IMG/VR virus record: IMGVR_UViG_3300042545_001134
Coordinates: 186,001-250,000 of that record
Length of the DNA stretch: 64,000 nt
Reading direction: 5' to 3' (one strand)
Part shown: positions 1 to 64,000 of the stretch, in pieces
How positions within the stretch are numbered: the first letter of the stretch is position 1
How the letters are laid out: each line of letters starts with the position of its first letter
Notes under the pieces: model-generated
The model's database searches: none
What the model saw: only the letters and a program-made list of their open reading frames with translations
Told to the model about the DNA's origin: nothing
Made by a program: the position numbers and the translations under genes

Positions 1-328
1 CAAGAACATCATAACACGACTTGAGAATCAATGTGTTATACCTTAAAAGGGTACCAACTGTGTAAATGTTATTTGATTGTAATAGTGGCTCTTCAATCAC
101 CACCTTGGTAATACCAACATCTCTGTAGTTCTCCAATTGTTTTTTAAACGCATCGGCCTTCAATAAAAGTTCTTCAATTTTATCTTCGGGTTGAGGTTTA
201 ATTTTTGGTGAAAAATGTGTCAGTTCTAATAATTTAGAAGAACCGATATCAAATAGCGCCCATCCGATGGTCTTAGTTGAAATGTCTAAACCCAAAATTT
301 TGGGTGCATTCTTTAGTTTTATACTCAT
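1..328 (-). CDS. RuvC-like Holliday junction resolvase (runs off the window start)
   Basis: Not in the ORF track. Manual translation from ATG 328 gives MSIKLKNAPKILGLDISTKTIGWALFD...KVVIEEPL, the ILGLD..T.GWA and VVIEE motifs of the RNase H-fold RuvC/YqgF family. Confidence 0.75.
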   Translation of the reverse strand, partial: MSIKLKNAPKILGLDISTKTIGWALFDIGSSKLLELTHFSPKIKPQPEDKIEELLLKADAFKKQLENYRDVGITKVVIEEPLLQSNNIYTVGTLLRYNTLILKSCYDVL

Positions 329-367
329 ATAACAATATATAAGAAATATTATGCAATTAGTAAAGTC

Positions 368-2533
368 TTAGAAGTCTAATCTTACTCCAAACACTTGTGT
401 GCCAATTCTTTTAATTGGTTTTGCGGTTTTAGCAATCACCATAACTTCCTTATTACTGTTCAATAAGGCAACTTCAGTAATTCTTTTATCCGCACCTGAT
501 GGGTAAGTAGGATTTTGTGTTGTTGTGAACTGAGATGATGGTAAGTTTACCATAAATGTCATTCTTTCTATGTCAGTTGCTCTAACCAATCTAATACTTC
601 CCGGAAATGGTTGTTCATCACCAAATTGTGGTAATCCAGGTTCGGTTAATGAATCAGATTCATTGGGAACTAAACCTAAATAACTTTCAATATCATATAA
701 TGTACCACTTGTATACATTGCGTTTGTAACTTTCATTGAAACATTAGTGATATCTAATGGGTCAATTAATTGTCCAACCGTATGTCCCGAAATGTGTGAT
801 GTGTAATTGATTCTTGTCCAGTTATCATGAATCGGTAGTTCACCTGTATCAGTAACTTGTACCAAAATTTGGAATTGGTTTGCGATGAATCCTGATGACG
901 CTCCTGAACACACGTTTGTGTTATTCATGAATGGGAAACTATCTTCTCCAAATTTAACAAATAATTGAGATGGGTTTTTTAAACATTCGTCACCATCAAA
1001 TACTTCAATTTTAGAATAATAATTACATGGTAATCCATTTAATTGTGTGTCACCTGTGTAATTGAACATGTATGTTACCCAAATAGTTTGTCCTGTTGTT
1101 GAACCTGTGAAGAATGATTCTCCTGTAGATGTGTCACTCGGAATTAAACTAATTTTAGGTGCTGGTAATGTGTATTTTCTATTTGATTTATAGTCAAGTA
1201 CCGCAATAAGTTCTTGGTCGTCAAAAACAATTGTTTTGTTGTTAACGTAAATCTTACCAACTTTATAACCTTGTTCATCTAACAAATATCTGAACAATAA
1301 TAATTGAGTTGGGTTAATACTTGATTTCATATAGTAATCGGTAGTATCCATTGTAAATAACGCACCAACTGTGGTTCCAGTATTTCTGTGATATTGAACA
1401 AACGGAATATAAACCTCAAAATATTCTAAATCGGTAATTGTGTTCTCATCGGCATCTTCCAATAACGCATCACCTTCAACATTATTTGTTGAGATGTAAT
1501 CATCGTACTTATAAAATCTTTCAGGGTCATTAACTAAATCTCCCAATTCTGAATAATGAATAATCGCAATTGTTCTTTGTTCTTCGGGAGAAACAATAAT
1601 TTTCTCGTCAAATGAATTGTAATAAGATGTAACACCCGTAATTGTTCCACCTGTACTGTTTACCCATGTTTGACCACTTGTTGTGGTATAACCTAAAAAT
1701 TGTTTTGTTGATACGTGTTTGTTACTTGTGAAACCAGTTAGATTTTCATCTAAACCATTAACATCAAATCCGGTTGGTTTTTTATCCCATACAATATTCA
1801 TTGTCCACGAATTTAATTGTTGTGATGGGTCGATATCATTTGGACTACAATACGGACTAATTCCCGCATCTATAGGATATTCATTTTCACACGAATTACA
1901 AATAACCTGAACATTACCCGAACATCCTGAGAAGTTAGGTAAATTTCTATCCACCGTGATTGTGTTTCCACTTACACTGATTACTTGATAAATTAAACTT
2001 GACGCTTGTCCTGTGATAACAGGATAGTTAGGGTCGGTACCTCCGAACTGATTGAAAACCACCGTAATATATTCACAGTCACTAAAACTTGAACCTGTTG
2101 GTACAATTATACTTGTTGTTCCTGTAATTCCCGATAATGGGATTGATTGTGTTGTACATTGGATTGTTGTTCCTGTACATGCAACACTATCATATTCTTC
2201 GTAATTACTAACGAATCCCGCAGGTCCCATTACATTTCTTAAAATGTCAGTTACTGACATATCAATAGGAATACCATACGTTGTTGAGGTATCAGATGAA
2301 TCTATTTTATATGGGTATTTTACCCCACCTTCTTTATCAAATGGTGAGAATACTGATTGGTGTTGAACACCACCTAAACCCGTTAATCCTGTGAATGGAT
2401 TTGTGTAATCAAACTCAGAATCCCCAATTTGGAAATATGATATTACAAAATTTCCTTTGGCAATAGAATTTCTTCCCTTTTGGGTTATTCTTGCTGATAG
2501 GAACTCCGAATTATTTTTACTTAGAAAACTCAT
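368..2533 (-). CDS. baseplate / tail-fibre attachment structural protein (tail-collar-like N- and C-terminal motifs around a large insertion)
   Basis: 721 aa. N-term ITQKGRNSIAKG..ISYFQIGD and C-term ITEVALLN...VIAK resemble the two halves of the P2 gpH-type tail-collar (DUF3751-like) domain. Late motif at 2538-2545. Confidence 0.5.
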   Translation of the reverse strand: MSFLSKNNSEFLSARITQKGRNSIAKGNFVISYFQIGDSEFDYTNPFTGLTGLGGVQHQSVFSPFDKEGGVKYPYKIDSSDTSTTYGIPIDMSVTDILRNVMGPAGFVSNYEEYDSVACTGTTIQCTTQSIPLSGITGTTSIIVPTGSSFSDCEYITVVFNQFGGTDPNYPVITGQASSLIYQVISVSGNTITVDRNLPNFSGCSGNVQVICNSCENEYPIDAGISPYCSPNDIDPSQQLNSWTMNIVWDKKPTGFDVNGLDENLTGFTSNKHVSTKQFLGYTTTSGQTWVNSTGGTITGVTSYYNSFDEKIIVSPEEQRTIAIIHYSELGDLVNDPERFYKYDDYISTNNVEGDALLEDADENTITDLEYFEVYIPFVQYHRNTGTTVGALFTMDTTDYYMKSSINPTQLLLFRYLLDEQGYKVGKIYVNNKTIVFDDQELIAVLDYKSNRKYTLPAPKISLIPSDTSTGESFFTGSTTGQTIWVTYMFNYTGDTQLNGLPCNYYSKIEVFDGDECLKNPSQLFVKFGEDSFPFMNNTNVCSGASSGFIANQFQILVQVTDTGELPIHDNWTRINYTSHISGHTVGQLIDPLDITNVSMKVTNAMYTSGTLYDIESYLGLVPNESDSLTEPGLPQFGDEQPFPGSIRLVRATDIERMTFMVNLPSSQFTTTQNPTYPSGADKRITEVALLNSNKEVMVIAKTAKPIKRIGTQVFGVRLDF

Positions 2534-2561
2534 ATGATATAAATACTTTTAATTAATTTTA

Positions 2562-3461
2562 TTAACATCCACTACCTTTTAAACAATCTATATATAACAC
2601 CCCACTAAGTACATAATATAAATTCGGATATGAAGCGCCGGGATTAATTGCGTTGGTATCTGGGAAATATGTTGTCAGTCCCGCATCCGAGAAAACGATT
2701 GTTGAATCAACAAACGAATCACTTAAACCCATGTAAATTGTTGAGTTACCAATATTACCATTTAATTGGCAGGTCCCACCATTACATAGAGTATCACCTG
2801 TTTGAACTGTAAATTGTATATTAGATGATGTTGGTGTTGGGGTTGGGGTTATAGTTGAGGTGGTTGTAATAAATCCACCTTCAAGTGTACATCCAGTAGT
2901 AACTAAACTTATTGTTACTAAAGTACAATCTGTTGTTGGTAAAGAGCAAGAACATAAATCTAACACCGTTCCCATAGTGAATTGGGGGGTAGGTAATCCA
3001 AAATAATCACCCCGTTCGGACATCGGTGTGTTTGTGTTACAATCAGTCCAATTTATAAATTCTCCACAATAAGAAATATATGTAATTCTATACGTGTTAC
3101 ATTCACATACGGAAGATGTTGGTGTCGAGGTGGATGTTACCGTAGGAGTACTAGTTCCCGTAGGAGTTACTGTTGGGGTGGGCGTTGGTGTCGATACTAT
3201 ATCTCCACAACATTCATCTAAATTAACTCTAAATGTATTTGAACAACACCCTTCACAGTCAATTTTAACAAAAACTTCCATTAATGTTGCAGACAAACCT
3301 GTTAAGGTACATGTTGTCCCAGTTATATTTACACAATTAGTTGTCCCCGTAACCGTAGAGTCCGTTAGACCCGTATAAACAGTACAATTTGTGTAATCTG
3401 AACCCGAATTTAAATTAATTGTAACACCTTTTGGGGTTACTGTATCTGGAGTACATGCCAT
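2562..3461 (-). CDS. PT-linker, Cys-rich putative virion appendage/adhesin protein
   Basis: 299 aa. N-terminal beta domain, TPTPT linkers and Cys-rich modules; structural gene cluster; upstream TATTTATC. Confidence 0.55.
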   Translation of the reverse strand: MACTPDTVTPKGVTINLNSGSDYTNCTVYTGLTDSTVTGTTNCVNITGTTCTLTGLSATLMEVFVKIDCEGCCSNTFRVNLDECCGDIVSTPTPTPTVTPTGTSTPTVTSTSTPTSSVCECNTYRITYISYCGEFINWTDCNTNTPMSERGDYFGLPTPQFTMGTVLDLCSCSLPTTDCTLVTISLVTTGCTLEGGFITTTSTITPTPTPTSSNIQFTVQTGDTLCNGGTCQLNGNIGNSTIYMGLSDSFVDSTIVFSDAGLTTYFPDTNAINPGASYPNLYYVLSGVLYIDCLKGSGC

Positions 3462-3511
3462 TTAGTATCTAATATATCAGATAAATATTAGAAAGTAAAT
3501 TTTAAATGGTA

Positions 3512-4951
3512 TTAACTCATACAATCATTATCCACTGTACAGTTACTACCAGGTATTATCGTTGCAGTACTATACGACGGAGCACTTTGGATTCCTAATT
3601 TTAAAATGTAAATACTATTAATTACTTGTACACACGCAACATATGTTGCAGGAGAATTGTATTGGGTTATAATTTCCGTTCCGTCACATTTAATCATACT
3701 AACATAAACAATACCGTCATCTGATGCAATTAAATCTCTTTCATCGATGTAAATGTTCGCGCATTGACACTCAGTTAAACACGAGTATATTTCACCGTCA
3801 AATACACATGCGTTTCCTGTATTTGTAATTATTAAATTAGGTTGGTCTAAATTGACTATATTACCACAAAGATTTATGGTTGTTGAGCCCGAAATTGAGT
3901 CTACAAATAACACACCGTTACAATCTTCATATGTTACCGAACATCCTTCCGGATTCGAACATTCAACAGTGTAACAATTACATGGTCTTGATTCTGTAGG
4001 TGTAGGTGTTGATTGTTCCGTTGTCGTCGCCGTTGGAGTACTAGTTCCCGTAGGAGTTGCTGTAGGTGTATTAGTTCCTGTAGGAGTTAAAGTAGGTGTA
4101 CTAGTTCCTGTTGGAGTTAAAGTAGGGGTCGGTGTTATTGTTGGTGTCGCCGTAGGGGTTAATGTAGGTGTTGGTGTTGGTTCACCCGTTACAATACAAT
4201 CACCATCTATAGTACATGGGTTTAATGTATTAGTATATGTTGAAAACTCAATCGGAACGATATCAGACTCTTCCGGTCCATTATATCTATACCAATCTGT
4301 TATTGAGGATATGCAATATCCTGAAAATCCCCCAACACCACTAAATCCTATACTTTGAGGTGTTAAACTACAATCTAAATATTGAAGTATTGGCCCTCCG
4401 TATTCTCCAAATTCACGTTCATCAATATTGAATTCATAACAATAACATCCTTCTGCCGGTGTTGGTGTTATGGTACTGGTTCCTGTTGGAGTTCCTGTAG
4501 GGGTTGCCGTAGGTGTACTAGTTCCTGTGGGGGTCACAGTGGGAGTTGGGGTTATTGTTGGTGTTGGTGTAACATCAGTACTAGTTGTTGTGGGTGTTGG
4601 TGTTACCGTTGGTGTGTTAGTCCCCGTGGGGGTTGGTGTTGGGATTATTTGTGAAATACAATCGTCACATCTTAAATCAACAAAAACCAATTGATAACCA
4701 CCTTGTAATTTAGGTGTTGACGTTGGCACCGAGTTAATGTGTCCATCACAATGTTCAATAAATAAATAAACATTATCATATGAACTATCAACATTCAAAC
4801 TTAAAGTGTATCCCGAAACGGGTACGTTAACGTCTTCCACATAATCAGCGTCATCAATGTCGTGAGTTATTCCAGTATAAACTGAATAACTTTCACATGG
4901 TGTTGTACCATTAAAATTGGAAACTGTTATTTCATAACTTGAAGTTGGCAT
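3512..4951 (-). CDS. PT-linker, Cys-rich putative virion appendage/adhesin protein (three Cys modules)
   Basis: 479 aa. Two PT tracts of about 65-70 aa separate CYCY..YLDC, CNCY..YEDC and CQCA..MIKC modules. Confidence 0.55.
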   Translation of the reverse strand: MPTSSYEITVSNFNGTTPCESYSVYTGITHDIDDADYVEDVNVPVSGYTLSLNVDSSYDNVYLFIEHCDGHINSVPTSTPKLQGGYQLVFVDLRCDDCISQIIPTPTPTGTNTPTVTPTPTTTSTDVTPTPTITPTPTVTPTGTSTPTATPTGTPTGTSTITPTPAEGCYCYEFNIDEREFGEYGGPILQYLDCSLTPQSIGFSGVGGFSGYCISSITDWYRYNGPEESDIVPIEFSTYTNTLNPCTIDGDCIVTGEPTPTPTLTPTATPTITPTPTLTPTGTSTPTLTPTGTNTPTATPTGTSTPTATTTEQSTPTPTESRPCNCYTVECSNPEGCSVTYEDCNGVLFVDSISGSTTINLCGNIVNLDQPNLIITNTGNACVFDGEIYSCLTECQCANIYIDERDLIASDDGIVYVSMIKCDGTEIITQYNSPATYVACVQVINSIYILKLGIQSAPSYSTATIIPGSNCTVDNDCMS

Positions 4952-4986
4952 CTATATTAAATATGAATCTATTTTTTATTATTTTT

Positions 4987-6678
4987 TTAACAACAGCAAC
5001 CCACAGGTATACTTGTTCCACAACTTCCGCTTATTATGTCGTCCTCGGGACCGACGGTTTCACTTATTATTTTCCAAGCACAATTAGGATTTGGTAAACT
5101 ACTCATATTTACAAATGTCCCTATTGATAACGAAACAAGGGACTTCGCTATGTACGTTGGGCCGCTCGCTGCGCCCGTATCACAGTTACTTACTGCCCTA
5201 ATAAAATAGTAAAATTCCATAGGTGTTGAAGTTGGAGTTATTGTTGGTGTTGAAGTTGGGGTTGTTGTTATAGTTCCCGTTGATGTTGGAGTTATTGTTG
5301 GGGTTGTCGTTGATGTAGGTGTTACCGTTGGGGTTGGTGTTGCTCCAATTGAACCACATATCTCAACAATTTTAAATGTTGTTGTTTTGGGGTCGGACAC
5401 ATAAATTGTGTTTGTTGGTGGATAAAATACCACATCAAATGGTGTTGAATCCGGTATTGTTATTGTATCTGATAGTGTACCCGTTGATACATCAATAACT
5501 TTAACAACTCCACCATCAAAAATTGGGATGTATAATTTATTGTTTACACTGTTATATACAGAGTTATAAATCGTCAACCCAAGTGAAATACTATATGAAT
5601 TTGTAACACTATTTGTTGAACAATCGATTACATCATAACCCCCTGTATGGATTACAAATAATTGATTAGTTGATGATTTATATGATAATGAACGAACCGT
5701 TCCACTGACCGCAATACTCCCAACTATTGTATATGATATCGTAGAAAATCTTTGAACAGTTGTACCCGTACCCGGAAGATAAAGAGTATCGTTAATTGAG
5801 TTATAACTTAATGTATAACTCGTACTATTAATTGGTAAACCAGTAACTTGTGTAATAAATGTTTCAGAAGAACCATCTATTACCGATATTTCACCTGAAC
5901 TCGTTCCAGTATATGAGGAAAGATACATTACATTATCTCCCGAATTAAATTCAAACGCCTTTGGATTTGTTGGTCCATTTCCTAAATATGTTTCGGTTTG
6001 TGGAATTGTTGTATTTTGCATACGTATAGTGCCACCTACGTCAACCCCATAAACTTTATTTGTTACGGTATTCATACCTATAATAGATGTGTTTACACTG
6101 GTCGTAAATGTCCCAAATATGGATTGTGTTGATGAGTTTGGTATAACTCTACTAATGTAATATGCCGCACCAACGTTAAGTGCATAAATTTCATTATTAT
6201 TTGGGTTATACACCATACCGGAAGGTCTGTTATACACTGATGGACTGTTCAATGTTCTTACAATATCGTCACTACAAGTAGTTGATGTCGGGGTAGTTGT
6301 TATAGTTCCCGTTGATGTTGATGTTGGGGTTGTCGTTATGGTTGGAGTTGGAGTTATCGTTGGTGTAGGTGTTGATTGGTTTTCACATGTCACATCGATA
6401 CTAAAACAGATTGTGTCATAACATGGGAACGCCTTACTATCGTGAGTAAAGATATTTTGAACAATATATCTACCCGTTGCATTGTCCGTCATTTTAATCC
6501 AATACTGAGTATCGAATGTTAAACCTGAAATTGTTATTTCAGTTGTTGACGGAGTATATGAACCCAATAACGTAAAAGTTGAATTAGTTTCAACGGGGTA
6601 TGGATTATTACCCGACTTATAACGAATCGTGTAATTACCATTTGAGATTATATTATATATTCTTACGTTTAGTCCCAT
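4987..6678 (-). CDS. FN3-like N-domain + PT linker + YVTN/YncE-like beta-propeller + PT linker + Cys-rich C-domain
   Basis: 563 aa. TISGLTFDTQYWIKM is FN3-like. Repeats of about 42 aa (YNPNNNEIY, FNSGDNVMY, YNSINDTLY, YNSVNNKLY, with VIDG/VIDC/VIDV) are typical of YVTN propeller blades. Confidence 0.65.
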   Translation of the reverse strand: MGLNVRIYNIISNGNYTIRYKSGNNPYPVETNSTFTLLGSYTPSTTEITISGLTFDTQYWIKMTDNATGRYIVQNIFTHDSKAFPCYDTICFSIDVTCENQSTPTPTITPTPTITTTPTSTSTGTITTTPTSTTCSDDIVRTLNSPSVYNRPSGMVYNPNNNEIYALNVGAAYYISRVIPNSSTQSIFGTFTTSVNTSIIGMNTVTNKVYGVDVGGTIRMQNTTIPQTETYLGNGPTNPKAFEFNSGDNVMYLSSYTGTSSGEISVIDGSSETFITQVTGLPINSTSYTLSYNSINDTLYLPGTGTTVQRFSTISYTIVGSIAVSGTVRSLSYKSSTNQLFVIHTGGYDVIDCSTNSVTNSYSISLGLTIYNSVYNSVNNKLYIPIFDGGVVKVIDVSTGTLSDTITIPDSTPFDVVFYPPTNTIYVSDPKTTTFKIVEICGSIGATPTPTVTPTSTTTPTITPTSTGTITTTPTSTPTITPTSTPMEFYYFIRAVSNCDTGAASGPTYIAKSLVSLSIGTFVNMSSLPNPNCAWKIISETVGPEDDIISGSCGTSIPVGCCC

Positions 6679-6682
6679 TTAA

Positions 6683-7708
6683 TTATAATTGACAATTTTC
6701 TTGACATGCATTCGTACACACGCCATGACCTGTTGTTCCGTAAAGTATTAAGTTAGGTCCACCACTTATAGTGTTACCTGTAATTTTAAAAATACTTCCA
6801 GTACACGCCCCAACATTTTCAATGTAGAATCTACCAAATACAGGAGACGTTGATGTTGGCATCTCAACAATTACGTTATCATTTATCATTGTACATCCTG
6901 TTGCTACTCCTCCTGAATCGTATTCACATGACCATTCTTCCGCCTCATATGCGGATGTTCCTATTGGTTCAGGTGTGAATGTAGGTGTAACAGTTATTGT
7001 TGGTGTTGATGTTGGTGTATTAGTACCCGTTGGTGTTGATGTTGGTGTATTAGTACCTGTCGGTGTTGGAGTTTCCATTGGTGTAATCGTTTCACATTCC
7101 CCTAGTTGTGTTATGTTACCCTCACCTCCGGTTTGAAATACTGAACCATTTTGAGCACAAACAACTATTGCACTTGTTACTGTTGCAGAATTTGGTGTTC
7201 CATCACACTCTAACCATTCAACATCAATAGATGCGGCACCTTCGATGTTATAACCATAACAAAATAGGATTGGTGTTTCTGTTGGTGTTACCACTGTTGG
7301 TGTGTTAGTACTTGTTGGTGTCGTAGTAGGTGTTGTTGTCGGCGTTTCAGTTGGGGTATTAGTTCCTGTTGGTGTGGGGGTAATGGTTTCCGTTGGTGTT
7401 CCCGTAGGAGTACTAGTTCCCGTTGGTGTTACTGTAGGAGTACTAGTTCCCGTTGGTGTTACAGTAGGTGTTGGTGTGGTAGAACTAATAACATAATTAA
7501 CTTCATTTGTACATAATCCAACACTAGCAACTGTTCCACTTACAATTGTGTATGGTGTGGTGTCAACAGTATAACCCGTTAATAATTGAGATTTTGTGAT
7601 ACCTGTTGCTAAAAGAACAACATCAAACGTATCGGTTAATCCCGAAATATTAAATGGTCCCGCATCTGTTGCGGTATATCCTGATGGTATTGTAAATGTT
7701 ATAAACAT
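6683..7708 (-). CDS. PT-linker, Cys-rich putative virion appendage protein
   Basis: 341 aa with the same architecture as its neighbours; TATTTATA at 7728-7735. Confidence 0.55.
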   Translation of the reverse strand: MFITFTIPSGYTATDAGPFNISGLTDTFDVVLLATGITKSQLLTGYTVDTTPYTIVSGTVASVGLCTNEVNYVISSTTPTPTVTPTGTSTPTVTPTGTSTPTGTPTETITPTPTGTNTPTETPTTTPTTTPTSTNTPTVVTPTETPILFCYGYNIEGAASIDVEWLECDGTPNSATVTSAIVVCAQNGSVFQTGGEGNITQLGECETITPMETPTPTGTNTPTSTPTGTNTPTSTPTITVTPTFTPEPIGTSAYEAEEWSCEYDSGGVATGCTMINDNVIVEMPTSTSPVFGRFYIENVGACTGSIFKITGNTISGGPNLILYGTTGHGVCTNACQENCQL

Positions 7709-7750
7709 ATGTCTTTTCTTGTTATTTTATAAATACTTTTATTCTTTATT

Positions 7751-10700
7751 TTATCTATCACAATCCTCGGGTTTATTACATGGTACTAAACTGTTTACAT
7801 AACTAGAAGTTGGAGCTGTCAGTTGAACGTCACCTTGGAAGTAAACCAATGCAGGTGAGTAACGAGTATCTGCACTCCAAATACATATGTTATATATTCC
7901 TGCAACACCAAACATCGTTAACCTTGGTTCATTACCATAACCGCACTCAAAATATTTAAAGAATACTTTTCCATTTGCACTTGGGTAGTATGCCCCATTT
8001 ATGGTAACAGGGTTGTTGTTACCTGTCGCATTATCTATATCCTCTTGACTAATTGTTATTTCATGACACGTACAAATTAATGGTGCCGGGTTATATGGTG
8101 GACAAGGGGTGCAGTCATAACACTGTACACCTGTTGGTACCGCAATGTTATTAGTGTCAGTAAGTAATTCGTCAATACATAATGTGCCCGTTTCTCCCGG
8201 GTTGAAATACTGTTCTTGCGTTCCACCTGTACAGTTAATATAATAAATCCAACCACCCGTATATGATGGTCCTATGTTGTAACATTCAACCGCCAAGGTT
8301 GCTGTAGGGGTTGCTGTTGGTGTTACAGTAGGAGTTGGTGTTCCTGTAGGGGTTGCAGTACTAGTTGGTGTTGCAGTACTGGTTGGTGTTACTGTCGGTG
8401 TTGGTGTTCCTGTAGGGGTTGCCGTACTAGTTGGTGTTACTGTCGGTGTAGGTGTTATGCATGGTCCACAATCTGAACATGTGTTATAATATTGATATAT
8501 TGGTGCACATCCTTCATTTGTTGACCCTACGCTTGTTATTGTGTAACAATATCCATAGTAATTAATAATCTGACCAACGATTGGTAAAGTATATTCTGTT
8601 GAGCATCCCACCCCAATATCAAGTTTATTAACTGTAGGATTTTCAGGACAACAAGAGTCTAAATTAACATTCACATATAACCCCGGATTCTCAATCAAAC
8701 AATCTTCACATGTGGTAAAATCAAATAAAGTGGTTCCAGGATAATATCCATCTGAACCATTACCACCAATGTCGGTTAAATGGTAACAACATCCAAAAAT
8801 ACTTGTTGTTAAATTAGTATCTATTGCATATGCACCAGCATCTACCGTTACATACTTAAATTGACTTACATCACAACATGATGTAAGAATAAGATTAATA
8901 GGTGGTGTTGATGTTGGCGTTTCCGTAGGTGTCTCTGTTGGAGTTGCTGTTGGCGTCTCTGTTGGTGTTGCAGTTCCTGTTGGAGTTGCTGTTCCTGTTG
9001 GAGTTGCTGTTCCTGTTGGAGTTGCTGTTGGCGTCTCTGTTGGTGTTGCAGTTCCTGTTGGAGTTGCTGTTCCTGTTGGAGTTGCTGTTCCTGTTGGAGT
9101 TGCTGTTCCTGTTGGAGTTGCGGTTGGTGTTTCCGTAGGAGTTGCAGTTGGCGTCGCTGTCGGCGTTTCCGTAGGTGTCTCTGTTGGAGTTGCTGTTGGC
9201 GTCTCTGTTGGTGTTGCAGTTCCTGTTGGAGTTGCTGTTCCTGTTGGAGTTGCGGTTGGTGTTTCCGTAGGAGTTGCAGTTGGCGTCGCTGTCGGCGTTT
9301 CCGTAGGTGTTGGGGTTATAGTTGGTGTCGCAGTTGGTGTTTCCGTAGGAGTTGCTGTCGGAGTTGCAGTTCCCGTAGGAGTTGCGGTTGGCGTTTCCGT
9401 AGGAGTTGCGGTAGGTGTTGCAGTTCCTGTAGGGGTTATAGTTGGTGTTTCCGTAGGAGTTGCAGTAGGTGTACTAGTTCCTGTCGGTGTCGATGTCGGC
9501 GTTTCTGTATTAGTTGGTGTAATGGTTCCTGTTGGGGTTGCTGTTCCTGTCGGAGTTGCAGTAGGTGTGCTAGTTGGTGTTTCCGTAGGAGTTGCAGTTC
9601 CCGTAGGGGTTGCTGTTGGCGTCTCAGTAGGAGTTGCTGTTCCCGTAGGAGTTGCTGTTCCTGTAGGAGTTGCTGTTGGCGTTTCCGTTGGTGTCTCTGT
9701 TGGCGTTTCCGTAGGAGTTGCAGTAGGTGTACTAGTTCCTGTCGGTGTCGCGGTTGGCGTTTCCGTAGGTGTACTAGTTCCTGTCGGAGTTGCCGTAGGA
9801 GTTTCAGTCGGAGTTGCTGTTGGTGTACTAGTTCCCGTAGGAGTTGCCGTAGGTGTACTAGTTGGTGTTTCTGTATTAGTTGGTGTAATGGTTCCTGTTG
9901 GGGTTGCTGTTGGTGTTTCCGTAGGAGTACTAGTTCCGGTAGGAGTTGCCGTTCCTGTAGGAGTTGATGTTGGCGTTTCCGTATTAGTTGGGGTCGCTGT
10001 TGGCGTTTCCGTTGGAGTTGGTGTACTAGTTCCTGTTGGAGTTGCCGTTGGTGTCTCTGTTGGAGTATTGGTTCCTGTTGGTGTTACTGTCGGCGTCTCA
10101 GTAGGTGTATTAGTTGCGGTTCCCGTAGGTGTTTCCGTAGGAGTATTAGTTCCTGTAGGAGTTGCTGTCGGCGTCTCTGTGCTAGTTCCAGTGGGTGTTA
10201 TTGTAGGTGTTGCGGTACTAGTTGGTGTTGGTGTTGTTTGAACATAAATTACCTCAACACATGAACATACAGGTTGGACAGAATTAACGGTAAAACTACT
10301 AACACATTCTCCCTGTTGTAAAACAGGATTCAAATTGAACGAATGTGTATGGTCGTTGTATGCGATTGTTTCTGTTCCATTATATACCGTACCTAAATCC
10401 CCATATGCGGTTCCTGATACCACATAATCACAAATGGCATTTGCGTTACCCGTTAAATTAGGATTATCAAATAATTTCAAACTAAAATTAGTACATCCAA
10501 GTAATTTTACCTCCAAGTATTGAGTTGTAACCAAAGTACATGTTGTAGTTGGTGTTACAGTTGGGGTATCAGTTGGTGACTGTGTAATCGTAGGAGTCAC
10601 TGTTGGTGTTTCCGTAGGAGTTGCCGTTCCTGTAGGTGTAATAGTTGGTGTATCAGTAATAGTCGGCGTACTGGTTCCTGTCGGAGTTGCCGTTGGCGTT

Positions 10701-13700
10701 TCCGTAGGAGTTTCAGTTGGTGTTTCAGTCGGAGTTGCCGTTGGCGTACTAGTCGGCGTTGCCGTTGGTGTCTCAGTAGGGGTTTCAGTCGGAGTTGCCG
10801 TTTGTGTTGGCGTTTCCGTTGGTGTAATAGTCGGCGTTCCTGTTGGTGTTTCCGTAGGAGTTGCTGTTGATGTCTCTGTCGGAGTATTAGTTCCTGTTGG
10901 TGTTTCCGTAGGAGTACTAGTTGGCGTTTCCGTAGGAGTTGCTGTTGGAGTACTAGTTGGAGTTGCTGTTCCTGTTGGGGTAATTGTTGGCGTTTCCGTA
11001 TTAGTCGGTGTACTAGTTGGCGTCTCTGTAGGAGTACTGGTTCCTGTTGGAGTACTAGTTGGCGTTTCTGTGGGTGTCGCAGTGCCTGTAGGAGTTGATG
11101 TTCCCGTTGGTGTTGTAGTTGGTGTATCCGTAGGAGTTGCCGTTGGCGTTTCCGTAGGAGTTGCTGTTGGAGTTGCGGTTGGCGTTTCCGTAGGAGTCTC
11201 TGTTGGTGTACTAGTTCCCGTAGGTGTTATTGTTGGTGTATCAGTAATAGTTGGTGTACTGGTTCCTGTCGGCGTTTCAGTCGGAGTTGTGGTTGGTGTC
11301 TCAGTAGGAGTTGCAGTAGGTGTTGCTGTTCCTGTAGGAGTTACTGTCGGCGTAATTGTTGGCGTTTCCGTTGCAGTAGGAGTACTAGTTGGTGTCTCTG
11401 TCGGAGTTGCTGTTGGTGTTACAGTGCTAGTTGGGGTTACCGTACTAGTTGGTGTATTTGTTACCGTTCCTGTGGGAGTTTCCGTTGGTGTTACAGTAGG
11501 TGTACTAGTTGATGTTGGCGTTGGTGTTGTCTCGTTAAATATAACATCAACATCGATATCAAAATTACAATCTAATATGTTCACATCGATATCAAAATCA
11601 CAATCTATACACTCACCAAAAACCGAAATCTCTAATTCTTCATTTGTTGGTTCAGTTGGACAATGTTCAGGGTCAATATAATATTGACCTAATTTAAAGT
11701 CAAGACCCGGATGAACACTATATGTGTGTTTCATTAGTAATTGTTCATTTGAGTTACCATTGAATACTACTAAGAAACTATCATCACCTAATGGTGTGCC
11801 GTCCTTCTCAACATTTAAATTAAAATATAGGTTTGATTCACAGTAATTTAAATCGACAGCAATCACTTCGATTGGGTACCCATATTGATTAATTAAATAA
11901 TCTCCATGATTATATAACTCTTTTGGGTGGTCACAGCATGGTTCAATGAAATCTATTGGTTTACTTTGTAATTCTTCAGGAAATCTATCATCAAAGTGAT
12001 AGTTACCATTTGTTACATTTCCAAAATTCTCAATAAACTTATTTGTATAAACTCTAAGTTGGGTTGTTGGTAAAACTTCAAATACTTCATAAATTCCATT
12101 ATTGGTTAAACCCGTAATGACACTCTTCTTAACAGAAGCAAGACAATCTTTATCGGTAACTTTTAATTTAACATATTCATATGTGAACGAATAACCATTT
12201 TCAGGTGCGTCTTGGAATTGTTGATTTGATAATTGGTTACAATCTTTGTATTCAGCAGATAAAATGTAATCATCAACAAGAAGGTCACAAACACTTTTTT
12301 TAATTATATCTCCGTTTGAAATAAAAGTTTCAACATCAATACTTGTGGTACCGCTGTTAATTGTTATTCCCGTTGTGACAACTAAAACATCCGTATCACA
12401 TTTTAAACCATAATTGAAATTACTTCTATATTCAACTTTAGGGTGAATTGTATGTCCCGTATAATTGTCACAGAATGTGGCACCTGATATGGATGATATA
12501 CTATTTCCTGAAGTTCCTTGGAAACCTATTAGTTCGAACAATTCAACGTGACTTTTACCACTTGGTAATGGACATGGGTCATGTTCAACTTTGGCCTGTA
12601 AACCTTCTATTCTAAATTTAACTTCTTTATTTGCACCGTCAATAATGTCAAAATCGATAATTTCATTTTGAGTTATTCCAGTTAATTTAAAGACACAGTC
12701 TTCACCCGGTACTCTCTCAATGTATATGTCCGCATTTTGGTTATAACCAGACACACAGTTTGCGTAAATGTAAAATGGCCATTCTCCACTAGGATTTTGA
12801 ACGCCTGATTTGTGTCCAATAACCTCAATGTATAAATCGGAAACTAATAAACAATCCACCGGTTCATTACAATAGTATTGACCATCTCCTCTTACCTCGA
12901 CACTCATTTCAACAACATTCTTTGTTGTCTCATAATCCGCCTCAAATCGATAATCAAAATAATCTTTTACCGAACAATCTCCAATACCGTACTTAATTGA
13001 AGAGAATCTAATCATCTCTTCACCATTTACATCAGTAAACAGTTCATAACTAACCATTGGTACTTCTTCAGTTGTATATGTTTGACCTGTTGCACCTAAG
13101 AATGGGTCATAGTCTTCATATCCCGCAGTATATCTTGTTATAGTGATAACACTAATAAGTTCAGATAATGCACTTAACCATAATTGTTTAATCTTAACAA
13201 TATCAGGTTCTAAATAATCTTTATAATCACAAATAAGAGCCAAATTAACGGCATCATTACTTGTTAAATCCGTACAGTCATCCATTGGGAATGGATTGTA
13301 CAATTGTGCACTATTTGTTGTGTTAGTTGTCCCACTAACAACCACTGTCATTGCTGATGTTAAATCACTAAATGACGGACCACCGTAAACAATACCATCA
13401 ATTTCAATTGTGGGGTAATATGTTACACCAGTTAAATTGATTAACCCCCTGAAGTTACTTTCTTCACCAAGTAAGGTTTCTAAATCTTCCTCAATTGCGG
13501 TTTCGAAATCGGGATATAAATTTTCAACAAACTCCATTGGTTGGCAATCGAATATGTAAGGGTATTTTGGTCTTCCAAATAGATTATTTTCTATTAGATT
13601 ACCACCCGTCCACAATGTTGTTGCCGGAACTAATTGTTCAATTAGTTGGACCCAATATGGTGTGATTTTATCAACAAATTCATTTACATCGATGAAACCA

Positions 13701-15862
13701 TAAGGACTAAATCCAACTTGGGAAATATAATCTCTATAAATGTCTTCGAGAACAATATAATTTTTCTTATATCTAATCGTATTAGAATTTTTTATTGTAC
13801 CATGTATAAATTTATCTACGAATTCGGCAAATGTTACACCTGTTTGTGGTACCAAATTATTATTAGTACCAAAAGATAGATTTAAGTTTCTACCTCTTCT
13901 ATATATGTCATAATCAATACCTTTTGATGGGGAGATATGAACATTAATGTTTTTTCTGTTTAAAATTAATAATGAATCATCTTCAACAGAATGTGTTTTC
14001 TTGTTATCGATTTCTGTTTTAAGACCATAACCCGTATCTAACCCCGGTAACGTTCTAAAAACATCAAAATAATTTTCACCATAAGTGTATGGTTTGTTTT
14101 TTGTTTTGATTGTTTTTGTTAATCCAGTTAGAATTGAGTTTTCAGTATCCAATATCGTTGGTGTACGGTGGTCTAACGTAATGTCGTACCAACCTGAACC
14201 CTTTTCAAAGAATATTTCGTCCGTTTGGTTGAATGCCCTTCTTGGTAATAAGGTATCGGGGTCAACAGGGTAACCATCTCTATCGAAATTTGTTGTTCCC
14301 GTTACTGTTGATGTTTCGTATGTGTAACCTGTAAGGTTAAATGTCGCAGTTGTGTATGTTTTTTCACCTTGGATGACATCGTAGATGTCTTGTTCCAAAT
14401 CAAAACTTCCCGGAATAGATTCAACTCGGTAAATGTACTCGTCAAGTTTTATTAATGGTTCAGGTGCACCTAAGAATTTTAAGAAAAACTCAATACCCGC
14501 TCTTGTACCTTTTGATTTAAAGATAAACGCCAAGTTTACTAAAAGTCTTCTATAGAATTCATATTCGGCATCAATAAGGTTGAATCCTTTGGAAACACCC
14601 CCATAACTTGAGTCTTGTCTTGAATATAAAACATCCTCTAATGATTTTTCATCAAATAAATTAATTGACGATAAACCTAAATTTTGTGATAAGTTTTTTA
14701 ATAATACGTCGGGTAAATTGTTGATACCATCATAACTTACATTTCTCATGTAAGCAATGTTGTCAATGTATTTTTTTACCTTATCGAAACTTTGTCCATA
14801 TAATTGGAAAACACTTTCCGCCTTTTGGTCTTCAGTGTCAAATTCAAATAATTGTGGAGACGCTAAGAATCTAACCATTAAGTTAGATTTGTAGTCATCT
14901 ATTTGGTCTGAGATATCACTCAGATTTTCAACATATGATTCGTAGTCAAGTCCTGCAATTCTGATGTTCCAATTATCTGACGATAACGGCCAAGTATATT
15001 CAACGTTTTGTAATGTGGTTCTTGAACCATCACTGTTATCCATTGGTATTTGGAAACTTGCAGTGTAAATAGGATTTGTTTCTCTATTTAATAACGCCTC
15101 TTCCAAATCATCCAAACCATTGAAGAACTCTTCAACGATACCGTCATTTGGTCTAAGTAAAAAATTAGATGAATATGTTGTAGACCCACTAAGTGGATTA
15201 CCTAAGACAACAAACTTAATTTCGTTTGCCGAATTCGGTTGTGTGTATTCAATGACAGGGTATGTGTTACCACTAAAAACCGCAACGTACTTACTATATG
15301 ATGAGTATAAGTTTCTTATCTCGTTTTCAGTTGTAGGTTTAATTGCACTGTTTGGTTCAATAAGTGAAACATCAAATGGGTTAAAGAGTTTTGCTCTTTC
15401 AACATAGAATGTTGTTCTATTAAGATTAATATCATAAGACGCATTGAATGCGGTATATGAATTACTTCCAATGGGTCCACCACCCTCAACACTTAAACCA
15501 CCGGGAAACTTATTGATAATACGAGTAACCGATACTAAAATTCTGTCTTTTAATGAACCGAATAAAGATTTGTCGGCGTTTTTCTTATTACTTTTAAAAC
15601 GAATTGAGGATTTCTTTTCCTGTGCTGTTTTATTTTGGGTAACAACAGCAGATGTTTCTTCTTTTAAATTATCTAAAGTTAAAAAATCTGAAAATGGGTT
15701 GTTTTTGAAATTTTTTGCATCCTTTGAAGGTATCGTTTTATCAATATCAAAACTGGTATTAGTCAGCGCGGAACTTCCGTTGGTGATTTGTCTACCAACT
15801 AAGTTATCGCTAAATGTTTGCCCACCGTTCGCTGCCTGACTCGGTACCTTTGTTGTTGCCAT
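7751..15862 (-). CDS. giant baseplate wedge protein (gp7 / P2 gpI-like N-terminal part) fused to about 830 aa of Pro-Thr repeats and Cys-rich distal domains
   Basis: 2703 aa. [30 protein letters not shown] matches the KGT..A/GIE motif of gpI/gp7-type wedge proteins; lies downstream of gp25- and gp6-like genes. Confidence 0.6.
8298..8456 (-). repeat. coding Pro-Thr repeat tract 3 (about 53 aa)
   Basis: [17 protein letters not shown] repeats in the 2703-aa ORF. Confidence 0.9.
8900..10237 (-). repeat. coding Pro-Thr repeat tract 2 (about 446 aa; 12- and 18-nt units encoding [14 protein letters not shown])
   Basis: Seen directly; includes near-exact tandem 18-mers gttcctgttggagttgct at about 9051-9122. 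Confidence 0.95.
10541..11530 (-). repeat. coding Pro-Thr repeat tract 1 (about 330 aa)
   Basis: Seen directly in the 2703-aa ORF. Confidence 0.95.
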
Positions 15863-16779
15863 TATACAGTAATCGTATCAAAATTTAAGGTTTCATCAAT
15901 ATCTGTTCTCTCTTCACGAACTTCGTATAATGTTTCATTAAACTCGTCCTTAACTTCGTAAAGATTGTATTGTCTATAGATGTTATTGTTATTATCGTAT
16001 ATCGTGTAGATACCTTGAGAAATCGCCTTACTTTGATTACCGTATAATGCGTGTGCTAACGTAGTTGCGTCATGTTCAACCATTTCAATCTCAACAGTTG
16101 TTGGGTTGAAGTAGGTGTTAGATAAAATAATTTTTTGTGATGGAGTACCAATGAATGGAACCGTGTTTGGTTTATTCGAAGGTGCCGAAGATGGTGTTAC
16201 CGTTAAGAACATCAAGTTCGTAGCCTGTTCACTGTATTGATATCTAATAGACTTTTGTGAAGTACTAGTTAAGTTTGATACAATTGGTGTACAATAGAAA
16301 GACGACGTAACGATTCTATAAAAGTTAGACACCTTCTTATTGTCTGATGAGTTAATATACTCAACTCTATAACCAACCAACCCTTGTGGGGTAAATTTAT
16401 TTCTATCAGCCGATGGTACATTACTTAAATCGATAACCAATCCTCTAACGGATGGTAACGACGCTAAAATACCACAATCAGTAATTGTTGTGCGAATTTG
16501 TTTAGGTCTGATGTGTAAAGTATAGATACCTAAATCAGAAAAATCTGCAGCGGTTAATTTTAAATTGTACAAACCACCCAAAATTTCCACATCGGGAGCA
16601 CTCGTATCGTCTGTTGTATCCGTATTATGGAATACAGGTGTTAGTACATCATTAGTACTAAGTCTTTTTAAAGTCGCAGTTGCATCACTCGTTCTTCCCG
16701 ATACATAGTGGAAGTAAATTTCCACATCTTCTGGAGAAACGTCCGCGGGTCTTATAATTCCGTAACTTCCTACTGCCAT
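15862..16779 (-). CDS. putative baseplate-associated structural protein
   Basis: 305 aa. TAATG-coupled to the downstream gene; late motif at 16791-16798. Confidence 0.5.
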   Translation of the reverse strand: MAVGSYGIIRPADVSPEDVEIYFHYVSGRTSDATATLKRLSTNDVLTPVFHNTDTTDDTSAPDVEILGGLYNLKLTAADFSDLGIYTLHIRPKQIRTTITDCGILASLPSVRGLVIDLSNVPSADRNKFTPQGLVGYRVEYINSSDNKKVSNFYRIVTSSFYCTPIVSNLTSTSQKSIRYQYSEQATNLMFLTVTPSSAPSNKPNTVPFIGTPSQKIILSNTYFNPTTVEIEMVEHDATTLAHALYGNQSKAISQGIYTIYDNNNNIYRQYNLYEVKDEFNETLYEVREERTDIDETLNFDTITV

Positions 16780-16804
16780 GTTTTTTTATTAATAAATATA
16801 ATTT

Positions 16805-17911
16805 TTATTGTTTTCTTATGTTAAAATATCCATTTCCGTAGATTTCTATTTCTCCGGTGTTATCAATTTCAGATAATCGTAAAGTTTTTTCTAAAACTCC
16901 TTGTTTTCCTCTTTCAACGAATATGTCAGAATAAATGGTTGGTTCATCAATAAAACCCAAGAAATGTTCGTTTCTAGTGAGTACTAAATTGAAAACTTCT
17001 TCTTTTGTGAACCCTGAGGTTGCACCCGTAATTGTTGTTACTCCGTCCGCAAAATCTTGATAATATAAATTATCGATAGTGTAGGCACTGTAAACAATTC
17101 CCGATGTTGTTCCTGTTGTTATTCCTAAGTATGTGTTTGAACCATAGAGTTTTTTCTCATCAATTCTACTTCTACCCATTGCAGCATAGTTAAAAATAGT
17201 ATTACCTGTGTTATTAGTGTAATCTAAATCATTCAAATAATCAAGGGTTTGACCCGTAATTGTTGTGTATGGTATAGTAAAACCACTAAATGTACCCATT
17301 GGGTCTGCAACTGTTATATTTGAAGGTACTGTTACTTTCTTTTGTGTTTTAAAGTTCATCCACGGGGTATCAATTGAGATTGCGATGGTTTTCACACCTG
17401 TGGTTGAGAAAGTCTTAGAAATCGAATTTAAAGTGGTTCCAGTGTGTGTTGTTAAGGTACCTGTTGTACCATCACCCCAATCCACCGTAAAATTAATTAC
17501 GTGAATTTCAGACACTTTAGTTGAATCTACGGTATTGTAAACCTGTACGGTATTTCCTGTTTGGGTATATGAAAAATTACAGATTTGTTCAACCTGTTCC
17601 ATTTTACCATCAAAACCAACCATAACCCCCATTTCATCGACCGAACTTTCTAAAAATAATGGAACATCATAACTACCGACAGCAACGGATTCACTAATCG
17701 AAGTCCAAACCGAACCTGACCATTTATAATAACCAACGGAAACATCTCCCGATACGTTATAAACCACATATCCAATCGATGGGGGTAAAGTCGTATCTCC
17801 CGACCATGGAACCCAATTACCAAAATAATCATACCAAAACTGACCCGATAATGAGTGTAATCTCACATTAGGTATGTTTTTTCTTAATATTTTATATGTG
17901 TTCTTTTCCAT
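16805..17911 (-). CDS. PKD-domain putative structural protein
   Basis: 368 aa. FTVDWGDGT is the PKD (WDFGDG-like) motif; located in the baseplate operon. Confidence 0.55.
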   Translation of the reverse strand: MEKNTYKILRKNIPNVRLHSLSGQFWYDYFGNWVPWSGDTTLPPSIGYVVYNVSGDVSVGYYKWSGSVWTSISESVAVGSYDVPLFLESSVDEMGVMVGFDGKMEQVEQICNFSYTQTGNTVQVYNTVDSTKVSEIHVINFTVDWGDGTTGTLTTHTGTTLNSISKTFSTTGVKTIAISIDTPWMNFKTQKKVTVPSNITVADPMGTFSGFTIPYTTITGQTLDYLNDLDYTNNTGNTIFNYAAMGRSRIDEKKLYGSNTYLGITTGTTSGIVYSAYTIDNLYYQDFADGVTTITGATSGFTKEEVFNLVLTRNEHFLGFIDEPTIYSDIFVERGKQGVLEKTLRLSEIDNTGEIEIYGNGYFNIRKQ

Positions 17912-18771
17912 TATCTAATTTTTTCGTAAAAATCTATTGGGTCTCCTGTTTGACCTATTCTTGGTCCGATACTTCCATTAAATTCAAATATTTGATAAGA
18001 AAAATTAGTCCTATCAATAATCACTTTATAGTACATATCGTCTTCCTCCACAATCCCATTGGTGAATGGTACGTTTTTGTTTGTAAAATCAATCACTGAC
18101 CCATCTTTTGCATTATAAAATTTTGCGGTCATATAAAAAGTATTACCAGTAATGGTTGTCTCACTAAAAGGTGAATCATCGGTAAACCAAAAGAAATACA
18201 TATTTTCTTTATTTCTATAATTCGAACCCGTAAATACAGGAAAGTATATATAATCATTAAGTGGAACCGTAGAACCCGATGTAGTTCCTGTATAGAAAAT
18301 TTTTTCACCCAATGGTAGTGCCAAATTTTTAGCAAAGACCATTCTTCGATTTGCGTTATTCGGAGCCTCGTCATTCGGTGTTTTATAAAATTCTAACCTA
18401 AAAAAACTTTCAGTGGATTGTTTTAACATTAACGCATTTTCCTGTAATGTGAAATCAACCAATTGATAATCTTGTTCCCTTGTAACTCCCGTCAATATCG
18501 GATTCAATGGGTTGGACATGTTATATGAATATCGATTAAAATAGAAATAGAACCATATGTCTGTTTGTTGAAACGTCGTACCACTTTTTGTTACACCATA
18601 AGGTTGATGAATGTATCTTACAGTCTCATAATTTTCCGTTGGATTGATTATCTCATAAAGAATTTCTTTTTCAAATACTTCCGCATTCTCCGTCCATCCT
18701 AAATCAGTTTTAAATGTTTGTTCGGTGTTTAATATAATGTTTTGATTTGTGGTCTTTCTTAATATTTCCAT
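17911..18771 (-). CDS. putative baseplate-associated structural protein
   Basis: 286 aa, translationally coupled within the structural operon. Confidence 0.5.
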   Translation of the reverse strand: MEILRKTTNQNIILNTEQTFKTDLGWTENAEVFEKEILYEIINPTENYETVRYIHQPYGVTKSGTTFQQTDIWFYFYFNRYSYNMSNPLNPILTGVTREQDYQLVDFTLQENALMLKQSTESFFRLEFYKTPNDEAPNNANRRMVFAKNLALPLGEKIFYTGTTSGSTVPLNDYIYFPVFTGSNYRNKENMYFFWFTDDSPFSETTITGNTFYMTAKFYNAKDGSVIDFTNKNVPFTNGIVEEDDMYYKVIIDRTNFSYQIFEFNGSIGPRIGQTGDPIDFYEKIR

Positions 18772-18772
18772 T

Positions 18773-20515
18773 TTAACAAATTATTTTAATCACCTTTTTA
18801 ATCGCATCAGTTTTATTGGTGTATTGTTGTTCATTACGTAAATAGAAATTAATATCATTTTTTACATAGTGAATATTATTAATGAATGAATAATTTGTCC
18901 CAAATCCTTCGGGGTCAATAAATCCATGGTCATATACGTCATGCCATTTCCATAATAGTTCATCTTCAAAATATTTTGCATTCTGAGGTAAACCATAAAC
19001 TTGACTTGTGTTTGATGTCTCAATATATGGGGAGAGTTGTCTAAGTTTAACTCGATGATGTGGTTGGTAATATAAACCGACTTTATTGTTCACCGATGCT
19101 CCCGAATAATAATCCATATCGTCTTGTTGGTGGTCAAAAATGGCTGACGGTGATGTTAATTTATTAAACGCCTCACTGACAACTCTTTCTTTTAACTCTG
19201 AACGATTATATTCAATAAATGCACCCGTTAATACCGTGTCCACAGGTATTGTTGCTCCGGTAATAAATGTATACCCCGAATTTGTAAATGTTCCATGAGG
19301 TAATGTTGATTCAACGGATGTTGTACCACTAAAATGTTGGTCAATCCATGTGTCATGAAAATTAAATTTATAACCCACTTTGTGTGGATAATCAAAATAA
19401 CCGTTACCGTTTCTAAAAATTATAGAAACATAAACATCAGTTGGAAGGTATCCTAAATTATTTGTTAATCCCGTCAAAACAAATGGTTCTTTAAAGTCAT
19501 AAACCAATGTTTCCATTTTATTTCTGACAACCAATACATCATTTTCTTGAGCACTGTTTTCAAATACAAGTTTCTTTTCGGTTTCCCAAATAGATGACTC
19601 GAATCCCATTTTATCTAAAATGTATCCGTCACCCGATGTTAAGACTTTGTGTTTGTGGACGTAGTAAGTTGAAATGGTCTCAGATAATCTATTTCTATCA
19701 ACGCATCTTTTACCGAACACAACCGTTGATAATGTTGTACCCGATGGCAACTCAGATTTTGAGATTTCCAAAACATAATTTTCAGAATTAAAATATGAAT
19801 CTCCAACAGAAATAACAGAAAAGGTTCTCCCCGTTTCAGGTACGGTATTGTTTAATGTTCCACCCGATATTACAATGTATTCACCCTTTTTAATTCCGTG
19901 TTCAACAGGACTTGTTAATTTATAGGTTGAACCATTATTTGTAACTCTAAATGGAATTCCATCTTCGGCTTTGAAACTATAAACAGTATTACCCGTTAAA
20001 GTATATTTCATTGGGTGTTTTGTATCACCCGAATAAACATATGATAAAGAAATATTCCAATTATGATATGGTGCAGTTATGGTTGAGATATCAATATGGT
20101 TTGTTAATCCCGTAACAACAATGTTTGGTGTAAACGCACTCAATATTGTTGTTGAGTATGGGTCATTTTTTTCCCTTATAACATCTTCTCTTAAAAATGC
20201 AAACTCATTGTACGGTAAAAATCCATCGAAGTTGGTACCCGTATCGTCCACAACATAAATAGATGTAGATAATGGGTCATATGTTGTCGAACCACTATAC
20301 ATGTTTCTAAAAACCATTCTTAGTTTTCCATGTATCTTATAGTTTGGACTTTCGTTTCTTTCTTTGGCGAATAATACCGACATATCAAGAATAACAGTCC
20401 TATCTCCTTCTCTGAGCAAGTTTTTAGATTCATCTAAATTTATTTTTAGACTTAAATCTTCATCAATCGCTCCGAAGAATTTCTTTTTGGGTAATATGAT
20501 TCTTTTCTTATCCAT
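18773..20515 (-). CDS. putative baseplate-associated structural protein
   Basis: 580 aa, beta-rich, coupled within the structural operon. Confidence 0.5.
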   Translation of the reverse strand: MDKKRIILPKKKFFGAIDEDLSLKINLDESKNLLREGDRTVILDMSVLFAKERNESPNYKIHGKLRMVFRNMYSGSTTYDPLSTSIYVVDDTGTNFDGFLPYNEFAFLREDVIREKNDPYSTTILSAFTPNIVVTGLTNHIDISTITAPYHNWNISLSYVYSGDTKHPMKYTLTGNTVYSFKAEDGIPFRVTNNGSTYKLTSPVEHGIKKGEYIVISGGTLNNTVPETGRTFSVISVGDSYFNSENYVLEISKSELPSGTTLSTVVFGKRCVDRNRLSETISTYYVHKHKVLTSGDGYILDKMGFESSIWETEKKLVFENSAQENDVLVVRNKMETLVYDFKEPFVLTGLTNNLGYLPTDVYVSIIFRNGNGYFDYPHKVGYKFNFHDTWIDQHFSGTTSVESTLPHGTFTNSGYTFITGATIPVDTVLTGAFIEYNRSELKERVVSEAFNKLTSPSAIFDHQQDDMDYYSGASVNNKVGLYYQPHHRVKLRQLSPYIETSNTSQVYGLPQNAKYFEDELLWKWHDVYDHGFIDPEGFGTNYSFINNIHYVKNDINFYLRNEQQYTNKTDAIKKVIKIIC

Positions 20516-23500
20516 TATTCTGCCGATGGGAACGCACCTAATGGTCCGAACCTTTTAATAAATTTATCCACTCCAGTGTTACCCGGTCTTAAACCAAAAT
20601 AGAATTGGAATGGTGTTGATAGTATTTGTTTTTGACTCGAGTAATAATCTTGTGTTTTTCTTATTATGAAATCCATTGTATTATTCCACGATAATGTGTG
20701 CCAAGTTCCTGCGGTTCCGTATCTCGTATAAAGTGTTCCTGAAATTGGTGAGGCAATCGTTCCTGATGTTACATGTAAATAAGTAAATCCGGGATATTGG
20801 TCATCATAAATTCCCGGTATTGTCAATGGTGTGGTTGAAACCACATCAAATTCAACAAAATCAGTTGTATCCCCTGTTATTGTTAAACCACTAAAAGTGT
20901 ATGTCATCGGTAACAAAAGATATTTGTCGGATGGGTCATTAGTTCCACCTGTTAACGTATAACCATAAGTCATACCTTGTAGTGGTTGAGATTCAATGTA
21001 TCTATACTCCCAAGATTGGTTGTCTTTGGTTGCATCATTATATGGTCCAAATCCCGTCCCTTTTTTATCCCATAAGAAGAATGGAATATTTTGTGATGAT
21101 TCTGTTAATCTACCCGGTTCATTTAAACATACTCGAACTCGTTGTCCGTCTAAATCAAGTTCCAAAGTGATTGGTGTTGGTCCCCAAACTGATGTTCCGT
21201 TTTTAAACACCGCAGGGTAAGTTTCAGGGTCTAGTTTTTGGTATGAATATCCAAGGTACTTTGGACTTTGTAAATTAAACTCCTCAATTCCCACCTCATT
21301 GTTGATTGATATTAATTGTAAAATGTCACCATCTAGAACTTTCTTTCCGTAACCAGATTTATTGAATCCATCGTTATCGAAAAACTCATTTAAACTAAAT
21401 TCATCATTTGCTTCGGTATCTAATCTATAATTAATAACTAAACCAAGTAGTTCACCAAAACTTTGGAATGATGTTGGCCCTATTGACCTAACAACAGAAC
21501 AATTTGGGTCAAGTGTTGGGTCAGTACAAATTTCTTTTATGAATTCATCTCTTGGACCTAAATCAACCATGGTCGTAGGGTGACCCAATCGTATTTGTTC
21601 GTCTCCATCAATCGGCACCGGTAATCTTTGAACTGATGGGGTATATCTTTGCCCCGTAAAAACCCCAAGTCCCGATGATTTTGTTGAACGATAATAAAAT
21701 CTTTTAACCGCAGTTCCACTAACTGACTCACTAACTTTAAAGTAAACTAAATCTTCACAATAATTTGTACGTGCGACATTTAAATCTAATTCCTCTTCGT
21801 TGTCCCATCTAACTTTTGCTTTGAATAGGAAGAAATATAATGAACCACTTAACCAGTTATCAATGAAACTATAATTTACAATACCACCACAAAACATGGT
21901 ACCCACTCTCTTTCTTCTTCTATATTCTTTTAATATATCAAAAATTCTTGTTGCAGTTTGGGTTCCGGGTGTGTAATAAAAAACACCATTACTAAATTCC
22001 GTTGCCCCACCTAACGTATTTGGTGTGTATGTGTCACCTTCATATCCCGTTGGTAAATAATAATTTCCTTGGTCCGATAATTTAGTTGCACTAACGTCCG
22101 AACCGGGAGGTAATGTACTATAGGTATATCCAACTCGACCGGAACCGGTACCCACATAGTACGTGTCCACAATGTTTTCGTTATATGGTACGTCGTATAA
22201 ATCACACCCCCCTTCAATTGCGGTTGTTGATGATGAACTCGATACCGGTTCATTTTTATCTTTAATTAAACAACTAAATGGGATTCCCCCATTGGTATCA
22301 CTGAAGATACCCAAATTGTCGGTAAATGTTAATGAATATCCGGTTAGAATTAGGTTAAGTGGGTCGGTTGCATCATATTCATTGGTAATTGTAAAATATT
22401 CAGAACCAGATGGATTCAATTCAATAACATTGACCGTACCTCCAGTTGTTGTATAAACTAAAACATAGTTTGTTTGGGTGCTTATAAAATTATTTGCACT
22501 AATGTTTTGGTCTGTGTCCCATATGAGTGTTGACCCCGTACAAGTTGGTGGGGTGTATGGGTTTGTTGGATAATATATATCATTCGAAACTACCAATACC
22601 CTATTTAATTCATCACTAGTACCCGTAATATCAACTTCACCTACACTGCAATAATCGACAACACCACCCCCTAATGAGGTACCAAATTCACTTTCACCGT
22701 TACATTCTTCGCATTCGGGGTAATTGATTAAATATAATTTTCTCTGTGTTGCATTTTGAAAACTATATGCCCCCCTTCTAATTCTTACTGATAACCTCCT
22801 AATCGGCCAAAAATTAACACCGTCCGCTAATCCGTGTAAAAAATATGCAACGACATTTGTTAAGAAAAACGTAAATAGATTTATTAAGTGTTCAAACAAT
22901 AAAAGAACATCCGCAATCAACAATTGAAATGTATAATTTTTAAAACCAAAATTAACAGGTGGAGTAACCGCACTTCCAGAACAATCCTCCTCTTCCGATG
23001 GTACTAATTCTTTTAGACCTAAAAATCTGTCTCTAGTGAATGTACTACCTTTAAAATATGACCCTTGAAATGATGATACGGTATAAACTTTATTAAAGGT
23101 TACTCGATAAAAATAATCTTCAGGATAATAAAATCCATCAGTATTATTTAAAATATAATTATTAACCGCATGTGTTGGGTAATCATCATAGTTAGTTGAA
23201 AATGCGTATGATTTATCCGTGTTTAAATTACTATCGGAGTATTCTCTAATATTTGGTACCAAATAATCGGCATTTCTCCTAACTCTTTCCATTCCGTCAT
23301 CTGAAAGACTAAATCTAAAACGATAACATGCGGATGTTGGGATACCCTTATTTGGGTCATTGGTATATTCATTTTCACCAAACTCATTGGTAAATTGATA
23401 ATCCATATTCATCACAACTGGAAGAATGAATGAACCATCCTCATCAATATCTTCATTGATATCGACATTTTCCAATATTGGTCTGAATTTATTGTCTTTT

Positions 23501-24396
23501 TTACTACTGAATCGAATCGCCTCAATCTTACCTTTTCTTGATTCGAGGTCACATTTTCTACCCATTTTTTTTCTTGGGGTACAGTTCTTGTTCACCGAAC
23601 TCTTACCTGTATCGGCAAACGTACCTCCAAGGATATACGCCTTAGGTTCAATACGAACACCTTTATCTGATAAATCAAAGTCGGTTCTTGTGATTCCTAT
23701 TTCACATAAATCTTCATTTCCCCAAAACGGGTAAACTTCAATTGTTTGATTAAACGATACAATTTGAGGTAATGAATCAATATCTTGAGACCCTTTGTAA
23801 GTGTATTCATTTTTAAATGAATCAACACCCATACCTTGACGGATAAAATCATCAGGTCTTAATGAAAAACAACTGATATCGGATAAATCTACATCAACAT
23901 GGATTGTTTGTGTACCAAGTGGTACCCCCCAAATCATGAAGTCACCCGCATCGTTTGTCTTAGTAGTGTATTTGTAATATTTTTCGTAAACTTCAAGAAT
24001 CTCTTCTCGATTTAAAACATCTTTTTGGTCAGGAAATGTTCCCGTAGGGGCATGTCCTCCGTGTTGTTGTCTACTCGGTAAAAGATTGTATCTATAACCG
24101 TCTTCATTCTTGTCTGTAACGGTTGTGAATGGATATAGTGCAGATATTACAGGGTCGTTTGAATCTTCCTCTGTGATGGGTATGAATATTGAAATCCTTG
24201 CGTTCGGGACACCAAATCCATTATTTACAGAAATTCTACCCACAACAACACCATAGTCGGAGCACATTGAAGAATATGCATCAACTTGAGTAAATTTTAA
24301 GGATAAAATCTCTAAAAGGTCATAGTCTTGTTTTAACTCGACAGTAACCTTTTGGTCTCTACCTATATTCGTGGAAATTCTATGTTTCTGTATCAT
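20515..24396 (-). CDS. large structural protein with N-terminal carboxypeptidase-regulatory-like beta-sandwich and an internal hydrophobic segment
   Basis: 1293 aa. VVVGRISVNNGFGVPNARISI...TTKTNDAGDFMIWGVPLG resembles that domain; late motif at 24402-24409. Confidence 0.5.
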   Translation of the reverse strand: MIQKHRISTNIGRDQKVTVELKQDYDLLEILSLKFTQVDAYSSMCSDYGVVVGRISVNNGFGVPNARISIFIPITEEDSNDPVISALYPFTTVTDKNEDGYRYNLLPSRQQHGGHAPTGTFPDQKDVLNREEILEVYEKYYKYTTKTNDAGDFMIWGVPLGTQTIHVDVDLSDISCFSLRPDDFIRQGMGVDSFKNEYTYKGSQDIDSLPQIVSFNQTIEVYPFWGNEDLCEIGITRTDFDLSDKGVRIEPKAYILGGTFADTGKSSVNKNCTPRKKMGRKCDLESRKGKIEAIRFSSKKDNKFRPILENVDINEDIDEDGSFILPVVMNMDYQFTNEFGENEYTNDPNKGIPTSACYRFRFSLSDDGMERVRRNADYLVPNIREYSDSNLNTDKSYAFSTNYDDYPTHAVNNYILNNTDGFYYPEDYFYRVTFNKVYTVSSFQGSYFKGSTFTRDRFLGLKELVPSEEEDCSGSAVTPPVNFGFKNYTFQLLIADVLLLFEHLINLFTFFLTNVVAYFLHGLADGVNFWPIRRLSVRIRRGAYSFQNATQRKLYLINYPECEECNGESEFGTSLGGGVVDYCSVGEVDITGTSDELNRVLVVSNDIYYPTNPYTPPTCTGSTLIWDTDQNISANNFISTQTNYVLVYTTTGGTVNVIELNPSGSEYFTITNEYDATDPLNLILTGYSLTFTDNLGIFSDTNGGIPFSCLIKDKNEPVSSSSSTTAIEGGCDLYDVPYNENIVDTYYVGTGSGRVGYTYSTLPPGSDVSATKLSDQGNYYLPTGYEGDTYTPNTLGGATEFSNGVFYYTPGTQTATRIFDILKEYRRRKRVGTMFCGGIVNYSFIDNWLSGSLYFFLFKAKVRWDNEEELDLNVARTNYCEDLVYFKVSESVSGTAVKRFYYRSTKSSGLGVFTGQRYTPSVQRLPVPIDGDEQIRLGHPTTMVDLGPRDEFIKEICTDPTLDPNCSVVRSIGPTSFQSFGELLGLVINYRLDTEANDEFSLNEFFDNDGFNKSGYGKKVLDGDILQLISINNEVGIEEFNLQSPKYLGYSYQKLDPETYPAVFKNGTSVWGPTPITLELDLDGQRVRVCLNEPGRLTESSQNIPFFLWDKKGTGFGPYNDATKDNQSWEYRYIESQPLQGMTYGYTLTGGTNDPSDKYLLLPMTYTFSGLTITGDTTDFVEFDVVSTTPLTIPGIYDDQYPGFTYLHVTSGTIASPISGTLYTRYGTAGTWHTLSWNNTMDFIIRKTQDYYSSQKQILSTPFQFYFGLRPGNTGVDKFIKRFGPLGAFPSAE

Positions 24397-24449
24397 TCTA
24401 CTATAAATAGAAATTTATCTATTTTCCAGAAAAATAAGGAAAAATAAAA

Positions 24450-26282
24450 TTAGAAGGTAGTCGAACCTAAAGTTTTAACCCTGATTTTAATATCTTTATT
24501 AGGGAATCTAATTTGGAAAATCTGGTTTGACTTCATATATACAGTCATATCAGACTGTTGTATTTCTTTTGTTGATGTGTCAACATATGATTGTGCAACC
24601 TCCGCAGATGAATATTCACCACCTGTTAAGTTGTAGGCGCGTACATCAACTACGTTAATCACTCCCGTTACTTGTCCTATTAATCTATTTAAATCACCAA
24701 CAAATAGTGGGTCACCCATTTTTCGTTTCTCGATGGCAAAATAATCAACAATATCTTCAATTGTTGTCTTAATAATTTCTGTTTGATTACCGTTTTTATC
24801 TATTACCAAATCAATCTCAAGTCCCATGTCAATTACCTGTCCACTTTCAATATCAACAAAGTCATTAATCATTCTGTATTCAGATAGATAATTTAAGATG
24901 TTATCTTTTAAAGTCGTTGAAATGGTGTTTGAAAGATTACCATTTTCATCATATGACAATAACTTGATTTTAACCTTGTTGTCTTCTTCCATGACGTTTA
25001 CCTTCGCAGGTGCTCCGTAAGTCGAAGGCATGGTCTCTATTAACGATTTATAGTCATTTAAGGTAACCGCTCTGTTCTGTGCCGCAAAATTGTACGCAAT
25101 CATATTTCTAACTTCTTCAATTCCCGGTAAATCAGAACCACCGATTGCTGGTGTTATATTCGTTACAATAAGTGATTGGGTTACTTGTGTATTGGTTGCT
25201 CCGTTTGGACCTGTTATAACAAAATCAACATCATCAATACTTGTAATAACATTAACTCCAAGGTTTGTGTCTTTACCTCCACCAATTCTATATTTGATGA
25301 ATAATGTGGTACCAATTTTTGGTAACGCACCTAAAGACATGTTATTAAGATAGGTTCCCAAGTTAACTTTAAGATTACCATCGATGTAATTGTCTAAGTT
25401 ATCCATTGGGTCGACATTACCCGAACCAAAAGTTACCGAGAAATACCCCTCAGGAGTGTATTCAGTAATGAATTTATTGGCAACACTAATATAATTTCCA
25501 GCCTTAAAGTTATCTCTATCTGATGCCGTGGTCGGGTCTTCTACGAAAACCTTATCTTGTACTAATGATTTAACTTCGTACCACTTATTAGTTGCCTCTA
25601 AGAATTCTGAGTTAGTTGGATTACCAGCAAATGAGGTACCATCTTTATGAATTATTGATGTTATACCCAAAACGTTTTGTTCAGGTAGGTAAAGTTTAAA
25701 GAAAGGTTTTTGGTCAAGTTCCGTGATTACTTTTCTGAAAATTCTTGTTACACCGTTAACTACCGCTTCTCTTTTTAAGATTGTATATGAAATCAATCTA
25801 TTATTACCATCAAAATTTGGTATTTTTAACCTATTTGGTTCACCTTTACTATTGAAAGGGTTGGAAAAATCAATATCTTCAATTGTTTCGAATACTTGTC
25901 CACCGCCCGATATTTGGGCTCCACCTTTGATTGTACCTAAATAACGTTCATCCTCTTTGTCACCCCTAATGGGTACATTGATTGAGAAATCACACAATGC
26001 AACCGATGGTCTATTACCCGGTAGTCTAACACCATATGTTTTCGCAATATGATAAAGAGATTGTCTTTGTTGTGCAAAGTCCAACATAGTTTCTTGCCAC
26101 ACTCTATCGATGTGGAAGTGAAGGTTATCTGTAACCGCAGCATTTAAGTCCAATAGAACTGAATATATTGATGCGTCGTTGGTATTCTTTACTAAGTCTG
26201 GATAGTATTCTTTCGTTAAGTTAACTAACTCCTGTCTTAATCCCGCAAAGTCTCTTGTTGCGTATGATATCTTTTTAGCCAT
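24450..26282 (-). CDS. baseplate wedge subunit (T4 gp6 / baseplate J-like)
   Basis: 610 aa. YATRDFAGLRQEL, ETMLDFAQQRQSLYHIAKTYG and AQNRAVTLNDYKS motifs; follows the gp25-like gene. Confidence 0.85.
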   Translation of the reverse strand: MAKKISYATRDFAGLRQELVNLTKEYYPDLVKNTNDASIYSVLLDLNAAVTDNLHFHIDRVWQETMLDFAQQRQSLYHIAKTYGVRLPGNRPSVALCDFSINVPIRGDKEDERYLGTIKGGAQISGGGQVFETIEDIDFSNPFNSKGEPNRLKIPNFDGNNRLISYTILKREAVVNGVTRIFRKVITELDQKPFFKLYLPEQNVLGITSIIHKDGTSFAGNPTNSEFLEATNKWYEVKSLVQDKVFVEDPTTASDRDNFKAGNYISVANKFITEYTPEGYFSVTFGSGNVDPMDNLDNYIDGNLKVNLGTYLNNMSLGALPKIGTTLFIKYRIGGGKDTNLGVNVITSIDDVDFVITGPNGATNTQVTQSLIVTNITPAIGGSDLPGIEEVRNMIAYNFAAQNRAVTLNDYKSLIETMPSTYGAPAKVNVMEEDNKVKIKLLSYDENGNLSNTISTTLKDNILNYLSEYRMINDFVDIESGQVIDMGLEIDLVIDKNGNQTEIIKTTIEDIVDYFAIEKRKMGDPLFVGDLNRLIGQVTGVINVVDVRAYNLTGGEYSSAEVAQSYVDTSTKEIQQSDMTVYMKSNQIFQIRFPNKDIKIRVKTLGSTTF

Positions 26283-26283
26283 A

Positions 26284-26733
26284 TTATATGTTAATAATTA
26301 TAAAGTCTGACGAACTAAATGGTTCATTATTAATGTCGTAATCGATTCTAACCTTGGCAGTGTATGGTTTTGTTGAATTATCTGATACTCTAAATAATCT
26401 TTCATCATCTTGTTCACTCACACTTGAAGGTTGCTCGGGGTCCATATCCGCAGGGGTTATTCTAATTGATTTAATATCCAAATTAGGTATGTACTTCTTT
26501 ACTGTGGTTCTTATCTCATCTTCAATAAGTTGAAACGTAACTGCATCATTTGGTTCAAAGATGAACTCATATAATCTTGTCCCAAAATCGGGCATATAAT
26601 ATCTAGTACCCCTTCTGGTTAAAATTAAATGAATCAAATTTGCTCTAATTTCCCTTTCAGGTATTTCCGTCATGTTCAGGAAACTACCTTTTGAACTTTG
26701 TCTAAATGGGAAGTCTATACCATATGTCGCCAT
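26284..26733 (-). CDS. baseplate wedge / sheath initiator (T4 gp25 / GPW-like)
   Basis: IRANLIHLILTRRGTRYYMPDFGTRLYEFIFEP signature. Start moved to MATYGID (26733) because the late motif sits at 26737-26744. Confidence 0.88.
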   Translation of the reverse strand: MATYGIDFPFRQSSKGSFLNMTEIPEREIRANLIHLILTRRGTRYYMPDFGTRLYEFIFEPNDAVTFQLIEDEIRTTVKKYIPNLDIKSIRITPADMDPEQPSSVSEQDDERLFRVSDNSTKPYTAKVRIDYDINNEPFSSSDFIIINI

Positions 26734-26766
26734 ACAAATAAATATAAACAATATAAGAATACTAGT

Positions 26767-26800
26767 AAATAAAAAATCCCAACCTTTTCAGATTGGGATT
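26767..26800 (-). terminator. intrinsic terminator ending the replication block
   Basis: AAUCCCAAUC-UGAAAA-GGUUGGGAUU followed by UUUUAUUU. Confidence 0.8.
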
Positions 26801-26809
26801 GAGTATATG

Positions 26810-26895
26810 TTGTTTAGTTTTTCGCCCCCTGTATAACTAAACAAAATAGATGCTTGCGGTCGGCCGCGAACCATTAAGGGAGCCACCCACTTTTT
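26810..26895 (-). ncRNA. putative structured RNA with pseudoknot downstream of nrdA (family not recognised)
   Basis: GC-rich island. P1 AAAGUGGGUG/CAUCUAUUUU, P2 GCGG-CCGA-CCGC, P3 UUGUUUAGUU/AACUAAACAA; P3 loop AGGGGGC is complementary to GCUCCCU in J1/2. Confidence 0.5.
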
Positions 26896-29325
26896 TTAGG
26901 AACCACATCCCTCACATTCAAACGGTGAATCAGTTGGTCTTGAACTCATAACCATTTCCATTAATTTCATTTCTTCTGAATTATCTTGGATAAGGTTATT
27001 TGTACTTGGAACCTCTTGGGTTTCACTATTTGGTTTTGTTGTGGACATGTCGATACCTAACCCTTTAAGTGGGTCAACCGCGGATTTGGTTCTTAGATAG
27101 TACATACCGGTTTTAAGACCGAGTTTCCATCCGTAAAGGTGTGCCGCTAATACTTTCTGTTTACTTGCATTTGCGATGAATAAATTCAACGACTGAGATT
27201 GGTCGATGTAAATAGAACGATTCGCCGCCATAGATAAAATTCTCTTTTGAGACATTTCCCATACGGTTTTGTAAACTTCTTTTACCTCAGTTGGTATTTC
27301 AGGGATATTTTGAACCGAACCATTCTCCATGATAAGTTTCTTTTTAATTTCGTCTGACCAAATACCCTTTTCAAGTAATGTTTTAACAAGGTGTTTATTA
27401 ACTACCACGAATTCACCACCTAATGTTCTTCTTGAAAATAGATTAGATGTAAATGGTTCAAACGCTTCGTTATTTCCTAAAATTTGTGCTGTCGATGCTG
27501 TCGGCATAGGTGCTACTAACAATGAGTTTCTTACACCGTACTTAACAACTTCTTTTCTTAAAGACTTCCAATCCCATTTCTTACTTGTGTCTTTATCTGT
27601 TTTACCCCACATTTCATATTGGAAGATACCTTCAGATAAAGGTGACCCTTGGAATGTTTCATACGCTCCGTTTTCTTTTGCCAAATCTTTTGAAGAAGTC
27701 AATGCCGCAAAATAAATGGTTTCAAAAATCTCCGTTTGTAGAACATCTGCCGCGTCACTTTCGAAAGGTAGATTTAACATACAAAATACATCGGCTAAAC
27801 CTTGAACTCCTAAACCAACCGGTCTGTGTCTCATATTTGAACGTTTTGTTTCCTCAGTAGGATAGAAGTTCAAATCGATAACGTTGTTTAAGTTCTTTAC
27901 AACTTGGTATGTGTAATCATATAATAAATCATGATTGAATTCATTATCCAAGATGTATTTTGGTAATGCAATTGACGCTAAGTTACAAACCGCCTGTTCT
28001 TCGGGACTTGAGTATTCGATAATCTCCGTACATAAGTTTGAAGATTTAATCGTACCTAAGTTCTTTTGATTTGATTTGTAGTTTGCTGGGTCTTTATATA
28101 ACATGTAAGGCGTTCCTGTTTCAATTTGTGCAGTTAGAATTGCATCCATTAATTTTCTTGCCTTAACAGTTTTACGAGCCCTACCTTCTTGTTCGTATTG
28201 TTCATATAAACGAGTAAAAGATTTATCTTCAGGTGTATCGTATATATCAGATAAACCCGGCGCCTCATCAGGTGAGAACAAAGACCAATCCAAATCTTTC
28301 TCAACTCTCTCCATGAATAAATCAGGAGTCCACATTGCCAAGAATAAATCTCTTGCTCTCATTTCTTCTTTACCATGATTCTTTCTCAAATCAATAAATT
28401 CAAAAACGTCAGCATGCCATGGTTCAAGATAAACGGCAAAAGAACCTTTTCTTTTACCACCTTGATTAATCCAACGAGCAACTTCATTATATGTTTTCAT
28501 CATAGGAAGAAGACCATCAGATTCTCCACCTGTTCCTCTAATGTAAGAACCCTTTGCTCTCACATCATGAACGTGTAATCCGATACCTCCGGCCCATTTA
28601 GAAATTTTAGCAACATCTTTAATTGTGTCAAATAAACCATCAATATCATCACCTTTGTTACCGATTAAGAAACAAGATGACATTTGTGCTCTACGAGTAC
28701 CGGCATTAAATAATGTAGGAGTTGCGTGAGTGTAGAAATGTAATGAAAGGTCGTCATATATTCTTAACGCCATTTCTAAATCACCATTACAAATACCAAC
28801 GGCAACTCTCATGTACATATATTGTGGTCTTTCAACAATACGATTATTGATTTTCAATAGATAAGAACGTTCCAATGTTTTAAATCCAAAATAATCGAAA
28901 TCAAAATCTCTTTCTTGGGTAATAGCACCATCTAAAACTTCTTTGTTTTGTTGAACAAATTTAGCAACATTATCATCAATCAAAGAGGATTCCTTATTTG
29001 TTTTAGGTTCAATGAAATGATGCAACTCCTTAATACACTGAGAGAATTTTTTAGGTGTTGTTTTATGTAAATTAGAAACCGCAAGTCTTCCGGCCAATTT
29101 CGCATAATCGGGATGTGAGGTTACTAATGATGCGGCTGTCTCTGCCGCCAATGTATCCAACTCCACAGTTGAAATACCGTCATATATACCCTGTGTTACT
29201 TTTAATGTAACTAATGTTGGGTCAATAAATTCAATATTCAAATCATCACAAAAATGTTGTATTCTCCTTGTTATTTTGTCATATCTCATCTCCTCTAAGG
29301 AGCCATCTCTCTTTTTTACTTTCAT
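26896..29325 (-). CDS. nrdA: ribonucleoside-diphosphate reductase class Ia alpha subunit with ATP cone
   Basis: VKKRDG ATP cone, ATPTLFNAGT, QMSSCF, SSNLCTEI, APMPTAST, KTGMYYLR and C-terminal CEGCGS. Confidence 0.97.
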   Translation of the reverse strand: MKVKKRDGSLEEMRYDKITRRIQHFCDDLNIEFIDPTLVTLKVTQGIYDGISTVELDTLAAETAASLVTSHPDYAKLAGRLAVSNLHKTTPKKFSQCIKELHHFIEPKTNKESSLIDDNVAKFVQQNKEVLDGAITQERDFDFDYFGFKTLERSYLLKINNRIVERPQYMYMRVAVGICNGDLEMALRIYDDLSLHFYTHATPTLFNAGTRRAQMSSCFLIGNKGDDIDGLFDTIKDVAKISKWAGGIGLHVHDVRAKGSYIRGTGGESDGLLPMMKTYNEVARWINQGGKRKGSFAVYLEPWHADVFEFIDLRKNHGKEEMRARDLFLAMWTPDLFMERVEKDLDWSLFSPDEAPGLSDIYDTPEDKSFTRLYEQYEQEGRARKTVKARKLMDAILTAQIETGTPYMLYKDPANYKSNQKNLGTIKSSNLCTEIIEYSSPEEQAVCNLASIALPKYILDNEFNHDLLYDYTYQVVKNLNNVIDLNFYPTEETKRSNMRHRPVGLGVQGLADVFCMLNLPFESDAADVLQTEIFETIYFAALTSSKDLAKENGAYETFQGSPLSEGIFQYEMWGKTDKDTSKKWDWKSLRKEVVKYGVRNSLLVAPMPTASTAQILGNNEAFEPFTSNLFSRRTLGGEFVVVNKHLVKTLLEKGIWSDEIKKKLIMENGSVQNIPEIPTEVKEVYKTVWEMSQKRILSMAANRSIYIDQSQSLNLFIANASKQKVLAAHLYGWKLGLKTGMYYLRTKSAVDPLKGLGIDMSTTKPNSETQEVPSTNNLIQDNSEEMKLMEMVMSSRPTDSPFECEGCGS

Positions 29326-29340
29326 CGTTTATTTTATTTT

Positions 29341-30318
29341 TTAGAAATCTATCTCGTCAAAATTCGTATTTAGGTCCTCTATAGACGAATTATTATTTAC
29401 CCCTGCCTTTTGGTATTCTGCAACTCTTTTTTCAAAGAAATTGGTTTTACCTTGGATGGCAATGTTCTCCATAAAATCAAATGGGTTTGTAGAGTTATAA
29501 ACTTTATTAACTCCCAATGACATTAATAATCTATCGGCAACAAACTCAAGGTATTGTTTCATCAAATCAGAGTTCATACCAATTAATCTTACAGGTAATG
29601 CCTCTAAAATGAATTCTTTTTCAATTTCCAATGCCCCACAGATTATCTCTTTAATTTTTTTATCTGATAATTTCTTTTCAATGTGGTGATTATATAAATG
29701 ACACGCAAAGTCACAATGCATTCCTTCATCACGAGAAATAAGTTCATTTGAAAAGGTTAAACCTGGCATTAAACCACGTTTCTTTAACCAAAATATAGAA
29801 CAGAACGAACCACTAAAGAAGATACCTTCAACCGCAGCAAACGCAATTAATCTCTCAACAAAAGAATCAGAGTTAATCCACTTGATTGCCCATTCTGCCT
29901 TCCTCTTGATGGCAGGTACCGTATCAATTGCATTGAACAAATGATTTTGTTCGTTCTTATCTTTAATGTATGTATCAATTAATAATGAATATGTTTCACT
30001 ATGAATGTTTTCCATCATAATTTGGAAACCATAGAACATTTTTGCCTCGGTATATTGAACTTCATTTAAAAAGTTAATACCCAAGTTTTCATTTACGATA
30101 CCGTCAGACGCAGCAAAAAATGCCAAAACATTCTTAACAAAATGTTGTTCATCTGAATTTAGTTTATTGTCCCAATCATTAATGTCTTGGGCTAGGTCAA
30201 TTTCTTCTGCTGTCCAAAAACATGTTTCTTGTTGTTTATAAAGTTTCCAAATATCGTGATGTTCGATTGGAAAGATGACAAAACGGCCTGGATTCTCTTT
30301 AAGAATTTTTTCACTCAT
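29341..30318 (-). CDS. nrdB: ribonucleoside-diphosphate reductase class Ia beta subunit
   Basis: [40 protein letters not shown] and ISRDEGMH. Confidence 0.97.
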
Positions 30319-30338
30319 AGTATAAATTTTTTAATTGA

Positions 30339-31712
30339 TTAACGATTTAATGTTTCTTGTCTTTTCTTGAACATTTCTGCTGCTCTATTGACATTGGTTT
30401 TCACTGTTTGTTCTTGGTGACCAAGTAGAGTTGTCTGAGTCTCGGTGTCGATAATTAAGAATTTGTTATCGAACTTACAGTTGTTCCATATTACACCGTC
30501 TTGACCAATACGTGATTTCAGTAAGGTCATCGTTGCTAAATTGTGTTCTTTCTGTTCAAGTGTTTTACCTACTGATAAAACTACGTGACCAATTTGTGCC
30601 TTCTTAATAGAGCCACCCATTTGGTCTGTTGTTACCACCTCTGATGAAATAGATTCTCTGTTACCCTGAGTTGCCGTCCAAATTGCGATGTTGAATTCAG
30701 TCGTCATCGATTCAAGACTTCTCATAACAGAACCCTCACCTTTCCATTCTTCACCAAAATTAGACCTATCAGGGCTGATACAATCAACATAATCAATAAG
30801 TAACATGTCAATTTGTTTTCCTTCTGAAACTTGTTTTCTAATTCTTGATTTAATTTCAGATATTGTTACAGAATCACTTGGTAATTTAATAATACTAAGT
30901 GAACCCTTACATCTACCCTGAAGTTCCTCAACCATTTCTTTAACCTCTTCTTTTCTTTCTGGTTGTTCATCGGGTTCAATACCCGTCCAAATAGTGAAGT
31001 GTTTTCTTTTAATGTTTGCCGGATTATCTTCAAAAAATATTTGAAGTACGTGGAAATCGTGAACATATGCAGAGTTGGCGAACTTGGTTAACAAAGTGGT
31101 TTTACCGGTACCTGTTGGTGCCAATACAACTCCTAATTCACCTCTTCCTAAACCACCTTTCAACATATTGTCCAATCCGTTGATTCCGGTCGGTATTGCT
31201 TGTCGGTTGTCTTTTTCCAATGCGGCATCAATATCATGAAACACATCCATCGACTCTTCAGGTGGAATACCCACTTGTAATGCCTTTTGGATAATACTTT
31301 CAATTGTTTGATACTCATGGAATGCACCATTGTCAATAATGGTGTTTACCTTTTTTAGTTCTTTTCTAAGGTTTTGTTGTTTACAAAAGTTCAACGCCTC
31401 ATCTTTAACCAATTGTTCGGTATCTTCTTTTTCTTTAATCGATTCGATAGTATCGAGGTGGATTCTGGCACTCTCTTGTGAGCCCATTTCAAGTACTATC
31501 TTTTGACTTAAACTATCATAATTGGGAATTTTACCGTATTTCGTGTAAAGTTCCTTAATGTGTTGAGTGATGAATCTAAAAGAATTATTATCAAAGTACT
31601 TGCTCTCGATTACATCAATAATTGTTTCCCCATATTTCTTATCCTCAATTATCGCCTTAATTAGTGCCTGTTGGAATGATGTTCCGAGAAGACCAAAGTT
31701 CTTTTCTGTCAT
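30339..31712 (-). CDS. replicative DNA helicase (DnaB / T4 gp41-like)
   Basis: IPTGINGLD..LKGGL, Walker A APTGTGKT, LLIDYVD, WTATQGNR and LKSRIG. Confidence 0.92.
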   Translation of the reverse strand: MTEKNFGLLGTSFQQALIKAIIEDKKYGETIIDVIESKYFDNNSFRFITQHIKELYTKYGKIPNYDSLSQKIVLEMGSQESARIHLDTIESIKEKEDTEQLVKDEALNFCKQQNLRKELKKVNTIIDNGAFHEYQTIESIIQKALQVGIPPEESMDVFHDIDAALEKDNRQAIPTGINGLDNMLKGGLGRGELGVVLAPTGTGKTTLLTKFANSAYVHDFHVLQIFFEDNPANIKRKHFTIWTGIEPDEQPERKEEVKEMVEELQGRCKGSLSIIKLPSDSVTISEIKSRIRKQVSEGKQIDMLLIDYVDCISPDRSNFGEEWKGEGSVMRSLESMTTEFNIAIWTATQGNRESISSEVVTTDQMGGSIKKAQIGHVVLSVGKTLEQKEHNLATMTLLKSRIGQDGVIWNNCKFDNKFLIIDTETQTTLLGHQEQTVKTNVNRAAEMFKKRQETLNR

Positions 31713-31735
31713 GTTACAAAGTTATATTTTTATTT

Positions 31736-32179
31736 TTAAAGTTGGTAATTTAAATAAGTTGTTTCTAATACATCGGTAGATAGTATGTCAGTTAACACTG
31801 CCAAGTATCTCTTTAGATTAGGACGAATATCCACCGTATATCTCACCTTTGGATGGAAGAAATATGCGGGAATGATTCTTGAAATAAATACATCGTCACC
31901 CATCTTAATTTCAAGAAGGAAATGTTCTTTTTCGTCATTATCACTGGTCTCTACATTGGTCAAACCATAAAAATATTCACGATTCTCATAGAGATAGTCG
32001 GAAGTTTTTATTCTCAAACCATCAAAAATTTCGTCTGAAATTTCTTTTACGTACTCATGTATATCCATCGAACGTCTAGATTGTGGGTTATGCTCTCTTA
32101 CGTTGAAAAAACGTTGGCAGATAATGTTTCCTTCAAGAGTTAAAAGGAATTCGAATTTGGTTACATCTTGATTATTCAT
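31736..32179 (-). CDS. hypothetical protein in the replication operon
   Basis: 147-aa ORF overlapping the upstream exonuclease gene by 8 nt; no motif recognised. Confidence 0.7.
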   Translation of the reverse strand: MNNQDVTKFEFLLTLEGNIICQRFFNVREHNPQSRRSMDIHEYVKEISDEIFDGLRIKTSDYLYENREYFYGLTNVETSDNDEKEHFLLEIKMGDDVFISRIIPAYFFHPKVRYTVDIRPNLKRYLAVLTDILSTDVLETTYLNYQL

Positions 32180-33194
32180 TGTTTTTAATTTTTATTATTT
32201 TTTTATTTTTTTCTTTTCTTGTTAATCGGAGGAATGGATTTAAAAAATTAATCCACGCATCGTCTGATTTGGGTAAGAGAAGGAAGATACCATCTTCCAT
32301 CATCATCTTCATCGTGTTTTTATAAGAACGACCTTCGGGGTCCATTTTATCATGGATTAGTGATTCAACCGACTCCTTTGCCTCATCTGTTAGAAATGGG
32401 TTATCTAAACTTACTATTCGACTGTTAACATCAAAAAATTCTTCACCCAGTACCCCATATTTGGTCACTCCCGTGAGCAAATTGGTGATTAGACGATTAT
32501 CCCTATCCTGTTCGAATAAGTCGTTAAAACGGTTCCTAATGAATTCTAATGTAAGTTCTTCAGTTTTTAGTTCAGGGACAACTGATAAGAGTCTTCTAAC
32601 GCCGAGGTTTTTAATTCCTGCAATGTTATCTGACGGGTCACCACACAACATCTTTACTAATTTGATGTTCTCGATTCTAATCTCTTCGTGGTCATAAACA
32701 AACATATCTTTTGGTTGATATAGTTTACTATGTGAAGGATTAAACAGTTTTGTGTTTTCTGAAACTAATTGTGTTAAATCTCCATCTGATGAGAATATGA
32801 TAATATTCTCCTTTGGTGAGTTTTGTGAATAGTATGCAACAGAATCGTCAGTTTCACAGTATTCGTATTCACCTTGACGGACAAAAAGTTCTTCCAAATA
32901 TTGTTTTACTCGGTTTCTTTGTTGTCCGTATGCGGTTACTTCTTCTTCTGTTCTAATCCGACTTTTTCTATTCTCTTTGTATTGGTGATAGTATCTCTTG
33001 CGAGATGCAGAACCCTCTTCACCATCCCAAAAAACGACTATTTTGTCTAAATGGTGGATTTCAACCATTCTACGAAGGGTATTAATAAAGTGATATAAAC
33101 CACCAATATGATTCCCTTTGTAGAAATGATTTTTAAGTCCAAAAAACCCAATGGTCAATAAATTATCTCCATCAACCAATAAAACATTTGACAT
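32172..33194 (-). CDS. 5'-3' exonuclease / flap endonuclease (T4 RNase H, Pol I N-terminal-like)
   Basis: LLVDGDNL, VFWDG, YKENR, ETDD, SSDGDLTQL and H3TH motif GDPSDNIAGIKNLG. Confidence 0.93.
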   Translation of the reverse strand: MSNVLLVDGDNLLTIGFFGLKNHFYKGNHIGGLYHFINTLRRMVEIHHLDKIVVFWDGEEGSASRKRYYHQYKENRKSRIRTEEEVTAYGQQRNRVKQYLEELFVRQGEYEYCETDDSVAYYSQNSPKENIIIFSSDGDLTQLVSENTKLFNPSHSKLYQPKDMFVYDHEEIRIENIKLVKMLCGDPSDNIAGIKNLGVRRLLSVVPELKTEELTLEFIRNRFNDLFEQDRDNRLITNLLTGVTKYGVLGEEFFDVNSRIVSLDNPFLTDEAKESVESLIHDKMDPEGRSYKNTMKMMMEDGIFLLLPKSDDAWINFLNPFLRLTRKEKNKKIIKIKNNE

Positions 33195-33233
33195 TTAGTC
33201 TTTTCGTATTAAACGTTAAACAATAAAATAAAA

Positions 33234-34256
33234 TTAATCCTCGTCTTCGTATCCGACTTCAAATTCGATACCTGCAATGTCAGTGATTTTTTCACCGAAA
33301 AGTCTTGTTCCAATGTACTCTAAGTTGTTCTTCAAGTAATCTTCTCTTGACTTCTTTTCTTCAACAGCGTCTCTCATTTTCATGAAACCGTGTGATGTGA
33401 CCATGATTTTTCCATCGGCGAATGAGATACCATTTACGTGGTTCTTCATTACTGAAATTTTACTTCTACTTCCGATGTTTGCCTTTCTACCTTTTCTTGT
33501 AATATCAATTTTAGTAGTACCGGCATTTTTTTGGTTACCAAATAAGAAAACTAATGTTGAGTTTAACCAAATTGATTCTCCTCCTTTTGCTTTAATTTTT
33601 GGTTGACCGTATGGATTATCAGGTAACTCAACCCATGGTTGGTTTACGATGATAAGTGTGTTTGTGTGTTTTTTATCCGCTCTTCTTGAACCTGAAATAC
33701 GTTGGTTAATACCCATACCGATTTTATCGGCCAATGTTGACGCATTATGTTGTTTACCACCTTTACCTTCAAATGTCATTTTACATGGAACAGAACCAAC
33801 AGAATCCCAAAGGAATAACAAATCATAAGGAATTGTACCTTTTTCTTGTGCATCCAATAATTCATTAATGAAATCAGTAATTTGTTCAATGTATTCAAAA
33901 TCATTTCTGAAAATGAATTGACCCGAATAAGTAATTTCACCCGTAGATTTGTCTAAATCCTCAGTTACGGGAATACCCATAATATCTGCGTGTTCAAATG
34001 CAAATTTTTGTTCGGTGATAATAAAGACAGGAAGAATTTCTTTCTTGATTGCATCTGCGGCGGCAGATAAAAGTGCCGTAGTTTTACCTGTATCTGAATG
34101 TCCTAAGAACATATTGATGTGTCCAAGTGCGGGACCGGGAATACCGGTTGCATCCAAGAACGCATCTCCAAGGTCTAAGAACCTATCAGGTTTGTAGGTC
34201 ATTTTACTCGAATACTTCGAGATAACACTCGAAAAGTCTTGTTTCTTTATTGCCAT
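33234..34256 (-). CDS. RecA/UvsX-like recombinase
   Basis: Walker A GHSDTGKTT, WDSVGS, IIVNQ, KGGE and KNH motifs. Confidence 0.88.
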   Translation of the reverse strand: MAIKKQDFSSVISKYSSKMTYKPDRFLDLGDAFLDATGIPGPALGHINMFLGHSDTGKTTALLSAAADAIKKEILPVFIITEQKFAFEHADIMGIPVTEDLDKSTGEITYSGQFIFRNDFEYIEQITDFINELLDAQEKGTIPYDLLFLWDSVGSVPCKMTFEGKGGKQHNASTLADKIGMGINQRISGSRRADKKHTNTLIIVNQPWVELPDNPYGQPKIKAKGGESIWLNSTLVFLFGNQKNAGTTKIDITRKGRKANIGSRSKISVMKNHVNGISFADGKIMVTSHGFMKMRDAVEEKKSREDYLKNNLEYIGTRLFGEKITDIAGIEFEVGYEDED

Positions 34257-34279
34257 ATTAATAATATAAGTTTTTTTTT

Positions 34280-34325
34280 AAAAAAAGGACACCCTCAAAG
34301 ACAAAAAGTCCGTGAGAATGTCCTT
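34280..34325 (-). terminator. intrinsic terminator after SSB
   Basis: AAGGACAUUCUCA...UGAGGGUGUCCUU stem followed by a U-run. Confidence 0.75.
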
Positions 34326-34336
34326 GGGGGGTTAGA

Positions 34337-35182
34337 TTAGAATGGTAAATCGTCGTCAGATTCAGCTTCAGATTGTGCATCGTATACTGGTTCTGATGGT
34401 GTGGATGTTGATGGTGCCATTATTTGAGTTTCTTCTTGAGAATTTGAAACAAATTTCTTAGTTTCTGAATCCCATCTAGGAACTTCACCTTTAGCAATCA
34501 TCTCCAAATAGTCTTCAGGTTTTTTAGAGTAAACATCGTTCCATGTTAATTCGTCATTAACCCACGATTGTGAAACCGTTTCATCATTGTTTAATGGACT
34601 TGCATCCTCATACATGATTGAACTAATGGTTGTGTATTCTCTACCGTTACCTGCCTTACTCAAACCAAGAGTAACAATTAAGTCACGTCCTGAATTGATA
34701 TCGGTAATATCTCCTTTGTTTTTAAATAGTGGGAAAATTTTGTCAAGAATTCCTTCTTGCTTACTGTTGTGTTTAAAACGCCAGAACTTTGGTCCGTCCT
34801 GTTCGTTTTCACGGTCAATCACTTTAACGATGTAAAATTTACGTGCTCTGTACTGACGAGCAAGAACCTTGTCAGATTCTAAACCTGTCATCATTAACGC
34901 ATCATAAACTTCGTTTAATGGAGAGCGTTTGCCCTCTTGTTTTGGGTCATAAAGTTTAAGCCAATTTCCATCAACTTGAACTTCGTGGAAGTACGCTTCT
35001 TTAAATGGAGAACTTCCGTCAGTCGTAGGAATGATACGGATTCTTTTTTCCCCACTTCTAGCACCTTTTGGTAAAAGGGTAGTGAAGTACTTTTTTAATC
35101 GGTCTTCTTGAGACACTCTGTTTTGGTTGCCACTTGTGGCATTCTTGTTGTACTGTGCTAGTACTGAATCAAATGTTGACAT
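34337..35182 (-). CDS. single-stranded DNA-binding protein (T4 gp32-like)
   Basis: RIRIIP...SPFKEAYFH, FYIVKVIDR, DITD..SGRDL and acidic tail ESDDDLPF; next to the recombinase. Confidence 0.82.
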   Translation of the reverse strand: MSTFDSVLAQYNKNATSGNQNRVSQEDRLKKYFTTLLPKGARSGEKRIRIIPTTDGSSPFKEAYFHEVQVDGNWLKLYDPKQEGKRSPLNEVYDALMMTGLESDKVLARQYRARKFYIVKVIDRENEQDGPKFWRFKHNSKQEGILDKIFPLFKNKGDITDINSGRDLIVTLGLSKAGNGREYTTISSIMYEDASPLNNDETVSQSWVNDELTWNDVYSKKPEDYLEMIAKGEVPRWDSETKKFVSNSQEETQIMAPSTSTPSEPVYDAQSEAESDDDLPF

Positions 35183-35221
35183 AAATCTTGGTTTTTAAAT
35201 TGTTTATAGTAAAATATAGAT

Positions 35222-35250
35222 AAAAAAAGTCGAATTACAAAATCCGACTT
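35222..35250 (-). terminator. intrinsic terminator separating late genes from the SSB promoter
   Basis: AAGUCGGAU-UUUGUA-AUUCGACUU followed by UUUUU. Confidence 0.75.
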
Positions 35251-35313
35251 CAAATATTTTCAAAAAAGTTGTTTTCCCTTATAAATCCCAATCTATGGGA
35301 GTTGGGACTGTTG

Positions 35314-35550
35314 TTATCTCCATTTGATAACATAATCATTGTTGGTACCCATAAATGAATTTGACTTTGCATAAACTTTATATCCGTATACGTTAGTCAA
35401 ATCGCTAATCATGTTCTCATTTAAAAAATGTTGTGGTATACTCAACTCATATAAACCTTGTGAAGTTGCTCCCGTAATTAAAGTATTAATGTACGATAAC
35501 GAACCTGTTGTTGTGTTAGACGCTATAACCGCTGCTGAACCTGATATCAT
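35314..35550 (-). CDS. small hypothetical protein
   Basis: 78-aa ORF tightly packed between neighbours on the coding strand. Confidence 0.65.
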   Translation of the reverse strand: MISGSAAVIASNTTTGSLSYINTLITGATSQGLYELSIPQHFLNENMISDLTNVYGYKVYAKSNSFMGTNNDYVIKWR

Positions 35551-35551
35551 T

Positions 35552-35923
35552 TTATTCTAGTGTTAATAAGTATTTTAATTTATTGATTGCTCCCAACATT
35601 TCGTCTCTCACATTTAAGAGATTAGTATCAGACTCTTCTAATTGTTCTGAAAATTGATTCAACGCAGAAATTATAACATCTAACATCGCCTCAGGTTTAA
35701 GTTCCTTCAAATTCGCTAATTGAATTGTGTTGGTTTCGTCATCTAATGTGAATCTACCGTACTTACCCATTGCTTCTTCAACAAAGGTATCAATTAAATC
35801 TTCTAAAGTATCATATGTCACACCAAATGCGTTATGTCTTGCATAACCTTTTGTCTGCCAATGAAATATTCTTAACTGTGCTTGTAACCCTAAAAAAAGG
35901 TTGACATTAGAATTTAAAATCAT
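35552..35923 (-). CDS. ferritin/Dps-like four-helix-bundle protein
   Basis: LRIFHWQTKGYARHNAFG..YD.LEDLIDTFVE resembles the Dps HW...H....D..E pattern. Confidence 0.65.
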   Translation of the reverse strand: MILNSNVNLFLGLQAQLRIFHWQTKGYARHNAFGVTYDTLEDLIDTFVEEAMGKYGRFTLDDETNTIQLANLKELKPEAMLDVIISALNQFSEQLEESDTNLLNVRDEMLGAINKLKYLLTLE

Positions 35924-36563
35924 CTTCCTGTTGTTCTGGATTAAATGTGTTTTTTATTGTTTGGGGCGAATAAGTGTCAATGTCTTGTTTAGTTAAAACA
36001 TATTCATTTTTACCACTTTGTCTCATTTCACCTTGTTTTTGTGCAAAGAATTGTTGTGGGTTCTGATTAAATGGATACGAATCAAATGAACGCATTTCAA
36101 GTTTCTCTTCAGGAGTTTTTTCTCTCATCGTTTCAACCTTGTTGCCAAGTTCATCAATTTTACTCATAACCGCATCCATCTGTGCTAATTTTTGTTCTAA
36201 ATCTGATAACTTACTGAATACGTCATCCATTTTACTAACAACACCTTCGTTTTCCGATTTACTATCGTCAAGGTCTTGTTTAATAGACTTAGTCATATTA
36301 ACCAAATCAGTAATATCGATTTCTTCAGTATCGCCACCTTCCGCCGGTACATCTGTTGGTATCGGTTCGTCTGTTGGCATTTCAGCATCAGGTGCTCCCA
36401 TATCTGCTGGAGGTGGAGGTAATTCACCACCTTCTACCGGTGGTTCAATTGCCGCAGGGTCTTCAACAGGTACTCCCTGTTCGTTCATAAGTTTAGTTGT
36501 GTACTTATTAATAGCATTAAATCTTGCTACCTCTTCTATTAATTGTTTTTCTAAGTTATTCAT
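35907..36563 (-). CDS. hypothetical acidic Pro-rich coiled-coil protein (possible head/scaffold-associated)
   Basis: 218 aa. Pro/Glu-rich linker followed by heptad coiled coil LSDLEQKLAQMDAVMSKIDELGNKVE. Confidence 0.55.
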   Translation of the reverse strand: MNNLEKQLIEEVARFNAINKYTTKLMNEQGVPVEDPAAIEPPVEGGELPPPPADMGAPDAEMPTDEPIPTDVPAEGGDTEEIDITDLVNMTKSIKQDLDDSKSENEGVVSKMDDVFSKLSDLEQKLAQMDAVMSKIDELGNKVETMREKTPEEKLEMRSFDSYPFNQNPQQFFAQKQGEMRQSGKNEYVLTKQDIDTYSPQTIKNTFNPEQQEDDFKF

Positions 36564-36567
36564 GATA

Positions 36568-36771
36568 TTAATCTTGTAAAAGTTGTCTACCGTCTTCGGT
36601 AATGAATTTTTTATTTATTCTTTCAACAATACCATCTTTAGACCTGATAACATAACATTCACCAGTTCTTAGGTCACACTCTTCTCTTTCCATTCCGTCC
36701 TGAGAAACACTACTTACCATCTTAGGGGAAATGTAGTTGTTAAGCGCATCGTTTAATTTATCGTTATTCAT
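36568..36771 (-). CDS. small hypothetical late protein
   Basis: 67 aa; TATTTATA at 36784-36791. Confidence 0.65.
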   Translation of the reverse strand: MNNDKLNDALNNYISPKMVSSVSQDGMEREECDLRTGECYVIRSKDGIVERINKKFITEDGRQLLQD

Positions 36772-36835
36772 AGTATTTTTTTATATAAATATCATAGAAA
36801 TGAGAAAACTCGTTGTTTAAACCACTAATAAAAAG

Positions 36836-39800
36836 TTATGATAGTTTAAAATACACCACATCTCCATCATATAATCCAAGTTCGGACATTAATGACGGTG
36901 ACATACCCATTCCATAACCTGAAACATTTGGTCCATTACCTACTGGTCCATTGGTTACAATAGTTCCTATTGATTCCGCTAATTGATAACTTGGGTTCAA
37001 TGTATATGTTTTACCGTTTTTAGGATTCTTAAATTCTGTTTTTGCCGTTCTAATTTTTTCCGAACTCGCAATGTTTGATAAAAAGGTAGTATTGTAAAAC
37101 TTATAATTGGCTCCACTGATTTTTGACCATTTAATACCGTCAGCAACTCCCATTGTGGTATCGGGGTCAATTGGGTACTTTTCTCCACCCATTTTTACCA
37201 CCACCGCTCTTAACCATGTTCCATTGTTATCAACTTTTTGAATGTCTTTTTGGTTTTTATAACCATTATATGGTATTCCAAATTCAGTAACCCCCACTTT
37301 TGGTTCAGACTTAGTTATTTCTTCACCTTGTATTGTTTTACCTGCTCTATCTGTTGAGTATGCTATACCTTCATAAGTAACAACCTCTTCTTTTGATTCA
37401 CTAGGTTTTTCGTTTTGTTTAAGTATCGATTGAGCCTTTGATGCCATTCTATCAAATAAAACACGGTAACTTGAAATAAATGAGTCTTTAGGGTCAGGTA
37501 AAGATGTATACGGAATTCTTGCACCAGAAAACGTTGTTGTAATTGTATTACCCTTAATTGAGTGACTTACTTCCGTAATCCAATATGAACCTTTAAACAT
37601 TGGTATGTTTTTTAAATAAAAGTACATTGTTGGTTGAATCATTACATTACCCATACATGTGACTTCACATTTATATGACGCTTGTTTGTAATAGTCAAAT
37701 AAACTAACATCCACATTATATGCACCCGCACCTGATTCTGACCTAGCCAAATTTTCTAAAACCACAAATGATTCAGATGTGTTCTTTAAGGTTGATTGGT
37801 CTAATTGTACCCCCTTGAAAATACCTTGGTTTTGGTCACCAAAACTTACCTCGAATGCAACTACTTTATTTGATTTACTCAAATCAGTTGCCGCAAAACT
37901 TTCTAATGATGTAATCACTAATGGATTGTTATTTACGCTACCAATGTAAAAACTATCATCCGCAAACTTATATTCTTTACTATTTGATAAGTCAGGTCTT
38001 TTTGATGACGCTCCGACTAACTGAATAATAATCTTTGGTGACGATTCCTGATAATCAACTTCTAAAAAGGTACCGAATAAATTTTTGGCAACATTTTTAG
38101 ATGGTGTAATCTTTGTTTTACTTTTTAAGTTCGTACCATAGAAATTAACATATGCGGGGAGTGCCCTCATATCGAGACCCGTTCCCTGTATCAATATTGA
38201 TATTGACCCATATAAACTTTGCTTCATGTTATTTGGGTGTAATAAATTTGTAATCCTATCTATATTCATATAGAATTTATCCCCAATGTCTCTATTCGCT
38301 TTATCTAAAAATAAAAATTCTTCAAGTAATAATCTTTGACCGATTGAGTTACCGGCGGTCCATTTGTCATTAAATGATTTGAAGGTATTATACAATTCTA
38401 ACTTCGTATCGTTCGTGTTATATCCTTGGTATCTTCTAATATCGGTGGATGAGTCTTTTCTTTCGATATTACCCTTTTTACTAATTTCCCCTAACACTAT
38501 AGTTAAGAAATATTTTAATCTAACGTCAGAACCACTCGCATAAATCTTATTTCCTTGCCCCTGAAACACGGATAGTCTAAGATACTCCCTAAATGCCGCC
38601 TTTGTGTTGGTTCCACCTGACTTTCTATATCCCGCATAGATTTGTACTAATGGTCTAAATCTGATAATATTTTCTTCAGTAAGTTTTATGTCATTAACAC
38701 CAAAGAAATCTTGATAGTAACCGTCGATATCCTCTCCAATGTATAATTTAATAAAATTTTGATTTGTTGGGGTTAGGTCACTGTTATTATACGTGGCAAC
38801 ACTAAAAACATTGTAATTATCAAAAGATGTCATACCGTAAAACGTATATGGGTCAATTTCTTTTGGATTTGCCAATGTGAATTTTATAATATTATTAACA
38901 CTTAACAAACGGTTACTCACCGATTTTGATTTTTCAAGTTGTCTATCTTTTACAATGTTGAACATTGTATTAGACGTACTATCAGTGGTTTCTTTAGGTA
39001 CGGTCACCAATTCTTTAAGTAAGTCTTGGAATTTACCGTAGTTTAAGTTGTCAAATGTTTGGAATGGTATCTCATCATTAGTTTTTTCAGACGCAAAATC
39101 TAAGAACATTCCTTCAAACGATTCTAATATTTGTGGACTGAAAGTTCCAATTAAATCAATTACCTTTCTGTAGTTTGCGTCAATCGTAAATGTGTTATCC
39201 GTGGTTGAACCCGAAACGTAGTTTCTTGGGTATTCGGAATATGATGCAAATGTTTTACCTGAAAATTCATCAGTTACACTCTCATCTATCCACCAACCTC
39301 TAAATGTATATTGTTCAGCAAAATCAAATGTCTCTAAATTCTTATTACCTAAATCCGATTGGTTTAAACCATGGGACGGTAATAATGTATAAAATTGTTC
39401 CGTTGATTTATATTTTGAGTTATCAACCAACACACTCCAATAAGTGTTATTATTATTTCCTTTAAGTGGTTTGTGTATAATATTATTGGTGTTTGTTTTA
39501 CCCGTATAGTCAGTATTACCCGAATAAACATTATAATGTGAATACCCATTAACAATTTGATGAAATATTGACTGATAATATGGATTTAAACCTACGTTAT
39601 TTGACAACGAATGGTTAATAGTATTTGCACCTACGGTAAATGTCTCAAAAGTTGTACCTGTGAATCCACCATCAAAAAATGAACTACCGGTTATTGGTTG
39701 AGTAACGTTACTTGAATTTACAAATCCACTTAAAATATCAACACCGTCGATAATTTGTTTTTTATATCTATGATACATCGCACCCCACTTTAACATTAAG

Positions 39801-42679
39801 TGATATGGTACAAAATGAGTTGATGATACTTCTCTGAATAAAGAAGACATTAATATTGATTTACTGTTGTTAGTTTGACCAAACATTACACCTAATGTGT
39901 CAGTAAATGTGATGGTATCTTCTAAATCTAAAAACGGTAACGAATTTAATAATAGATATGATGACCCAACATACTTTCCAAATTTGGTTGTTTTACCAAA
40001 ATCAGATTTTAACTGTTTATGAAAATATGGTGTGTTTAATATATTAACGGATGTGTTACCATTTTTAAGTTTTTGTGTAAACATGTTTTCATCGTACCCA
40101 GGTTTAACCCATGAAGTCACATTAAACGGTGAACACACAAATGCTTGTGATGGGTTAACTTGTAAAATTCCATTAAATTTAAAATTATCATCAGTAAATT
40201 CGGTCTTATTCAAATAATCTAAATAAATGTCTGAATTGAATGGATATATTTTAGTTCTATATGGTTCAGGAACGTATTTCACTAACTCAGCGTTTATTTC
40301 TTTTCCTTTAAACGATTTTCTTTGTCTATTAACAGTTCCGTATTTTTCAAACTTAAATGGAGAATCAATAATATCTTTTAAGTATGGTACTGTTGGTAAA
40401 TGGTCTCTAAAATATGGAAACCTTTCATATGGTGATGAACTTGGGAGGTATCCATCAAAAAGAGTCACGGTTTTTGGTTTACCTTCTGAATCTAATTGTG
40501 GTGTTCCGTTATCATTTAGTAAGGGTGATGCTGATTTATATCTAATTAGTGCATCAATATTTGTTAATTTTTGACATAGGTCAACTAAATCAACATCTTC
40601 ACTAATTGATTCTTTAATATTTTCCACCTCTTCTTTTGCCAATAAATCCAATAAGTTGTTATTGTACGAATCGAATAGGGTTGTGTATTTTATTCTTTCA
40701 TAAAGTTCATAAACAAATGATGAAAATACCCTATCAACATAAGGTACCCCTTCATTCATGGCATCCATACCACTTATATCGTCTAAATTATTTTCAGTAG
40801 AATCAGTTTCAAAAATATAATTAACATCACTAACCGTTGGTTCGTTTGTGACACCCGTATCTAATTTGTTAGTTACAATTTTAATGTATTCTTCAACAAA
40901 GTCAACTTCAGGCCAAATGGTGTTATTGTTTGATTTTAATTTATTTATTAATTCAGGTTCACCCGGATATGCAATAACATTTTGTTTACCACCTGAAATG
41001 GGTTTTTTAACTTCAGGCCATGGATATATTGCACTACCCTTTCCTTTTTGTTCATCAGTTAAACCCGATAATAACTTAGCACGGGTTTTCGCAGAATCAA
41101 ACGCTCTGTTGTGTGTGTCTTTCATTAAACGGATGTAAACTTCCGCGTTTGCTAAAAGTACTGCAAATATATTTCTGATTGTTGGTTCAAATCCAAATCC
41201 TTGAGAAGGGTCTTTGATGACCTCGTTCATTTTTTTCTCAACGTCGTCTTCGAGTTTTTTTCTTTGTTCATCAAATGACTTCTTTATTTCAAAAATATCT
41301 TTGAACAATGTGTCAATACCAATCAAAACAAAACCATCACTCTTTACATCATAATAGTTTTTAATGTTTTTAATTGTGTTTAATGAAATTTTCTTAAAAT
41401 CCGCAGAAGTTTTATTCATCAATTTATTTGTAAAATCAATTGATTTATTTAACGCATCAGGGTAAATTGTAATAAGTCTTTCTAAAGTTCCTTCGGTTTG
41501 TCCTGTTATCTTTTCTAAAGTTTTCTTATCTTTTACTAAGTAATACCAATTATAATCTGTACTTTCAACTAACGGATTTACAACGGTAGGTGTTTTGGTT
41601 TCATACTCTTTTGAAGATAAATTTTGTTTTGACCACGCCTTAATGGAATTTTCAAAGTTATTTAAGTTATCCTCAAGTTCTTTAATTCCTTGGAATACTT
41701 TCATATCAACAACCTCGTTAAAGATTTTTCTCTCTAAGATTTTGTCAAGTGATTCGGCAATATAACCTAAGTCTTTTAATGTCTTTACAGGTTTACCGTC
41801 GTTTTTAATAAATGTACCTTTTGGTACTAAACCTTTTTGTTCGTATTGTTGATATATCGACCTTAATACTTGGTATCCTCTTGAGCCTCTTGATATTTTC
41901 TTTTCGTACCTACCTTCTTTTTCGTTAAACTTTTTGTTCTCAACATTCTCAGTTAAAAACATATATGGGCAGTTGATAATTGCAGATAAAGGTATGTCAT
42001 TCATATATGCATACGTTGACCCAACAAATGTTGTGGTTACTTCAAAATTACCATTACTATCATTAAATTTAGATGAAAACTTGGTCATATGTAAACGATA
42101 TCTTATCGCCTTACCATAATAACCCTTTACCGTCAAATAGAATATTGGCCATGGAATATGAAAAAATGCACGGTATGGTGAATTTTCAGATGATTCAAAT
42201 AGTGTCTTACCTCTAACGTCAATAAAGTTAATTGTGACTTGGGGTGTGAAATTTGCACCTTTAACTGTTATGTTAATACTATCCATACCGAAACTCTGAC
42301 CACTAGAATCAGATAGGTAATAATCATCCGTTACTTTGGTTTTTGCATCGTTAGCTGTGTTTAATTCGGGTTTACCCAAATAAGACTCCGTCCACGATGT
42401 ATCAAAGTTACCATCACCTGTTTGATTTTTAAGAAAATTAAGATTACCTTTAGCAATACTAATTAAGGTACTTCCTTGGTCTTTGGCAACAAGAGATGTT
42501 CTCGGAATAATATCTGCTTCCAAGTTAACATACATAACCAAATTCTCTTGTTTTACACCCCTTGGTTGAATATTACCGTCATTATCGACAATACTATTCG
42601 GGTCGATGTAAATAAGATTGTTTTGGTCTACTTTTACAAGTATGTTTTCACTATTTGATAAATCGTTATTACTCGCCAT
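36836..42679 (-). CDS. large baseplate hub protein (gp27/gpD-like) with additional domains
   Basis: 1947 aa. YKCEVTCMGNVMIQPTMYFYL...GSYWITEVSHSI...TTTFSG is a hub-type C-terminal motif; follows the LysM/gp53-like gene. Confidence 0.65.
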   Translation of the reverse strand: MASNNDLSNSENILVKVDQNNLIYIDPNSIVDNDGNIQPRGVKQENLVMYVNLEADIIPRTSLVAKDQGSTLISIAKGNLNFLKNQTGDGNFDTSWTESYLGKPELNTANDAKTKVTDDYYLSDSSGQSFGMDSINITVKGANFTPQVTINFIDVRGKTLFESSENSPYRAFFHIPWPIFYLTVKGYYGKAIRYRLHMTKFSSKFNDSNGNFEVTTTFVGSTYAYMNDIPLSAIINCPYMFLTENVENKKFNEKEGRYEKKISRGSRGYQVLRSIYQQYEQKGLVPKGTFIKNDGKPVKTLKDLGYIAESLDKILERKIFNEVVDMKVFQGIKELEDNLNNFENSIKAWSKQNLSSKEYETKTPTVVNPLVESTDYNWYYLVKDKKTLEKITGQTEGTLERLITIYPDALNKSIDFTNKLMNKTSADFKKISLNTIKNIKNYYDVKSDGFVLIGIDTLFKDIFEIKKSFDEQRKKLEDDVEKKMNEVIKDPSQGFGFEPTIRNIFAVLLANAEVYIRLMKDTHNRAFDSAKTRAKLLSGLTDEQKGKGSAIYPWPEVKKPISGGKQNVIAYPGEPELINKLKSNNNTIWPEVDFVEEYIKIVTNKLDTGVTNEPTVSDVNYIFETDSTENNLDDISGMDAMNEGVPYVDRVFSSFVYELYERIKYTTLFDSYNNNLLDLLAKEEVENIKESISEDVDLVDLCQKLTNIDALIRYKSASPLLNDNGTPQLDSEGKPKTVTLFDGYLPSSSPYERFPYFRDHLPTVPYLKDIIDSPFKFEKYGTVNRQRKSFKGKEINAELVKYVPEPYRTKIYPFNSDIYLDYLNKTEFTDDNFKFNGILQVNPSQAFVCSPFNVTSWVKPGYDENMFTQKLKNGNTSVNILNTPYFHKQLKSDFGKTTKFGKYVGSSYLLLNSLPFLDLEDTITFTDTLGVMFGQTNNSKSILMSSLFREVSSTHFVPYHLMLKWGAMYHRYKKQIIDGVDILSGFVNSSNVTQPITGSSFFDGGFTGTTFETFTVGANTINHSLSNNVGLNPYYQSIFHQIVNGYSHYNVYSGNTDYTGKTNTNNIIHKPLKGNNNNTYWSVLVDNSKYKSTEQFYTLLPSHGLNQSDLGNKNLETFDFAEQYTFRGWWIDESVTDEFSGKTFASYSEYPRNYVSGSTTDNTFTIDANYRKVIDLIGTFSPQILESFEGMFLDFASEKTNDEIPFQTFDNLNYGKFQDLLKELVTVPKETTDSTSNTMFNIVKDRQLEKSKSVSNRLLSVNNIIKFTLANPKEIDPYTFYGMTSFDNYNVFSVATYNNSDLTPTNQNFIKLYIGEDIDGYYQDFFGVNDIKLTEENIIRFRPLVQIYAGYRKSGGTNTKAAFREYLRLSVFQGQGNKIYASGSDVRLKYFLTIVLGEISKKGNIERKDSSTDIRRYQGYNTNDTKLELYNTFKSFNDKWTAGNSIGQRLLLEEFLFLDKANRDIGDKFYMNIDRITNLLHPNNMKQSLYGSISILIQGTGLDMRALPAYVNFYGTNLKSKTKITPSKNVAKNLFGTFLEVDYQESSPKIIIQLVGASSKRPDLSNSKEYKFADDSFYIGSVNNNPLVITSLESFAATDLSKSNKVVAFEVSFGDQNQGIFKGVQLDQSTLKNTSESFVVLENLARSESGAGAYNVDVSLFDYYKQASYKCEVTCMGNVMIQPTMYFYLKNIPMFKGSYWITEVSHSIKGNTITTTFSGARIPYTSLPDPKDSFISSYRVLFDRMASKAQSILKQNEKPSESKEEVVTYEGIAYSTDRAGKTIQGEEITKSEPKVGVTEFGIPYNGYKNQKDIQKVDNNGTWLRAVVVKMGGEKYPIDPDTTMGVADGIKWSKISGANYKFYNTTFLSNIASSEKIRTAKTEFKNPKNGKTYTLNPSYQLAESIGTIVTNGPVGNGPNVSGYGMGMSPSLMSELGLYDGDVVYFKLS

Positions 42680-42992
42680 AATATAAATTATACAATTCTA
42701 CACTTCTTTTGTAATCTTGTAAAGTCGTAGTTAAAGGAAATGGTACTCTAATTAACGAATTGTTCGGAATTTCAAACTCTAAACTACCGGCCAATGGATT
42801 TGCCATTAAAATAACCCAACCAAAAACGGGTGAATTATAATATTCTTGAGAGATTTTATCCAATCTATCTTTTCCTTTCTTATAGAATGTATACTTGTCG
42901 GTTCCTTTAATCGGAATCTCAATACCCGGAACAATTTTAAATTCACTGTCCTCAATGAAAAACTGATATCTGTTAAAATAATCCCTTGCCAT
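42669..42992 (-). CDS. LysM-like baseplate protein (T4 gp53 / P2 gpX-like)
   Basis: DRLDKISQEYYNSPVFGWVILMANP...IRVP. Confidence 0.8.
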   Translation of the reverse strand: MARDYFNRYQFFIEDSEFKIVPGIEIPIKGTDKYTFYKKGKDRLDKISQEYYNSPVFGWVILMANPLAGSLEFEIPNNSLIRVPFPLTTTLQDYKRSVELYNLYYGE

Positions 42993-45900
42993 TACTTTTT
43001 ATCTTTATTACTTTTGTAGTAGTTTAGTTTGTCTGTCACTTCAACATTATCTGAATGTACTTTTTTAGATTCTTCATTGAATGTCGCATCTGTAGATAAG
43101 TTAGTGGTCGTGAAAGAAAATGTAATTTTTTTACTGTTCTTCCTATCTTTAAATTTTGAAAATTTAAAATCCTTATCTTTAAGTTCCTCAACAAAATCTT
43201 CAATCTTATTTCTAATTTTCTTTCTAATGTTCTCAGGAAATATTGTTTGGTCATTTTCATAAACCTTAACAATCTCATTAACCTTTTCTTGAAGAAATAC
43301 GGTCATAATTCTTTCAAATTCAATTGAACCAATTGTTGGTGTATTAAAATTAATTGTTGATGTTAAATCAATAAACATTTTTGGTGTGTTCTTTTCAATG
43401 TAGTCAATACAACTACTATACTCATTATATAGTAAATCATATGTATAACCCGATAAAACAGCCTCAGTAACATCTTCATCTTTTACCATTGTATCCTTAC
43501 CAAATTTAACAAGGAAGTTAACGTAGTCTAAACTCTTAATCAACGAATCTCTCACAGATTCAAATTCACTGAATGGATTTGTATCGATTAGTTCGTTTAA
43601 TTTATCTTCAACTATTTTAGTAATCAAAGGTTTAAGATATTCGTTTGACTTGGCTAATTTAGGTGGTGTTAAAACTTTATCTAATCCAAACATGAGTGAT
43701 AGGTCGGTATTATCTAATTGTGCAATCATCGCACTTTTAACACCCCTCATTAAGATTGGTAATTCATTGTTTTTCTTATAAAGACCAACTAATGATAGTG
43801 TTTTTCCCGGTGATGTACTAGTGGTTGTGTAAACATCATATTGTTTAATTGTTCTATACGTGTCAGTAAACAATAATGTACCAATGTCTTGACCATATCT
43901 TTTAATCATTTTGTTATAGGTAGTTTCGTACTTTTTAAAATAATTGTCAGTATTATCAAATACTGGTTTAAGTAATGGGGTGAAGTCCATCGTTGATGAT
44001 GGGGTAATAAATGTACCAATCCATTTTCCTTCACTAATTTCATTAGTGTTTTGAGTTTCAGGGGTTTCTTTTTGTTTTGGTAAATCACTTAATAATTTCT
44101 CCAAGAAATCTTTTGTAAATTCTTTTGCGTCCACACCACCGATTGTCTCATTTGTTGGTATTGACCTTTCATCGTACATTTCAGTATTAGCAAAGAAATT
44201 TGATGAAAGAGCGTTTTGTAATCTCTCAACAGGTCTTGACAATCCCTGTCCTCCAATAAATGCAATTTGACATGTAATATTGGCAATCATTGGTTGTACA
44301 CCAATACCTTCAGGGTTTAAATCCCATGGTGAATCATCATACGTGATGTTAACATCACGAATAATAATTTTAGAATGGTAAAAATCACCAATTCTAAGAA
44401 CACAAACAGGTGGTGGACCAAATGAAGTATTTCTTGCATTTAAATCTGCATCATCCGCAATTCCCTTAATAGGTATTGTGTCACCCGGTCTTATACATTG
44501 TAACATAAAGGTCAAACGAGAGTTCAATCCTTCAGGAGTTGTTGAGTGGAAACCTGGATGGAAATATTTTAATTTTTCTTTTAATGATTTGAACGCCACT
44601 GGAGAATCCTCTTCAAGTTTTTTGAAATAGAAACACTCTGAAAGAGTTTTCATGATGATTCTCTTCATTGGGTCTATCGCAGGTTTCTTAGTTGGTGGAT
44701 ATAAAGTAGTTTCACCATCCGGTTCAATTCTCGTAACGATTGTTGGGGGAGGTGTTGGTTTTGGTTTTTCAGGTTCAATATGGTATTTAACCTCCGCTGT
44801 TGATTGTCTACAGAAAAATGCAACTGGTGCGTGGATTTTTAAACTCTTAACAGTAATAAATTCCTTTCCTCTACATTGACTATCGGGTGACGGTCCTGTA
44901 AAATTTTCACCGTAGTTTGCCGAGTCAATAACAACTGAACCCGTATTATCCGTCCATCCAAAATCACTTAATTTATATTCTTTTTTAATAACTATTGGTT
45001 TACCTTTCGAAATGATAACTTTATCATTTTCAGATAAGTTTTTATTCTCAGCAATACCAATACTTTTAACCCATTTAAATTCTTTAGGAACAGTTCCATC
45101 TTTTGAAATATTTTTAAAGAATTCTTTTATAATACTTGAACTTCTTCTAAGTGCCAAGTTTTCATTATATAGTTCAGATGCAACTGATGAACAAGACGAT
45201 TCAACTGTTAAGTAAATTCTTTGTACAGTACCCCCACTAATCATTTCTTTAAGTGTTGCAGTTCCACCAGTAAACTTCTCATATTCTTTTTTTGCCGTTT
45301 CAAAATAACCATCAAGTAAATTTGTTTGATAAAGAACGGCTGCATTATCAATTGTAGTTCCCGTTTTACCAAAAACATATTCTCTCTCTTTTAAAACTTG
45401 TGCGGTTTGTGTTATACCAGTAATACTTCTTAATGCGGTATCAAGTGCCGCGGTATGTCCTGTTTTTTGTATGTAGAACGGTTCAAACAATTGACCGTAT
45501 GGTGTGTCAACTTCTACGGATTGAAAACGTGGACCCGGAATGTCGTTATCATATTTAAGAACACATTTAAAACCTTCATTTTTACCATTGTTAGCGTTTG
45601 CCGAACCACCACTTTGGTCCGTATTAACAACGGGTTCTATAATGGTTTTGTATTTCTTAATTACTTCAGGGTCTTTACCTTTTTCTAAGAACATCTTTAT
45701 TAAAGTGATGTCATCAGAATCCAAATAAGTGTATCTTCTAATAAGTGAATAGAAATCCAATTCCTCACATCCCGCAAAAAATGCGTTGATGTAATTTTCG
45801 GACTCTTCGTCACTCATATTTTTAAAGTGTTCTCTAACTAATAGGTTTAAGATACTAGGGTGGTCGACAACCACTTTGAATGATAATGTTCCCGTTCTTG

Positions 45901-47800
45901 ATGTATCTTGGTACGTATATATTGGTTCAGGTCGACCTAAGAATGTGTTATCACTCCATCTTGCTGAGTTCTGCTCACTGATTTTTAAGTCATATGGTGG
46001 AAACCACATAACTCTACCTCCGTTGTTACCTCTTTCACAGTAAGGTAAATCATTATATGTGAATCCAGGGGTGTTTGATGTTTTCCATGCCAAGTTCTCA
46101 ATTGAGAACATATATTTTTTTGCATAAAATCCATCTCCGGGAGGTCCTTTTTTAATGTTTGTTGAAACCCCTTCAAAATTTCTATCACCATCTGACATAG
46201 GTGCAATGTTCAAGTTCCATGGGGTTGACATCACACTATCATCGAATTTACGGATATTACCCGTTCTCTTCATGGTATCTGAATAGTTAAAGTAAGACCT
46301 ATCTTTTGTCCACACTCTACAATATTCTATACCGGTGTTTTCTTTTGTGTATTTGTCAACATATTGAATTGCGGAACCTCTTGATAACATTGTTTCACCT
46401 TCTCTGAACACTCTACTTGTTTGGTCAATAACATTACCAACGTGAGTACGAGACGCCATGCCGTCATTCGGCATAGAATCAAGGAGTTCCTGTGTTTTAC
46501 CTAAAATCGAATCTTCTCTAAAACCATATTTTGTTGATAGAGAATCAACATGTGATGTTTGTTCTCTTGAATATGTTGTTTCCGACCTTTCACCAAAGAA
46601 ACCGGTACGTGGAATTTTTGTTTCATTTGGTGATAAATTATATTCTTTTGAATTACGACTAATCCATGTTAGTTTAGTACTTAGTGTACCTCCTTCACTT
46701 ATATTTCTTTGTCTTTCAAATAAAGATGTCTGAACAGGGTCAAACATCATACCCATATAGTAACTACCTTTTACCATATTGTTATTTGCGTCAGACATTG
46801 TCATCTTAACATCTTCACTTCTATCATCACCAATATATGCAACACCTTTTGGTGCCTCTAACCCTAAAAGAGATTTAACTCCTTGAGCAAATTGACTAAT
46901 GTTGTTAAAAAGTTTTGAAGACTGTTGTGACCTTGCAGTAGTCGTGTAGTTTGGTGCGTATTTCGAATATGATAAGTTGTCAAACAAAGTTTGTTTTTGA
47001 CCATCACCCATATATTCAATCATCAAATCAGAAGGTTTTCTTGAAACCTTTGGTCTTCTTTGAATTCCAATTAATGAACCTAACGCACCTGTAATATCTT
47101 GTAGAATTGCCCCACCTTCAGTTCTTGGTGTTGGTCTATTTTCAATTGGGTTTTGTGGGTTAGATAAATAATCACCCGGTATTTCACTAAACGGGAATTC
47201 GACACCCGCAACGGTTTGTAGAAAATCTATCCCCTTACCTAATAATGTCTTGGCGACCGTAATTTTATAATTCTTTTCAATTAACGGTTCTCTACCTGTA
47301 ACGATATTGATTGCCGTTGCTGTGTTTCCATTTATTGCATCCGCAATTCTAACTCTACCTAATGTGGCCGCAGTTAAATTTTGTGTAATCCTCGCAAAAA
47401 CGGGACCGTCTCTATTTTCACGTATGTTTAATGCCGCGAATTTCATTAACTGCGATTCATTATCGTAGTTACTGTTAGACATAATACCAAATAAACTACT
47501 TATATCTCCTCTTGTAAAATAGGGGTATAAATTTAAATTGGCACTTCTTGGTATTGTATTAATATTTTCAGTTACAAAGTAACTTACAGGTTTAAAAATG
47601 TTTGTATTTTTAATCTGTAATAAATCATTTGCACGGTTTGTGTCGACCGCACCTGGGTCAACATTGGCTAAATTACTTAGAGTCTGAACACTATAGTTTG
47701 CCGCAGTAAATGTTTGGGGACCAAATGGACGTTGTAACGTCTTTGATATTAAGAAGTCCCTGAATGTCGATGTACTACTAAAATCTAAATAACTTGGCAT
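42992..47800 (-). CDS. large tail-tube initiator/baseplate protein (gp48/gp54-like) with OmpA-like insertion
   Basis: 1602 aa. WSDNTFLGRPEPIYTYQDTSRTGTLSF and PPVCVLRIGDFY...ITYD..PWD tube-initiator motifs; YNENLALRR OmpA-like motif; sits between the tape measure and LysM genes. Confidence 0.6.
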   Translation of the reverse strand: MPSYLDFSSTSTFRDFLISKTLQRPFGPQTFTAANYSVQTLSNLANVDPGAVDTNRANDLLQIKNTNIFKPVSYFVTENINTIPRSANLNLYPYFTRGDISSLFGIMSNSNYDNESQLMKFAALNIRENRDGPVFARITQNLTAATLGRVRIADAINGNTATAINIVTGREPLIEKNYKITVAKTLLGKGIDFLQTVAGVEFPFSEIPGDYLSNPQNPIENRPTPRTEGGAILQDITGALGSLIGIQRRPKVSRKPSDLMIEYMGDGQKQTLFDNLSYSKYAPNYTTTARSQQSSKLFNNISQFAQGVKSLLGLEAPKGVAYIGDDRSEDVKMTMSDANNNMVKGSYYMGMMFDPVQTSLFERQRNISEGGTLSTKLTWISRNSKEYNLSPNETKIPRTGFFGERSETTYSREQTSHVDSLSTKYGFREDSILGKTQELLDSMPNDGMASRTHVGNVIDQTSRVFREGETMLSRGSAIQYVDKYTKENTGIEYCRVWTKDRSYFNYSDTMKRTGNIRKFDDSVMSTPWNLNIAPMSDGDRNFEGVSTNIKKGPPGDGFYAKKYMFSIENLAWKTSNTPGFTYNDLPYCERGNNGGRVMWFPPYDLKISEQNSARWSDNTFLGRPEPIYTYQDTSRTGTLSFKVVVDHPSILNLLVREHFKNMSDEESENYINAFFAGCEELDFYSLIRRYTYLDSDDITLIKMFLEKGKDPEVIKKYKTIIEPVVNTDQSGGSANANNGKNEGFKCVLKYDNDIPGPRFQSVEVDTPYGQLFEPFYIQKTGHTAALDTALRSITGITQTAQVLKEREYVFGKTGTTIDNAAVLYQTNLLDGYFETAKKEYEKFTGGTATLKEMISGGTVQRIYLTVESSCSSVASELYNENLALRRSSSIIKEFFKNISKDGTVPKEFKWVKSIGIAENKNLSENDKVIISKGKPIVIKKEYKLSDFGWTDNTGSVVIDSANYGENFTGPSPDSQCRGKEFITVKSLKIHAPVAFFCRQSTAEVKYHIEPEKPKPTPPPTIVTRIEPDGETTLYPPTKKPAIDPMKRIIMKTLSECFYFKKLEEDSPVAFKSLKEKLKYFHPGFHSTTPEGLNSRLTFMLQCIRPGDTIPIKGIADDADLNARNTSFGPPPVCVLRIGDFYHSKIIIRDVNITYDDSPWDLNPEGIGVQPMIANITCQIAFIGGQGLSRPVERLQNALSSNFFANTEMYDERSIPTNETIGGVDAKEFTKDFLEKLLSDLPKQKETPETQNTNEISEGKWIGTFITPSSTMDFTPLLKPVFDNTDNYFKKYETTYNKMIKRYGQDIGTLLFTDTYRTIKQYDVYTTTSTSPGKTLSLVGLYKKNNELPILMRGVKSAMIAQLDNTDLSLMFGLDKVLTPPKLAKSNEYLKPLITKIVEDKLNELIDTNPFSEFESVRDSLIKSLDYVNFLVKFGKDTMVKDEDVTEAVLSGYTYDLLYNEYSSCIDYIEKNTPKMFIDLTSTINFNTPTIGSIEFERIMTVFLQEKVNEIVKVYENDQTIFPENIRKKIRNKIEDFVEELKDKDFKFSKFKDRKNSKKITFSFTTTNLSTDATFNEESKKVHSDNVEVTDKLNYYKSNKDKK

Positions 47801-47840
47801 TTATTGTTTTACTATAAATAGAGATTTACTTATTTTATGT

Positions 47841-49757
47841 TTATGATTGACTAGTATAATCTCTTGGACTAGTTCCATTTAAAAATTCGTCAATTGCTTC
47901 GGGTCTTCTAACAAGATATCTTGACCATTCATCCATAATCGTATCACTCTTAATATTAAGTGTAACTTCTGTTTTATTGGATTGTGGTTCAGTTGTTGTT
48001 GCCGGTGTATTTGTTGTCGGTGTTGAATTGTTAACAGGTACTGATTGTTGTGGTGTTGATTTAGAACCATACATTCCAACGTCAGTTGCCATTTTAATTG
48101 TTTTGTCCACCACGTCAATATTTGCGTTTTTTGCACCAGTTTTTGAACTCTCGTTCATTTCTTTCGCAGTTTTTGAAAGGTAATCTGAGACACCTTTTGT
48201 TTCCGCATCAATGGCAGCACCTGCAATTCTCGCTTCACGAGCAAATCTAACTCTCAAAATACCTAAAATTTCAGCGACATTCAACGCCATATTTTGAGTT
48301 TGAGTAAATTGTTCTTTTGCGATTTGTTCAGTTGACATTTCTTCAAATGCCTTTTGATTTGCCAATAATGCATCCGCTTCAACTTTGGTTAGAGTATCTA
48401 AAGCAATTCTCTGAGCTCCACCAAATTCTTTTGATATAGAGGAAACGTCAATAACCATTTTACCACCTTCCATTCTTGAGATGTTGGTTAAGAATTCTTT
48501 CTCTTTTTCATCTAACGCAAATCCTTTTGACATAAGAGCAGTTGATGCGGACTGTCTTTCGGATGCCTTAATAGAAGTTTTACTTAATTCTTCCATTGTC
48601 ATTCCGAATTGCTCAGCCATCGCTTTTGCCTTTCTTAAATTAACTCCTGTTATTTCAAAACGACCTTGTTCTTGGTTGTAAGTTGCTAATGAACCTGCAG
48701 CGCCTATTATTGCATCCTGTATTCCTCCAACATCATTTGTTGCGTTATACATCATTTTAAGTGGGTCGTTAAAATCACCAATTGCACCACCTATTGCTTG
48801 TAAATTTGCCGTTAAATCAATTGCTTGGTCTGGGTCAAATAATTTTTCAGCCAAATCAAAGGTATTCTGCATGTTAAATTTGAATTGAACTGATTGTTGA
48901 ACCATTTTGGTTAAACCTTGAACCCCATTTTGAAAACCGTATTGGTTTATTTTAGATAAATTCGTATTTACCTCAGATACAACCTTTCTAGAGTTTAAAC
49001 CTAAAACCATAGATGATTTACCCGCCTCGTTAATTTGTTCTAACGCATCTCCCGCTCCTATACCAATTTCATTGAAGTTGTTTAGATATTGTGGAAGGTC
49101 CTGTAAGTTACCAATGAACGCTCTTGATGTAACCGCCCCCTTTTCAAAAACATCAGCACCAACCATCGCCATATTACCCATGTCTTGTGACACTTGCATG
49201 GTAGTTGACGCTAATTCATCGAAACTATATCCCATACCTGCAACCGCGGGCATGGCTTCAAAAATATTATCCCTATAATCTCTCGATAGTTGGCCCGCCA
49301 TTCCTAATTTGGCGTTTACTTCGTTTCTTAATTTAACTTCGTTAGTAAGAACGTCCGTTATTTGTTTACCGGCAAATTCTAAGGATTTAAAAATTGAGTC
49401 ACCGAGTAATGAGGTTATACCTCCACCCAGACCACCTCTAATTGTTTTTACAATATCAGTAACCTCAAGTTTTTCATTATCAGCCAATGACGCTGAAGCG
49501 GGTAGACTTTGAGAACCAGCTAATCTTTCAACAAAATCGCCACCTGTTTTTGATGCGGCTTTACCAAAACTATATTTATCGCCACCACTATTAGAACCAG
49601 TACCCCGACCAATAAAACCTTGGGCAAATTGAGACTGCTCGCTACTTGACAATGGATTACCTCCATTTAATTTTTTAGCATATGCCTCCGATTGAGTATC
49701 AGAATGATTTAACTTTCTTGAGTCTTCACCTACTTTTTTCCAATCAATTGTTGCCAT
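47841..49757 (-). CDS. tape measure protein
   Basis: 638 aa, helical and Ala/Gly/Gln-rich; canonical position after tube and chaperone, before tube initiator. Confidence 0.7.
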   Translation of the reverse strand: MATIDWKKVGEDSRKLNHSDTQSEAYAKKLNGGNPLSSSEQSQFAQGFIGRGTGSNSGGDKYSFGKAASKTGGDFVERLAGSQSLPASASLADNEKLEVTDIVKTIRGGLGGGITSLLGDSIFKSLEFAGKQITDVLTNEVKLRNEVNAKLGMAGQLSRDYRDNIFEAMPAVAGMGYSFDELASTTMQVSQDMGNMAMVGADVFEKGAVTSRAFIGNLQDLPQYLNNFNEIGIGAGDALEQINEAGKSSMVLGLNSRKVVSEVNTNLSKINQYGFQNGVQGLTKMVQQSVQFKFNMQNTFDLAEKLFDPDQAIDLTANLQAIGGAIGDFNDPLKMMYNATNDVGGIQDAIIGAAGSLATYNQEQGRFEITGVNLRKAKAMAEQFGMTMEELSKTSIKASERQSASTALMSKGFALDEKEKEFLTNISRMEGGKMVIDVSSISKEFGGAQRIALDTLTKVEADALLANQKAFEEMSTEQIAKEQFTQTQNMALNVAEILGILRVRFAREARIAGAAIDAETKGVSDYLSKTAKEMNESSKTGAKNANIDVVDKTIKMATDVGMYGSKSTPQQSVPVNNSTPTTNTPATTTEPQSNKTEVTLNIKSDTIMDEWSRYLVRRPEAIDEFLNGTSPRDYTSQS

Positions 49758-49770
49758 ACCTATAAATAGA

Positions 49771-49923
49771 TTAATTTGTATTTTCTATATCCATAAGATA
49801 CTTTATATAGTATCTTCGAACATAGATAGGCATACCCATAATATCCCCATAAGAGAACCCTCTTTTGACTAAAAATAAAATTTCGTCTAACTGACCTTTC
49901 TTATAATCCGTAGAAAGGGCGAA
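49771..49923 (-). CDS. frameshift-accessed C-terminal extension of the tail assembly chaperone (gp51 / gpT-like)
   Basis: +1 frame after GGG TTT TTT C reads FALSTDYKKGQLDEILFLVKRGFSYGDIMGMPIYVRRYYIKYLMDIENTN*; fills the gap up to the tape-measure promoter. Confidence 0.7.
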   Translation of the reverse strand, partial: FALSTDYKKGQLDEILFLVKRGFSYGDIMGMPIYVRRYYIKYLMDIENTN

Positions 49924-50650
49924 AAAACCCAACCCCGAACCCAATTTCAATTTGGGTAATATCTCCAGACGGGGTATTAATTGTTTGGGTTAAATTCACA
50001 CCCGGTTTATTTTCTTCTACAAACTTTCTAAAATCTTGAGAGTCTTTGATTGGTAATCTATCAACAAAATTGTGAGTATTCATTAAATCCTTATTTCCCT
50101 CAACGGATTTAATCATCATCTCAAGTTTTTTTGTGATGATAGGTGCAACCCCATTACCATTCCAACTTGTTTCAATATCTTTTAATTCTTTTTCTTGTTT
50201 TGAGGTCAAAAATTTAAAAGTAATATTAACCTTACTTTTTTCCATATGATATGGATATTCACCATTTGAATCCGCAACTAACGTAAAGTCTTTATATTTT
50301 AATTCACTTAAATCGATATCAACAGTAAACTCTTTTTCTGTTTTTGGGTCGATTGTTGTGTATTTGTATATTGAACCGAACGCGGTATTTCGTAAGAAAA
50401 TTAATATCGCCTGTTTATCTTCTTCACATAATTCATCAGTATTGAAGTCTTTATCTAAAACTTTTCTTTTGAGTAGTTCTTCGAGCATTTTATTACTTGC
50501 CAGTAAATTTGCCGATGATAGGATATTTTCATCAGATGCGGTTAAATACGCGATTCTTAATGATTTCTTACCACTTGGGTAATGAATACCTCTTGAAGGT
50601 AATTCTACAACATCATATGATATTGTTGGGTCGATTCTAAATTCTTCCAT
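49901..50650 (-). CDS. tail assembly chaperone / T4 gp26-like baseplate hub assembly protein
   Basis: VELPSRG..Y, LTASDENIL and DKQAILIFLRNTAFG; lies between tube and tape measure genes. Confidence 0.75.
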   Translation of the reverse strand: MEEFRIDPTISYDVVELPSRGIHYPSGKKSLRIAYLTASDENILSSANLLASNKMLEELLKRKVLDKDFNTDELCEEDKQAILIFLRNTAFGSIYKYTTIDPKTEKEFTVDIDLSELKYKDFTLVADSNGEYPYHMEKSKVNITFKFLTSKQEKELKDIETSWNGNGVAPIITKKLEMMIKSVEGNKDLMNTHNFVDRLPIKDSQDFRKFVEENKPGVNLTQTINTPSGDITQIEIGFGVGFFRPFYGL

Positions 50651-50693
50651 AAATGTGTTTTATTATAACTATACTATTATACAAAACTTATTA

Positions 50694-50727
50694 TAAAAAG
50701 TAAAGGTCTCCCTTGTGAGGAGACCTT
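50694..50727 (-). terminator. intrinsic terminator after the tail tube gene
   Basis: 9-bp stem AAGGUCUCC/GGAGACCUU followed by UACUUUUU. Confidence 0.7.
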
Positions 50728-50759
50728 CATATTGACAGATTCTATATTTTTTATTTCTA

Positions 50760-51248
50760 TTAGTAAACTTGGATACATCTATCCATACGTAAAGACGCAG
50801 TGATAGTTGCGATATCGTCTCTTGAGTAATCAAGTTCATTGAAGTTCAAGTCAGTCAAGAATGTACCTTGAAGAATCCATTTTTCAACCACAACACCCGT
50901 TGGGTCTAACATCTCCAATTCGATGTCTTTCTTATAACCCGCAGCGTAACCCATACGACCCGTAACAGACTCAGCGTGAAGACGGAACCATTCCATCAAT
51001 GCCTGTGACGCAGAAGGACCAATAGGGTCTTTAAACGTTACTCTTAATTCGTTCCACTCAAAACGTCCCGCAACATAAGTTGAGGTATTGATGAACGGAA
51101 TCGCAACTGAATTGATTTTTGCACTTGGTCTAGCCGCTGATGACACATACCATTCGTTGATACCCAATGAAGAAGGGAATCTAAGTATGAATCGGTTAAC
51201 TCTTTTCGGTTCGTAAGGAACCGGCATTTTCATTAATAAATCTGCCAT
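50760..51248 (-). CDS. tail tube protein (T4 gp19-like)
   Basis: EPKRVNRF, YVAGRFEWNEL.VTF.DP, LMEW and GYKKDIELEMLDPTG.VVEKW; follows the sheath gene. Confidence 0.9.
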   Translation of the reverse strand: MADLLMKMPVPYEPKRVNRFILRFPSSLGINEWYVSSAARPSAKINSVAIPFINTSTYVAGRFEWNELRVTFKDPIGPSASQALMEWFRLHAESVTGRMGYAAGYKKDIELEMLDPTGVVVEKWILQGTFLTDLNFNELDYSRDDIATITASLRMDRCIQVY

Positions 51249-51372
51249 GTCTATATTTTTGTTTTAGTTTTTTTTTGGTTATTCTTCTTACTTATAAATA
51301 TGCCTATCTTGAAAAAATAAAAAATTTCAACGTAGGCCTTTTTTATTTGGTTTTTTTTTCGTATTTTTTCCC

Positions 51373-51465
51373 TATACTAGTATAAATACTGGAACTGGAT
51401 TTAAAGATTTAATAAATAAATCTAGAAATATAATACTAGTTCTAGTATACTAGATATAATACTGG
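51373..51465. repeat. cluster of CTAG-containing palindromes and direct repeats (candidate origin or protein-binding array)
   Basis: TATACTAGTATA (51373-84), AGATTTA-N5-TAAATCT (51405-23), ATACTAG-TT-CTAGTAT (51433-48), TCTAGTATACTAGA (51441-54), ATATAATACT twice (51428, 51454). Confidence 0.6.
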
Positions 51466-51498
51466 GTAAAATATACAAATATTTTTTTTATACTTTTT

Positions 51499-51514
51499 GG
51501 TTCCTCGTGGAACA
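51499..51514. promoter_or_regulatory. parS-like site
   Basis: Minus strand TGTTCCACGAGGAACC is 14/16 identical to the palindromic parS form TGTTCCACGTGGAACA; intergenic. Confidence 0.5.
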
Positions 51515-51516
51515 TA

Positions 51517-51543
51517 TAAATGGGAGAGGTTACCCCCTCCCAT
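51517..51543 (-). terminator. hairpin after the sheath gene (weak terminator or mRNA stabiliser)
   Basis: AUGGGAGGGG-GUAA-CCUCUCCCAU with only a short U tail. Confidence 0.45.
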
Positions 51544-51554
51544 CTTTATTTTCA

Positions 51555-54392
51555 TTAGATATTATCAAATGATGCTCCTGTTGGGGTAATTATGAACTCA
51601 ACATCGATAAATTCAAGTGAACGAGTTGGTTTTACATAGATTTTACCTCTAAGTGTGTTTGCATCAATGTCCTCAGGGTCATTAGATACAGTTACACGGA
51701 ACTCATATAAACCTCTTTCTCTCTTAATTGCTTCAAGAATTGGGTTTACTAATCTCAAGAATTCATTACGAACTTGTTCGTCATTTTGTTCGAACAACAA
51801 TCTTACAGCAACTGCTGAAATAAGTTTTCTTGCTCTTAACAATAATCTTCTTACGTTAATTCTATCCAATGCAGATTCTCTTACTTGAAGGGTTTTGTTA
51901 CCCCAAATAATGGTACCTGTATCAGAGAAAGTAGCGATTGGGTTGATTCTTGCCTTATATAAATCATCTCTTTCGTCAAGAGTTAATTTTTTAACCGCTT
52001 TGATTGCCTTAACCAAACCTCTTGAATAACCCGCTACTGCGAACCAAGGGAATGATACGTTATCTGTTAACGCAATGTTTCTTACAACCTCACCTGTAGG
52101 TGGAATGTATAATTGAGTTGCGTTGTCTTGGTCTCTAACTTGAATCCAAGGCCAGTAGGTTGCTGAATAGTTAGTATCCAATGCCACACCGTCCAATGCG
52201 TCAATTACTTCGTCCGCAGTTGATACGTTTGGAGATGCAATAACATAAAGTGAATCCGCTCTATCGTTTTCCATAATATCGATTGCCTGTGTAGTTAATG
52301 AACTATGGTCGTAGAAGTTAATACCCGGAGTTGCGAAGATGTTGATATCTACCGCTTCAGGGTTTGCGAATGTGTTAATACCTTGTAGGTATGCATAATA
52401 ATCAGAGTTTCCAACAGTTGTACTGAATACACCACCGTTAGTTGTGTGACCACTTACATATGTTGATTTACCAAAGATATATCCGTCTCCGTAAGTTTTA
52501 GTTTGACGATAAATGTCAAAACCATCGAAACCACCACCAACTGCAAATGTGAATTTACGGTAAGTTGTTGCTGTTAATGGATTATCAACACCTGTTTGTC
52601 CTTCTAAATCGTAAGGAGTTGTTGTAAATGTTGTACCTGTAATAGTAGATGCGTTTACTGATAAGTGGAAACCACTTGTTGAACCCGCAGCCGCCGCTCC
52701 TTTATATTTGAATAAGTCTTTGTCAAGTCCAACTTGTGAAGATAGACCTAAAGTTACTTTTCTAATTTTATCACCGGCAGATGTAACTGGAGAACCATCA
52801 ACATTGTAACTGATAACATCACCTGCGGTGTAGTATTCCGTTTTATATAATACTGAACCCAAAACAGAACCTGAGAAGTTTGTGTTTGCTACAAATCCTT
52901 TAAATCCTGCTGGAAACGCATCAGTTGGGTGGTTTTCAGCCATATTCAACATGATGTATTTTGAACGTAATTCGTATTCACCGTCAGAAGTACCAACTTT
53001 CTTAGCCACATAACCTGGTAGGTCTGGATTCATTGAACATCTTGTAAATTTCTCAAGTGCAACTAAATTATCGTCAGTATCGTTAAAGTCACGAACAATT
53101 AAATCAAATTCACCTGTTTCGATATCGATATTGATGATAGACATTTTGATTTGTGCGTTCGCTGCGTCACCATCTGAAATTGTAATAGTCTCAAATAGGT
53201 CAGAAACCTCACCACCACGTACTTCAGATACTACCATTGGAGAAATTGGGGTATCCCACTCTCTAACGAAGTTTGTACCTTCAGAAACATAAAGTTCAGT
53301 TAAACTAATACCTCTTACTAAACCTTGTTCGTATGCGGTCTTTAAATAATTTGGATATGTTTCGTAAACATACACCGGAATGTCCGATTTAGGTTTGTCA
53401 TATACATCAGTACCTAACACTTTAGTTACATACTTAGATGATGATAAATCCATTGAACAAGTGAATGATTTTACACCACTTGTAGAACCCGTTACATTAA
53501 CTGTAAACTCGGCGAAAGGATTTGTTGACAAATCAGAACCTGAAATGTTGAAACTTGTGTTACCTGTAACTTCAAGTAACAATGTTTGTCCTGAATAAGA
53601 ACCTCTTGAACGGAACGCCGCAACAACTTCACCGTCATTGGTTAATGTTGCATCGTACTCATATCTTGTTACTGAGAATAGGTTAGTTGAACCATTCCAT
53701 ACGAATAAATAAGAATAAACCTCATTTGTACCGTTATTGAATGTGTTGTACCAATTTTTATTCCAAGATGAATTTACATTTAGGTCACCTGTAAGTGGTG
53801 AAATCATTTCTTTAGTTGGGTCTTGAGCTGCAACATCTGTTGCATCCGCCGCACCAATAACGAACCATGTACCTGTACCACCTGTGAAACCACTAAATTC
53901 TGTGTAGATGTAATCTGTAATAGATGTACCATCATATGCAGTTTTACCCGAAAGTTCAGCGTATACTGTACTTCCTGTGTAAGTTGCTAATGGTGTTGGG
54001 TCCATTGTGATACCTGTTGTGGTACCTGTTGTCATACTCCCCAAAACAAAACCACCAAGGGTTTGAATTGCGAAAGTTTTCACTGGTTTATATCCTGTTA
54101 ACCCTAGGATTCTTGTTACGAATAATTGATTCGATTCTTCAAGGTATGCTTTAGCAACATAAGGTAACTCATATTTTGGGTTACCCGCCCCGTCTTTTGC
54201 TGGTGATGAACCTCCAAAGTACAATTTAAACTCATCATAATCTTTAACTAAGATTGGTTCGAAGGCTGGACCCTTTAAGGTTTCACCTACCAAACCTAAT
54301 GTAGTAACACCTACACTTTGTGCGACGAATGTTAAATCTTTTTCTGATGTATAAACACCTGGAGATACAAATACTCTATTTGAATTTGCCAT
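51555..54392 (-). CDS. contractile tail sheath protein (T4 gp18-like)
   Basis: VSPGVYTSEKD, GETLKGPAFEP, YSATYWPW, PWFAVAGYSRG, INPIATF, IIWGNKTLQ..SALDRINVRRL and KPTRSLEFI. Confidence 0.96.
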   Translation of the reverse strand: MANSNRVFVSPGVYTSEKDLTFVAQSVGVTTLGLVGETLKGPAFEPILVKDYDEFKLYFGGSSPAKDGAGNPKYELPYVAKAYLEESNQLFVTRILGLTGYKPVKTFAIQTLGGFVLGSMTTGTTTGITMDPTPLATYTGSTVYAELSGKTAYDGTSITDYIYTEFSGFTGGTGTWFVIGAADATDVAAQDPTKEMISPLTGDLNVNSSWNKNWYNTFNNGTNEVYSYLFVWNGSTNLFSVTRYEYDATLTNDGEVVAAFRSRGSYSGQTLLLEVTGNTSFNISGSDLSTNPFAEFTVNVTGSTSGVKSFTCSMDLSSSKYVTKVLGTDVYDKPKSDIPVYVYETYPNYLKTAYEQGLVRGISLTELYVSEGTNFVREWDTPISPMVVSEVRGGEVSDLFETITISDGDAANAQIKMSIINIDIETGEFDLIVRDFNDTDDNLVALEKFTRCSMNPDLPGYVAKKVGTSDGEYELRSKYIMLNMAENHPTDAFPAGFKGFVANTNFSGSVLGSVLYKTEYYTAGDVISYNVDGSPVTSAGDKIRKVTLGLSSQVGLDKDLFKYKGAAAAGSTSGFHLSVNASTITGTTFTTTPYDLEGQTGVDNPLTATTYRKFTFAVGGGFDGFDIYRQTKTYGDGYIFGKSTYVSGHTTNGGVFSTTVGNSDYYAYLQGINTFANPEAVDINIFATPGINFYDHSSLTTQAIDIMENDRADSLYVIASPNVSTADEVIDALDGVALDTNYSATYWPWIQVRDQDNATQLYIPPTGEVVRNIALTDNVSFPWFAVAGYSRGLVKAIKAVKKLTLDERDDLYKARINPIATFSDTGTIIWGNKTLQVRESALDRINVRRLLLRARKLISAVAVRLLFEQNDEQVRNEFLRLVNPILEAIKRERGLYEFRVTVSNDPEDIDANTLRGKIYVKPTRSLEFIDVEFIITPTGASFDNI

Positions 54393-54429
54393 TTTTAATT
54401 GTTTGGTTTATTTATTTTATTTGTTATTC

Positions 54430-54437
54430 TATAAATA
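54430..54437 (-). promoter_or_regulatory. putative late promoter TATTTATA (sheath); the same motif precedes most structural genes
   Basis: Copies at 2538, 3480, 7728, 16791, 24402, 26737, 36784, 47813, 49761, 51293, 54430 and 56444 (minus) and 54505 and 59446 (plus), each oriented with its gene. Confidence 0.7.
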
Positions 54438-54515
54438 TCTTTGATTCTAGCAAAGATTTCGTAAGTTTTTTAAAAAAAGATATTTAAAAATCCTTTTTTA
54501 TCATTATTTATCTTT

Positions 54516-54674
54516 ATGACAAAAGAAAACTTAAAAAACATCAAAGTCAGTGAGAAACACCATGAGATGTTAAAAGATTATTGCGATAAAAACGGATTGA
54601 AGATTTATAAGGTTGTCCAAAAATGGATTGAGGAGACCTGTAAACCAAAAAAGAAAGATTTATATGGAGATTAA
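54516..54674 (+). CDS. ribbon-helix-helix (CopG/Arc/MetJ-like) DNA-binding protein
   Basis: Below the ORF-track cutoff. MTKENLKNIKVSEKHHEMLKDYCDKNGLKIYKVVQKWIEETCKPKKKDLYGD has the beta strand KNIKVS, helix, G-turn, helix pattern; own TATTTATC motif 3 nt upstream. Confidence 0.75.
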   Translation: MTKENLKNIKVSEKHHEMLKDYCDKNGLKIYKVVQKWIEETCKPKKKDLYGD

Positions 54675-55924
54675 CTTAGGTAAACCACGCCAATTTTTGA
54701 ACCGATAACAGGGGCTCCGAGTAGTTTAACTTTATAGTTACCTGATACTTCAAATCCCGACCCTTCATCTTCAACAAGACCGTTGATGTCTAAACTGACA
54801 ATACTATCTATTGGTGATGAGGTTGTGAATTCCAATGTGGAACCATCATATACAAAAGTTTCATTTGTAACTTGTAATGGTTTACCGAAGGTATCAATAA
54901 ATGTATCGTTTCTACCTTTAAAGTATGTGATGGTAATAACATCATTCTCATCAGGTGGAGATGCAAAGGTTATTTTAGACGTTCCGGGGATGTGGTAATA
55001 ATCATCATCTCTAACTTGTACAAGACCATTAATCGCAACGGTAAAGAGGACATTAATACTTTCACCAACACTAAAAACGGTTTGTAAACCATCGGCGGTG
55101 AACGTTGCCACCGTAATTTCAATGGTTTTATTAATATATTTTTTCGCAAAGTTATTACTTGCGATAAACTCATTCAAAAGAAACATTCTACTGATTGCTG
55201 GTTTAACTTCAAACTCCTCGTCGTCAATTAAAAACCCTAACATTGTAAATGTGTAGTTTTGGATATAGAACCTTCTACCGTCCAATGAGTCCATTGGTGT
55301 GTTATCTTCGATTCTATCCAATATAATCGGAATGTAGTGTCCTTTTACACTTGTGTACGATTGACGTGAAGAGAACTTCTGTAAAACGATTTTATTAAAT
55401 CTATTTACGTCTCTAACCTTTGTACAAACAATGGTCACATCAAAAGTAATGTCAATTGCCACGGGTTGAGGTATCTTGTATATGTCCGCACCCATTTGAG
55501 TTCCGTTCCATGTTGGAACCGATGCATAGAAAAAGTCTCTCCTATCGGGAATTGTTCTTTGAACAACAGGGTTTGTACCGGGTTGAACGTCGGGTCTTCT
55601 AATAACCGCCATAAATGGTAGTTTCATATTACCATCCTCATCGGCAAATGTCCAATTGTTTGACATCTCACCCCATCTTTGAATTGTTAATATTCTCGGG
55701 ATAATCGGAATTTGGTCTCCGTCAGATATAATCTTAAAATGTTCTTTAACAAAATCGAGCATACCTAAGTCAAGGTCCTCGTGTAAAATCGAATCAGGTA
55801 AAAAAGTGTCTGACTTGGTTATTCTCTCAAGTAACTCTTTTCTTCTGCCGACAATATCGGGTCCGTTCATATCGGATTTAACTCCGTAGACTTGGATGTT
55901 ATTTTTTCTTTTAGGTATTCCCAT
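54671..55924 (-). CDS. tail terminator / sheath stabiliser (T4 gp15-like) with two C-terminal beta-sandwich repeats
   Basis: LPFMAVIR and PQPVAIDITFDVTI motifs, between neck and sheath genes. C-terminal repeats TFTADG..VF...INGL. Likely start MGIPKRK at 55924. Confidence 0.65.
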   Translation of the reverse strand: MGIPKRKNNIQVYGVKSDMNGPDIVGRRKELLERITKSDTFLPDSILHEDLDLGMLDFVKEHFKIISDGDQIPIIPRILTIQRWGEMSNNWTFADEDGNMKLPFMAVIRRPDVQPGTNPVVQRTIPDRRDFFYASVPTWNGTQMGADIYKIPQPVAIDITFDVTIVCTKVRDVNRFNKIVLQKFSSRQSYTSVKGHYIPIILDRIEDNTPMDSLDGRRFYIQNYTFTMLGFLIDDEEFEVKPAISRMFLLNEFIASNNFAKKYINKTIEITVATFTADGLQTVFSVGESINVLFTVAINGLVQVRDDDYYHIPGTSKITFASPPDENDVITITYFKGRNDTFIDTFGKPLQVTNETFVYDGSTLEFTTSSPIDSIVSLDINGLVEDEGSGFEVSGNYKVKLLGAPVIGSKIGVVYLS

Positions 55925-55926
55925 GT

Positions 55927-56439
55927 TTAAATTCCACGAAATTCTGATTCCTGTGTTGGAACACAAAGAATGGTTCTATAATATGGTTTGAATCCAAACA
56001 TACTATGTTTATTGTCTGAGGTTACTTTACCATCATTTGTAACGGTATAATATCTAATTCTTTCTTCAGATTCAGGATACCCAATGTAATCTCCGTATCT
56101 TATATCTATTTCGAGTTCCTCTAAATGTCTCATATAAACAGAAACAGTCATATTACCAGGTTCCAAATATCTACCTAAACCACCTTTATATGTGGTATTT
56201 TTTGGTTCCTCAATTTTTACCAATGCATTAAACTCAACAGGAGGTAAAAATTTGATTTGGTCTTTACCAACTTCAGCGTATACTTCATCGGTATCTGTCT
56301 TTTGTCTATCGACACGAAAAACAACCAATTTCATATTCAAATCACCATGCAAATATTCCTGACCCATTTGAACATTTAAATCAAAATCGGTTTCAGAGAA
56401 AAATTTACTAAGTCTTGTTATTGGTAACTTATGTTTCAT
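55927..56439 (-). CDS. neck / head-closure protein (T4 gp14-like)
   Basis: Position before the gp15-like gene; DEVYAE...LEELEIDIRYGDYI; late motif at 56444-56451 supports start MKHKLP. Confidence 0.6.
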   Translation of the reverse strand: MKHKLPITRLSKFFSETDFDLNVQMGQEYLHGDLNMKLVVFRVDRQKTDTDEVYAEVGKDQIKFLPPVEFNALVKIEEPKNTTYKGGLGRYLEPGNMTVSVYMRHLEELEIDIRYGDYIGYPESEERIRYYTVTNDGKVTSDNKHSMFGFKPYYRTILCVPTQESEFRGI

Positions 56440-56489
56440 ACCCAATAAATAGTTCCATTATTCATTCTAATTTCTTATATTTAGAATAT

Positions 56490-58241
56490 ATGCAGAATAA
56501 AATACCCGAGATAGAGGCGAGGGATATCTTATTAAGTTACGAAGGATTCAACAATCAGTTGTTGGATTGGAAAGAAAAGTTTTCTAAAGTTAAAAACTTT
56601 CAATTGACTCGACCTCAGGCAGAATACGTCTTGAAATATCATGAGACGGTACCTCGTGTTGCTAAAAAATATCTAAACATTTCTAAAAACTTTGCGAGTA
56701 CAATTATGGAAAGTAAACATCTCACTTATGTCCCTGAAAAGATATGGTGTGAGAAATTGTTGTGTGAAAGTGATAAGGCATACCACATTTGGGGTAAAGT
56801 AGTTGAGACTGAGAAGAACTATTCATTATGGTTACCAAAGTCGTCAATTATTCAAGAAGAAAAGAAACTAAACAGAGAAGTGGATTATAGTCCATACTCA
56901 CATAGAGCACCAATGGAACACCAAAAGGTGGCAATTGAAAAATTATTGGCAAATAACAAATACATACTTGCCGATGATATGGGATTAGGTAAAACAACAT
57001 CAGCAATTATTGCATCACTTGAGAGTGGGGCAAAGAAAGTATTAATTATCTGTCCCGCATCTTTGAAGATTAACTGGCAACGTGAAATCGATAACTACAC
57101 CGATAAAAAGGTGTTAATTGTTGAAGGTCGTAAATGGGGGTCCACATTTGATTTTTATATTATCAACTATGACATCATTAAGAACTACCACACGACCGAA
57201 AACTCTGAAGATAGTGAATCATACCAATTAATAGTTAAAGAAGGGTTTGACCTCGTTATAATCGACGAGGCACACTATGTTTCGAACCCAACCGCACAAA
57301 GAACAAAATTAATCAACGATATCGCCAAACAAATACCTAAAGTGTGGTTGTTAACTGGTACTCCGATGACATCGAGACCAATTAATTATTATAATTTATT
57401 AAAATTAGTTAATTCACCAATCGCGTTAAATTGGCAAAGTTTTGTTAGGAGATATTGTGCCGGATATCAATTTAATGTCGGAGGTAAAAAGATTTGGAAC
57501 ACAAGTGGTGCAAGTAATCTCGATGAATTAAGAGATATGACTAAAAACATTGTTCTTAGAAGAATGAAAACGGATATCCTCGATTTACCTGAAAAAATTA
57601 TCACACCTGTTTTCTTAGATTTAAAGAGTACGTTCTATGATGAAGAGTTGGAGGATTTCATGAGAATTTCTAAAGACAATCAAAAGAAAGAATCAATTAC
57701 GGTAACACTTAATCGTCTGATGAAAATTAGACAGGTTATTGCATATGAAAAAGTACCATATACATGTGAATTAATTGAAAAGTTTATTGAACAAGGTAAG
57801 AAAGTAATTGTGTTTACAAACTTCACAATGAGTCTCGATATGATACATGAGAAGTATAAGAAGAACTCTGTTACTCTTGATGGTAGAATGTCAAAAGATA
57901 GAAGACAGGAAAGTGTTGACCGTTTTCAAAACGATGATAAGATTAAAATCTTCATATCTAACATTAAGGCCGGTGGTGTGGGTATTACCTTAACTGCGGC
58001 GGAGACTGTTATTATGAATGACTTATCGTTTGTTCCTTCTGACCATTCACAGGCGGAAGATAGGGCATATAGATACGGGCAAAAAAATAGTGTCCTCGTT
58101 TACTATCCTGTATTTGAGAACACTATTGAAAGAATCGTTTATAATATCTTACAAAAGAAGAAAGGTATTATTGACCAAGTTATGGGTGATGGTGAATACT
58201 CTGAGAGTTTTGCACAATCATTACTTATGGAACTTCTCTAA
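56490..58241 (+). CDS. SNF2-family (HARP/SMARCAL1-like) helicase
   Basis: LADDMGLGKT, IICPASLKINW, DEAH, LLTGTP, LRRMK and QAEDRAYRYGQ. Start moved to MQNKIP (56490), after TATATTTA. Confidence 0.92.
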   Translation: MQNKIPEIEARDILLSYEGFNNQLLDWKEKFSKVKNFQLTRPQAEYVLKYHETVPRVAKKYLNISKNFASTIMESKHLTYVPEKIWCEKLLCESDKAYHIWGKVVETEKNYSLWLPKSSIIQEEKKLNREVDYSPYSHRAPMEHQKVAIEKLLANNKYILADDMGLGKTTSAIIASLESGAKKVLIICPASLKINWQREIDNYTDKKVLIVEGRKWGSTFDFYIINYDIIKNYHTTENSEDSESYQLIVKEGFDLVIIDEAHYVSNPTAQRTKLINDIAKQIPKVWLLTGTPMTSRPINYYNLLKLVNSPIALNWQSFVRRYCAGYQFNVGGKKIWNTSGASNLDELRDMTKNIVLRRMKTDILDLPEKIITPVFLDLKSTFYDEELEDFMRISKDNQKKESITVTLNRLMKIRQVIAYEKVPYTCELIEKFIEQGKKVIVFTNFTMSLDMIHEKYKKNSVTLDGRMSKDRRQESVDRFQNDDKIKIFISNIKAGGVGITLTAAETVIMNDLSFVPSDHSQAEDRAYRYGQKNSVLVYYPVFENTIERIVYNILQKKKGIIDQVMGDGEYSESFAQSLLMELL

Positions 58242-59414
58242 ATCTTTTAGAGAATTTTCCATATTTGTACCCGTTTCTATTTTGTTAATGATTTCCTTCC
58301 ACACATCGATGATAGGTTGGTCGACATATTTTTTGTCGTCAGTAGGTAATTTTATACTTACGGATTTCATATTTTCATCGTATGTTGCCGACGTAGTGTC
58401 ATCAACATCCATTATGAATTGTAATCCATGTTTGGTACAGTACATGAAGAATTCGTAAAAAATCTTCGATTTAAAAATTTGGCTAATTGGTTCTTCCATC
58501 ATGATTGATTTTGGGTCGAATGTATATGTGTCTCCACTGTTTAAATGTTTTTGTTCAGTAAATAAATTTGGGTCCATTCTAAAAAACAACATCCTTGTTG
58601 GGTTTATTGTAATTTCATTTGGGGTATACTTAATATTCATTTCTGTTATTACTAAGTAATCAACACCCATTTGGTTGTAGAACTTCGTATTGATTGGACT
58701 GTAGATTGTATTACCGTCATAAATTTTAGCGGACTTTACTTGGTATTTTTTTACAATACTCTCATCTGATTTTTCGGTGGTGTATAAATCGACCCCATTG
58801 AAATCGTCTTTATTACCTTTAATGGTGGAACTTCGGTATACGTTGTATTTTATTAGTTTAGACCTAAACAAATACTCAACACACAACTCCGCTAATGTCC
58901 CTACACCCATTGTACTTATTGATTTGTCAATTAATATCGATAAGAAATCATTGTCAGTTAAAGTACTTTGGTCTTTGAATATTTTATCTCCGTAATGATT
59001 TAACCAAAAGAAATACTTTTCCAATTCACTGAATGCGTATTCAATCGTTGTGTTTGTTTTGTCGAATTGTATTAACTCAACCTTTCTCCCTTCAAACTCA
59101 TCAATACCTCTAGCAATGAAGTCATTTGATAACTGTTGGTTCAGATATTGTGAAATATATTCATTACAAGTAGGGTGAGTGTTGAATTGATTAATTCTCG
59201 ACCAACCTCCGAAAGGTGTCAAAACACCGGTCATTTCATTGTGAACACAAGTACCGTATTGATTATATTTTGTATAATATTTTACATAAATGGCGTCCCA
59301 ACTAACCTTCAAATACCTCTTAACTTCCTTATATTGACCATTTCCGGAACATATTTTCTTTAAAAGGTAAACAAACTTACCGTCTTTATATTTAATATTA
59401 CTTCTTAGTTTCAA
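58221..59414 (-). CDS. putative PD-(D/E)xK-family nuclease-domain protein
   Basis: GTLAE...DDFNGVDLY...YQVKS fits the E...D...(Q/E)xK pattern; TATATTTG promoter at 59434-59441; start codon uncertain (TTG). Confidence 0.5.
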   Translation of the reverse strand: MKLRSNIKYKDGKFVYLLKKICSGNGQYKEVKRYLKVSWDAIYVKYYTKYNQYGTCVHNEMTGVLTPFGGWSRINQFNTHPTCNEYISQYLNQQLSNDFIARGIDEFEGRKVELIQFDKTNTTIEYAFSELEKYFFWLNHYGDKIFKDQSTLTDNDFLSILIDKSISTMGVGTLAELCVEYLFRSKLIKYNVYRSSTIKGNKDDFNGVDLYTTEKSDESIVKKYQVKSAKIYDGNTIYSPINTKFYNQMGVDYLVITEMNIKYTPNEITINPTRMLFFRMDPNLFTEQKHLNSGDTYTFDPKSIMMEEPISQIFKSKIFYEFFMYCTKHGLQFIMDVDDTTSATYDENMKSVSIKLPTDDKKYVDQPIIDVWKEIINKIETGTNMENSLKDLEKFHK

Positions 59415-59433
59415 AACATTTCAATTAATAACT

Positions 59434-59441
59434 CAAATATA
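59434..59441 (-). promoter_or_regulatory. Bacteroidota-type -7 promoter element TATATTTG
   Basis: Exact TAnnTTTG match about 20 nt upstream of the 58221..59414 gene. Confidence 0.55.
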
Positions 59442-59466
59442 CGAATATTTATAGATAAAACAAAAT

Positions 59467-60585
59467 ATGTCTGCTACGATTATTACAAATCCTGAAAAAC
59501 AGAAGTTATACACTCAAGTATTCCACTTATTAGGATTACCTGTTAGAGGTATTGAACTTACTGAGGAACAAATGGATACGTTTTTAGAATTGTCACTTTC
59601 TGAATACGAACAATACGTGAACGATTGGTTAATCGAGTCACAATGGTCATCATTAATCGGTATAGATGTTGATACCCAATCTTTAACTCGTGCATTCACA
59701 ACCAGAAGTTTGGATTATGAAACACAATTTTCACATGCATATTCTAAAATCGTAGGTTTACAAACAGGTGGAAACTCTGAACTTAAAAAAGACTATTTTG
59801 AATTATCAGCAAACACACAAACCTATATTGTTCCCGCAGGAAGAGAAATAAATGAATTATTATGGTTCTCAAGAGCGGAATTAACCGATTCTATCGTTGA
59901 CCCGTTTTTAGGGGGATTTGGTGGTCTTGGTGGTGTTGGTTTTGGTGGTGTGGGTGGTTTTGCACAACAAGGTACATCGGGTTCTTACTTTATGTTACCC
60001 GCATTTGACCTTTTATTAAGAATGGGTGATAGAAATCTTAAAAACCGATTAATCGGTGGTGATTTAACCTATAGAATAACGGCGGGACCTAATAGTACCA
60101 AAGTAGTTCACTTATATAATGTACCGGGTGGTAGATTCGATTTTGGTTCTATTCAAAACAACCGTAGTAAGGTTTGGTATTGGTATTATGACACCATGGA
60201 TAGAGATACGTGTTTAGATAAAAACAAAGATATCATCAAATTACCTTCAGATGTTGACGTTGAACAATTGACGTGGGATATGTTAAATAAACCAGCACAA
60301 AACTGGGTTAGAAAATATCTTATTGCATATTCTAAAGAAGGGTTAGGAAGAATTTGGGGTAAGTACTCGGGTGATATACAAGTACCTGATAGTCAAATTA
60401 AATTGGATTACACTTCATTGTTAACTGAAGGTAAAGATGAAAAGTTAAAACTAATCGAAGAGTTAATGCAGAGATTGGAAAGACTTCGTCCTGACAAAAT
60501 TCTTGAGAGAAAAGGGAATGAAGCAGAAAACCTTAATAAGGCATTAAAGTATAGACCCTTCCAATCTCCGTATAACGTAATCTAA
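59467..60585 (+). CDS. neck protein / head-tail adaptor (T4 gp13-like)
   Basis: LLGLPVRGIELTEEQMD and WVRKYLIAYSKEGLGRIWGKY...LLTEGKDEK; late motif at 59446-59453. Confidence 0.8.
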   Translation: MSATIITNPEKQKLYTQVFHLLGLPVRGIELTEEQMDTFLELSLSEYEQYVNDWLIESQWSSLIGIDVDTQSLTRAFTTRSLDYETQFSHAYSKIVGLQTGGNSELKKDYFELSANTQTYIVPAGREINELLWFSRAELTDSIVDPFLGGFGGLGGVGFGGVGGFAQQGTSGSYFMLPAFDLLLRMGDRNLKNRLIGGDLTYRITAGPNSTKVVHLYNVPGGRFDFGSIQNNRSKVWYWYYDTMDRDTCLDKNKDIIKLPSDVDVEQLTWDMLNKPAQNWVRKYLIAYSKEGLGRIWGKYSGDIQVPDSQIKLDYTSLLTEGKDEKLKLIEELMQRLERLRPDKILERKGNEAENLNKALKYRPFQSPYNVI

Positions 60586-63483
60586 TTAACTTTCAATTAC
60601 ATGAAATGCATAATCGATTCCATTGGTTTCGATTATTTCATCTTCATTACTCTTGATACTCGCCTCTTGTAGTTTTACAACTTTTCTGTTGTGGTCAACC
60701 CAATATTGGTCGACCAATTCAAGACTGTTATCTACATACATAAAGAATGGGTCTCGTTGTACTCTATTCCAAAATATAACCTCACCATCAGATAAAGTCA
60801 TTACTTCATCAAACTTATCTTGACCCTCTTCTTTTAATGGGAAACCACTCACAAGTTCACATTGTGTTTTAGTAAAGTATTGTCTGTCCTTCGGGTCCTC
60901 AATTAAAATATCCTCACGAATAGATGGATTAAATGCAACCAATAGTGGTTCCACTCGTTTGTTAAAATTGGTAAGATATCGAGCAATATTATATTCACCC
61001 GTTAAATTGGGGTTATCCATAATCTCCTTTTCAGGAATCATATAACAATTGATTTGAATATAATTGTCGGGGATTGTTGTTCCGTGTTTCGCTAAAAAAT
61101 CCTCTTGTTGTTTTTTAGTTGCCTTAGTAACCTTTTGAACATCTCCATCTGATTTTTTAAAACCATTGTTTACATAGTATATGGTTTCACCAAGACCAGC
61201 GGGATAATCATTTTGAAGAATTAATTCCATGTGGGCCTGTCTTGACATTAACGAACCTGACTTAGTTGTTTTCTGAATATGTTTTCTATATTCATTTACG
61301 GATTGTTTAACACGAGATTTATTGGCAATTTTTGCCAAAGGAATTTCTTGATTATAAATCATCCCCACATATTTGTAGTAAAGTTCTACAAAAGACAAAC
61401 CATCACCATCTAAAAGGTATTTTAATCCCTCATCTAAGAAGTCAACAACATATTGTGATAATTTTTTAGATTTAATGGTGTTACCTGTTAATTTAATAAC
61501 CTCTTTACCTTTTTTATTTAATTTAATTATGTAATTTTTTCTCGATACATTAAGACATGAAGGTGCCACATAATCAATATCTAAACCCATTTCATTTCTC
61601 ATAAAGATATCGTTAAACTCCGCGGTGTCCGCCTCAATCCCACGATATTCCTTACCTTCGATAACTAATTCATTTAAACCCTTACCTATATAAACCGTAT
61701 CATTAATATTGTCGGGGGTCTCAAAGTTTACACCGTCCGTATCCATTACGAGTGGTTTATACCCTTTCTTCATGTAGAACATAATCATCATACGTAAACA
61801 TTGACGACCTGTACATGTAATCGTTTCACCCATATTCATGTCACCCCATGGGAATACGTGTGGTGCAGATAACGAACCAAAGTATGCGTTGATAAAAATC
61901 TTAATCGGTAACTGTTTACGGTCATACATCTCAGATGCAACGGGGTCACTTGATTTTAATTCACCAGCAAGATGTTTGTATTTGATACGAATGTTACGGA
62001 AGTATTTTAACATTGATTTCTGTACACCCATAACATCACAATCGGGGAACACATCGTATACTAATTGAATAGATGGATATAGTGACGAGTAGTCAAACTT
62101 AACAATGTTCTTTGCATAACCCACATTCAATAAACGAGATAAACCTCCTGTAATTGAACGTCTTTCGTCCTTTGCCGGTATTGCTAAATTGTTTTCGTAT
62201 GACCACGCCAACATAATAATCTTCCACAATGTTGCGGTACCCATCGTTGCGATTCTCTCATATGTGGTGGGTACGACTTTCGAAAGTAGAAACGTAGATT
62301 GACTGAATGAATCATCAACAATCATAGTTTCATACAAGTCATCGTCAAGATATTGTTCGACGATTTTACGACCTGTCCATATTTCAAACTTACCGGGATA
62401 TTTCTCTAATAAACCTTCAGTTCCAACATCACCGATTTTTTTATACTTTCCTGTTTTTGGATTTAAATAATAACTTTCGTTATCTAAATAAATCTTTGAA
62501 ATCCACGCACCATCAACGTAAACACGATTCTCTTTTTCTTTTTCCAAATACTTCGTAATGTACTTCAATCCCCACGATTTAATTTCTGAGTTGATTGCCT
62601 GTGCTCTACGAACTGAGTGTGCAATGTCAATAATGTTAAATCCCCAAATTACGTGTTGAGTGTAATCTTCTTGCTCATTCGCAAGTTTTAACATTCCCTT
62701 TTTCTCTTTGATTCCTTGTGATGTAAGGATTTGAGTAAGAGAACTCACATCAACATCTAATATTTCGGCACGTTTTAATATAAACGGCCAGTCAAAGAAT
62801 GCTGAGTTATATCCACCAATAATAGTTGGTTTTAATTCTCTAATAACATTAAAGAATCTCTCAATACATTTCTTTTCTCCATCTTCACCAAAGGCAGAGA
62901 TGGTCTCAGTTACACCACGGTTGTCCTTAACTCCAATCAAAATGATATTACAAGTTTCGGGGTCTAAACCTGTGGTCTCGATATCGAATACGAATCGATG
63001 AACACCACTATACTCCTCAATACCCTTAAACAATCTTTTTTTCTTTTGAATCAAATATTGTTCTGCGGGGTTCAAAATGGTAAACAACTGTTTTGTTTTT
63101 TCACCCCATGGGTCGATACCACCTTGTTTAAAAAAGTTAATTAACTCGGTGTACCCTTTCATGCACTTAACTAAGTAGGTCATACCAAGTTCAAGACGTT
63201 CATTACCATGGGTTTCCAATTTTTCAATCAGAATACCGTATTCCCCCATTTTTTTCTTTTGGAGTGCCTTGTTGTTTTGATAGAAATTAAATCCCGTTAG
63301 GTCTCCAACCCAAAGAAAGGGGACAATTGTGTCCTGTTTAACGATTTTACCCTTTTCGGGGTCTTGGATAATTTTGTAGATTTTGTTGGTTCTGTAGTCA
63401 TACTCAACCCCTACTATGAATTCTTCGGGGTCCCAACCATTTAAGAAACCCTCGATGGTTTCTTGAGAAATTACTTCTGCCAT
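60586..63483 (-). CDS. family B DNA polymerase with 3'-5' exonuclease
   Basis: ExoI FDIETTG, ExoII GYNSAFFDWPF, motif A DYSSLYPS, motif B KIFINAYFG, motif C MDTDG. Confidence 0.96.
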   Translation of the reverse strand: MAEVISQETIEGFLNGWDPEEFIVGVEYDYRTNKIYKIIQDPEKGKIVKQDTIVPFLWVGDLTGFNFYQNNKALQKKKMGEYGILIEKLETHGNERLELGMTYLVKCMKGYTELINFFKQGGIDPWGEKTKQLFTILNPAEQYLIQKKKRLFKGIEEYSGVHRFVFDIETTGLDPETCNIILIGVKDNRGVTETISAFGEDGEKKCIERFFNVIRELKPTIIGGYNSAFFDWPFILKRAEILDVDVSSLTQILTSQGIKEKKGMLKLANEQEDYTQHVIWGFNIIDIAHSVRRAQAINSEIKSWGLKYITKYLEKEKENRVYVDGAWISKIYLDNESYYLNPKTGKYKKIGDVGTEGLLEKYPGKFEIWTGRKIVEQYLDDDLYETMIVDDSFSQSTFLLSKVVPTTYERIATMGTATLWKIIMLAWSYENNLAIPAKDERRSITGGLSRLLNVGYAKNIVKFDYSSLYPSIQLVYDVFPDCDVMGVQKSMLKYFRNIRIKYKHLAGELKSSDPVASEMYDRKQLPIKIFINAYFGSLSAPHVFPWGDMNMGETITCTGRQCLRMMIMFYMKKGYKPLVMDTDGVNFETPDNINDTVYIGKGLNELVIEGKEYRGIEADTAEFNDIFMRNEMGLDIDYVAPSCLNVSRKNYIIKLNKKGKEVIKLTGNTIKSKKLSQYVVDFLDEGLKYLLDGDGLSFVELYYKYVGMIYNQEIPLAKIANKSRVKQSVNEYRKHIQKTTKSGSLMSRQAHMELILQNDYPAGLGETIYYVNNGFKKSDGDVQKVTKATKKQQEDFLAKHGTTIPDNYIQINCYMIPEKEIMDNPNLTGEYNIARYLTNFNKRVEPLLVAFNPSIREDILIEDPKDRQYFTKTQCELVSGFPLKEEGQDKFDEVMTLSDGEVIFWNRVQRDPFFMYVDNSLELVDQYWVDHNRKVVKLQEASIKSNEDEIIETNGIDYAFHVIES

Positions 63484-63546
63484 ATTTGTATATTTTTTAG
63501 TTGACCCATTATCTTATGACGGAATTGTCATAGTTTGTCTTAGGGC

Positions 63547-63554
63547 CAAATATA
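63547..63554 (-). promoter_or_regulatory. Bacteroidota-type -7 promoter element TATATTTG for the DNA polymerase
   Basis: Exact TAnnTTTG match in the intergenic region upstream of pol. Confidence 0.6.
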
Positions 63555-63572
63555 CAAAAATATATTGATAAA

Positions 63573-63941
63573 TTAAAAAATGGTAATAAATAATTTTTCC
63601 TTTACGGGTAAAATTAACTTTGTCGTTGGACTTAGACTGGTGTTTAAGAATTGAATTGTAACTTTACCTTCGTACTTACCGGGTTTAATTGTTTGAGATT
63701 CAGTAAATCTATGAACAATATAGTACTCGTCAGTTGTTTGGTTGTATTTTTTGTCTCTCGTTGTGATTTGACAATCGGAATTTAAAATCTCAGGTTCACC
63801 AGTAACCACATCATACATATCAAATGTGATGTCACATAATTCCAATGAGTCATTGAATGATGATTTATCATTTTTACCATCATCAATTAGTTTCATTTTC
63901 AATATGGGTTCAGATGCCCCTTGTCTGATAAAAAATTCCAT
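63573..63941 (-). CDS. BppU-N-like / Ig-like small structural protein
   Basis: FFIRQG..EPILKMKL...GKYEGKVTIQF...LILP pattern. Confidence 0.5.
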   Translation of the reverse strand: MEFFIRQGASEPILKMKLIDDGKNDKSSFNDSLELCDITFDMYDVVTGEPEILNSDCQITTRDKKYNQTTDEYYIVHRFTESQTIKPGKYEGKVTIQFLNTSLSPTTKLILPVKEKLFITIF

Positions 63942-64000
63942 TACTTAATTGTTAAAATAAATTCGTTACCTGATTTAAATGGTGCGTTATCTTCATTTTT
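63941..64000 (-). CDS. C-terminal end of an upstream gene (partial)
   Basis: Open frame ...KNEDNAPFKSGNEFILTIK* ending in a TAATG overlap with the 63941 start. Confidence 0.6.
   Translation of the reverse strand, partial: KNEDNAPFKSGNEFILTIK

What the first reader, a model, noticed from the sequence alone, without database searches (positions are those of the whole stretch)
368..54392. Virion-surface-restricted [S/T]-G-x-T motif: candidate phage-wide modification (glycosylation) sequon
Seen (approximate counts by eye): [S/T]GxT occurs about 14 times in the 721-aa protein (roughly 1-2 expected from composition), about 15 in the non-repeat 1440 aa of the 2703-aa protein, about 9 in the 368-aa, 5 in the 286-aa, 11 in the 580-aa, 9 in the hub, 6 in the 1602-aa protein and 11 in the sheath. 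Copies are often back-to-back (SGITGTT, TGSTTGQT, TGTTSGST, TGATSGFT, SGFTGGT). It is essentially absent from the enzymes (0 in NrdA and SNF2, 1 in Pol, only Walker A in DnaB/RecA) and from interior structural proteins (tube, tape measure, gp6-like, neck). Inference: recurrence in many unrelated folds looks like a selected recognition signal for a modifying enzyme, such as a phage glycosyltransferase coating the virion, or a docking motif for a decoration protein. It differs from the known Bacteroidota O-glycosylation motif D-[S/T]-[A/I/L/V/M/T].
Basis: partly seen in the sequence, partly recalled or inferred. Interest (0 to 1): 0.85.

Follow-up and report, generated by a model that had tools for sequence, protein, structure and literature searches.

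The report
Surface-protein [S/T]-G-x-T motif in jumbo phage
The outward-facing virion proteins of this uncultured freshwater jumbo phage and its relatives carry the four-residue word [S/T]-G-x-T seven to fourteen times more often than chance, which looks like a selected tag, possibly a site where sugars are attached, but no modification has been shown.

Summary
In eight non-T-rich virion proteins [S/T]G.T occurs 70 times against 9.7 expected (z about 22). Same-composition permutations reach only 1-2.9x. TG.T and SG.T are the two most over-represented of 48,000 three-residue patterns in the window.

Local composition, a DNA-level signal, paralogous domains and a generic beta-turn habit do not explain it. 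Eight other myoviruses give 0.8-1.8x.

The enrichment is confined to sheath outer domains, peripheral baseplate proteins and fibres. Outside the window it extends to a 702-aa protein and the major capsid protein. Enzymes, tube, gp6/gp25-like and neck proteins show none.

Homologs down to about 50% identity keep about 9 sites per protein while the sites move. More distant lineages keep 2.6-6.7x.

Two glycosyltransferase genes lie 10-16 kb beyond the window's right end. One, a GT2, is conserved across the clade and was not found in 50,697 deposited phage genomes.

The motif sits at strand-to-loop junctions with the position-1 hydroxyl facing outward. A modification sequon is my leading reading (about 0.4). 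An unmodified structural idiom remains a serious rival (about 0.3). Only mass spectrometry or co-expression can decide.

The parts
368..2533 (-). 721-aa protein (probable fibre or peripheral virion protein): 14 motif sites, including the tandems SGITGTT (2114-2134) and TGSTTGQT (1085-1108)
   Evidence: 14 vs 1.19 expected, z = 12. Sites listed, tandem coordinates. No Pfam, PHROG or PDB relative.
2562..3461 (-). 299-aa Thr/Cys-rich fibre-module protein with PT linkers: 5 sites
   Evidence: 5 vs 1.25 after masking the PT linkers, z = 3.7.
3512..4951 (-). 479-aa Thr-rich protein (phrog_15511): 3 sites
   Evidence: 3 vs 0.46 with PT linkers masked. PHROG hit.
4987..6678 (-). 563-aa Thr-rich protein: 3 sites, not significantly enriched
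   Evidence: 3 vs 1.6 with PT linkers masked, z = 1.1.
6683..7708 (-). 341-aa Thr-rich protein (phrog_15511): 6 sites
   Evidence: 6 vs 0.73 with PT linkers masked, z = 6.3.
7751..15862 (-). 2703-aa giant fibre-like protein: 16 sites in its globular parts. It also has about 800 aa of (T-P-T-x)n linkers, which do not match the motif.
   Evidence: 16 vs 1.97 in 1899 unmasked residues, z = 10. Sequence viewed.
16805..17911 (-). 368-aa baseplate-periphery protein: 9 sites, including the tandem TGATSGFT (17006-17029)
   Evidence: 9 vs 1.0. Homologs at 45-94% identity keep 6-11 sites.
17911..18771 (-). 286-aa baseplate-periphery protein: 5 sites, including the tandem TGTTSGST (18268-18291)
   Evidence: 5 vs 0.27. 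Homologs keep 2-5 sites against 0.1-0.8 expected.
18773..20515 (-). 580-aa baseplate-periphery protein: 11 sites. This is the best-studied family here.
   Evidence: 11 vs 0.55. 132 homologs average 9.1 +/- 1.7 sites spread over 45 alignment columns. In the confident part of the AF2 model the sites lie at strand/loop junctions.
20515..24396 (-). 1293-aa baseplate protein: 5 sites (moderate enrichment)
   Evidence: 5 vs 1.67. Homologs have 1-8 sites.
36836..42679 (-).
   Evidence: 9 vs 1.56, z = 6.
42992..47800 (-). 1602-aa protein: 6 sites, 5 of them clustered in residues 780-855
   Evidence: 6 vs 1.44. The cluster is poorly conserved; site 1450 is kept in 16 of 18 homologs.
51555..54392 (-). 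Tail sheath (945 aa): 11 sites, 10 of them in the non-conserved outer part (residues 101-624). Tandems at 54006-54029 and 53874-53894.
   Evidence: Outer part 10 vs 1.5; core 625-945 1 vs 0.21. The core aligns to T4 gp18 residues 300-653. 62 homologs have 7-14 sites against about 1.5 expected.
24450..26751 (-). Negative set: gp6-like wedge (610 aa) and gp25-like (155 aa), 0 sites
   Evidence: All gp6-like homologs also have 0.
47841..51248 (-). Negative set: 638-aa protein (tape-measure position), 249-aa T4_baseplate-family protein and 162-aa tail tube, 0 sites
   Evidence: Homologs of the 638-aa protein have 0-1 sites.

Best explanation
[S/T]-G-x-T is a lineage-wide, selectively maintained surface tag on the external virion proteins of this jumbo myovirus group: sheath outer domains, peripheral baseplate proteins, fibres, and more weakly the major capsid protein. 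It sits where a beta-strand ends and a loop begins. The residue before it is hydrophobic and so faces inward. The position-1 Ser/Thr hydroxyl therefore faces outward, and charged residues and proline are excluded nearby.

My most likely mechanism is that the tetrapeptide is a recognition sequon for a phage-encoded cytoplasmic modifying enzyme. The most plausible case is O-glycosylation of the position-1 hydroxyl. Candidate enzymes are the clade-specific GT2 (259 aa) and/or the GT-B-like 405-aa glycosyltransferase encoded 10-16 kb to the right of the window. The result would be a glycan coat on the particle.

Shown: the enrichment, its order-specificity, its restriction to external proteins, its lineage-specificity, site turnover with maintained density, and the presence and conservation of the GT genes.

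Inferred: that any modification occurs, which enzyme does it, and which residue is the acceptor.
For: 1. A specific, cooperative three-position word with a free x. [ST]G.T is at 7.2x, while [^ST]G.T is 1.1x, [ST]G.[^ST] 0.8x, [ST]G.S 1.6x, and N/D/A-G.T about 1x. It is the top word of 48,000 patterns and survives 6-residue block shuffles.
2. It is a protein-level signal. Ser is encoded by TCG, AGT and TCA, and Thr by ACA, ACG and ACT. The NCG bias is a general [ST]-Gly codon-context effect.
3. The motif-rich proteins show no detectable homology to each other: no hhalign pair above 20% probability and no BLAST hit with E < 0.08.
4. 103 of the 109 sites lie in 13 external-type proteins (12,127 aa). 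Six lie in the other 23 ORFs (8,333 aa), two of them Walker A loops. Outside the window, a 702-aa protein has 12 vs 1.9, the MCP 4 vs 0.55, and 12 non-structural ORFs have 0.
5. It is not generic. T4, SP-15, Mel-JY01, S-SCSM2R, NCTB, LR756508, Flavobacterium phage immuto and phi92 give 0.8-1.8x.
6. Density is kept while sites move. The 580-aa family has 9.1 +/- 1.7 sites per sequence over 45 columns, with S/T swaps at position 1. In distant lineages the load shifts to other proteins of the same module: the L193 580-homolog has 0 sites and the neighbouring fibre has 12.
7. Sites are at strand-to-loop junctions. Proline is excluded at x and +1, and charged residues are excluded from -3 to +4.
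8. Two GT genes sit next to structural genes. The GT2 is conserved at 66-100% identity in at least 191 clade contigs and gave no hit in 50,697 deposited phage genomes.
9. GT genes embedded among structural genes are the arrangement noted in Cluster O mycobacteriophages (PMC4351075). Virion glycosylation in mycobacteriophages is cited in PMC12619734.
10. The fibres carry long mucin-like PT linkers.
Against: - There is no direct evidence of any modification.
- Motif residues are conserved no better than other S, T or G residues of the same proteins.
- A parsimony count of motif gains was only 2-4x the controls in the 580-aa family and was not elevated in the sheath family.
- The flanks (T at -2, hydrophobic at -1 and +1/+4) are what an ordinary beta-strand/turn/beta-strand element looks like.
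- Phage GTs more often modify DNA or host polysaccharide.
- The 405-aa GT has homologs in phi92-like phages, whose structural proteins are not enriched.
- Non-virion proteins show no avoidance of the motif: 6 vs 4.3-4.6.
- Both AF2 models are of low overall confidence (pLDDT 55 and 39).
Confidence: 0.4

Rival explanations
1. Unmodified structural idiom. In this phage lineage T/S-G-x-T is simply the preferred way to close or start outward-facing beta-hairpins and loops. Gly takes the turn conformation and the two hydroxyl residues cap the strands. Selection for stability or solubility of exposed beta-sandwich surfaces spreads it convergently, with no enzyme involved.
For: - AF2 DSSP places the sites at strand ends or turns. 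For example, 580-aa S217-G-G-T220 is a two-residue hairpin, and sheath S267-G-Q-T270 and T301-G-S-T304 are strand-turn-strand.
- The alternating hydrophobic/polar flanks are typical of beta-strands.
- Spacings of 9-20 residues are about 2x enriched, as in beta-meanders.
- Other phages' structural blocks show a small baseline excess of 1-1.8x.
- Per-site conservation is like background.
Against: - Seven to fourteen-fold enrichment in non-homologous folds of one lineage, against 1-1.8x in eight other myoviruses, has no structural precedent that I know of.
- Distant homologs of the same fold need far fewer sites: 1.5 against 9 per protein.
- The classical turn formers N-G and D-G flanked by T are not enriched.
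- x is nearly unconstrained, including L, I, F and Y.
- Back-to-back copies (6 vs 1.8 expected) cannot both be two-residue turns.
- The modelled contexts are heterogeneous: a 2:2 hairpin, 3-residue loops and a 9-residue loop.
- Excluding charge around an exposed turn is unusual.
Confidence: 0.3
2. A recognition signal for something other than a glycosyltransferase. Possibilities are another post-translational modification (phosphorylation, methylation, acylation), a phage or host chaperone or assembly factor, or a docking site for a decoration protein.
For: This rests on the same evidence of a selected, lineage-specific, surface-restricted linear word. Relatives described as 'moraphages' encode DnaK/DnaJ-type chaperones (PMC12619734). 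A host-dependent methylation of a phage tail protein has been reported (PMC13445384, abstract seen).
Against: No kinase, methyltransferase for proteins, or decoration-protein gene was identified in the 64-kb window or in the roughly 40 kb of flanks annotated. More than 100 docking sites per genome on more than 13 different proteins is hard to reconcile with a stoichiometric decoration protein. Chaperone motifs are usually hydrophobic or basic.
Confidence: 0.12
3. A ligand-binding micro-motif. The Thr/Ser-Gly-x-Thr loops would form small hydroxyl-rich 'nests' on the particle surface. These would bind anions or phosphate, or polysaccharide, giving weak multivalent adhesion to host envelope or particles. 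The analogy is the flavodoxin phosphate loop [ST]-x-T-G-x-T.
For: With the enriched T at -2 (2.2-3.1x), the extended motif T-x-[ST]-G-x-T matches the flavodoxin FMN-phosphate loop signature (the signature is mentioned in PMC7084853, found). The motif is restricted to the surface, and acidic residues are depleted nearby.
Against: The flavodoxin loop is strand-loop-helix, whereas here the motif is followed by a strand. Basic residues, which would help anion binding, are excluded as strongly as acidic ones. The motif also occurs on the sheath and capsid, which are not adhesion organelles.
Confidence: 0.08
4. An artefact: chance, local S/T/G-rich composition, a DNA-level signal, or paralogous repeats.
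For: The proteins concerned are somewhat S/T/G-rich, and I defined the 'rich' set after seeing the counts.
Against: - z = 14-18 even with 6-50-residue block shuffles.
- Permutations of the same residues reach only 1-2.9x.
- In the unbiased scan over all non-T-rich ORFs of the window (rich and non-rich together) the motif is still the top word.
- Several synonymous codon families are used.
- There is no homology among the proteins.
- The enrichment is reproduced in hundreds of homologs and in proteins outside the window.
Confidence: 0.01

Closest known systems
Mycobacteriophage virion O-glycosylation (Cluster O/Corndog, Che8 and others; PMC4351075, and Freeman et al. 2023 as cited in PMC12619734)
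   Same: Phage-encoded glycosyltransferase genes sit among or next to virion structural genes. The proposed outcome is a glycan coat on capsid and tail proteins made in the host cytoplasm.
   Different: There the glycans are reported on the C-termini of the capsid and tail-tube subunits (PMC12619734); I know of no defined sequon. Here the tail tube has no site. The sites are internal, number more than 100 across more than 13 proteins, and form a defined tetrapeptide. No modification has been demonstrated here.
Bacteroidota general O-glycosylation sequon D-[S/T]-[A/I/L/V/M/T]
   Same: A short three-position O-glycosylation sequon used on many unrelated proteins. The predicted hosts of related jumbo phages are Flavobacteriia (PMC12619734).
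   Different: That motif is not enriched here (27 vs 29.9 and 25 vs 26.7). To my knowledge that system acts in the periplasm, whereas virions assemble in the cytoplasm. The motif itself is different.
N-x-S/T sequons and viral 'glycan shields' (HIV Env, influenza HA; chlorovirus capsid glycans made by virus-encoded GTs at atypical sequons, PMC9614988 and PMC7019647)
   Same: A short sequon with a free middle position, proline excluded at x and after the motif, restriction to exposed surfaces, and site positions that drift while the number is maintained.
   Different: N[^P][ST] is not enriched here (96 vs 91.5). The acceptor would be an O-linked Ser/Thr. The host is bacterial.
Two-residue beta-hairpin turns (type I'/II') and ST-turns
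   Same: Gly at the first turn position, flanked by beta-branched or hydroxyl residues. Several modelled sites are strand-G-x-strand.
   Different: Generic turns are not lineage-specific and do not require S/T at i together with T at i+3. In eight other phages the same word is at 0.8-1.8x.
Flavodoxin FMN-phosphate loop [S/T]-x-T-G-x-T
   Same: The extended motif T-x-[ST]-G-x-T is the same string.
   Different: The secondary-structure context differs (strand-loop-helix there, strand-loop-strand here). There is no flavodoxin fold and no Pfam hit.

Membership tests
Sequon-directed protein glycosylation (generic) | Short linear motif statistically over-represented on exposed proteins and specific in residue order | tested here: met
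   7.2x, z = 22; permutations 1-2.9x; top word of 48,000 patterns.
Sequon-directed protein glycosylation (generic) | Covalent glycan on the motif's Ser/Thr | not testable with these tools
   Needs mass spectrometry or structures of virions or recombinant proteins.
Sequon-directed protein glycosylation (generic) | A cognate glycosyltransferase encoded by the phage or host and co-distributed with the motif | tested here: inconclusive
   A GT2 (PF00535, 24.9 bits against a cut-off of 23.3) and a phrog_7162 GT (E = 1e-41) lie 10-16 kb right of the window. The GT2 is conserved in the clade and gave no hit in deposited phage genomes. Its acceptor is unknown, and co-distribution in the distant, weaker-motif lineages could not be tested because those contigs are short.
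Bacteroidota O-glycosylation (D-[ST]-[AILVMT]) | Enrichment or use of D[ST][AILVMT] on the target proteins | tested here: not met
   27 vs 29.9 in motif-rich proteins; 25 vs 26.7 in the others.
N-glycosylation (N-x-S/T; PglB or NGT type) | Enrichment of N[^P][ST] on exposed proteins | tested here: not met
   96 vs 91.5.
Mycobacteriophage-type virion glycosylation | GT genes embedded in or adjacent to the virion structural gene block | tested here: met
   Both GTs lie between the fibre genes (702 and 1434 aa) and the capsid gene, co-oriented with the motif-bearing 649-aa and 458-aa genes.
Mycobacteriophage-type virion glycosylation | Acceptor sites in the C-termini of the capsid and tail-tube subunits | tested here: not met
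   The tube has 0 sites. The MCP sites are internal (residues 134, 202, 234, 410 of 576). Sites elsewhere are spread through the proteins.
Generic beta-turn / beta-rich structural protein habit | The same word equally common in beta-rich virion proteins of unrelated phages | tested here: not met
   0.8-1.8x in T4, SP-15, Mel-JY01, S-SCSM2R, NCTB, LR756508, immuto and phi92, against 9.3x in the window's baseplate/fibre block.
Generic beta-turn / beta-rich structural protein habit | Sites occupy turns between beta-strands | tested here: inconclusive
   DSSP on the confident parts of two AF2 models puts the sites at strand ends, in 2-3-residue turns, or in longer loops.
Paralogous repeat domain shared by the proteins | Detectable sequence or profile homology between the motif-bearing proteins | tested here: not met
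   No hhalign pair above 20% probability, no BLAST E < 0.08, and no shared Pfam or PHROG family.
Flavodoxin-type phosphate loop / Walker A | Strand-loop-helix context (flavodoxin) or G-x4-G-K-[ST] (Walker A) | tested here: not met
   The motif is followed by a strand-like flank. Only the DnaB and UvsX sites are Walker A loops.

The most novel reading that the evidence does not exclude
An abundant group of freshwater jumbo phages uses its own cytoplasmic O-glycosyltransferase(s) to recognise a minimal linear sequon, [S/T]-G-x-T, at exposed strand-loop junctions. The enzymes place glycans at more than 100 sites on at least 13-16 different virion proteins (sheath, baseplate, fibres, capsid). This would be a sequon-programmed phage 'glycan shield', with site positions drifting while the load is maintained, as in enveloped animal viruses.
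Probability: 0.3. Interest if true: 0.9.

Novelty: new variant of a known kind. Interest (0 to 1): 0.72.

Why it matters
If the motif is a sequon, it would be the first defined acceptor motif for phage virion glycosylation. Glycosites could then be predicted from sequence in a very abundant, uncultured group of lake phages. It would imply that tailed phages can evolve glycan shields with the same site-turnover dynamics as animal viruses. That bears on phage-host recognition, grazing or adsorption losses, and particle stability.

It would also identify a small cytoplasmic O-glycosyltransferase with a four-residue sequon, which would be a useful tool for glyco-engineering.

If instead it is an unmodified structural idiom, it is still unusual. 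It would be a lineage-specific 'dialect' of surface beta-turns imposed on unrelated folds, and that would need an evolutionary explanation.

Either way the signal is strong enough (z > 20, reproduced in hundreds of homologs) to make the question directly testable.

Tried and rejected
- **Local composition.** Block shuffles of 6-50 residues still give z = 14-18.
- **DNA-level motif.** The sites use several synonymous Ser and Thr codon families. The NCG excess at position 1 is also seen at non-motif [ST]-Gly dipeptides (31% against 10%), so it is a codon-context effect.
- **Paralogy.** All-against-all BLAST and hhalign found nothing.
- **Known sequons.** D[ST][AILVMT] and N-x-[ST] are not enriched.
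- **Family or structure assignment of the motif-rich proteins.** There were no Pfam, PHROG or PDB sequence hits. Foldseek of the 580-aa model against PDB gave nothing with E < 0.05.
- **AF2 of the sheath.** With 30 close homologs the model was poor (pLDDT 39.5).
- **Per-site conservation and substitution spectra.** Neither showed extra constraint at motif positions.
- **Parsimony gain/loss counts.** Only weakly informative, and dependent on midpoint rooting.
- **Linking the 405-aa GT to the motif through phi92-like phages.** These carry a 27%-identical GT but show only 1.78x, so if a GT is involved the clade-specific GT2 is the better candidate.
- **Literature.** Searches for TGXT or SGXT motifs found nothing relevant. 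Freeman et al. 2023 is not held in the library.
- **Membership in the published 'moraphage' lineage.** This could not be verified from the paper's identifiers.
Full report
**Setting**

The window is part of an uncultured jumbo myovirus. It is 100% identical to IMG/VR contig IMGVR_UViG_3300042545_001134 (310,691 bp). By coordinate arithmetic, window position 1 corresponds to about contig position 186,004.

Nearly all large genes are on the minus strand. PHROG and Pfam annotation gives the following:
- tail sheath: 51555-54392
- tail tube: 50760-51248
- T4_baseplate-family protein: 49901-50650
- gp25-like: 26284-26751
- gp6-like wedge: 24450-26282
- gp13-like neck: 59467-60585
- an inserted replication block (NrdA/B, DnaB, exonuclease, UvsX/RecA-like, SSB), plus an SNF2-type helicase and a B-family polymerase

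The motif-rich proteins have no Pfam, PHROG or PDB relatives. The closest cultured relative by sheath is Microcystis phage Mel-JY01, at 32% identity. The clade is very abundant in metagenomes: the sheath has at least 592 IMG/VR relatives and the 580-aa protein has 1051 homologs.

Yes.

- In the eight non-T-rich motif-bearing proteins, [ST]G.T occurs 70 times against 9.7 expected from composition (z = 22).
- The signal is order-specific. Fourteen of the 15 same-composition permutations give 1-2.9x; the exception, TG.[ST], reaches 5.4x because it contains the motif's own TG.T sites.
- Each position matters. [^ST]G.T is 1.1x, [ST]G.[^ST] 0.8x, [ST]G.S 1.6x, [ST]A/N/D/S/P.T 0.7-1.8x, and N/D/A-G.T about 1x.
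- Shuffling only within blocks of 6-50 residues still leaves 70 against 11-17.
- In an unbiased scan of 6 x 8000 three-residue patterns over all non-T-rich ORFs, TG.T (P = 3e-22) and SG.T (P = 8e-11) rank first and second. The next patterns are just the motif with its flanks.
- In the five Thr-rich fibre-module proteins the enrichment is hidden by long PT linkers. With these masked, the 2703-aa protein has 16 against 2.0, the 341-aa protein 6 against 0.73, and the 299-aa protein 5 against 1.25.
- Overall, 103 of 109 sites lie in 13 external-type proteins. Six lie in the other 23 ORFs, and two of those are Walker A loops.

**What it is not**

- It is not a DNA word. Position 1 uses TCG, AGT, TCA, ACA, ACG and ACT. 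The excess of NCG codons is shared by non-motif [ST]-Gly dipeptides.
- It is not paralogy. All-against-all BLAST and hhalign on family alignments found no relationship among the proteins.
- It is not a general property of beta-rich phage proteins. The structural regions of T4, Bacillus SP-15, Mel-JY01, Synechococcus S-SCSM2R, phage NCTB, the 484-kb LR756508 phage, Flavobacterium phage immuto and phi92 give 0.8-1.8x.
- It is not a known sequon. D[ST][AILVMT] and N-x-[ST] are at expectation.

**Distribution in the particle**

The sheath core (residues 625-945) aligns to T4 gp18 residues 300-653. It has 1 site against 0.21 expected. The non-conserved part, residues 101-624, has 10 against 1.5. 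From what I recall of the T4 gp18 structures, the corresponding domains are the protruding ones; I did not test this here.

The tube, gp25-like, gp6-like, neck, 638-aa and 431-aa proteins have none, and neither do any of their homologs.

I walked along the same genome with the look-up of encoding contigs:
- To the right of the window lie a 702-aa protein (12 against 1.9) and a Laminin_G_3 fibre (7 against 3.8).
- Further right are a 649-aa protein (4 against 0.37), a 458-aa protein (3 against 0.53) and the gp23-like major capsid protein (4 against 0.55).
- Twelve non-structural ORFs to the left of the window have none.

**Evolution**

The density is a clade property.
- 132 homologs of the 580-aa protein (37-98% identity) carry 9.1 +/- 1.7 sites against about 0.65 expected. 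These are spread over 45 alignment columns. Four columns are near-fixed, about 16 are polymorphic and the rest are rare.
- Position 1 swaps freely between S and T, x varies, and position 4 stays T.
- Sheath homologs carry 7-14 sites and 368-aa homologs 6-11.
- Homologs of the 580-aa protein at 26-35% identity have only about 1.5 sites, which is 4x.
- In three such distant lineages the syntenic baseplate/fibre block still shows 2.6x, 6.7x and 4.7x, carried by different proteins. In L193 the 580-homolog has 0 sites and the adjacent fibre has 12. The window's block is at 9.3x.

The pressure therefore acts on the genome's external proteins rather than on a particular fold.

Two results work against a simple selection story. 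Motif residues are not conserved better than other S, T or G residues. A parsimony count of gains is only modestly above controls.

**Anatomy of a site**

From 988 distinct contexts:
- Position -1 is hydrophobic in 68% of cases.
- T is 2.2x at -2.
- Positions -3 and -1 are hydrophobic and -2 is polar. By strand alternation this puts the position-1 hydroxyl on the outward face.
- Proline is excluded at x and +1.
- K, R, D and E are strongly depleted from -3 to +4.
- x is otherwise nearly free.

In the confident part of the 580-aa AF2 model (residues 150-290, pLDDT 68-90), the five sites sit at strand ends, in two- or three-residue turns, or in a longer loop just before a strand. The moderately confident part of the sheath model shows the same pattern.

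Both models are weak overall and no coordinates were available, so I could not compute exposure.

Back-to-back copies are about 3x more frequent than under random placement (6 against 1.8).

**Candidate enzymes**

There is no glycosyltransferase in the window. Two lie just outside it, between the fibre genes and the capsid gene:
- A 405-aa protein matches PHROG 7162 'glycosyltransferase' (E = 1e-41) and weakly matches Glyco_transf_4.
- A 259-aa protein passes the Pfam Glycos_transf_2 cut-off. It has an invariant E-x-D-D-E stretch where a DxD-type motif is expected.

The GT2 maps to about window-equivalent 79.5 kb. It is conserved at 66-100% identity in at least 191 IMG/VR contigs, including the large contigs that carry the sheath homologs. 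It has no tblastn match in 50,697 deposited phage genomes.

The 405-aa GT has 27%-identical homologs in phi92-like coliphages. Their structural proteins are not enriched. If a GT is involved, the GT2 is therefore the better candidate.

A published lineage of freshwater jumbo phages with predicted Flavobacteriia hosts ('moraphages') has four core GT orthogroups (PMC12619734). I could not verify whether this phage belongs to that lineage.

GT genes lying inside the structural operon were noted in Cluster O mycobacteriophages (PMC4351075).

**Interpretation**

The data establish a selected, lineage-specific, surface-restricted tetrapeptide. They do not establish what reads it.

I rank the readings as follows:
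- A modification sequon, with O-glycosylation of position 1 the most likely form: about 0.4.
- An unmodified structural idiom: about 0.3.
- Another recognition function: about 0.12.
- A ligand-binding micro-motif resembling the flavodoxin phosphate loop: about 0.08.
- Artefact: about 0.01.

Four things favour the sequon over the structural idiom:
- the sequon-like grammar (a strict three positions, a free x, proline exclusion, S/T equivalence at one position only);
- the independence from fold;
- the redistribution of sites among proteins in different lineages;
- the neighbouring clade-specific GT.

Against it stand the beta-strand-like flanks, the background-level per-site conservation and the complete lack of chemical evidence.

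The decisive experiments are co-expression with mass spectrometry and open-modification searches of lake viral metaproteomes.

Noticed in passing
window 7751-15862 (especially about 8900-11600), also 2562-7708: The 2703-aa protein contains about 800 aa of near-perfect (T-P-T-x)n linker in several blocks, separating Cys-rich globular modules. This region raises GC to 0.446 against about 0.34 elsewhere, with strong GC and AT skew. Shorter PT linkers recur in the 299-, 341-, 479- and 563-aa proteins, two of which match phrog_15511. From what I know of secreted bacterial enzymes, such linkers are typically O-glycosylated. The plus-strand ORFs at 9522-10241 and 11070-11681 lie within or beside this repeat region on the opposite strand and are probably spurious.
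   Followed up: partly
window 26896-35182: A block of replication and nucleotide-metabolism genes (NrdA, NrdB, DnaB-like helicase, exonuclease, UvsX/RecA-like, SSB) is inserted between the baseplate wedge genes and the 1947-aa/1602-aa/tube/sheath genes. All are on the same strand.
   Followed up: no
L109:11504-12721 and L109:16824-17603 (same phage, about 10-16 kb right of the window end): Two glycosyltransferase genes flank dUTPase and PhoH, between the fibre genes and the gp23-like capsid gene: a 405-aa protein (phrog_7162) and a 259-aa GT2. The GT2 has no homolog in 50,697 deposited phage genomes but is conserved at 66-100% identity across the clade.
   Followed up: partly
all ORFs of the window: Codon-pair effect. 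Ser and Thr codons immediately before a Gly (GGN) codon end in G in 31-42% of cases, against 10% elsewhere. They end in C in 2-8% of cases, against 12%.
   Followed up: partly
L104:3254-7558 versus L105:3893-7558 (just right of the window): Otherwise near-identical genomes carry different versions of the Laminin_G_3 fibre gene (1434 aa against 1221 aa). This suggests a swappable receptor-binding cassette.
   Followed up: no
L107:9156-9972 versus L108:9073-9972 (equivalent to window 2562-3461): In one near-identical contig the 299-aa Thr/Cys-rich gene is called as two short ORFs (94 aa on the opposite strand and 153 aa). This is either a real disruption or an assembly error in the PT repeat.
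   Followed up: no
L193, L194, L195 (distant relatives, GC 0.27-0.34): The syntenic baseplate/fibre block is recognisable down to about 30% identity of the 580-aa protein. The motif load sits on different proteins in different lineages.
   Followed up: partly

Follow-up and report, generated by a model that had tools for sequence, protein, structure and literature searches.

In the receptor-binding and tail-fibre cassettes of phages, such as the distal fibres of the T-even phages, a conserved N-terminal attachment part is followed by exchangeable C-terminal binding domains, and some jumbo phages, for example Klebsiella phage phiKp24, are said to carry branched sets of fibres. Diversity-generating retroelements (DGRs) and invertible tail-fibre segments also diversify phage binding proteins. 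In cellulases and cellulosomal scaffoldins, Pro-Thr (PT) linkers separate modules that fold independently. Here we describe an array of five phage genes that shares features with each of these systems, and which we regard as a new form of the first of them, the phage receptor-binding cassette, with a domain family that is itself new.

The array was found in a 64,000-nt stretch (the window) of the record of an uncultured lake-water phage, which comprises 310,691 bp and is 93% complete. The surrounding genes are those of a myovirus, including a gp6-like wedge gene (PHROG 6, E 9e-20), a sheath gene and other phage genes (Table 1). A DNA search against 50,697 phage records gave no match, and tblastn returned only distant relatives of the baseplate and sheath genes. 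The closest isolates include Flavobacterium phages, and a contig of 248 kb in the bin of a Flavobacteriaceae MAG encodes a homologue at 42% identity. The phage belongs to a clade of jumbo myoviruses that come from lake water, are uncultured and probably infect Flavobacteriaceae or other Bacteroidota.

A preliminary description of this DNA had proposed that five adjacent genes share one layout, and both parts of this proposal held. The five ORFs are separated by gaps of 4-50 nt, lie inside the tail/baseplate morphogenesis block on the same strand as the baseplate genes and the conserved neighbours, and are the same base for base in three independent assemblies. Every one of the encoded proteins consists of non-linker modules set apart by PT-rich linkers, eleven linker regions of 16-449 aa in all, with 11-53 Cys residues per protein. 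Although the array is real, it is not the complete PT-linker set of the genome, which encodes two more such proteins outside the window; a LamG protein on PT linkers is encoded far from the baseplate block and a membrane protein with a PT linker elsewhere in the genome. A scan for promoters and terminators revealed no enrichment. Terminator-like matches on the plus strand were artefacts of the PT repeats, and plus-strand ORFs within PT DNA, which would encode V-G-V repeats, were rejected as genes. A match to PHROG 15511 (unknown function) aligned to a PT linker only and was set aside.

Table 1. Positions in the window of the array genes, their domains and the flanking genes.
Feature	Position	Strand	Remarks
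Source record	IMGVR_UViG_3300042545_001134, positions 186,001 to 250,000		Window of 64,000 nt; uncultured lake-water phage
g721	368..2533	-	Conserved downstream boundary of the variable cassette; 40-100% identity in 25 loci
g299	2562..3461	-	299 aa; Cys-rich N-domain c16 (3201-3461), PT linker (3141-3200), type-A module (2931-3116), PT linker (2820-2867), orphan C module (2565-2819)
g479	3512..4951	-	479 aa; N-domain c15 (4649-4951), PT linker (4454-4648), capped type-A module (4193-4453), PT linker (4031-4192), C module carrying a pair of type-A domains (3845-3991, 3608-3778)
g563	4987..6678	-	563 aa; FN3-like N-domain c5 by model (6382-6678), PT linker (6316-6381), YVTN 7-blade propeller (5350-6315), PT linker (5215-5349), C module (4990-5214)
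g341	6683..7708	-	341 aa; N-domain c10 (7490-7708), PT linker (7268-7489), type-A module (7124-7267), PT linker (6965-7093), orphan C module (6686-6964)
g2703	7751..15862	-	2703 aa; N-domain (aa 1-1443) followed by M1, M2 and a C-terminal module of two type-A domains, each preceded by one of three PT arrays; from ORF and segmentation
g2703 C-terminal module	7754..8296	-	181 aa; two type-A domains (8156-8296, 7865-8083) and a PC-x5-DC cap
g2703 PT linker 3	8297..8467	-
g2703 module M2	8468..8893	-	142 aa, 13 Cys; internal duplication; kin of the c28 family in the giant proteins of relatives
g2703 PT linker 2	8894..10240	-	~449 aa; contigs L009 and L013 stop within it
g2703 module M1	10241..10540	-	Orphan; 100 aa, 6 Cys
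g2703 PT linker 1	10541..11533	-	~331 aa
g2703 conserved N-domain	11534..15862	-	Presumed structural/attachment part; 41-100% identity in 61 IMG/VR loci
g305	15862..16779	-	Conserved upstream boundary of the cassette; member of the baseplate-side block reaching to the gp6-like gene
gp6-like wedge	24450-26282
Sheath	51555-54392

The array resembles tail-fibre cassettes in that it stands beside baseplate genes, its N-terminal parts are conserved and syntenic, its distal parts are hypervariable, its relatives are mosaic and several binding proteins would be encoded per genome. It differs in that Pfam and PHROG revealed no family of fibres, spikes or chaperones in the five proteins, and searches of Pfam, PHROG, NCBIfam and PDB linked them to no known protein of a fibre, spike or baseplate; in that the long PT spacers predict monomeric, flexible tethers in place of trimeric shafts; and in that the tips would be formed by Cys-rich beta-sandwiches of small size, by a propeller or by adhesin repeats. 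The likeness to cellulosomes drawn in the preliminary description stands as far as the linkers go, since the PT spacers match those of cellulases and scaffoldins in composition and in the logic of separating modules, and an FN3-like domain is predicted too; however, these are phage-encoded proteins with no apparent secretion signal in their N-termini as read from the ORFs, and when all five were scanned with Pfam, neither cohesins, dockerins and CBMs nor catalytic domains turned up. The mucin-like trait of dense Ser/Thr/Pro repeat arrays is present. With the surface adhesins of Bacteroidota the common ground lies in the relatives of the array, in which the distal positions carry SprB repeats, cadherin-like, discoidin and LamG domains, and in the PT-linked LamG protein of this genome, whereas the array's own five proteins lack those Pfam domains. 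A literature search found no description of PT-linked phage adhesins or of SprB repeats in phages.

The most frequent module of the array, which we call type A, is a Cys-rich beta-sandwich of about 85 residues that is all-beta in its model and occurs in seven copies (two in g2703, one in g341, three in g479 and one in g299). Pairwise BLAST among the 16 modules of the window gave no hit with an E value under 0.002, the database being tiny; the kinship of the type-A copies emerged with profiles only. In a leave-one-out HMM test four to five of the seven seeds outscored 1000 shuffles, and an iterative search of the modules of related loci, with a profile seeded with the seven window copies, recruited 25 and then 39 domains against 0-1 shuffled decoys. 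All 14 of the strings quoted in the preliminary description lay at matching positions. Type A is thus a true family, although the literal pattern proposed for it matches nothing; a second family, type B, was not recovered: its literal and loosened patterns both failed to match. An HMM search and a structure prediction had been suggested as checks on the modules and were run for type A, the latter giving a confident AF2 model (pLDDT 93.1) for the g479 copy with the cap (residues 167-253), built on the recruited alignment. Among 1.84 billion proteins, 123 representative proteins carry the module, all of them metagenomic and with up to 12 tandem copies each; the 12-copy protein is encoded on a distant contig (L096) next to a g721 homologue, and one carrier lies on a crAss-like contig.

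Type A has no match in Pfam, and a PDB profile search found nothing. Fold searches with the model in PDB (Foldseek), AFDB clusters and BFVD gave no significant match, the best VIA wide hit having a Z of 4.3, which is below the usual noise. Its shape matched an Atlas cluster whose members carry PF25729, the C-terminal domain of the crAss muzzle protein, with a TM of 0.64. None of the 39 type-A members matched PF25729 even at E 1, and the identification of type A with this domain was rejected, the likeness of shape being the sole link. Type A is a previously undescribed domain family, real by profile and by model; as its predicted fold is confident and Pfam, PDB and AFDB contain nothing akin to it, it is a candidate for a new fold that binds carbohydrate or protein.

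The propeller mentioned in the preliminary description was confirmed: a family profile of the middle domain of g563 matched, over several blades, 1L0Q (E 9.6e-17), the YVTN beta-propeller of the Methanosarcina surface-layer protein, as well as YncE (3VGZ, E 1.5e-4). The match to NCBIfam YncE NF052280 (E 6.9e-5) was far under the equivalog cut-off, indicating that the YncE fold family is shared and that g563 is not an orthologue; unlike the 1L0Q and YncE propellers, that of g563 belongs to a phage protein and is tethered by PT linkers. Its C module has a homologue in L093 (E 4.8e-21). The N-domain of g563, the sole N-domain modelled, appears FN3-like: in its AF2 model (pLDDT 82) the top 50 VIA matches were mostly FN3 domains (Z 6.1-6.8), and Foldseek gave probabilities of 0.96-0.99 but E values of 0.05 or worse. 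Pfam hits in the family of this domain were all sub-threshold: of its 26 members, 4 hit fn3_2 and 5 hit Pur_ac_phosph_N. The small N-domains had no PHROG, Pfam or PDB match tying them to known baseplate or fibre proteins.

The giant protein g2703 has homologues in at least 132 clusters worldwide, and 105 of the 120 homologues listed contain PT linkers, with a median start at residue 1402. In g2703 itself PT windows take up 802 of the 2703 residues. Its N-domain has no Pfam, PHROG or PDB match, a PDB profile search included, and no tblastn match among the 50,697 phage records; it weakly matches a protein of Microcystis phage Mel-JY01 encoded three genes past the gp6-like gene of that phage. The label 'baseplate wedge' given to this domain was consequently abandoned, position being its sole support. 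Further along the protein, M2 is 35% identical to gene 3130 of the related contig L084 (E 4e-7), and L084 also has a distinct gene of 405 aa whose product ends with a homologue of the C-terminal module (45% identity). ESM Atlas feature searches with the C-terminal parts of g2703 and g479 returned just unnamed viral clusters, with scores under the reliable level.

Comparison with relatives, which had been proposed as a check, revealed a locus that is anything but invariant. Across about 85 related loci the order of the N-domains is fixed, whereas the layouts of the PT genes number 111. The N-domains c10, c5, c15 and c16 stand in the same order between the conserved flanks and are 30-70% identical, while the distal modules are mostly unrelated and the blocks of homology stop at linkers. 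The propeller is preceded by four different domains, three of which are the N-domain families c5, c10 and c16; c5 stands before at least 11 different modules, and c15 occurs alone in several relatives. A 950-bp module (c77) has been relocated between L084 and L093, where its DNA identity of 73.6% equals that of the syntenic parts, and the 5' edge of the relocated copy lies inside PT DNA. Mosaicism is bounded by linkers, and the architecture is modular (conserved N-domain, PT spacer, variable distal module), in keeping with the preliminary description. Modules common to different contexts are 30-67% identical, which indicates that most exchanges are old. N-domains are occasionally internal in fused genes of relatives, and for this reason their role as anchors is an assumption.

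The claim that these proteins are adhesin-like gained support from the same comparison. Homologous positions in relatives carry Cadherin (E 3e-54) and SprB (E 2e-39) domains as well as YVTN beta-propellers, and homologues of g2703 carry F5/8-C (discoidin), LRR_5, DUF285, LamG and DUF5122. On balance we consider it likely that the array is a hypervariable attachment cassette at the distal end of the baseplate block in this clade of lake jumbo myoviruses, with modules that bind the host and have been shuffled over evolution. We infer that the proteins are located on the virion, where the N-domains (1440 aa in g2703, beta domains of 75-100 aa in the small proteins) would dock them on the baseplate or tail. 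The PT arrays would act as extended, non-folding spacers that hold the modules out, for g2703 up to a reach of perhaps 250 nm (about 800 spacer residues at about 0.3 nm per residue), and the distal modules (seven of type A, one YVTN propeller and several orphan Cys-rich modules) would bind the targets. Over evolutionary time whole modules would be gained, lost or relocated, and would fuse or split where linkers begin or end, perhaps with the help of short stretches of microhomology in the PT-coding DNA; no dedicated diversity generator would be involved. Within a population the cassette is stable. Against this reading, the tethers that PT linkers imply are monomeric, whereas characterised phages have trimeric fibres; no structural match backs a binding role of type A; and the cytoplasm in which the Cys-rich modules are made is reducing, so that they would have to oxidise after lysis. 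A search for an Erv1 sulfhydryl oxidase found nothing, and its control was equally silent.

The predicted flexible, monomeric nature of the tethers, as opposed to rigid trimeric fibres, would also fit with a decoration of the virion that sticks to the environment (polysaccharide, mucilage, aggregates or cell sheaths), other fibres serving to trigger infection through the primary receptor. Hoc-type Ig-like decoration and the idea of adherence to mucus are models for such a function. The lectin and adhesin types of module in relatives and the PT-linked LamG protein far from the baseplate block point in this direction, as does the FN3-like model of the g563 N-domain, whose matches include the FN3 domain of lambda gpJ (8IYK); unlike the Hoc-type domains, however, this one forms the conserved end of its protein and not the variable one, and its scores were moderate (Z <7 and the Foldseek E values given above). 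We nevertheless regard decoration as rather unlikely, since conserved genes of the baseplate side directly precede the cassette within the baseplate block, and the combination of a conserved front, a variable tip and extreme turnover is the classic signature of host specificity.

Products that never join the virion, and that are released at lysis or act on the infected cell, whether as decoys, in aggregation or the binding of biofilms, or in the exclusion of superinfection, are improbable. The membrane protein mentioned above indicates that PT linkers are not confined to structural proteins, but the N-termini of the array proteins, as read from the ORFs, start directly with a conserved beta domain, these N-domains have kept both their sequence and their order throughout the clade, and the genes are tightly spaced on the strand of the baseplate genes.

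The preliminary description had ascribed shuffling to recombination between near-identical PT-coding DNA, a route that requires neither a reverse transcriptase nor an invertase. Reassortment among N-domains and genes, with blocks ending at linkers, was indeed found, but the near-identity was not: the PT DNA is degenerate, with TRF matches of 61-95%, and the longest exact words common to linkers are 9-24 nt between different genes and 29 nt within the giant gene. The absence of both enzymes was supported: the 93%-complete genome has no RVT_1 match, in a search whose control worked, and no serine invertase or recombinase was found in it. The cassette is also stable across samples. It is 100% identical over up to 24.3 kb in three contigs from other metagenomes (L009, L010 and L013), a stretch that takes in all small-gene linkers and most of the giant arrays, and at least 12 runs of lake metagenomes, dated 2016-2024, contained 100% of its sampled words; in one related lineage thirteen contigs have a single layout. 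This invariance across assemblies and years points to slow evolutionary shuffling and not to a rapid device. A programmed or high-frequency device, in which new module orders arise within populations by frequent recombination among the PT repeats, or else by a DGR or an invertase, is therefore largely refuted and very improbable, even though repetitive PT DNA flanks every module and many other PT-flanked sequences in lake metagenomes cross-map onto the linkers. The many apparent joints that arose when contigs of four lake runs were aligned to 2562-7708 all had sides of a mere 20-28 nt inside PT DNA at less than 95% likeness, and were rejected as cross-mapping, not recombinants. The outcome, diversified phage binding proteins, is that of DGRs and invertible segments, but it would arise by whole-module replacement, not by codon mutagenesis or inversion, and was not seen within populations. 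Least probable of all, to the point of being negligible, is a chimeric short-read assembly of repeats: many related contigs do break at PT arrays, but the reading frames are intact and the three identical contigs include the linkers.

A bolder extension of the attachment-cassette reading, and a doubtful one, is that type-A and other disulfide-rich modules form a pool common to several lake-phage lineages (this clade and at least one crAss-like phage), swapped as cassettes delimited by PT or poly-Thr. The particle might then bear a brush of monomeric tethers of 50-250 nm, possibly hydroxylated or glycosylated, as a host-capture organelle unlike trimeric fibres or spikes. The genome encodes four GT2 hits, one or two GT1 hits and one P4H-type 2OG oxygenase (genome positions 74845-75156) with glycosyltransferases nearby, and this phage oxygenase and the glycosyltransferases might make the linkers into extensin- or mucin-like rods.

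If the proteins are on the virion, they would represent a second way to build host recognition in phages, in which small domains are strung on unstructured spacers as in cellulases and mucins. The clade constitutes a natural library for the study of domain shuffling and for the engineering of binders, with its 111 layouts and its many clusters of giant proteins, and the PT arrays explain why short-read assemblies of such genomes fragment exactly at the host-range genes.

The preliminary description had reported a five-gene array in which Pro-Thr (PT) linkers separate modules, and in the cassette formed by g299, g479, g563, g341 and g2703 (encoding the giant protein) the ORFs, linkers and modules could all be located. 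A sliding-window script found 11 PT linker regions of 16-449 aa each, which divide the five proteins into 16 non-linker modules; 802 residues of the giant protein lie inside PT windows. The Thr and Pro codons of the giant gene's linkers account for the rise in GC content (0.43-0.46 against 0.33-0.35 elsewhere) and the strong GC skew (about +0.25) at 8000-12000. Long plus-strand ORFs of V-G-V repeats (3094-3378, 4382-4654, 9522-10241 and 11070-11681) were rejected as genes, being the antisense of PT-coding DNA. Contigs from three other metagenomes were 100% identical to the locus over 16.6-24.3 kb, and the cassette sequence is therefore not an assembly accident. Two of these contigs (L009 and L013) stop at window positions 9144 and 9234, inside the second PT array of the giant gene. 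Contigs of relatives in IMG/VR often break off within the first PT array or right at it (L011, L012, L014-L017, L021, L022 and others), so that short-read assemblies of the clade break at host-recognition genes.

The window covers bases 186001-250000 of one virus record of 310,691 bp in IMG/VR, whose completeness is rated at 93%. The phage is a jumbo myovirus; besides the tail sheath and baseplate wedge genes listed in the table, it has genes for a ribonucleotide reductase, a DnaB-like helicase and a UvsX-like recombinase. A DNA-level search against phage records gave no match to the window, and the nearest isolates are very distant, at 27-37% protein identity (Microcystis phage Mel-JY01, the 'immuto' phages of Flavobacterium and an uncultured phage of 484 kb). 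The sequence words of the cassette were present in full in at least 12 lake-water metagenome runs. The stretch separating the replication genes from the sheath holds two further very large ORFs, for which a Pfam search gave no match.

Features of the cassette and of the phage genome (window positions unless marked as genome positions)
Feature	Position	Strand	Remarks
Five cassette ORFs (299, 479, 563, 341 and 2703 aa)	2562-15862	-	intergenic gaps 4-50 nt
gp6-type baseplate wedge	24450-26282
Very large ORF, 1947 aa	36836-42679	-
Very large ORF, 1602 aa	42992-47800	-
Tail sheath	51555-54392
P4H-type 2OG-Fe(II) oxygenase	genome 74845-75156 (L098:1444-2316)	-	PF13640, E 1.5e-12
Glycosyltransferase matches (four GT2, one or two GT1)	genome 70778-71254, 108-114 kb, 265.6 kb
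PT-linker protein, 407 aa	genome 174828-176051 (L100), outside window	-	N-terminal membrane helices, 60-aa PT linker, no cysteine
Sixth PT-linker protein, 1434 aa	genome 252384-256688 (L099:88-4389), outside window	-	26 Cys, seven PT linkers; Laminin_G_3 (ConA-like lectin), E 1.3e-11

The organisation of the cassette was compared among about 85 IMG/VR loci of 40-100% identity, fetched with the N-domain of the giant protein and the downstream bounding gene g721 as queries, by clustering 1339 of their modules. The order of the backbone was constant, running from the upstream genes through the giant N-domain and the N-domains c10, c5, c15 and c16 (of g341, g563, g479 and g299, respectively) to g721. 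All parts behind the linkers varied, and 111 distinct PT-gene layouts were found. At least 11 different modules occurred behind c5; the propeller of g563 stood behind c5, c10 or c16, depending on the lineage; the type-A module of g341 was found behind c15 in L019/L071, and the g479 module in a giant protein and, in L093, behind c16. In L084 the last two modules of the giant protein make up a gene of their own (405 aa); several relatives encode c15 by itself, as a protein of 116 aa, and c10 and c16 also occur inside fused genes. The borders of local alignments coincided with those of the linkers. In the clearest case, the last cassette gene of L084 and the c10 gene of L093 both end with a 950-bp module (c77). 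The DNA identity of the two copies is 73.6%, the same value as for the syntenic regions of these loci, and the 5' edge of the homology falls within PT-coding DNA in both. The cassette also diverges far more than its surroundings: between L074 and L073 the flanks are 91% identical and the inside is a patchy 70-85%. These results bear out the proposal that modules are swapped among relatives, in homology blocks bounded by linkers.

Exchange at or near linkers on an evolutionary scale is thus well supported; the preliminary description had gone further, to recombination between near-identical PT-coding DNA that shuffles the modules, and the near-identity was not upheld. The PT DNA is degenerate, with Tandem Repeats Finder (TRF) matches of 61-95%, mixed synonymous codons and exact words of 9-24 nt between genes. 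The cassette was unchanged in independent assemblies and in lake runs of 2016-2024, and one related lineage had a single layout common to 13 contigs. Contigs of four lower-share lake runs matched exactly wherever modules were covered; their apparent joints had sides of 20-28 nt within PT DNA and coincided with depth spikes over linkers, so that reading them as recombinants was rejected in favour of cross-mapping of other PT sequences. A genome search found neither a reverse transcriptase nor a serine invertase, in agreement with the claim that no such enzyme is involved. Rapid or programmed shuffling is therefore not supported, and microhomology-assisted illegitimate recombination is a plausible route for the slower exchange.

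Every type-A string quoted in the preliminary description was located in the proteins. Searched as given, the literal type-A and type-B patterns had zero matches, and pairwise BLAST among the modules gave no connection between them; a loosened type-B pattern also matched nothing, and this class was not reproduced. A profile of seven type-A seeds, whose boundaries were cut after the fact, was passed in leave-one-out by 4-5 of the seven. More decisive was an iterative search in which 765 non-redundant modules of relatives were mixed with as many shuffled decoys: it gathered 25, then 39 domains with 0-1 decoys and established type A as a recurring module. The 39-sequence alignment shows a CxC-aromatic start, a hydrophobic strand closing with Y-x-[DE]-C-x-G and an invariant final Cys; some copies have about 30 extra residues closing with PC-x(4-6)-[DE]C. 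With this alignment, the AlphaFold2 model of g479 residues 167-253 is a compact, all-beta domain with seven strands (pLDDT 93.1, pTM 0.79). No member matched a Pfam family, a PDB sequence search gave no match, and Foldseek searches of PDB, AFDB clusters and BFVD gave no significant match. A fold search independent of Foldseek reached at best Z 4.3, below the tool's usual noise, with penton jelly-rolls of viruses, C2 domains and one fucose lectin as its top entries; shape matches came only from ESM-Atlas viral clusters (TM 0.60-0.64). When 1.84 billion representative proteins were searched exhaustively with an HMM, just 123 contained type A at E <= 1e-3, all of them unnamed and metagenomic, with up to 12 tandem copies and, in 53, PT linkers. 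The 12-copy protein (1214 aa, 91 Cys; Logan contig L096:1728-5372) has poly-Thr instead of Pro-Thr linkers and lies three genes upstream of a g721 homologue. A 1219-aa protein, from a cluster whose representative has seven type-A stretches, is encoded on a contig of 89.6 kb (L097, ENA k141_863850) that also bears a crAss-type capsid gene; type A is therefore shared by different phage lineages.

The propeller of the preliminary description proved to be of YVTN type: a profile of six homologues of the g563 middle part matched the Methanosarcina S-layer propeller 1L0Q (E 9.6e-17) and YncE (E 1.5e-4). The g563 N-domain was modelled as an FN3-like sandwich (pLDDT 82), with FN3 domains dominating the structural matches (Z 6.1-6.8) and only sub-threshold FN3-clan matches in Pfam. 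Each of g479, g341 and g299 has an N-domain of a separate conserved family, and M2 of the giant protein is internally duplicated and related to the c28 family in relatives' giant proteins. For the 1443-aa giant N-domain no relative was found in Pfam, PHROG or PDB, so that its earlier label of baseplate wedge is positional; it weakly matches a Mel-JY01 protein at a comparable position.

In relatives, a small anchor (c10 of a first clustering, a different family from the cassette's c10) is followed by 1510 aa with cadherin domains (E 3e-54) and SprB repeats (E 2e-39), and another module has weak PA14 similarity. Homologues of the giant protein form at least 132 clusters worldwide; Pfam found no domain in any of their N-parts, and F5/8 type C, LRR_5, DUF285, Laminin_G_3, DUF5122 propeller and other domains in the variable C-parts. 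PT linkers were present in 105 of the 120 clusters listed, at a median start residue of 1402. Since these domains belong to adhesin and lectin families, they support the view, predicted from sequence, that the distal positions serve in binding, though this does not extend to type A itself. The 407-aa membrane-helix protein indicates that PT linkers of the phage are not confined to the baseplate cassette.

The host lead is weak and points to Bacteroidota, from the nearest isolates, the SprB repeats and a probable jumbo-phage contig of 248 kb (L107, CBFHJJ010000001.1), binned in a Flavobacteriaceae MAG, with a giant N-domain homologue of 42% identity. Two short phage fragments matching this domain (L108 and L109) were binned in public MAGs of DPANN archaea (Woesearchaeota and Pacearchaeota), probably by mis-binning. 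The PT arrays could conceivably be hydroxylated or glycosylated, and to name the oxygenase and glycosyltransferases as candidate modifiers is purely speculative.

Most of the original observation was thus correct, and for type A its statistical basis is sound; its claims of a type B and of near-identical PT DNA were wrong. On balance we favour a cassette of adhesins or receptor-binding proteins, hypervariable and delimited by linkers, at the baseplate in a clade of lake jumbo phages, with type A as a new Cys-rich beta-sandwich family within it; this joint reading is held with reasonable but incomplete confidence. The general kind, a phage host-recognition cassette, is already known; what is unusual is the use of PT-tethered, presumably monomeric modules as a building principle, and it is this that makes the cassette of proteomic and structural interest.

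Follow-up and report, generated by a model that had tools for sequence, protein, structure and literature searches.

What is the folded RNA that lies between the nrdA stop codon and its terminator in a large phage genome, and does it have anything to do with nrdA? The window analyzed here is a stretch of 64,000 nucleotides, bases 186001-250000 of the IMG/VR virus record IMGVR_UViG_3300042545_001134. The record is 310,691 bp long (GC 34.7%, CheckV 93% complete) and carries 25 tRNA genes and a tmRNA gene. On the minus strand of the window, nrdB (29341-30318) and nrdA (26896-29325) are followed by the RNA element (26810-26890) and then by an intrinsic terminator. The nrdA ORF is a class I ribonucleotide reductase large subunit (Pfam ATP-cone, Ribonuc_red_lgN and Ribonuc_red_lgC, the last with E 6e-204), and the ORF upstream matches Ribonuc_red_sm. 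An initial annotation made from the sequence alone had proposed a pseudoknotted RNA at this place, with a topology resembling the ZTP riboswitch, as a candidate novel ribozyme, ligand-sensing 3' element or sRNA located 3' of a nucleotide-metabolism gene. We find that the fold is real, but that it is one copy of a widespread, very conserved, tRNA-sized pseudoknotted RNA that matches no catalogued family, occurs in many phages and a few bacteria, and has no special tie to nrdA. We assign it no function.

Every helix that had been proposed is present in the sequence, and all coordinates given here are on the minus strand. The nrdA stop codon, TAA at 26898-26896, is followed by five A. The 5' strand of P1, GUGGGUG (26890-26884), pairs with CAUCUAU (26852-26846) over 7 bp, three of them G.U. 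The inner GGUG and the inner CAUC are nearly invariant in the family. The 5' strand of the pseudoknot, GCUCCCU (26883-26877), follows P1 directly with no spacer. A conserved junction, UAAUGG (26876-26871; family consensus YAA-N-R-G), leads into the internal hairpin (26870-26853), which contains GCGG-CCGA-CCGC within 26870-26854 and consists of a 6-bp stem with one bulged C and a CCGA tetraloop, followed by one purine before the P1 3' strand. P3 is a perfect 10-bp helix between UUGUUUAGUU (26844-26835) and AACUAAACAA (26819-26810). Its 15-nt loop, AUACAGGGGGCGAAA, contains AUAC (26834-26831) and then AGGGGGC (26830-26824), which is complementary to GCUCCCU (7 bp, one G.U), and ends with an invariant linker of GAA plus one nucleotide (26823-26820). 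The GC-rich island noted in the initial annotation is modest, with a GC content of 0.43-0.49 against about 0.3-0.35 around it.

The element is distinct from the terminator, as had been proposed. P3 is AU-rich and is followed by CAUAUAC, not by a U run, so it does not have the form of an intrinsic terminator. The terminator of the nrdB-nrdA unit lies at 26800-26775 plus a T run (26800-26769 in all; 11-bp stem, GAAA loop) and probably defines the 3' end of the RNA. The next gene (26751-26284, minus strand) encodes a gp25-like baseplate wedge protein (Pfam GPW_gp25, E 8e-12). Between the terminator and its start codon, at 26769-26741 and at the same place in all relatives (loci L001-L080, from the NrdA search described below), is a strongly conserved AT-rich block (UUUAUUAGUAUUUC ... 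UUUAUAUUUAU) that is probably a phage (late?) promoter and leader. In one contig (L034:5431-5640), otherwise identical to that of L030, the sequence jumps from the start of the terminator into the middle of the gp25-like gene, either as a deletion variant or as an assembly artefact.

On this one sequence alone the fold is not better than chance. The MFE z-score is -0.5 for the element and -2.1 when the terminator is included. The support is therefore comparative, and an absence of homologues, or of covariation in P1, P3 and the pseudoknot, had been set out in advance as grounds for discarding the proposal. To obtain relatives, we searched viral contigs with the NrdA protein, which gave 80 loci at 83-100% identity. 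The DNA after each stop codon showed about 28 distinct versions of the element and about 20 loci without it. When 29 nrdA-linked copies were aligned to a covariance model, 94.3% of cells in P1, the internal hairpin and the pseudoknot were paired, compared with 84.1% in column shuffles and 33-52% when partners were slid, and 8 pairs changed on both sides. In 57 diverse copies the corresponding values were 97.9% and 86.0% in shuffles, with 12 such pairs, including all six pairs of the internal hairpin stem. P1 covaries at the 2nd pair (AU/GC/GU) and at the 5th (UA/AU). The first pseudoknot pair switches from G-C to A-U, and the third from U.G to U-A, C-G, G-C or G.U. In a dedicated scan for any non-U at the third pseudoknot position, with the partner left free, 17 of 17 hits had a matching partner. 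P3 differs freely in sequence but stays complementary, for example UUGUUUAGUU/AACUAAACAA in this window, GUUUUGA/UCAAGAC, GGACUUGA/UCAAGUC and GUUUGGAA/UUCCAAAC. RNAalifold on a plain MAFFT alignment recovered only P1, because P3 is out of register between subtypes; R-scape was not run on the full alignment. Thus, the observation of a pseudoknotted RNA on the minus strand at this locus is confirmed.

To test whether the element is specific to nrdA, we searched with a pattern made of two core pieces (CUCCCU, a gap, AUACAGGGGGYGAA). At least 119 loci (96 distinct) were found in viral contigs, and with a stricter version of the pattern at least 120 loci (92 distinct cores) were found in metagenome contigs with GC contents of 25-64%; these searches were not exhaustive. 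All share a core of about 60 nt (GGUG-R-CUCCC-U ... hairpin ... CAUC ... AUACA-GGGGGY-GAA). ARAGORN and Rfam show that many copies lie inside same-strand tRNA arrays, where they start 1-7 nt after one tRNA and end a few nt before the next. Many others lie about 30 nt upstream of phage tmRNA genes, and others follow nrdA or occur in unrelated intergenic places. In species-representative prokaryote genomes the pattern gave 10 true copies. Seven are in Patescibacteria, where the RNA stands alone near tRNA genes among ordinary chromosomal genes, often 7 nt downstream of a TATAAT box, and one copy each is in a Planctomycetota, a Saprospiraceae and a 'Gammaproteobacteria' MAG. The distribution is sporadic, as only 2 of 151 sampled Patescibacteria genomes have it. 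A blastn search of 50,697 GenBank phage records with the region, and with a 71-nt core, returned no match. No neighbouring protein gene is shared, and a search for a partner protein among the neighbours in bacterial genomes found only unrelated housekeeping genes. Phylogenetic profiling of protein families in complete phage genomes with and without the RNA was not run. The Planctomycetota copy (locus L225:1300-1800, in a 1.5-Mb contig) lies in a region rich in mobile elements, between a DDE transposase gene and a fragment encoding only the C-terminal Transposase_20 domain of an IS110-type transposase; from this single case we draw nothing. A survey of distances between the element and flanking ORFs was too noisy to use.

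A conserved GUUCUUUGAAAA(U)AU lies directly 5' of the tmRNA, 15-30 nt upstream of phage tmRNA genes, in loci L097, L117, L178, L109 and many others. It resembles the boxA antitermination signal of rRNA leaders. The tmRNA leader of the genome under study (6400-6450 of the full record, G000) lacks it. The tmRNA promoter region of this genome does share the box ACUUACCUUUGUAU with contigs in which the element is inserted between that box and the tmRNA, but here the element is absent at that site. A resemblance of GCUCCCUUAA to boxA was discounted, because that stretch is base-paired with covariation. In one group of contigs (L120, L155, L160, L254, L256, L336, L353, L406 and L410) a recurrent second conserved hairpin-forming sequence (AGAGUUGGAGU-ACAGGUC-GAGCUCU...) follows just downstream of the RNA and may be another small RNA or a processing signal.

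The element behaves like a single-copy gene. The covariance model finds one copy in this genome (73 bits) and one in each of five other jumbo-phage records of 182-311 kb, and their positions differ. In two of these records (G157 and G160) nrdA, at 58% and 43% identity, has no element, and the copy lies in a tRNA array or in front of tmRNA, while in a third (G159) it follows nrdA. Each of five bacterial genomes examined also has one copy. None of the 25 tRNAs of the genome under study has a copy beside it. Its tRNA array does hold another orphan small RNA, freshwater-1 (Rfam RF02979, 73.4 bits, just above threshold), at 306810-306872 of the record (L316:3811-3873), between tRNA-Leu and tRNA-Arg, which shows that such phages place small RNA genes in RNA-processing contexts. 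In addition, a 132-nt spacer between tRNA-Met and tRNA-Gly (224-355 of the record; L315:224-355) folds into two long GC-rich hairpins (-51.9 kcal/mol, z = -3.6, 0 of 200 shuffles as good). It has no Rfam match and may be a further unannotated RNA.

The consensus of the 57 diverse copies defines the core. P1 has 5-7 bp, the inner four pairs being GGUG/CAUC with a conserved G.U; P1 length varies from 5 to 8 bp in the family. Directly after P1 comes R-CUCCC-U, the pseudoknot strand, followed by YAA, after which a hairpin is inserted in one subtype, and N-R-G. Then come the 6-bp hairpin with a CYGA or CGUA loop, one purine, the P1 3' strand, a variable segment and AUACA-GGGGGY-GAA. About 30 positions are nearly invariant, and a search anchored on the 5' half alone showed that the 3' half is nearly invariant too. 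Two architectures exist. In architecture I, as in this window, the strand after GAA pairs with the segment just after P1, making a hairpin (P3, 6-10 bp) whose loop is exactly AUACA-GGGGGY-GAA plus 0-3 matched flanking nucleotides. In architecture II that segment is a small optional hairpin or only 3-4 nt, and the strand after GAA pairs with the 5' leader (P0, 7-13 bp, covarying). The geometry of architecture II is rigid: in 40 of about 44 copies exactly one further paired nucleotide separates P0 from GGUG, so that P1 is 5 bp, and exactly one nucleotide separates GAA from P0. We infer, without having shown it, that P0 and P1 stack and that GAA-N runs back along the 5-bp P1, which would explain why the P1 sequence itself is conserved; 3D modelling constrained by the two connectivities was not run.

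Several lineages have lost or degraded the element. Alleles without it share the terminator of their closest relatives with it, and at least one still carries the 3' tail of the element and is thus a deletion. Truncated copies (L242, L245, L251, L289 and L296) keep only the 5' half, with the internal hairpin fused to a U run, so that the remnant looks like an intrinsic terminator. A large sub-lineage (type C) has a decayed core, in which the pseudoknot is weakened to GCUCC/GGAGC, AUACA has often become AUAAA, GAA has become AAA and the hairpin is degraded, although P1 and P3 are kept with compensatory changes. It includes a 288-kb, 92%-complete genome whose only copy is of this type (core changed, hairpin lost, 23 bits). 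The RNA is therefore dispensable.

A match to a catalogued family would have removed the novelty, and a comparison with Rfam had been named beforehand for that purpose. No Rfam 15 family (4227 models) reached its gathering threshold on the element, either in the window or in 11 loci that carry architecture I or II copies, where only tRNA and tmRNA were found. With the threshold relaxed to E up to 10 and the element searched alone, in both architectures, only noise was found, namely unrelated sRNA models at 8-23 bits against thresholds of 35-376. Membership in ZTP, HDV-like, pistol, twister or any other Rfam family is not supported, and the HDV and ZTP resemblance is one of helix order only. 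A full-text literature search for the core strings returned only unrelated human and animal sequences, and topic searches found no description of this RNA, although one that is unpublished or outside the literature searched cannot be excluded. With that caveat we rate it as a new RNA class.

The interpretation in the initial annotation is partly supported. The RNA is genuine, conserved and pseudoknotted, and the separate terminator, the lack of an Rfam match and the ZTP-like order of helices all hold. The tie to nrdA or to nucleotide metabolism is not supported, because the same RNA occurs in tRNA arrays, in tmRNA leaders, as a lone gene in Patescibacteria and in many other intergenic places, and because related phages carry their single copy elsewhere. 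A ligand-sensing 3' element is unlikely, and our data do not choose between a ribozyme and an sRNA.

We consider the element to be the single copy, in this genome, of an autonomous structured RNA of about 70-90 nt, a reading to which we give about even odds. The fold is what covariation demonstrates: P1 and the pseudoknot share one continuous strand, the internal hairpin branches at their junction, AUACA and GAA flank the second pseudoknot strand, and the 3' tail is tied down by P3 or by P0. How the RNA is made and how it works are our inferences. Here it would be transcribed as the tail of the nrdB-nrdA message and end at the terminator of that operon. The conserved core would itself be the functional unit, independent of the neighbouring gene, and would most likely act as a released, stable RNA, with release by the terminator here and by tRNA-processing enzymes in tRNA arrays. 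Its partner would be one common to very different hosts, or its chemistry would be self-contained; in this view it is not a regulator of nrdA. The variety of settings, the single copy at variable positions, the absence of a shared neighbouring gene, the well-supported structure, the rigid geometry of architecture II and the independence of the terminator favour this reading. However, no partner is identified and no transcript ends are known, and the losses and the rarity in Patescibacteria weigh against it. Only four metatranscriptome runs contain the region, as assembled contigs at depth 3-6; one ends within about 5 nt of the P1 start, one ends inside AUACA and one spans the whole element, so that they neither show nor exclude processing. 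A more far-reaching possibility, which we hold only tentatively, is a new class of natural functional RNA with its own chemistry or a universal target, such as a previously unknown self-cleaving or self-processing ribozyme, or an RNA that docks on a machine shared by all its hosts (ribosome, RNA polymerase, RNase P or tRNA enzymes), spread by phages and kept as a single-copy gene.

The main rival is a new class of small self-cleaving, or otherwise self-processing, ribozyme, which we regard as possible but less likely. In this reading the double-pseudoknot core would cut the transcript at its own 5' edge or in a conserved junction, severing the nrdA mRNA from its terminator here and separating tRNAs or tmRNA from flanking RNA elsewhere. 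One copy per genome at a variable position would fit it. So would the nested order of helices (P1a, pseudoknot, hairpin, P1b, optional hairpin, the C-containing junction AUACA, pseudoknot), the alternative connectivities around one core, which are typical of small ribozymes, the conserved G.U wobbles in P1 and in the pseudoknot, the loss of the C of AUACA in decayed copies, and the sporadic, phage-rich distribution with some copies directly after tRNAs, as for HDV-like theta ribozymes (PMC10879173). On the other hand, no Rfam ribozyme model matches even at E up to 10, HDV hallmarks are missing, and one copy per genome with none next to the 25 tRNAs of this genome argues against a tRNA-processing task. 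Self-cleavage was not assayed.

The remaining readings are less likely still. A cis-acting RNA, such as a put-like element that makes RNA polymerase read through the terminator into the baseplate genes, or a barrier or processing signal that sets the stability of the nrdBA 3' end, is unlikely. It would fit the position just upstream of an intrinsic terminator in this window and in about a quarter of other copies, the position just downstream of a conserved promoter-like box in tmRNA leaders together with the boxA-like GUUCUUUGAAAA, the start of P1 2-9 nt after the stop codon in all nrdA-linked copies, and the retention of P1 and P3 in decayed copies. However, many copies have no terminator after them or are sandwiched between tRNAs, the Patescibacteria copies look like lone genes, and the conservation of about 30 nucleotides in hosts from 25 to 64% GC is more than a barrier hairpin needs. 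A riboswitch-like sensor controlling termination or read-through after nrdA is more doubtful again. Its compact, conserved core with a closing helix in one architecture, like an aptamer, the ZTP-like helix order and the terminator here speak for it, but the terminator does not co-vary with the element and is identical in close relatives that lack it, no alternative pairing and no consistent downstream gene are conserved, no Rfam riboswitch matches, and most contexts are not 5' UTRs, positions between tRNAs and in front of tmRNA not being riboswitch contexts. Stop-codon readthrough or recoding was rejected: the frame after the stop is open through the element in this window, but relatives have an in-frame stop within 1-4 codons. 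A chance fold or a lineage-specific leftover without function, which the unremarkable folding energy and the losses might suggest, is contradicted by covariation in three helices and in both alternative closing helices, and by a near-identical core in hundreds of contigs of unrelated base composition.

New, widespread and strongly conserved small RNA folds are rare finds, and past ones of this size and distribution turned out to be ribozymes, riboswitches or guide RNAs. This family offers an unusually well-defined core, two natural connectivities that constrain its 3D model, hundreds of sequences for covariation analysis, and a self-contained size of about 80 nt that gives a clear experimental handle. 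It also adds to the evidence that jumbo phages, and some Patescibacteria, carry small RNA genes of unknown function alongside their tRNAs and tmRNA. It should not be annotated as an nrdA regulatory element.

Among known RNAs, the ZTP (pfl) riboswitch (RF01750) has a similar order of elements, in which P1 encloses a single-stranded pseudoknot strand and a hairpin, and a second hairpin and the other pseudoknot strand follow. Architecture II follows this order exactly (P1a, pseudoknot strand, hairpin, P1b, hairpin, pseudoknot strand), while in this window the second pseudoknot strand lies inside the P3 loop and not after it, so helix order by itself speaks neither for nor against membership. The conserved ZTP sequence blocks are absent, with GGUG-R-CUCCC ... 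AUACA-GGGGGY-GAA conserved instead, and RF01750 does not match. The element is not upstream of purine or folate genes, lying 3' of nrdA here and next to tRNA or tmRNA elsewhere, and no expression platform is coupled to it.

HDV-like self-cleaving ribozymes, including the phage theta ribozymes (PMC10879173), share the nested double pseudoknot, here with P1 and the pseudoknot interleaved and both supported by covariation. They also share an optional hairpin after P1b, a conserved C in the junction before the second pseudoknot strand, richness in phages and, for some copies, a position directly downstream of tRNAs. A strict HDV mapping fails on L3/P1.1 and on P1 geometry. There is no 3-bp P3 with an L3 loop and no P1.1; the internal hairpin is 6 bp with a 4-nt loop, preceded by a 6-7 nt conserved junction, and the nucleotides after P1b are not conserved. 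P1 is not of a fixed 7 bp with a free 5' end, its conserved end is the inner one, and in architecture II the 5' leader continues it as a helix with no unpaired nucleotide. GAA follows rather than precedes the second pseudoknot strand, and no Rfam HDV model matches. The catalytic C of these ribozymes is the first nucleotide of J4/2, whereas the nearly invariant C here is the 4th nucleotide of AUACA and is lost in decayed copies, which leaves its equivalence undecided. A 5' edge within about 5 nt of a tRNA 3' end, as described for theta ribozymes (PMC10879173), holds for a minority of family members but not for this window.

In the pistol ribozyme, as here, a G-rich hairpin loop pairs with a C-rich strand that lies between a helix strand and an enclosed hairpin, but the two domains come in the opposite order, the conserved nucleotides differ and there is no Rfam match. 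Finally, orphan structured RNAs co-encoded with tRNAs in phages (freshwater-1, GOLLD and ROOL) share the genomic habit of lying sporadically next to or inside tRNA clusters, and have no known function; the proximity of GOLLD and ROOL to tRNAs has been noted (PMC5737381). In sequence and fold they are unrelated to this RNA, which is much smaller than GOLLD or ROOL and, unlike freshwater-1, is pseudoknotted.

Follow-up and report, generated by a model that had tools for sequence, protein, structure and literature searches.

A likely +1 frameshift in the gp26/gp51-type tail assembly chaperone gene of a jumbo lake phage

The chaperone locus and its reading frames

The window analysed here, a stretch of DNA of 64,000 nucleotides, is part of the 311-kb genome of a jumbo lake phage, and all genes discussed lie on its minus strand. 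A T4 gp19-like tail tube gene (50760-51248, 162 aa) is located directly upstream of the chaperone gene; its product matches the tail tube family phrog_4542 (E 1.5e-23), and its match to PF06841 remains under the Pfam cut-off. The 0-frame ORF of the chaperone gene (49901-50650) encodes a short form of 249 aa that matches PF12322 and phrog_150, is the equivalent of T4 gp26 and ends in ..GFGVGFFRPFYGL, with the stop codon at 49901-49903. It is followed by a gene for a presumed tape measure protein of 638 aa (47841-49757), named by position only, as neither a Pfam or PHROG match nor BLAST similarity to the tape measure protein of Flavobacterium phage immuto was found. The order sheath, tube, chaperone and 638-aa gene is common to the phages immuto, HSE3 and SP-15, in which the gene at this last position is annotated as tape measure. 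A tube homologue is located upstream of the chaperone gene in 127 related loci. A distant blastn search of the locus against GenBank phages gave no match.

Near the end of the 0-frame ORF, the codons from 49928-49930 onwards read GGG TTT TTT CGC CCT TTC TAC GGA TTA TAA, with the T6 run at 49922-49927 and CGC at 49919-49921, and the stop lies 6 codons past GGG TTT TTT CGC. The shift site, GGG TTT TTT CGC C (49918-49930), rests on a census of sites in 52 distinct sequences. The putative slip would move the P-site codon from UUU (49922-49924) to UUC (49921-49923), the 0-frame A-site codon being CGC (49919-49921) and the first +1 codon GCC (49918-49920). An invariant GGGG (49933-49936, within TTC GGG GTT) has its 3' end 8 nt ahead of the P-site codon; it is a possible stimulator, its function is not shown.

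The second frame is the +1 frame, as the first codon bases go from coordinates of 1 mod 3 to 0 mod 3 in the downstream direction on the minus strand. Its extension (49771-49920, 49 codons and a stop) corresponds to the C-terminal domain of T4 gp51 and is the counterpart of the lambda T segment. Read from the re-paired TTC it gives F-ALSTDYKKG...GFSYGDIMGMPIYVRRYYIKYLMDIENTN, with 49 sense codons after the Phe and the stop at 49771-49773, so that the whole recoded gene (49771-50650), translated with one four-base step at F243, would encode a long form of 292 aa. The first ATG of the +1 frame lies inside ..DIMGM.., and a +1-frame TTG is present at 49950 in the window phage.

The motif CTATTTATAG (49760-49769) begins 1 nt past the +1 stop and ends 2 nt ahead of the next ATG (49757). 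Three exact minus-strand copies are present in the window (24401, 47812 and 49760) against 0.21 expected, and two of the three sit 2-11 nt upstream of ATGs, at 49757 and 47800.

The preliminary description of this DNA, made from sequence alone, had named GGG-TTT-TTT-C as the site of the frame change, with the +1 frame open, the -1 frame closing after about 13 codons and no ATG ahead of the conserved +1 part. All of this held, the -1 frame being closed after 13 codons. In detail, the continuation given as 50 codons consists of 49 sense codons after the Phe and then the stop, and the late motif begins 1 nt past the +1 stop, where 2 nt had been given.

Conservation of the +1 arrangement

The window clade is represented by 52 distinct sequences with identities of 61-100%, and every one of them has its extension in the +1 frame. 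In the clade of phage Mel-JY01, all 78 loci match the extension HMM in the +1 frame and none in another frame. At least 600 IMG/VR matches were obtained with the Mel-JY01-clade query, and more than 700 IMG/VR loci were matched overall. The same offset is present in the metagenomic record LR756508 and in the cultured phages Mel-JY01, immuto, HSE3, RM378, SP-15 and GXN1; cultured phages with a +1 extension span Flavobacterium, Microcystis, Rhodothermus, Bacillus and Streptococcus, Mel-JY01 being a phage of Microcystis and HSE3 and SP-15 phages of Bacillus. A frameshift is annotated in none of the six cultured-phage records. Single-protein locus scans with SP-15 and RM378 as queries returned only self-matches.

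The entropy at the third codon position averages 1.02 (sd 0.19) over the gene and drops to 0.34 over codons 241-249. The overlap is thus under constraint in both frames and is more than a chance arrangement. The extension carries the conserved motif FF.L...Y...G[FY]....[ML]P...R, and the FF junction is the exact point from which the +1 peptide is conserved, ahead of every start that could be used. An ATG, GTG or TTG upstream in the +1 frame is missing altogether in 10 of 52 window-clade and 26 of 71 Mel-clade sequences. A stop in the +1 frame precedes the site by 2 codons in 10 sequences of the window clade and 15 of the Mel clade, and the 0-frame stop follows 3-7 codons downstream; the frame change must therefore fall within at most 9 codons. 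The programmed frameshift in a tail assembly chaperone gene that had been proposed is thus supported, and strongly so by the comparative data; its protein product is not shown.

Features of the shift site

In the alignment of homologous loci the exact T6 is not conserved; a +1-prone site and the frame offset are always kept. The sites found across the relatives are UUU_C, UUU_U, CUU_U and probably CCC_A, one of them being present in every case. Re-pairing of the P-site tRNA at +1 is possible on UUU to UUC in the window phage and on UUU_U, CUU_U and CCC_A in relatives. Many members have T-runs of 6-8, with U6 in the window phage and U7 in the Mel-JY01 clade. Several relatives keep the +1 extension with an interrupted run, namely GAA TTC TTT CTC (loci L065-67), TTC TTT CGT (HSE3, GXN1 and L174), TTT CTT TGG (immuto) and AAC TTT CTA (LR756508).

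The 0-frame A-site codon CGC is rare: it is used 5 times among the 19,612 codons of the window, and at 0.41 per 1000 it ranks as the second-rarest sense codon of the genome. Among the long ORFs of the window, an in-frame TTT-CGN is found only at the shift site, and TTT-CGN pairs are under-represented, with 9 observed against 18.7 expected. The hungry-codon part of the model is nevertheless weaker than the re-pairing part, because the A-site codon differs among relatives (UGG, CAC, CUC, CUA and UAC) and because the phage carries its own tRNA-Arg(ACG), which reads CGC.

The GGGG shows zero entropy at the Gly third position in the 52 sequences, although GGG makes up only 8% of Gly codons. It occurs at identical spacing in immuto and is absent in Mel-JY01. 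A conserved downstream stimulatory RNA structure was not found (RNAalifold energy of about 0, z-scores of -0.5 to 0.1).

Relationship to T4 gp26 and gp51

The match of the 249-aa body to PF12322 (T4_baseplate, the T4 gp26/gp51 family) reaches 42 bits at a cut-off of 24.5 (E 1.1e-10) and shows that the window product is a member of this family. The E-value for phrog_150 improves from 1.4e-9 with the short form to 3e-12 with the fused form, the score rising from 38.8 to 47.5 bits (+8.7) when the +1 extension is added. T4 gp26 spans positions 14-235 of the PHROG 150 profile and gp51 positions 13-280; the 0-frame product of the window spans 13-225 and the fused product 13-269. The gp51-type C-terminal domain (about positions 236-280) is thus reached in the window only through the +1 frame. 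The assignment of PF28602 to this domain comes from the precomputed annotation of gp51 homologues, without a direct scan of the extension.

In a profile-profile comparison, the alignment of the fused family with the T4 gp51 family extended to the C-terminus of each (Prob 70%, E 4e-5). T4 gp26 ends in ..EFFELL, which is homologous to the end of the window short form. The link to T4 gp26/gp51 that had been suggested therefore held, on the PHROG 150 spans and on this alignment. The signal of the extension by itself is small: aligned alone to the gp51 family with hhalign it gave only P 0.004, but was placed correctly, and Pfam and PHROG scans of the extension alone gave no match. Comparisons with single T4 sequences by hhalign resulted in low probabilities (17-18%). 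In BFVD, 61 structural matches were obtained at E<=1e-3, and those that carry a name are for the most part given as 'baseplate hub subunit/assembly protein'.

In T4, gp26 (208 aa) and gp51 (249 aa) belong to the same Pfam and PHROG family, and gp51 carries the homologous C-terminal domain (at residues of about 197-249) in frame. The T4 arrangement differs in that two separate, divergently transcribed paralogous genes are present, which are not adjacent to tube gene 19 and involve no frameshift; within gene 26 there is a further in-frame start, 26'. A T4 review lists both proteins as chaperones of hub assembly and gives gp51 as missing from the particle (PMC3004832). For T4 only, they are described as needed for hub and tail assembly, yet not as stoichiometric virion components, and their roles in hub assembly have been unclear for decades (PMC3004832).

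Predicted fold and comparison with lambda gpG/gpGT

The AF2 model of the 249-aa short form has a pLDDT of 87.2. In a fold search against 48,161 chains, the top matches were the three tail assembly chaperones of solved structure, with residues of about 125-220 as the matching part: 3fgx (Z 5.6, 90 aligned), 2ob9, the HK97 chaperone (Z 5.0), and 3klu, YqbN (Z 4.9-5.0), all of which are called tail assembly chaperones (PMC9603447). The same top three were obtained for the full and the domain models, and the next, unrelated chain has a Z of 2.9. Hence, the short form is predicted to have a tail assembly chaperone fold, with the reservation that the Z scores are modest; Foldseek against the PDB gave no match at E<=0.001. 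The identity as a chaperone is supported by the gene position, by these closest solved folds and by the listing of gp26 and gp51 in the T4 review. In chaperone pairs of the lambda G/GT type the body is expected to bind the tape measure and the extension the tube protein; a complex prediction of the extension with the tube protein gave no answer (score 0.00) and is no evidence either way.

The lambda gpG/gpGT pair arises from a frameshift that is conserved among long-tailed phages (Xu, Hendrix and Duda 2004, summarised in PMC5009743). The window gene resembles it in its position between the major tail or tube gene and the tape measure gene, in the inferred, not observed, formation of a short and a C-terminally extended product with a common N-terminus, and in a shift located a few codons ahead of the 0-frame stop. 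The proposed link to the lambda G/GT scheme is supported by this gene position and by the closest solved folds. It differs from lambda in that the inferred slip is +1 at UUU_C, not -1 at an X_XXY_YYZ heptamer, and in that the protein has no sequence similarity to any Pfam tail-chaperone family. The window protein is also larger, with an extra N-terminal domain of ~120 aa, and its binding partners are not shown.

Other recoded relatives and known +1 sites

In the Kyanoviridae (T4-like cyanophages) and the Ackermannviridae, an extension is found in the -1 frame at U_UUU_UUY. Their gp26-like genes are followed by a small ORF named 'baseplate hub assembly catalyst'. These phages share with the window a homologous body and a homologous extension starting at FF; they differ in the frame and in that the genes are not beside the tube gene. 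From the FF junction on, the -1 extensions can be aligned with the C-terminus of gp51 (Prob 94.7%, E 5.6e-8), and they also align with the window extension family (Prob 54%, E 1.3e-4). As they match both, the window extension is tied transitively to the gp51 domain.

A +1 shift had been called atypical for tail chaperones, which held, but there is a precedent. In the haloarchaeal myovirus HSTV-2 the shift in the tail chaperone is 'very likely +1' (PMC5009743). HSTV-2 has the order sheath, tube, chaperone and tape measure, a joined CDS is annotated, and the +1 offset is located at TCC TTT CGC, with UUU_CGC as in the window. Its chaperone, with a body of 177 aa, falls into another PHROG (12163), and sequence homology between it and the window chaperone is undetectable (hhalign Prob 0.1%).

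In E. coli, CUU_UGA of prfB, UUU followed by a pyrimidine and CCC_N are +1-prone sites. The prfB site CUU_UGA is a known +1 site (PMC10885494). In these sites, as proposed for the window, the P-site codon can re-pair after a forward step of one base, and the 0-frame codon that follows is decoded slowly; CUU_U of immuto corresponds to the re-pairing in prfB. In contrast to the known sites, the A-site codon of the window is a rare sense codon and not a stop, and a Shine-Dalgarno sequence 3 nt upstream is missing; the window has GGGG 8 nt upstream, with an unknown role.

Proposed mechanism

Based on comparative sequence data, it is likely that one gene gives rise to a short and a long tail assembly chaperone by a +1 slip at UUU-C. 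The frame structure, its conservation, the homologies and the fold resemblance are shown; that ribosomes shift at the site, that the slip is a +1 slip in the P site and how efficient it may be are inferred. There is no mass-spectrometry or ribosome-profiling evidence behind the two products, and the sole RNA-library contig stops short of the site.

Most ribosomes would stay in frame through GGG UUU UUU CGC and stop 6 codons on, releasing the 249-aa short form, the equivalent of gp26 and lambda gpG. A fraction would pause with peptidyl-tRNA-Phe on the second UUU and the A site awaiting the very rare CGC. The tRNA-Phe (anticodon GAA) may then re-pair one base forward on UUC, and GCC would be read next. 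Translation of 49 further codons would yield the 292-aa long form, the equivalent of gp51 and lambda gpGT, with the junction ..GVGFF-ALSTDY.... By analogy with lambda and T4, the shared body may chaperone the tape measure or the hub, while the extension would provide a second contact that is needed in small amounts.

Alternative explanations

A -2 ribosomal slip on U6, with the peptidyl-tRNA-Phe moving back two bases, would lead to the same frame with one extra Phe (..GFFF-ALS..). The preliminary description had left the choice between +1 and -2 open, and both U6 in the window phage and U7 in the Mel-JY01 clade permit re-pairing of UUU on UUU at -2. However, the relatives with interrupted T-runs (L065-67, HSE3, GXN1, L174, immuto and LR756508) can re-pair at +1 and not at -2, which fits only a +1 P-site slip, and a single mechanism for all lineages is more economical. 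We therefore regard a -2 slip as very improbable.

Transcriptional slippage, in which the RNA polymerase drops one U in some mRNAs so that the long form is encoded in a single frame, would be compatible with the T homopolymers of 6-8 in many members, and the intact T6 of the window would allow the loss of one U. Against this, several lineages have retained the +1 extension with a run that is broken into pieces of at most T3. A T6 is short for efficient transcriptional slippage. No indel variants were seen in contigs, though contigs cannot reveal rare variants, and there is no RNA over the site. This explanation, too, has little left in its favour.

It is also hard to sustain that no fusion is made and the small ORF is translated alone, by internal initiation or termination-reinitiation, as a free gp51-like peptide of 5-6 kDa. 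The TTG at 49950 could in principle start a separate protein of 59 aa, GenBank records annotate the extension as a separate small gene, and coupling would be possible in Ralstonia phage RSP15, where the 0-frame stop and an ATG overlap as TGATG. However, start codons are missing or not conserved, including the upstream TTG codons at which independent initiation had been considered, and the peptide conservation begins at FF, upstream of usable starts. The +1 frame of 25 sequences is open for no more than 2 codons ahead of the site, and T4 carries the homologous domain as a covalent part of gp51.

A sequencing or assembly indel or a decaying pseudogene, suggested by the homopolymer run at the frame change, is all but excluded, since contigs from independent lake samples (2016, 2020 and 2024) are identical across the T6 site without indels, and the offset is kept under purifying selection in over 120 distinct related sequences as well as in seven isolate or long metagenomic records.

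Discussion

The +1 slip at UUU-C remains the preferred reading for the window phage and its relatives. A bolder reading, towards which the balance tips only slightly when all its parts are taken jointly, is that the gp26/gp51 family corresponds, within the T4 superfamily, to lambda gpG/gpGT and derives from an ancestral single gene frameshifted at conserved Phe-Phe codons. The frameshift would have survived as +1 in myophages of Bacteroidota, Cyanobacteria and Firmicutes, a very large group that had not been annotated before and to which this jumbo phage belongs, and as -1 in T4-like cyanophages and Ackermannviridae, while T4 would have resolved the gene into the paralogues 26 and 51. In the literature searched, no prior description of a frameshift in gp26/gp51-type genes and no paper pairing 'baseplate hub assembly catalyst' with 'frameshift' was found; as most subscription journals are outside that literature, a prior description is not excluded.

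The tail-chaperone frameshift is among the most conserved recoding events of phages, and T4 has been cited as an exception to it (PMC5009743). If the bolder reading is true, the long-noted 'except T4' exception would be removed, T4 gp26 and gp51 would correspond to the short and the long form, respectively, and the enigmatic 'catalytic' gp51 would gain a concrete role. The small 'hypothetical' or 'baseplate hub assembly catalyst' ORFs of the matched loci, the cyanophages and the Ackermannviridae are probably the 3' part of a recoded gene, to be annotated as joined. The family would further represent a natural series of +1 (UUU_C, UUU_U, CUU_U and CCC_A) and -1 (U_UUU_UUY) sites at one homologous position in phages with hosts of several phyla, and this series may be useful for studying the determinants of frameshift direction and efficiency.

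Gene order and the overlapping reading frames

On the minus strand, the tail sheath gene (51555-54392) and the tail tube gene (50760-51248) are followed by a 249-aa ORF (49901-50650), a short ORF overlapping it (49771-49950), a 638-aa gene (47841-49757) and a 1602-aa gene (42992-47800). The product of the 249-aa ORF, the short form, matches Pfam PF12322 (T4_baseplate, E 1.1e-10) and positions 13-225 of the 282 in PHROG 150 ('baseplate hub'). Its gene is located between the tube and presumed tape measure genes, the usual chaperone position, and a tube homologue was found upstream of the chaperone gene in 127 related loci. The 638-aa gene is taken as the tape measure gene by position only; the 1602-aa protein encoded just downstream of it had no match in Pfam or PHROG. 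The host contig of the window is a single one of 310,691 bp with 34.7% GC, so the label 'jumbo myophage' in the preliminary description held.

The short form ends in ..GFGVGFFRPFYGL followed by a stop codon, and the site on the coding strand reads GGG TTT TTT CGC CCT TTC TAC GGA TTA TAA. The preliminary description had noted a +1-frame continuation at the Phe run, which is confirmed: the overlapping ORF lies in the +1 frame and adds 49 codons before it closes at 49771-49773. In the -1 frame a stop is reached after 13 codons. Conceptual translation through the site with a single four-base step gives a fused long form of 292 aa (P0001). With the frames fused, the PHROG 150 match ended at profile position 269 instead of 225 and scored 47.5 rather than 38.8 bits. 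In family members encoded by a single ORF, the counterpart of the +1 peptide is therefore the C-terminal part.

The motif CTATTTATAG occurs on the minus strand in three exact copies (24401-24410, 47812-47821 and 49760-49769; 0.21 expected). In two cases the motif lies 2-11 nt ahead of a start ATG, that of the presumed tape measure gene in one and that of the 1602-aa gene in the other. A promoter or a translation-initiation signal of the phage is a possible function. Also on this strand, a 2703-aa protein (7751-15862) contains very long Thr-Pro repeat tracts (TPTxTPTGT...), shared by the neighbouring 341-aa protein (6683-7708), and these tracts account for the GC-rich, strongly skewed 8-12 kb stretch (GC 0.446 vs about 0.34).

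Conservation of the frame offset

A word-based protein search returned 1867 relatives of the fused chaperone. The best 120 are nearly all 249 aa long and cover 83% of the fused query, hence they end at the same point as the short form. Among 107 confirmed IMG/VR loci of the window clade, 80 were fetched and 74 were readable, representing 52 distinct DNA sequences (61-100% identity); all 74 have a common 0-frame end and a common +1 continuation. The site is G(A/G)N TTT TTT CG(C/T/A) CCT in 50 sequences and GAA TTC TTT CTC CCT in 2. Third-position entropy is 0.34 over codons 241-249, compared with a gene mean of 1.02 (sd 0.19), consistent with the drop that double-frame reading predicts. Changes at the variable base of CGN leave the frame-0 residue as Arg and alter the +1 residue (A, V or D), so frame 0 is also under selection there.

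Short contigs belonging to other, diverged phages in three lake metagenomes can be aligned at >=90% only over ~55 nt around the shift site (window 49895-49955). The local depth peak that results points independently to extreme conservation of the nucleotide sequence there. One 168-nt contig in a freshwater metatranscriptome library matches the 5' part of the chaperone gene at full identity (window 50442-50609); it stops short of the shift site and could also stem from DNA carry-over.

For a second clade, the relatives of Microcystis phage Mel-JY01, at least 600 IMG/VR matches were obtained. The extension HMM matched in the +1 frame in 78/78 readable loci and never in another frame. The site is TTT TTT TGG C in 65 distinct sequences, with CTT TTT TGG, TTT TTT TAC and TTT TTT TTC as further variants. 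All seven isolate or long metagenomic records examined have the +1 offset: Mel-JY01 (TTT TTT TGG C), Flavobacterium phage immuto (TTT CTT TGG C), the metagenomic LR756508 (AAC TTT CTA T), Bacillus phage HSE3 and Streptococcus phage GXN1 (both TTC TTT CGT C), Bacillus phage SP-15 (TTT TTT CAC G) and Rhodothermus phage RM378 (TTT TTT TGG A). GenBank records of the isolates treat the downstream piece as a small 'hypothetical protein' of its own in five cases and leave it unannotated in GXN1. Three HSE3-like IMG/VR contigs (L172, L175, L176) carry GAA TTA TT(T/C) AAT CCC AGT in place of the Phe-Phe site and keep the +1 extension; with CCC_A as the only re-pairing codon left, the slippery site has probably shifted two codons downstream. 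Thus, of the TTTTTTC run and frame offset whose conservation had been proposed as a check, the offset is kept in all of these sequences, while the run itself is broken in some relatives.

In an alignment of eight family members (A1), cysteine pairs precede the FF motif in the Firmicute-phage members, LR756508 and T4 gp26 (CxxC; CxxxC in LR756508), most carriers having a second pair near columns 135-140. A zinc ribbon is possible, inferred only from the sequences; those cysteines have disappeared from the window protein and from its counterparts in Mel-JY01 and immuto.

Mechanism of the frame change

The contexts UUU_C, UUU_U, CUU_U and CCC_A are classically prone to +1 shifting. The CUU_U case is represented by prfB (PMC10885494). 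The likely common denominator of all sites, inferred from sequence comparison without protein evidence, is a +1 slip in which the P-site peptidyl-tRNA would move from UUU to UUC or UUU, from CUU to UUU, or from CCC to CCA.

Other elements may contribute. CGC, the 0-frame codon after the slip codon, is used 5 times among the window's 19,612 codons; genome-wide, at 0.41 per 1000, only one sense codon is rarer. TTT-CGN pairs are also rarer than expected (9 observed vs 18.7 expected). Both would fit a hungry-codon pause, a possibility that is less general because the relatives' A-site codons are UGG, CAC, CUC, CUA or UAC. The phage encodes tRNA-Phe(GAA) and tRNA-Arg(ACG); the latter, which reads the shift-site CGC, could conceivably tune shifting in infection. 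The genome holds 25 tRNA genes, tRNA-Arg(UCU) and tRNA-Trp among them, and a tmRNA, outside the window (contig positions 149-605, 6451-6857 and 303528-310632). A GGGG (TTC GGG GTT; 49933-49936, minus strand), ending 8 nt before the P-site codon, is invariant in 52/52 clade sequences and includes the rare Gly codon GGG (8%). It recurs at equal spacing in immuto and is absent from Mel-JY01. It may be a stimulatory element, e.g. through anti-Shine-Dalgarno pairing, but such a role has not been shown. A search for conserved RNA structure downstream of the shift site found none.

Two rivals cannot be excluded for the window phage from sequence alone, a -2 slip on the T-run and transcriptional slippage with loss of a U from the mRNA. 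Both require a homopolymer and are disfavoured by the relatives, as the interrupted sites TTC TTT C, TTT CTT T, AAC TTT C and CCC A retain the +1 extension and permit only forward P-site re-pairing. Independent initiation of the extension is unlikely. The TTG at 49950 leaves it formally possible in the window phage, but 10/52 and 26/71 distinct sequences of the window and Mel-JY01 clades have no ATG, GTG or TTG upstream of the site in the +1 frame, which in 25 sequences is open just 2 codons ahead of it, and conservation of the +1 peptide begins at the FF junction. A sequencing error is excluded, since lake samples taken independently in 2016 and 2020 yielded contigs that do not differ across the site, and since the offset is conserved. 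The frameshift interpretation of the preliminary description is therefore supported, with +1 favoured over its alternative of -2, and its rival of a start at an upstream in-frame TTG is disfavoured.

Relation to T4 gp26 and gp51

Both T4 proteins belong to PF12322 and match PHROG 150, gp26 (208 aa) at positions 14-235 and gp51 (249 aa) at 13-280. T4 gp26 (..CPECGK..GLKEFFELL, stop) ends at the same place and Phe-Phe motif as the 0-frame products ..EFFRPKFR (HSE3) and ..GFFRPFYGL (window), whereas gp51 continues in frame beyond that point (..DVFKLLVNPDE..). Against a profile of 92 gp51 homologues, the fused-protein profile aligned window residues 53-292 with gp51 43-249, reaching both C-termini (Prob 70%, E 4e-5). 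T4 gp26' (5803-6090 of the T4 record), an internal in-frame start product comprising the last 95 residues of gp26, roughly equals the chaperone-like domain of the window protein.

A homologous extension in the -1 frame was found at the end of the gp26-like gene in T4-like cyanophages and relatives (Melnitz, S-SSM4, S-CAM1) and in the Ackermannviridae RSP15 and dinky. These extensions follow AGT TTT TTC, AGT TTT TTT or GAT TTT TTT, with the classical heptamer U_UUU_UUY in 4/5 phages, the exception being dinky (ATT TTC ATT). They aligned with the C-terminus of gp51, starting at the junction (Prob 94.7%, E 5.6e-8), and with the +1 extension family of the window (Prob 54%, E 1.3e-4). On these alignments, the evidence leans towards one ancestral gene with three expression modes: +1 frameshift, -1 frameshift and two paralogous genes. 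What the Melnitz and RSP15 records annotate is a truncated small ORF named 'baseplate hub assembly (catalyst)'. For RSP15, translational coupling is an alternative, since the stop shares bases with an ATG (TGATG).

Fold, precedent and significance

AlphaFold modelled the short form with good confidence (pLDDT 87.2, pTM 0.80). Foldseek found no match to this model in the PDB. When 48,161 chains were searched exhaustively with VIA-align, the three best were 3fgx (Z 5.6), 2ob9 (tail assembly chaperone of HK97; Z 5.0) and 3klu (YqbN; Z 4.9), aligned with residues about 125-220. Modelled separately, residues 120-249 again placed these three on top (Z 5.6, 5.0 and 5.0; 81-90 residues aligned), followed by 5ir0 (Z 4.5), 3pes (Z 3.6) and unrelated chains at Z 2.9 or less. 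Exactly these three top structures have been described as phage tail assembly chaperones (PMC9603447). The Z scores are modest and the fold is a prediction, but a chance match is unlikely given the coverage, the rank of these entries and their distance from the background. In T4, gp26 and gp51 are hub assembly chaperones, and gp51 is required yet absent from the particle (PMC3004832), by analogy the behaviour expected of a pair of the lambda G/GT type. A complex prediction of the extension with the tube protein gave no answer, neither for nor against binding.

According to a review by Atkins et al. (PMC5009743), conservation of the G-T frameshift is wide among long-tailed phages, 'except T4'. 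For HSTV-2, a haloarchaeal myovirus, the same review rates the chaperone frameshift 'very likely +1'; the GenBank record of this virus gives the chaperone as a joined CDS, and the site, TCC TTT CGC, shares UUU_CGC with the window. A +1 chaperone frameshift in a myovirus is therefore atypical, as the preliminary description said, but has precedent. No sequence similarity between the HSTV-2 chaperone and the gp26/gp51 family was found. In the literature searched, whose incomplete coverage allows only absence of evidence, we found no paper that describes frameshifting in genes of the gp26/gp51 type or that identifies gp26/gp51 as T4's equivalent of G/GT. Although protein evidence is lacking, the locus very probably represents a tail-chaperone frameshift of a +1, gp26/gp51 type, widespread and currently unannotated, and such a frameshift offers a testable explanation of the T4 exception.
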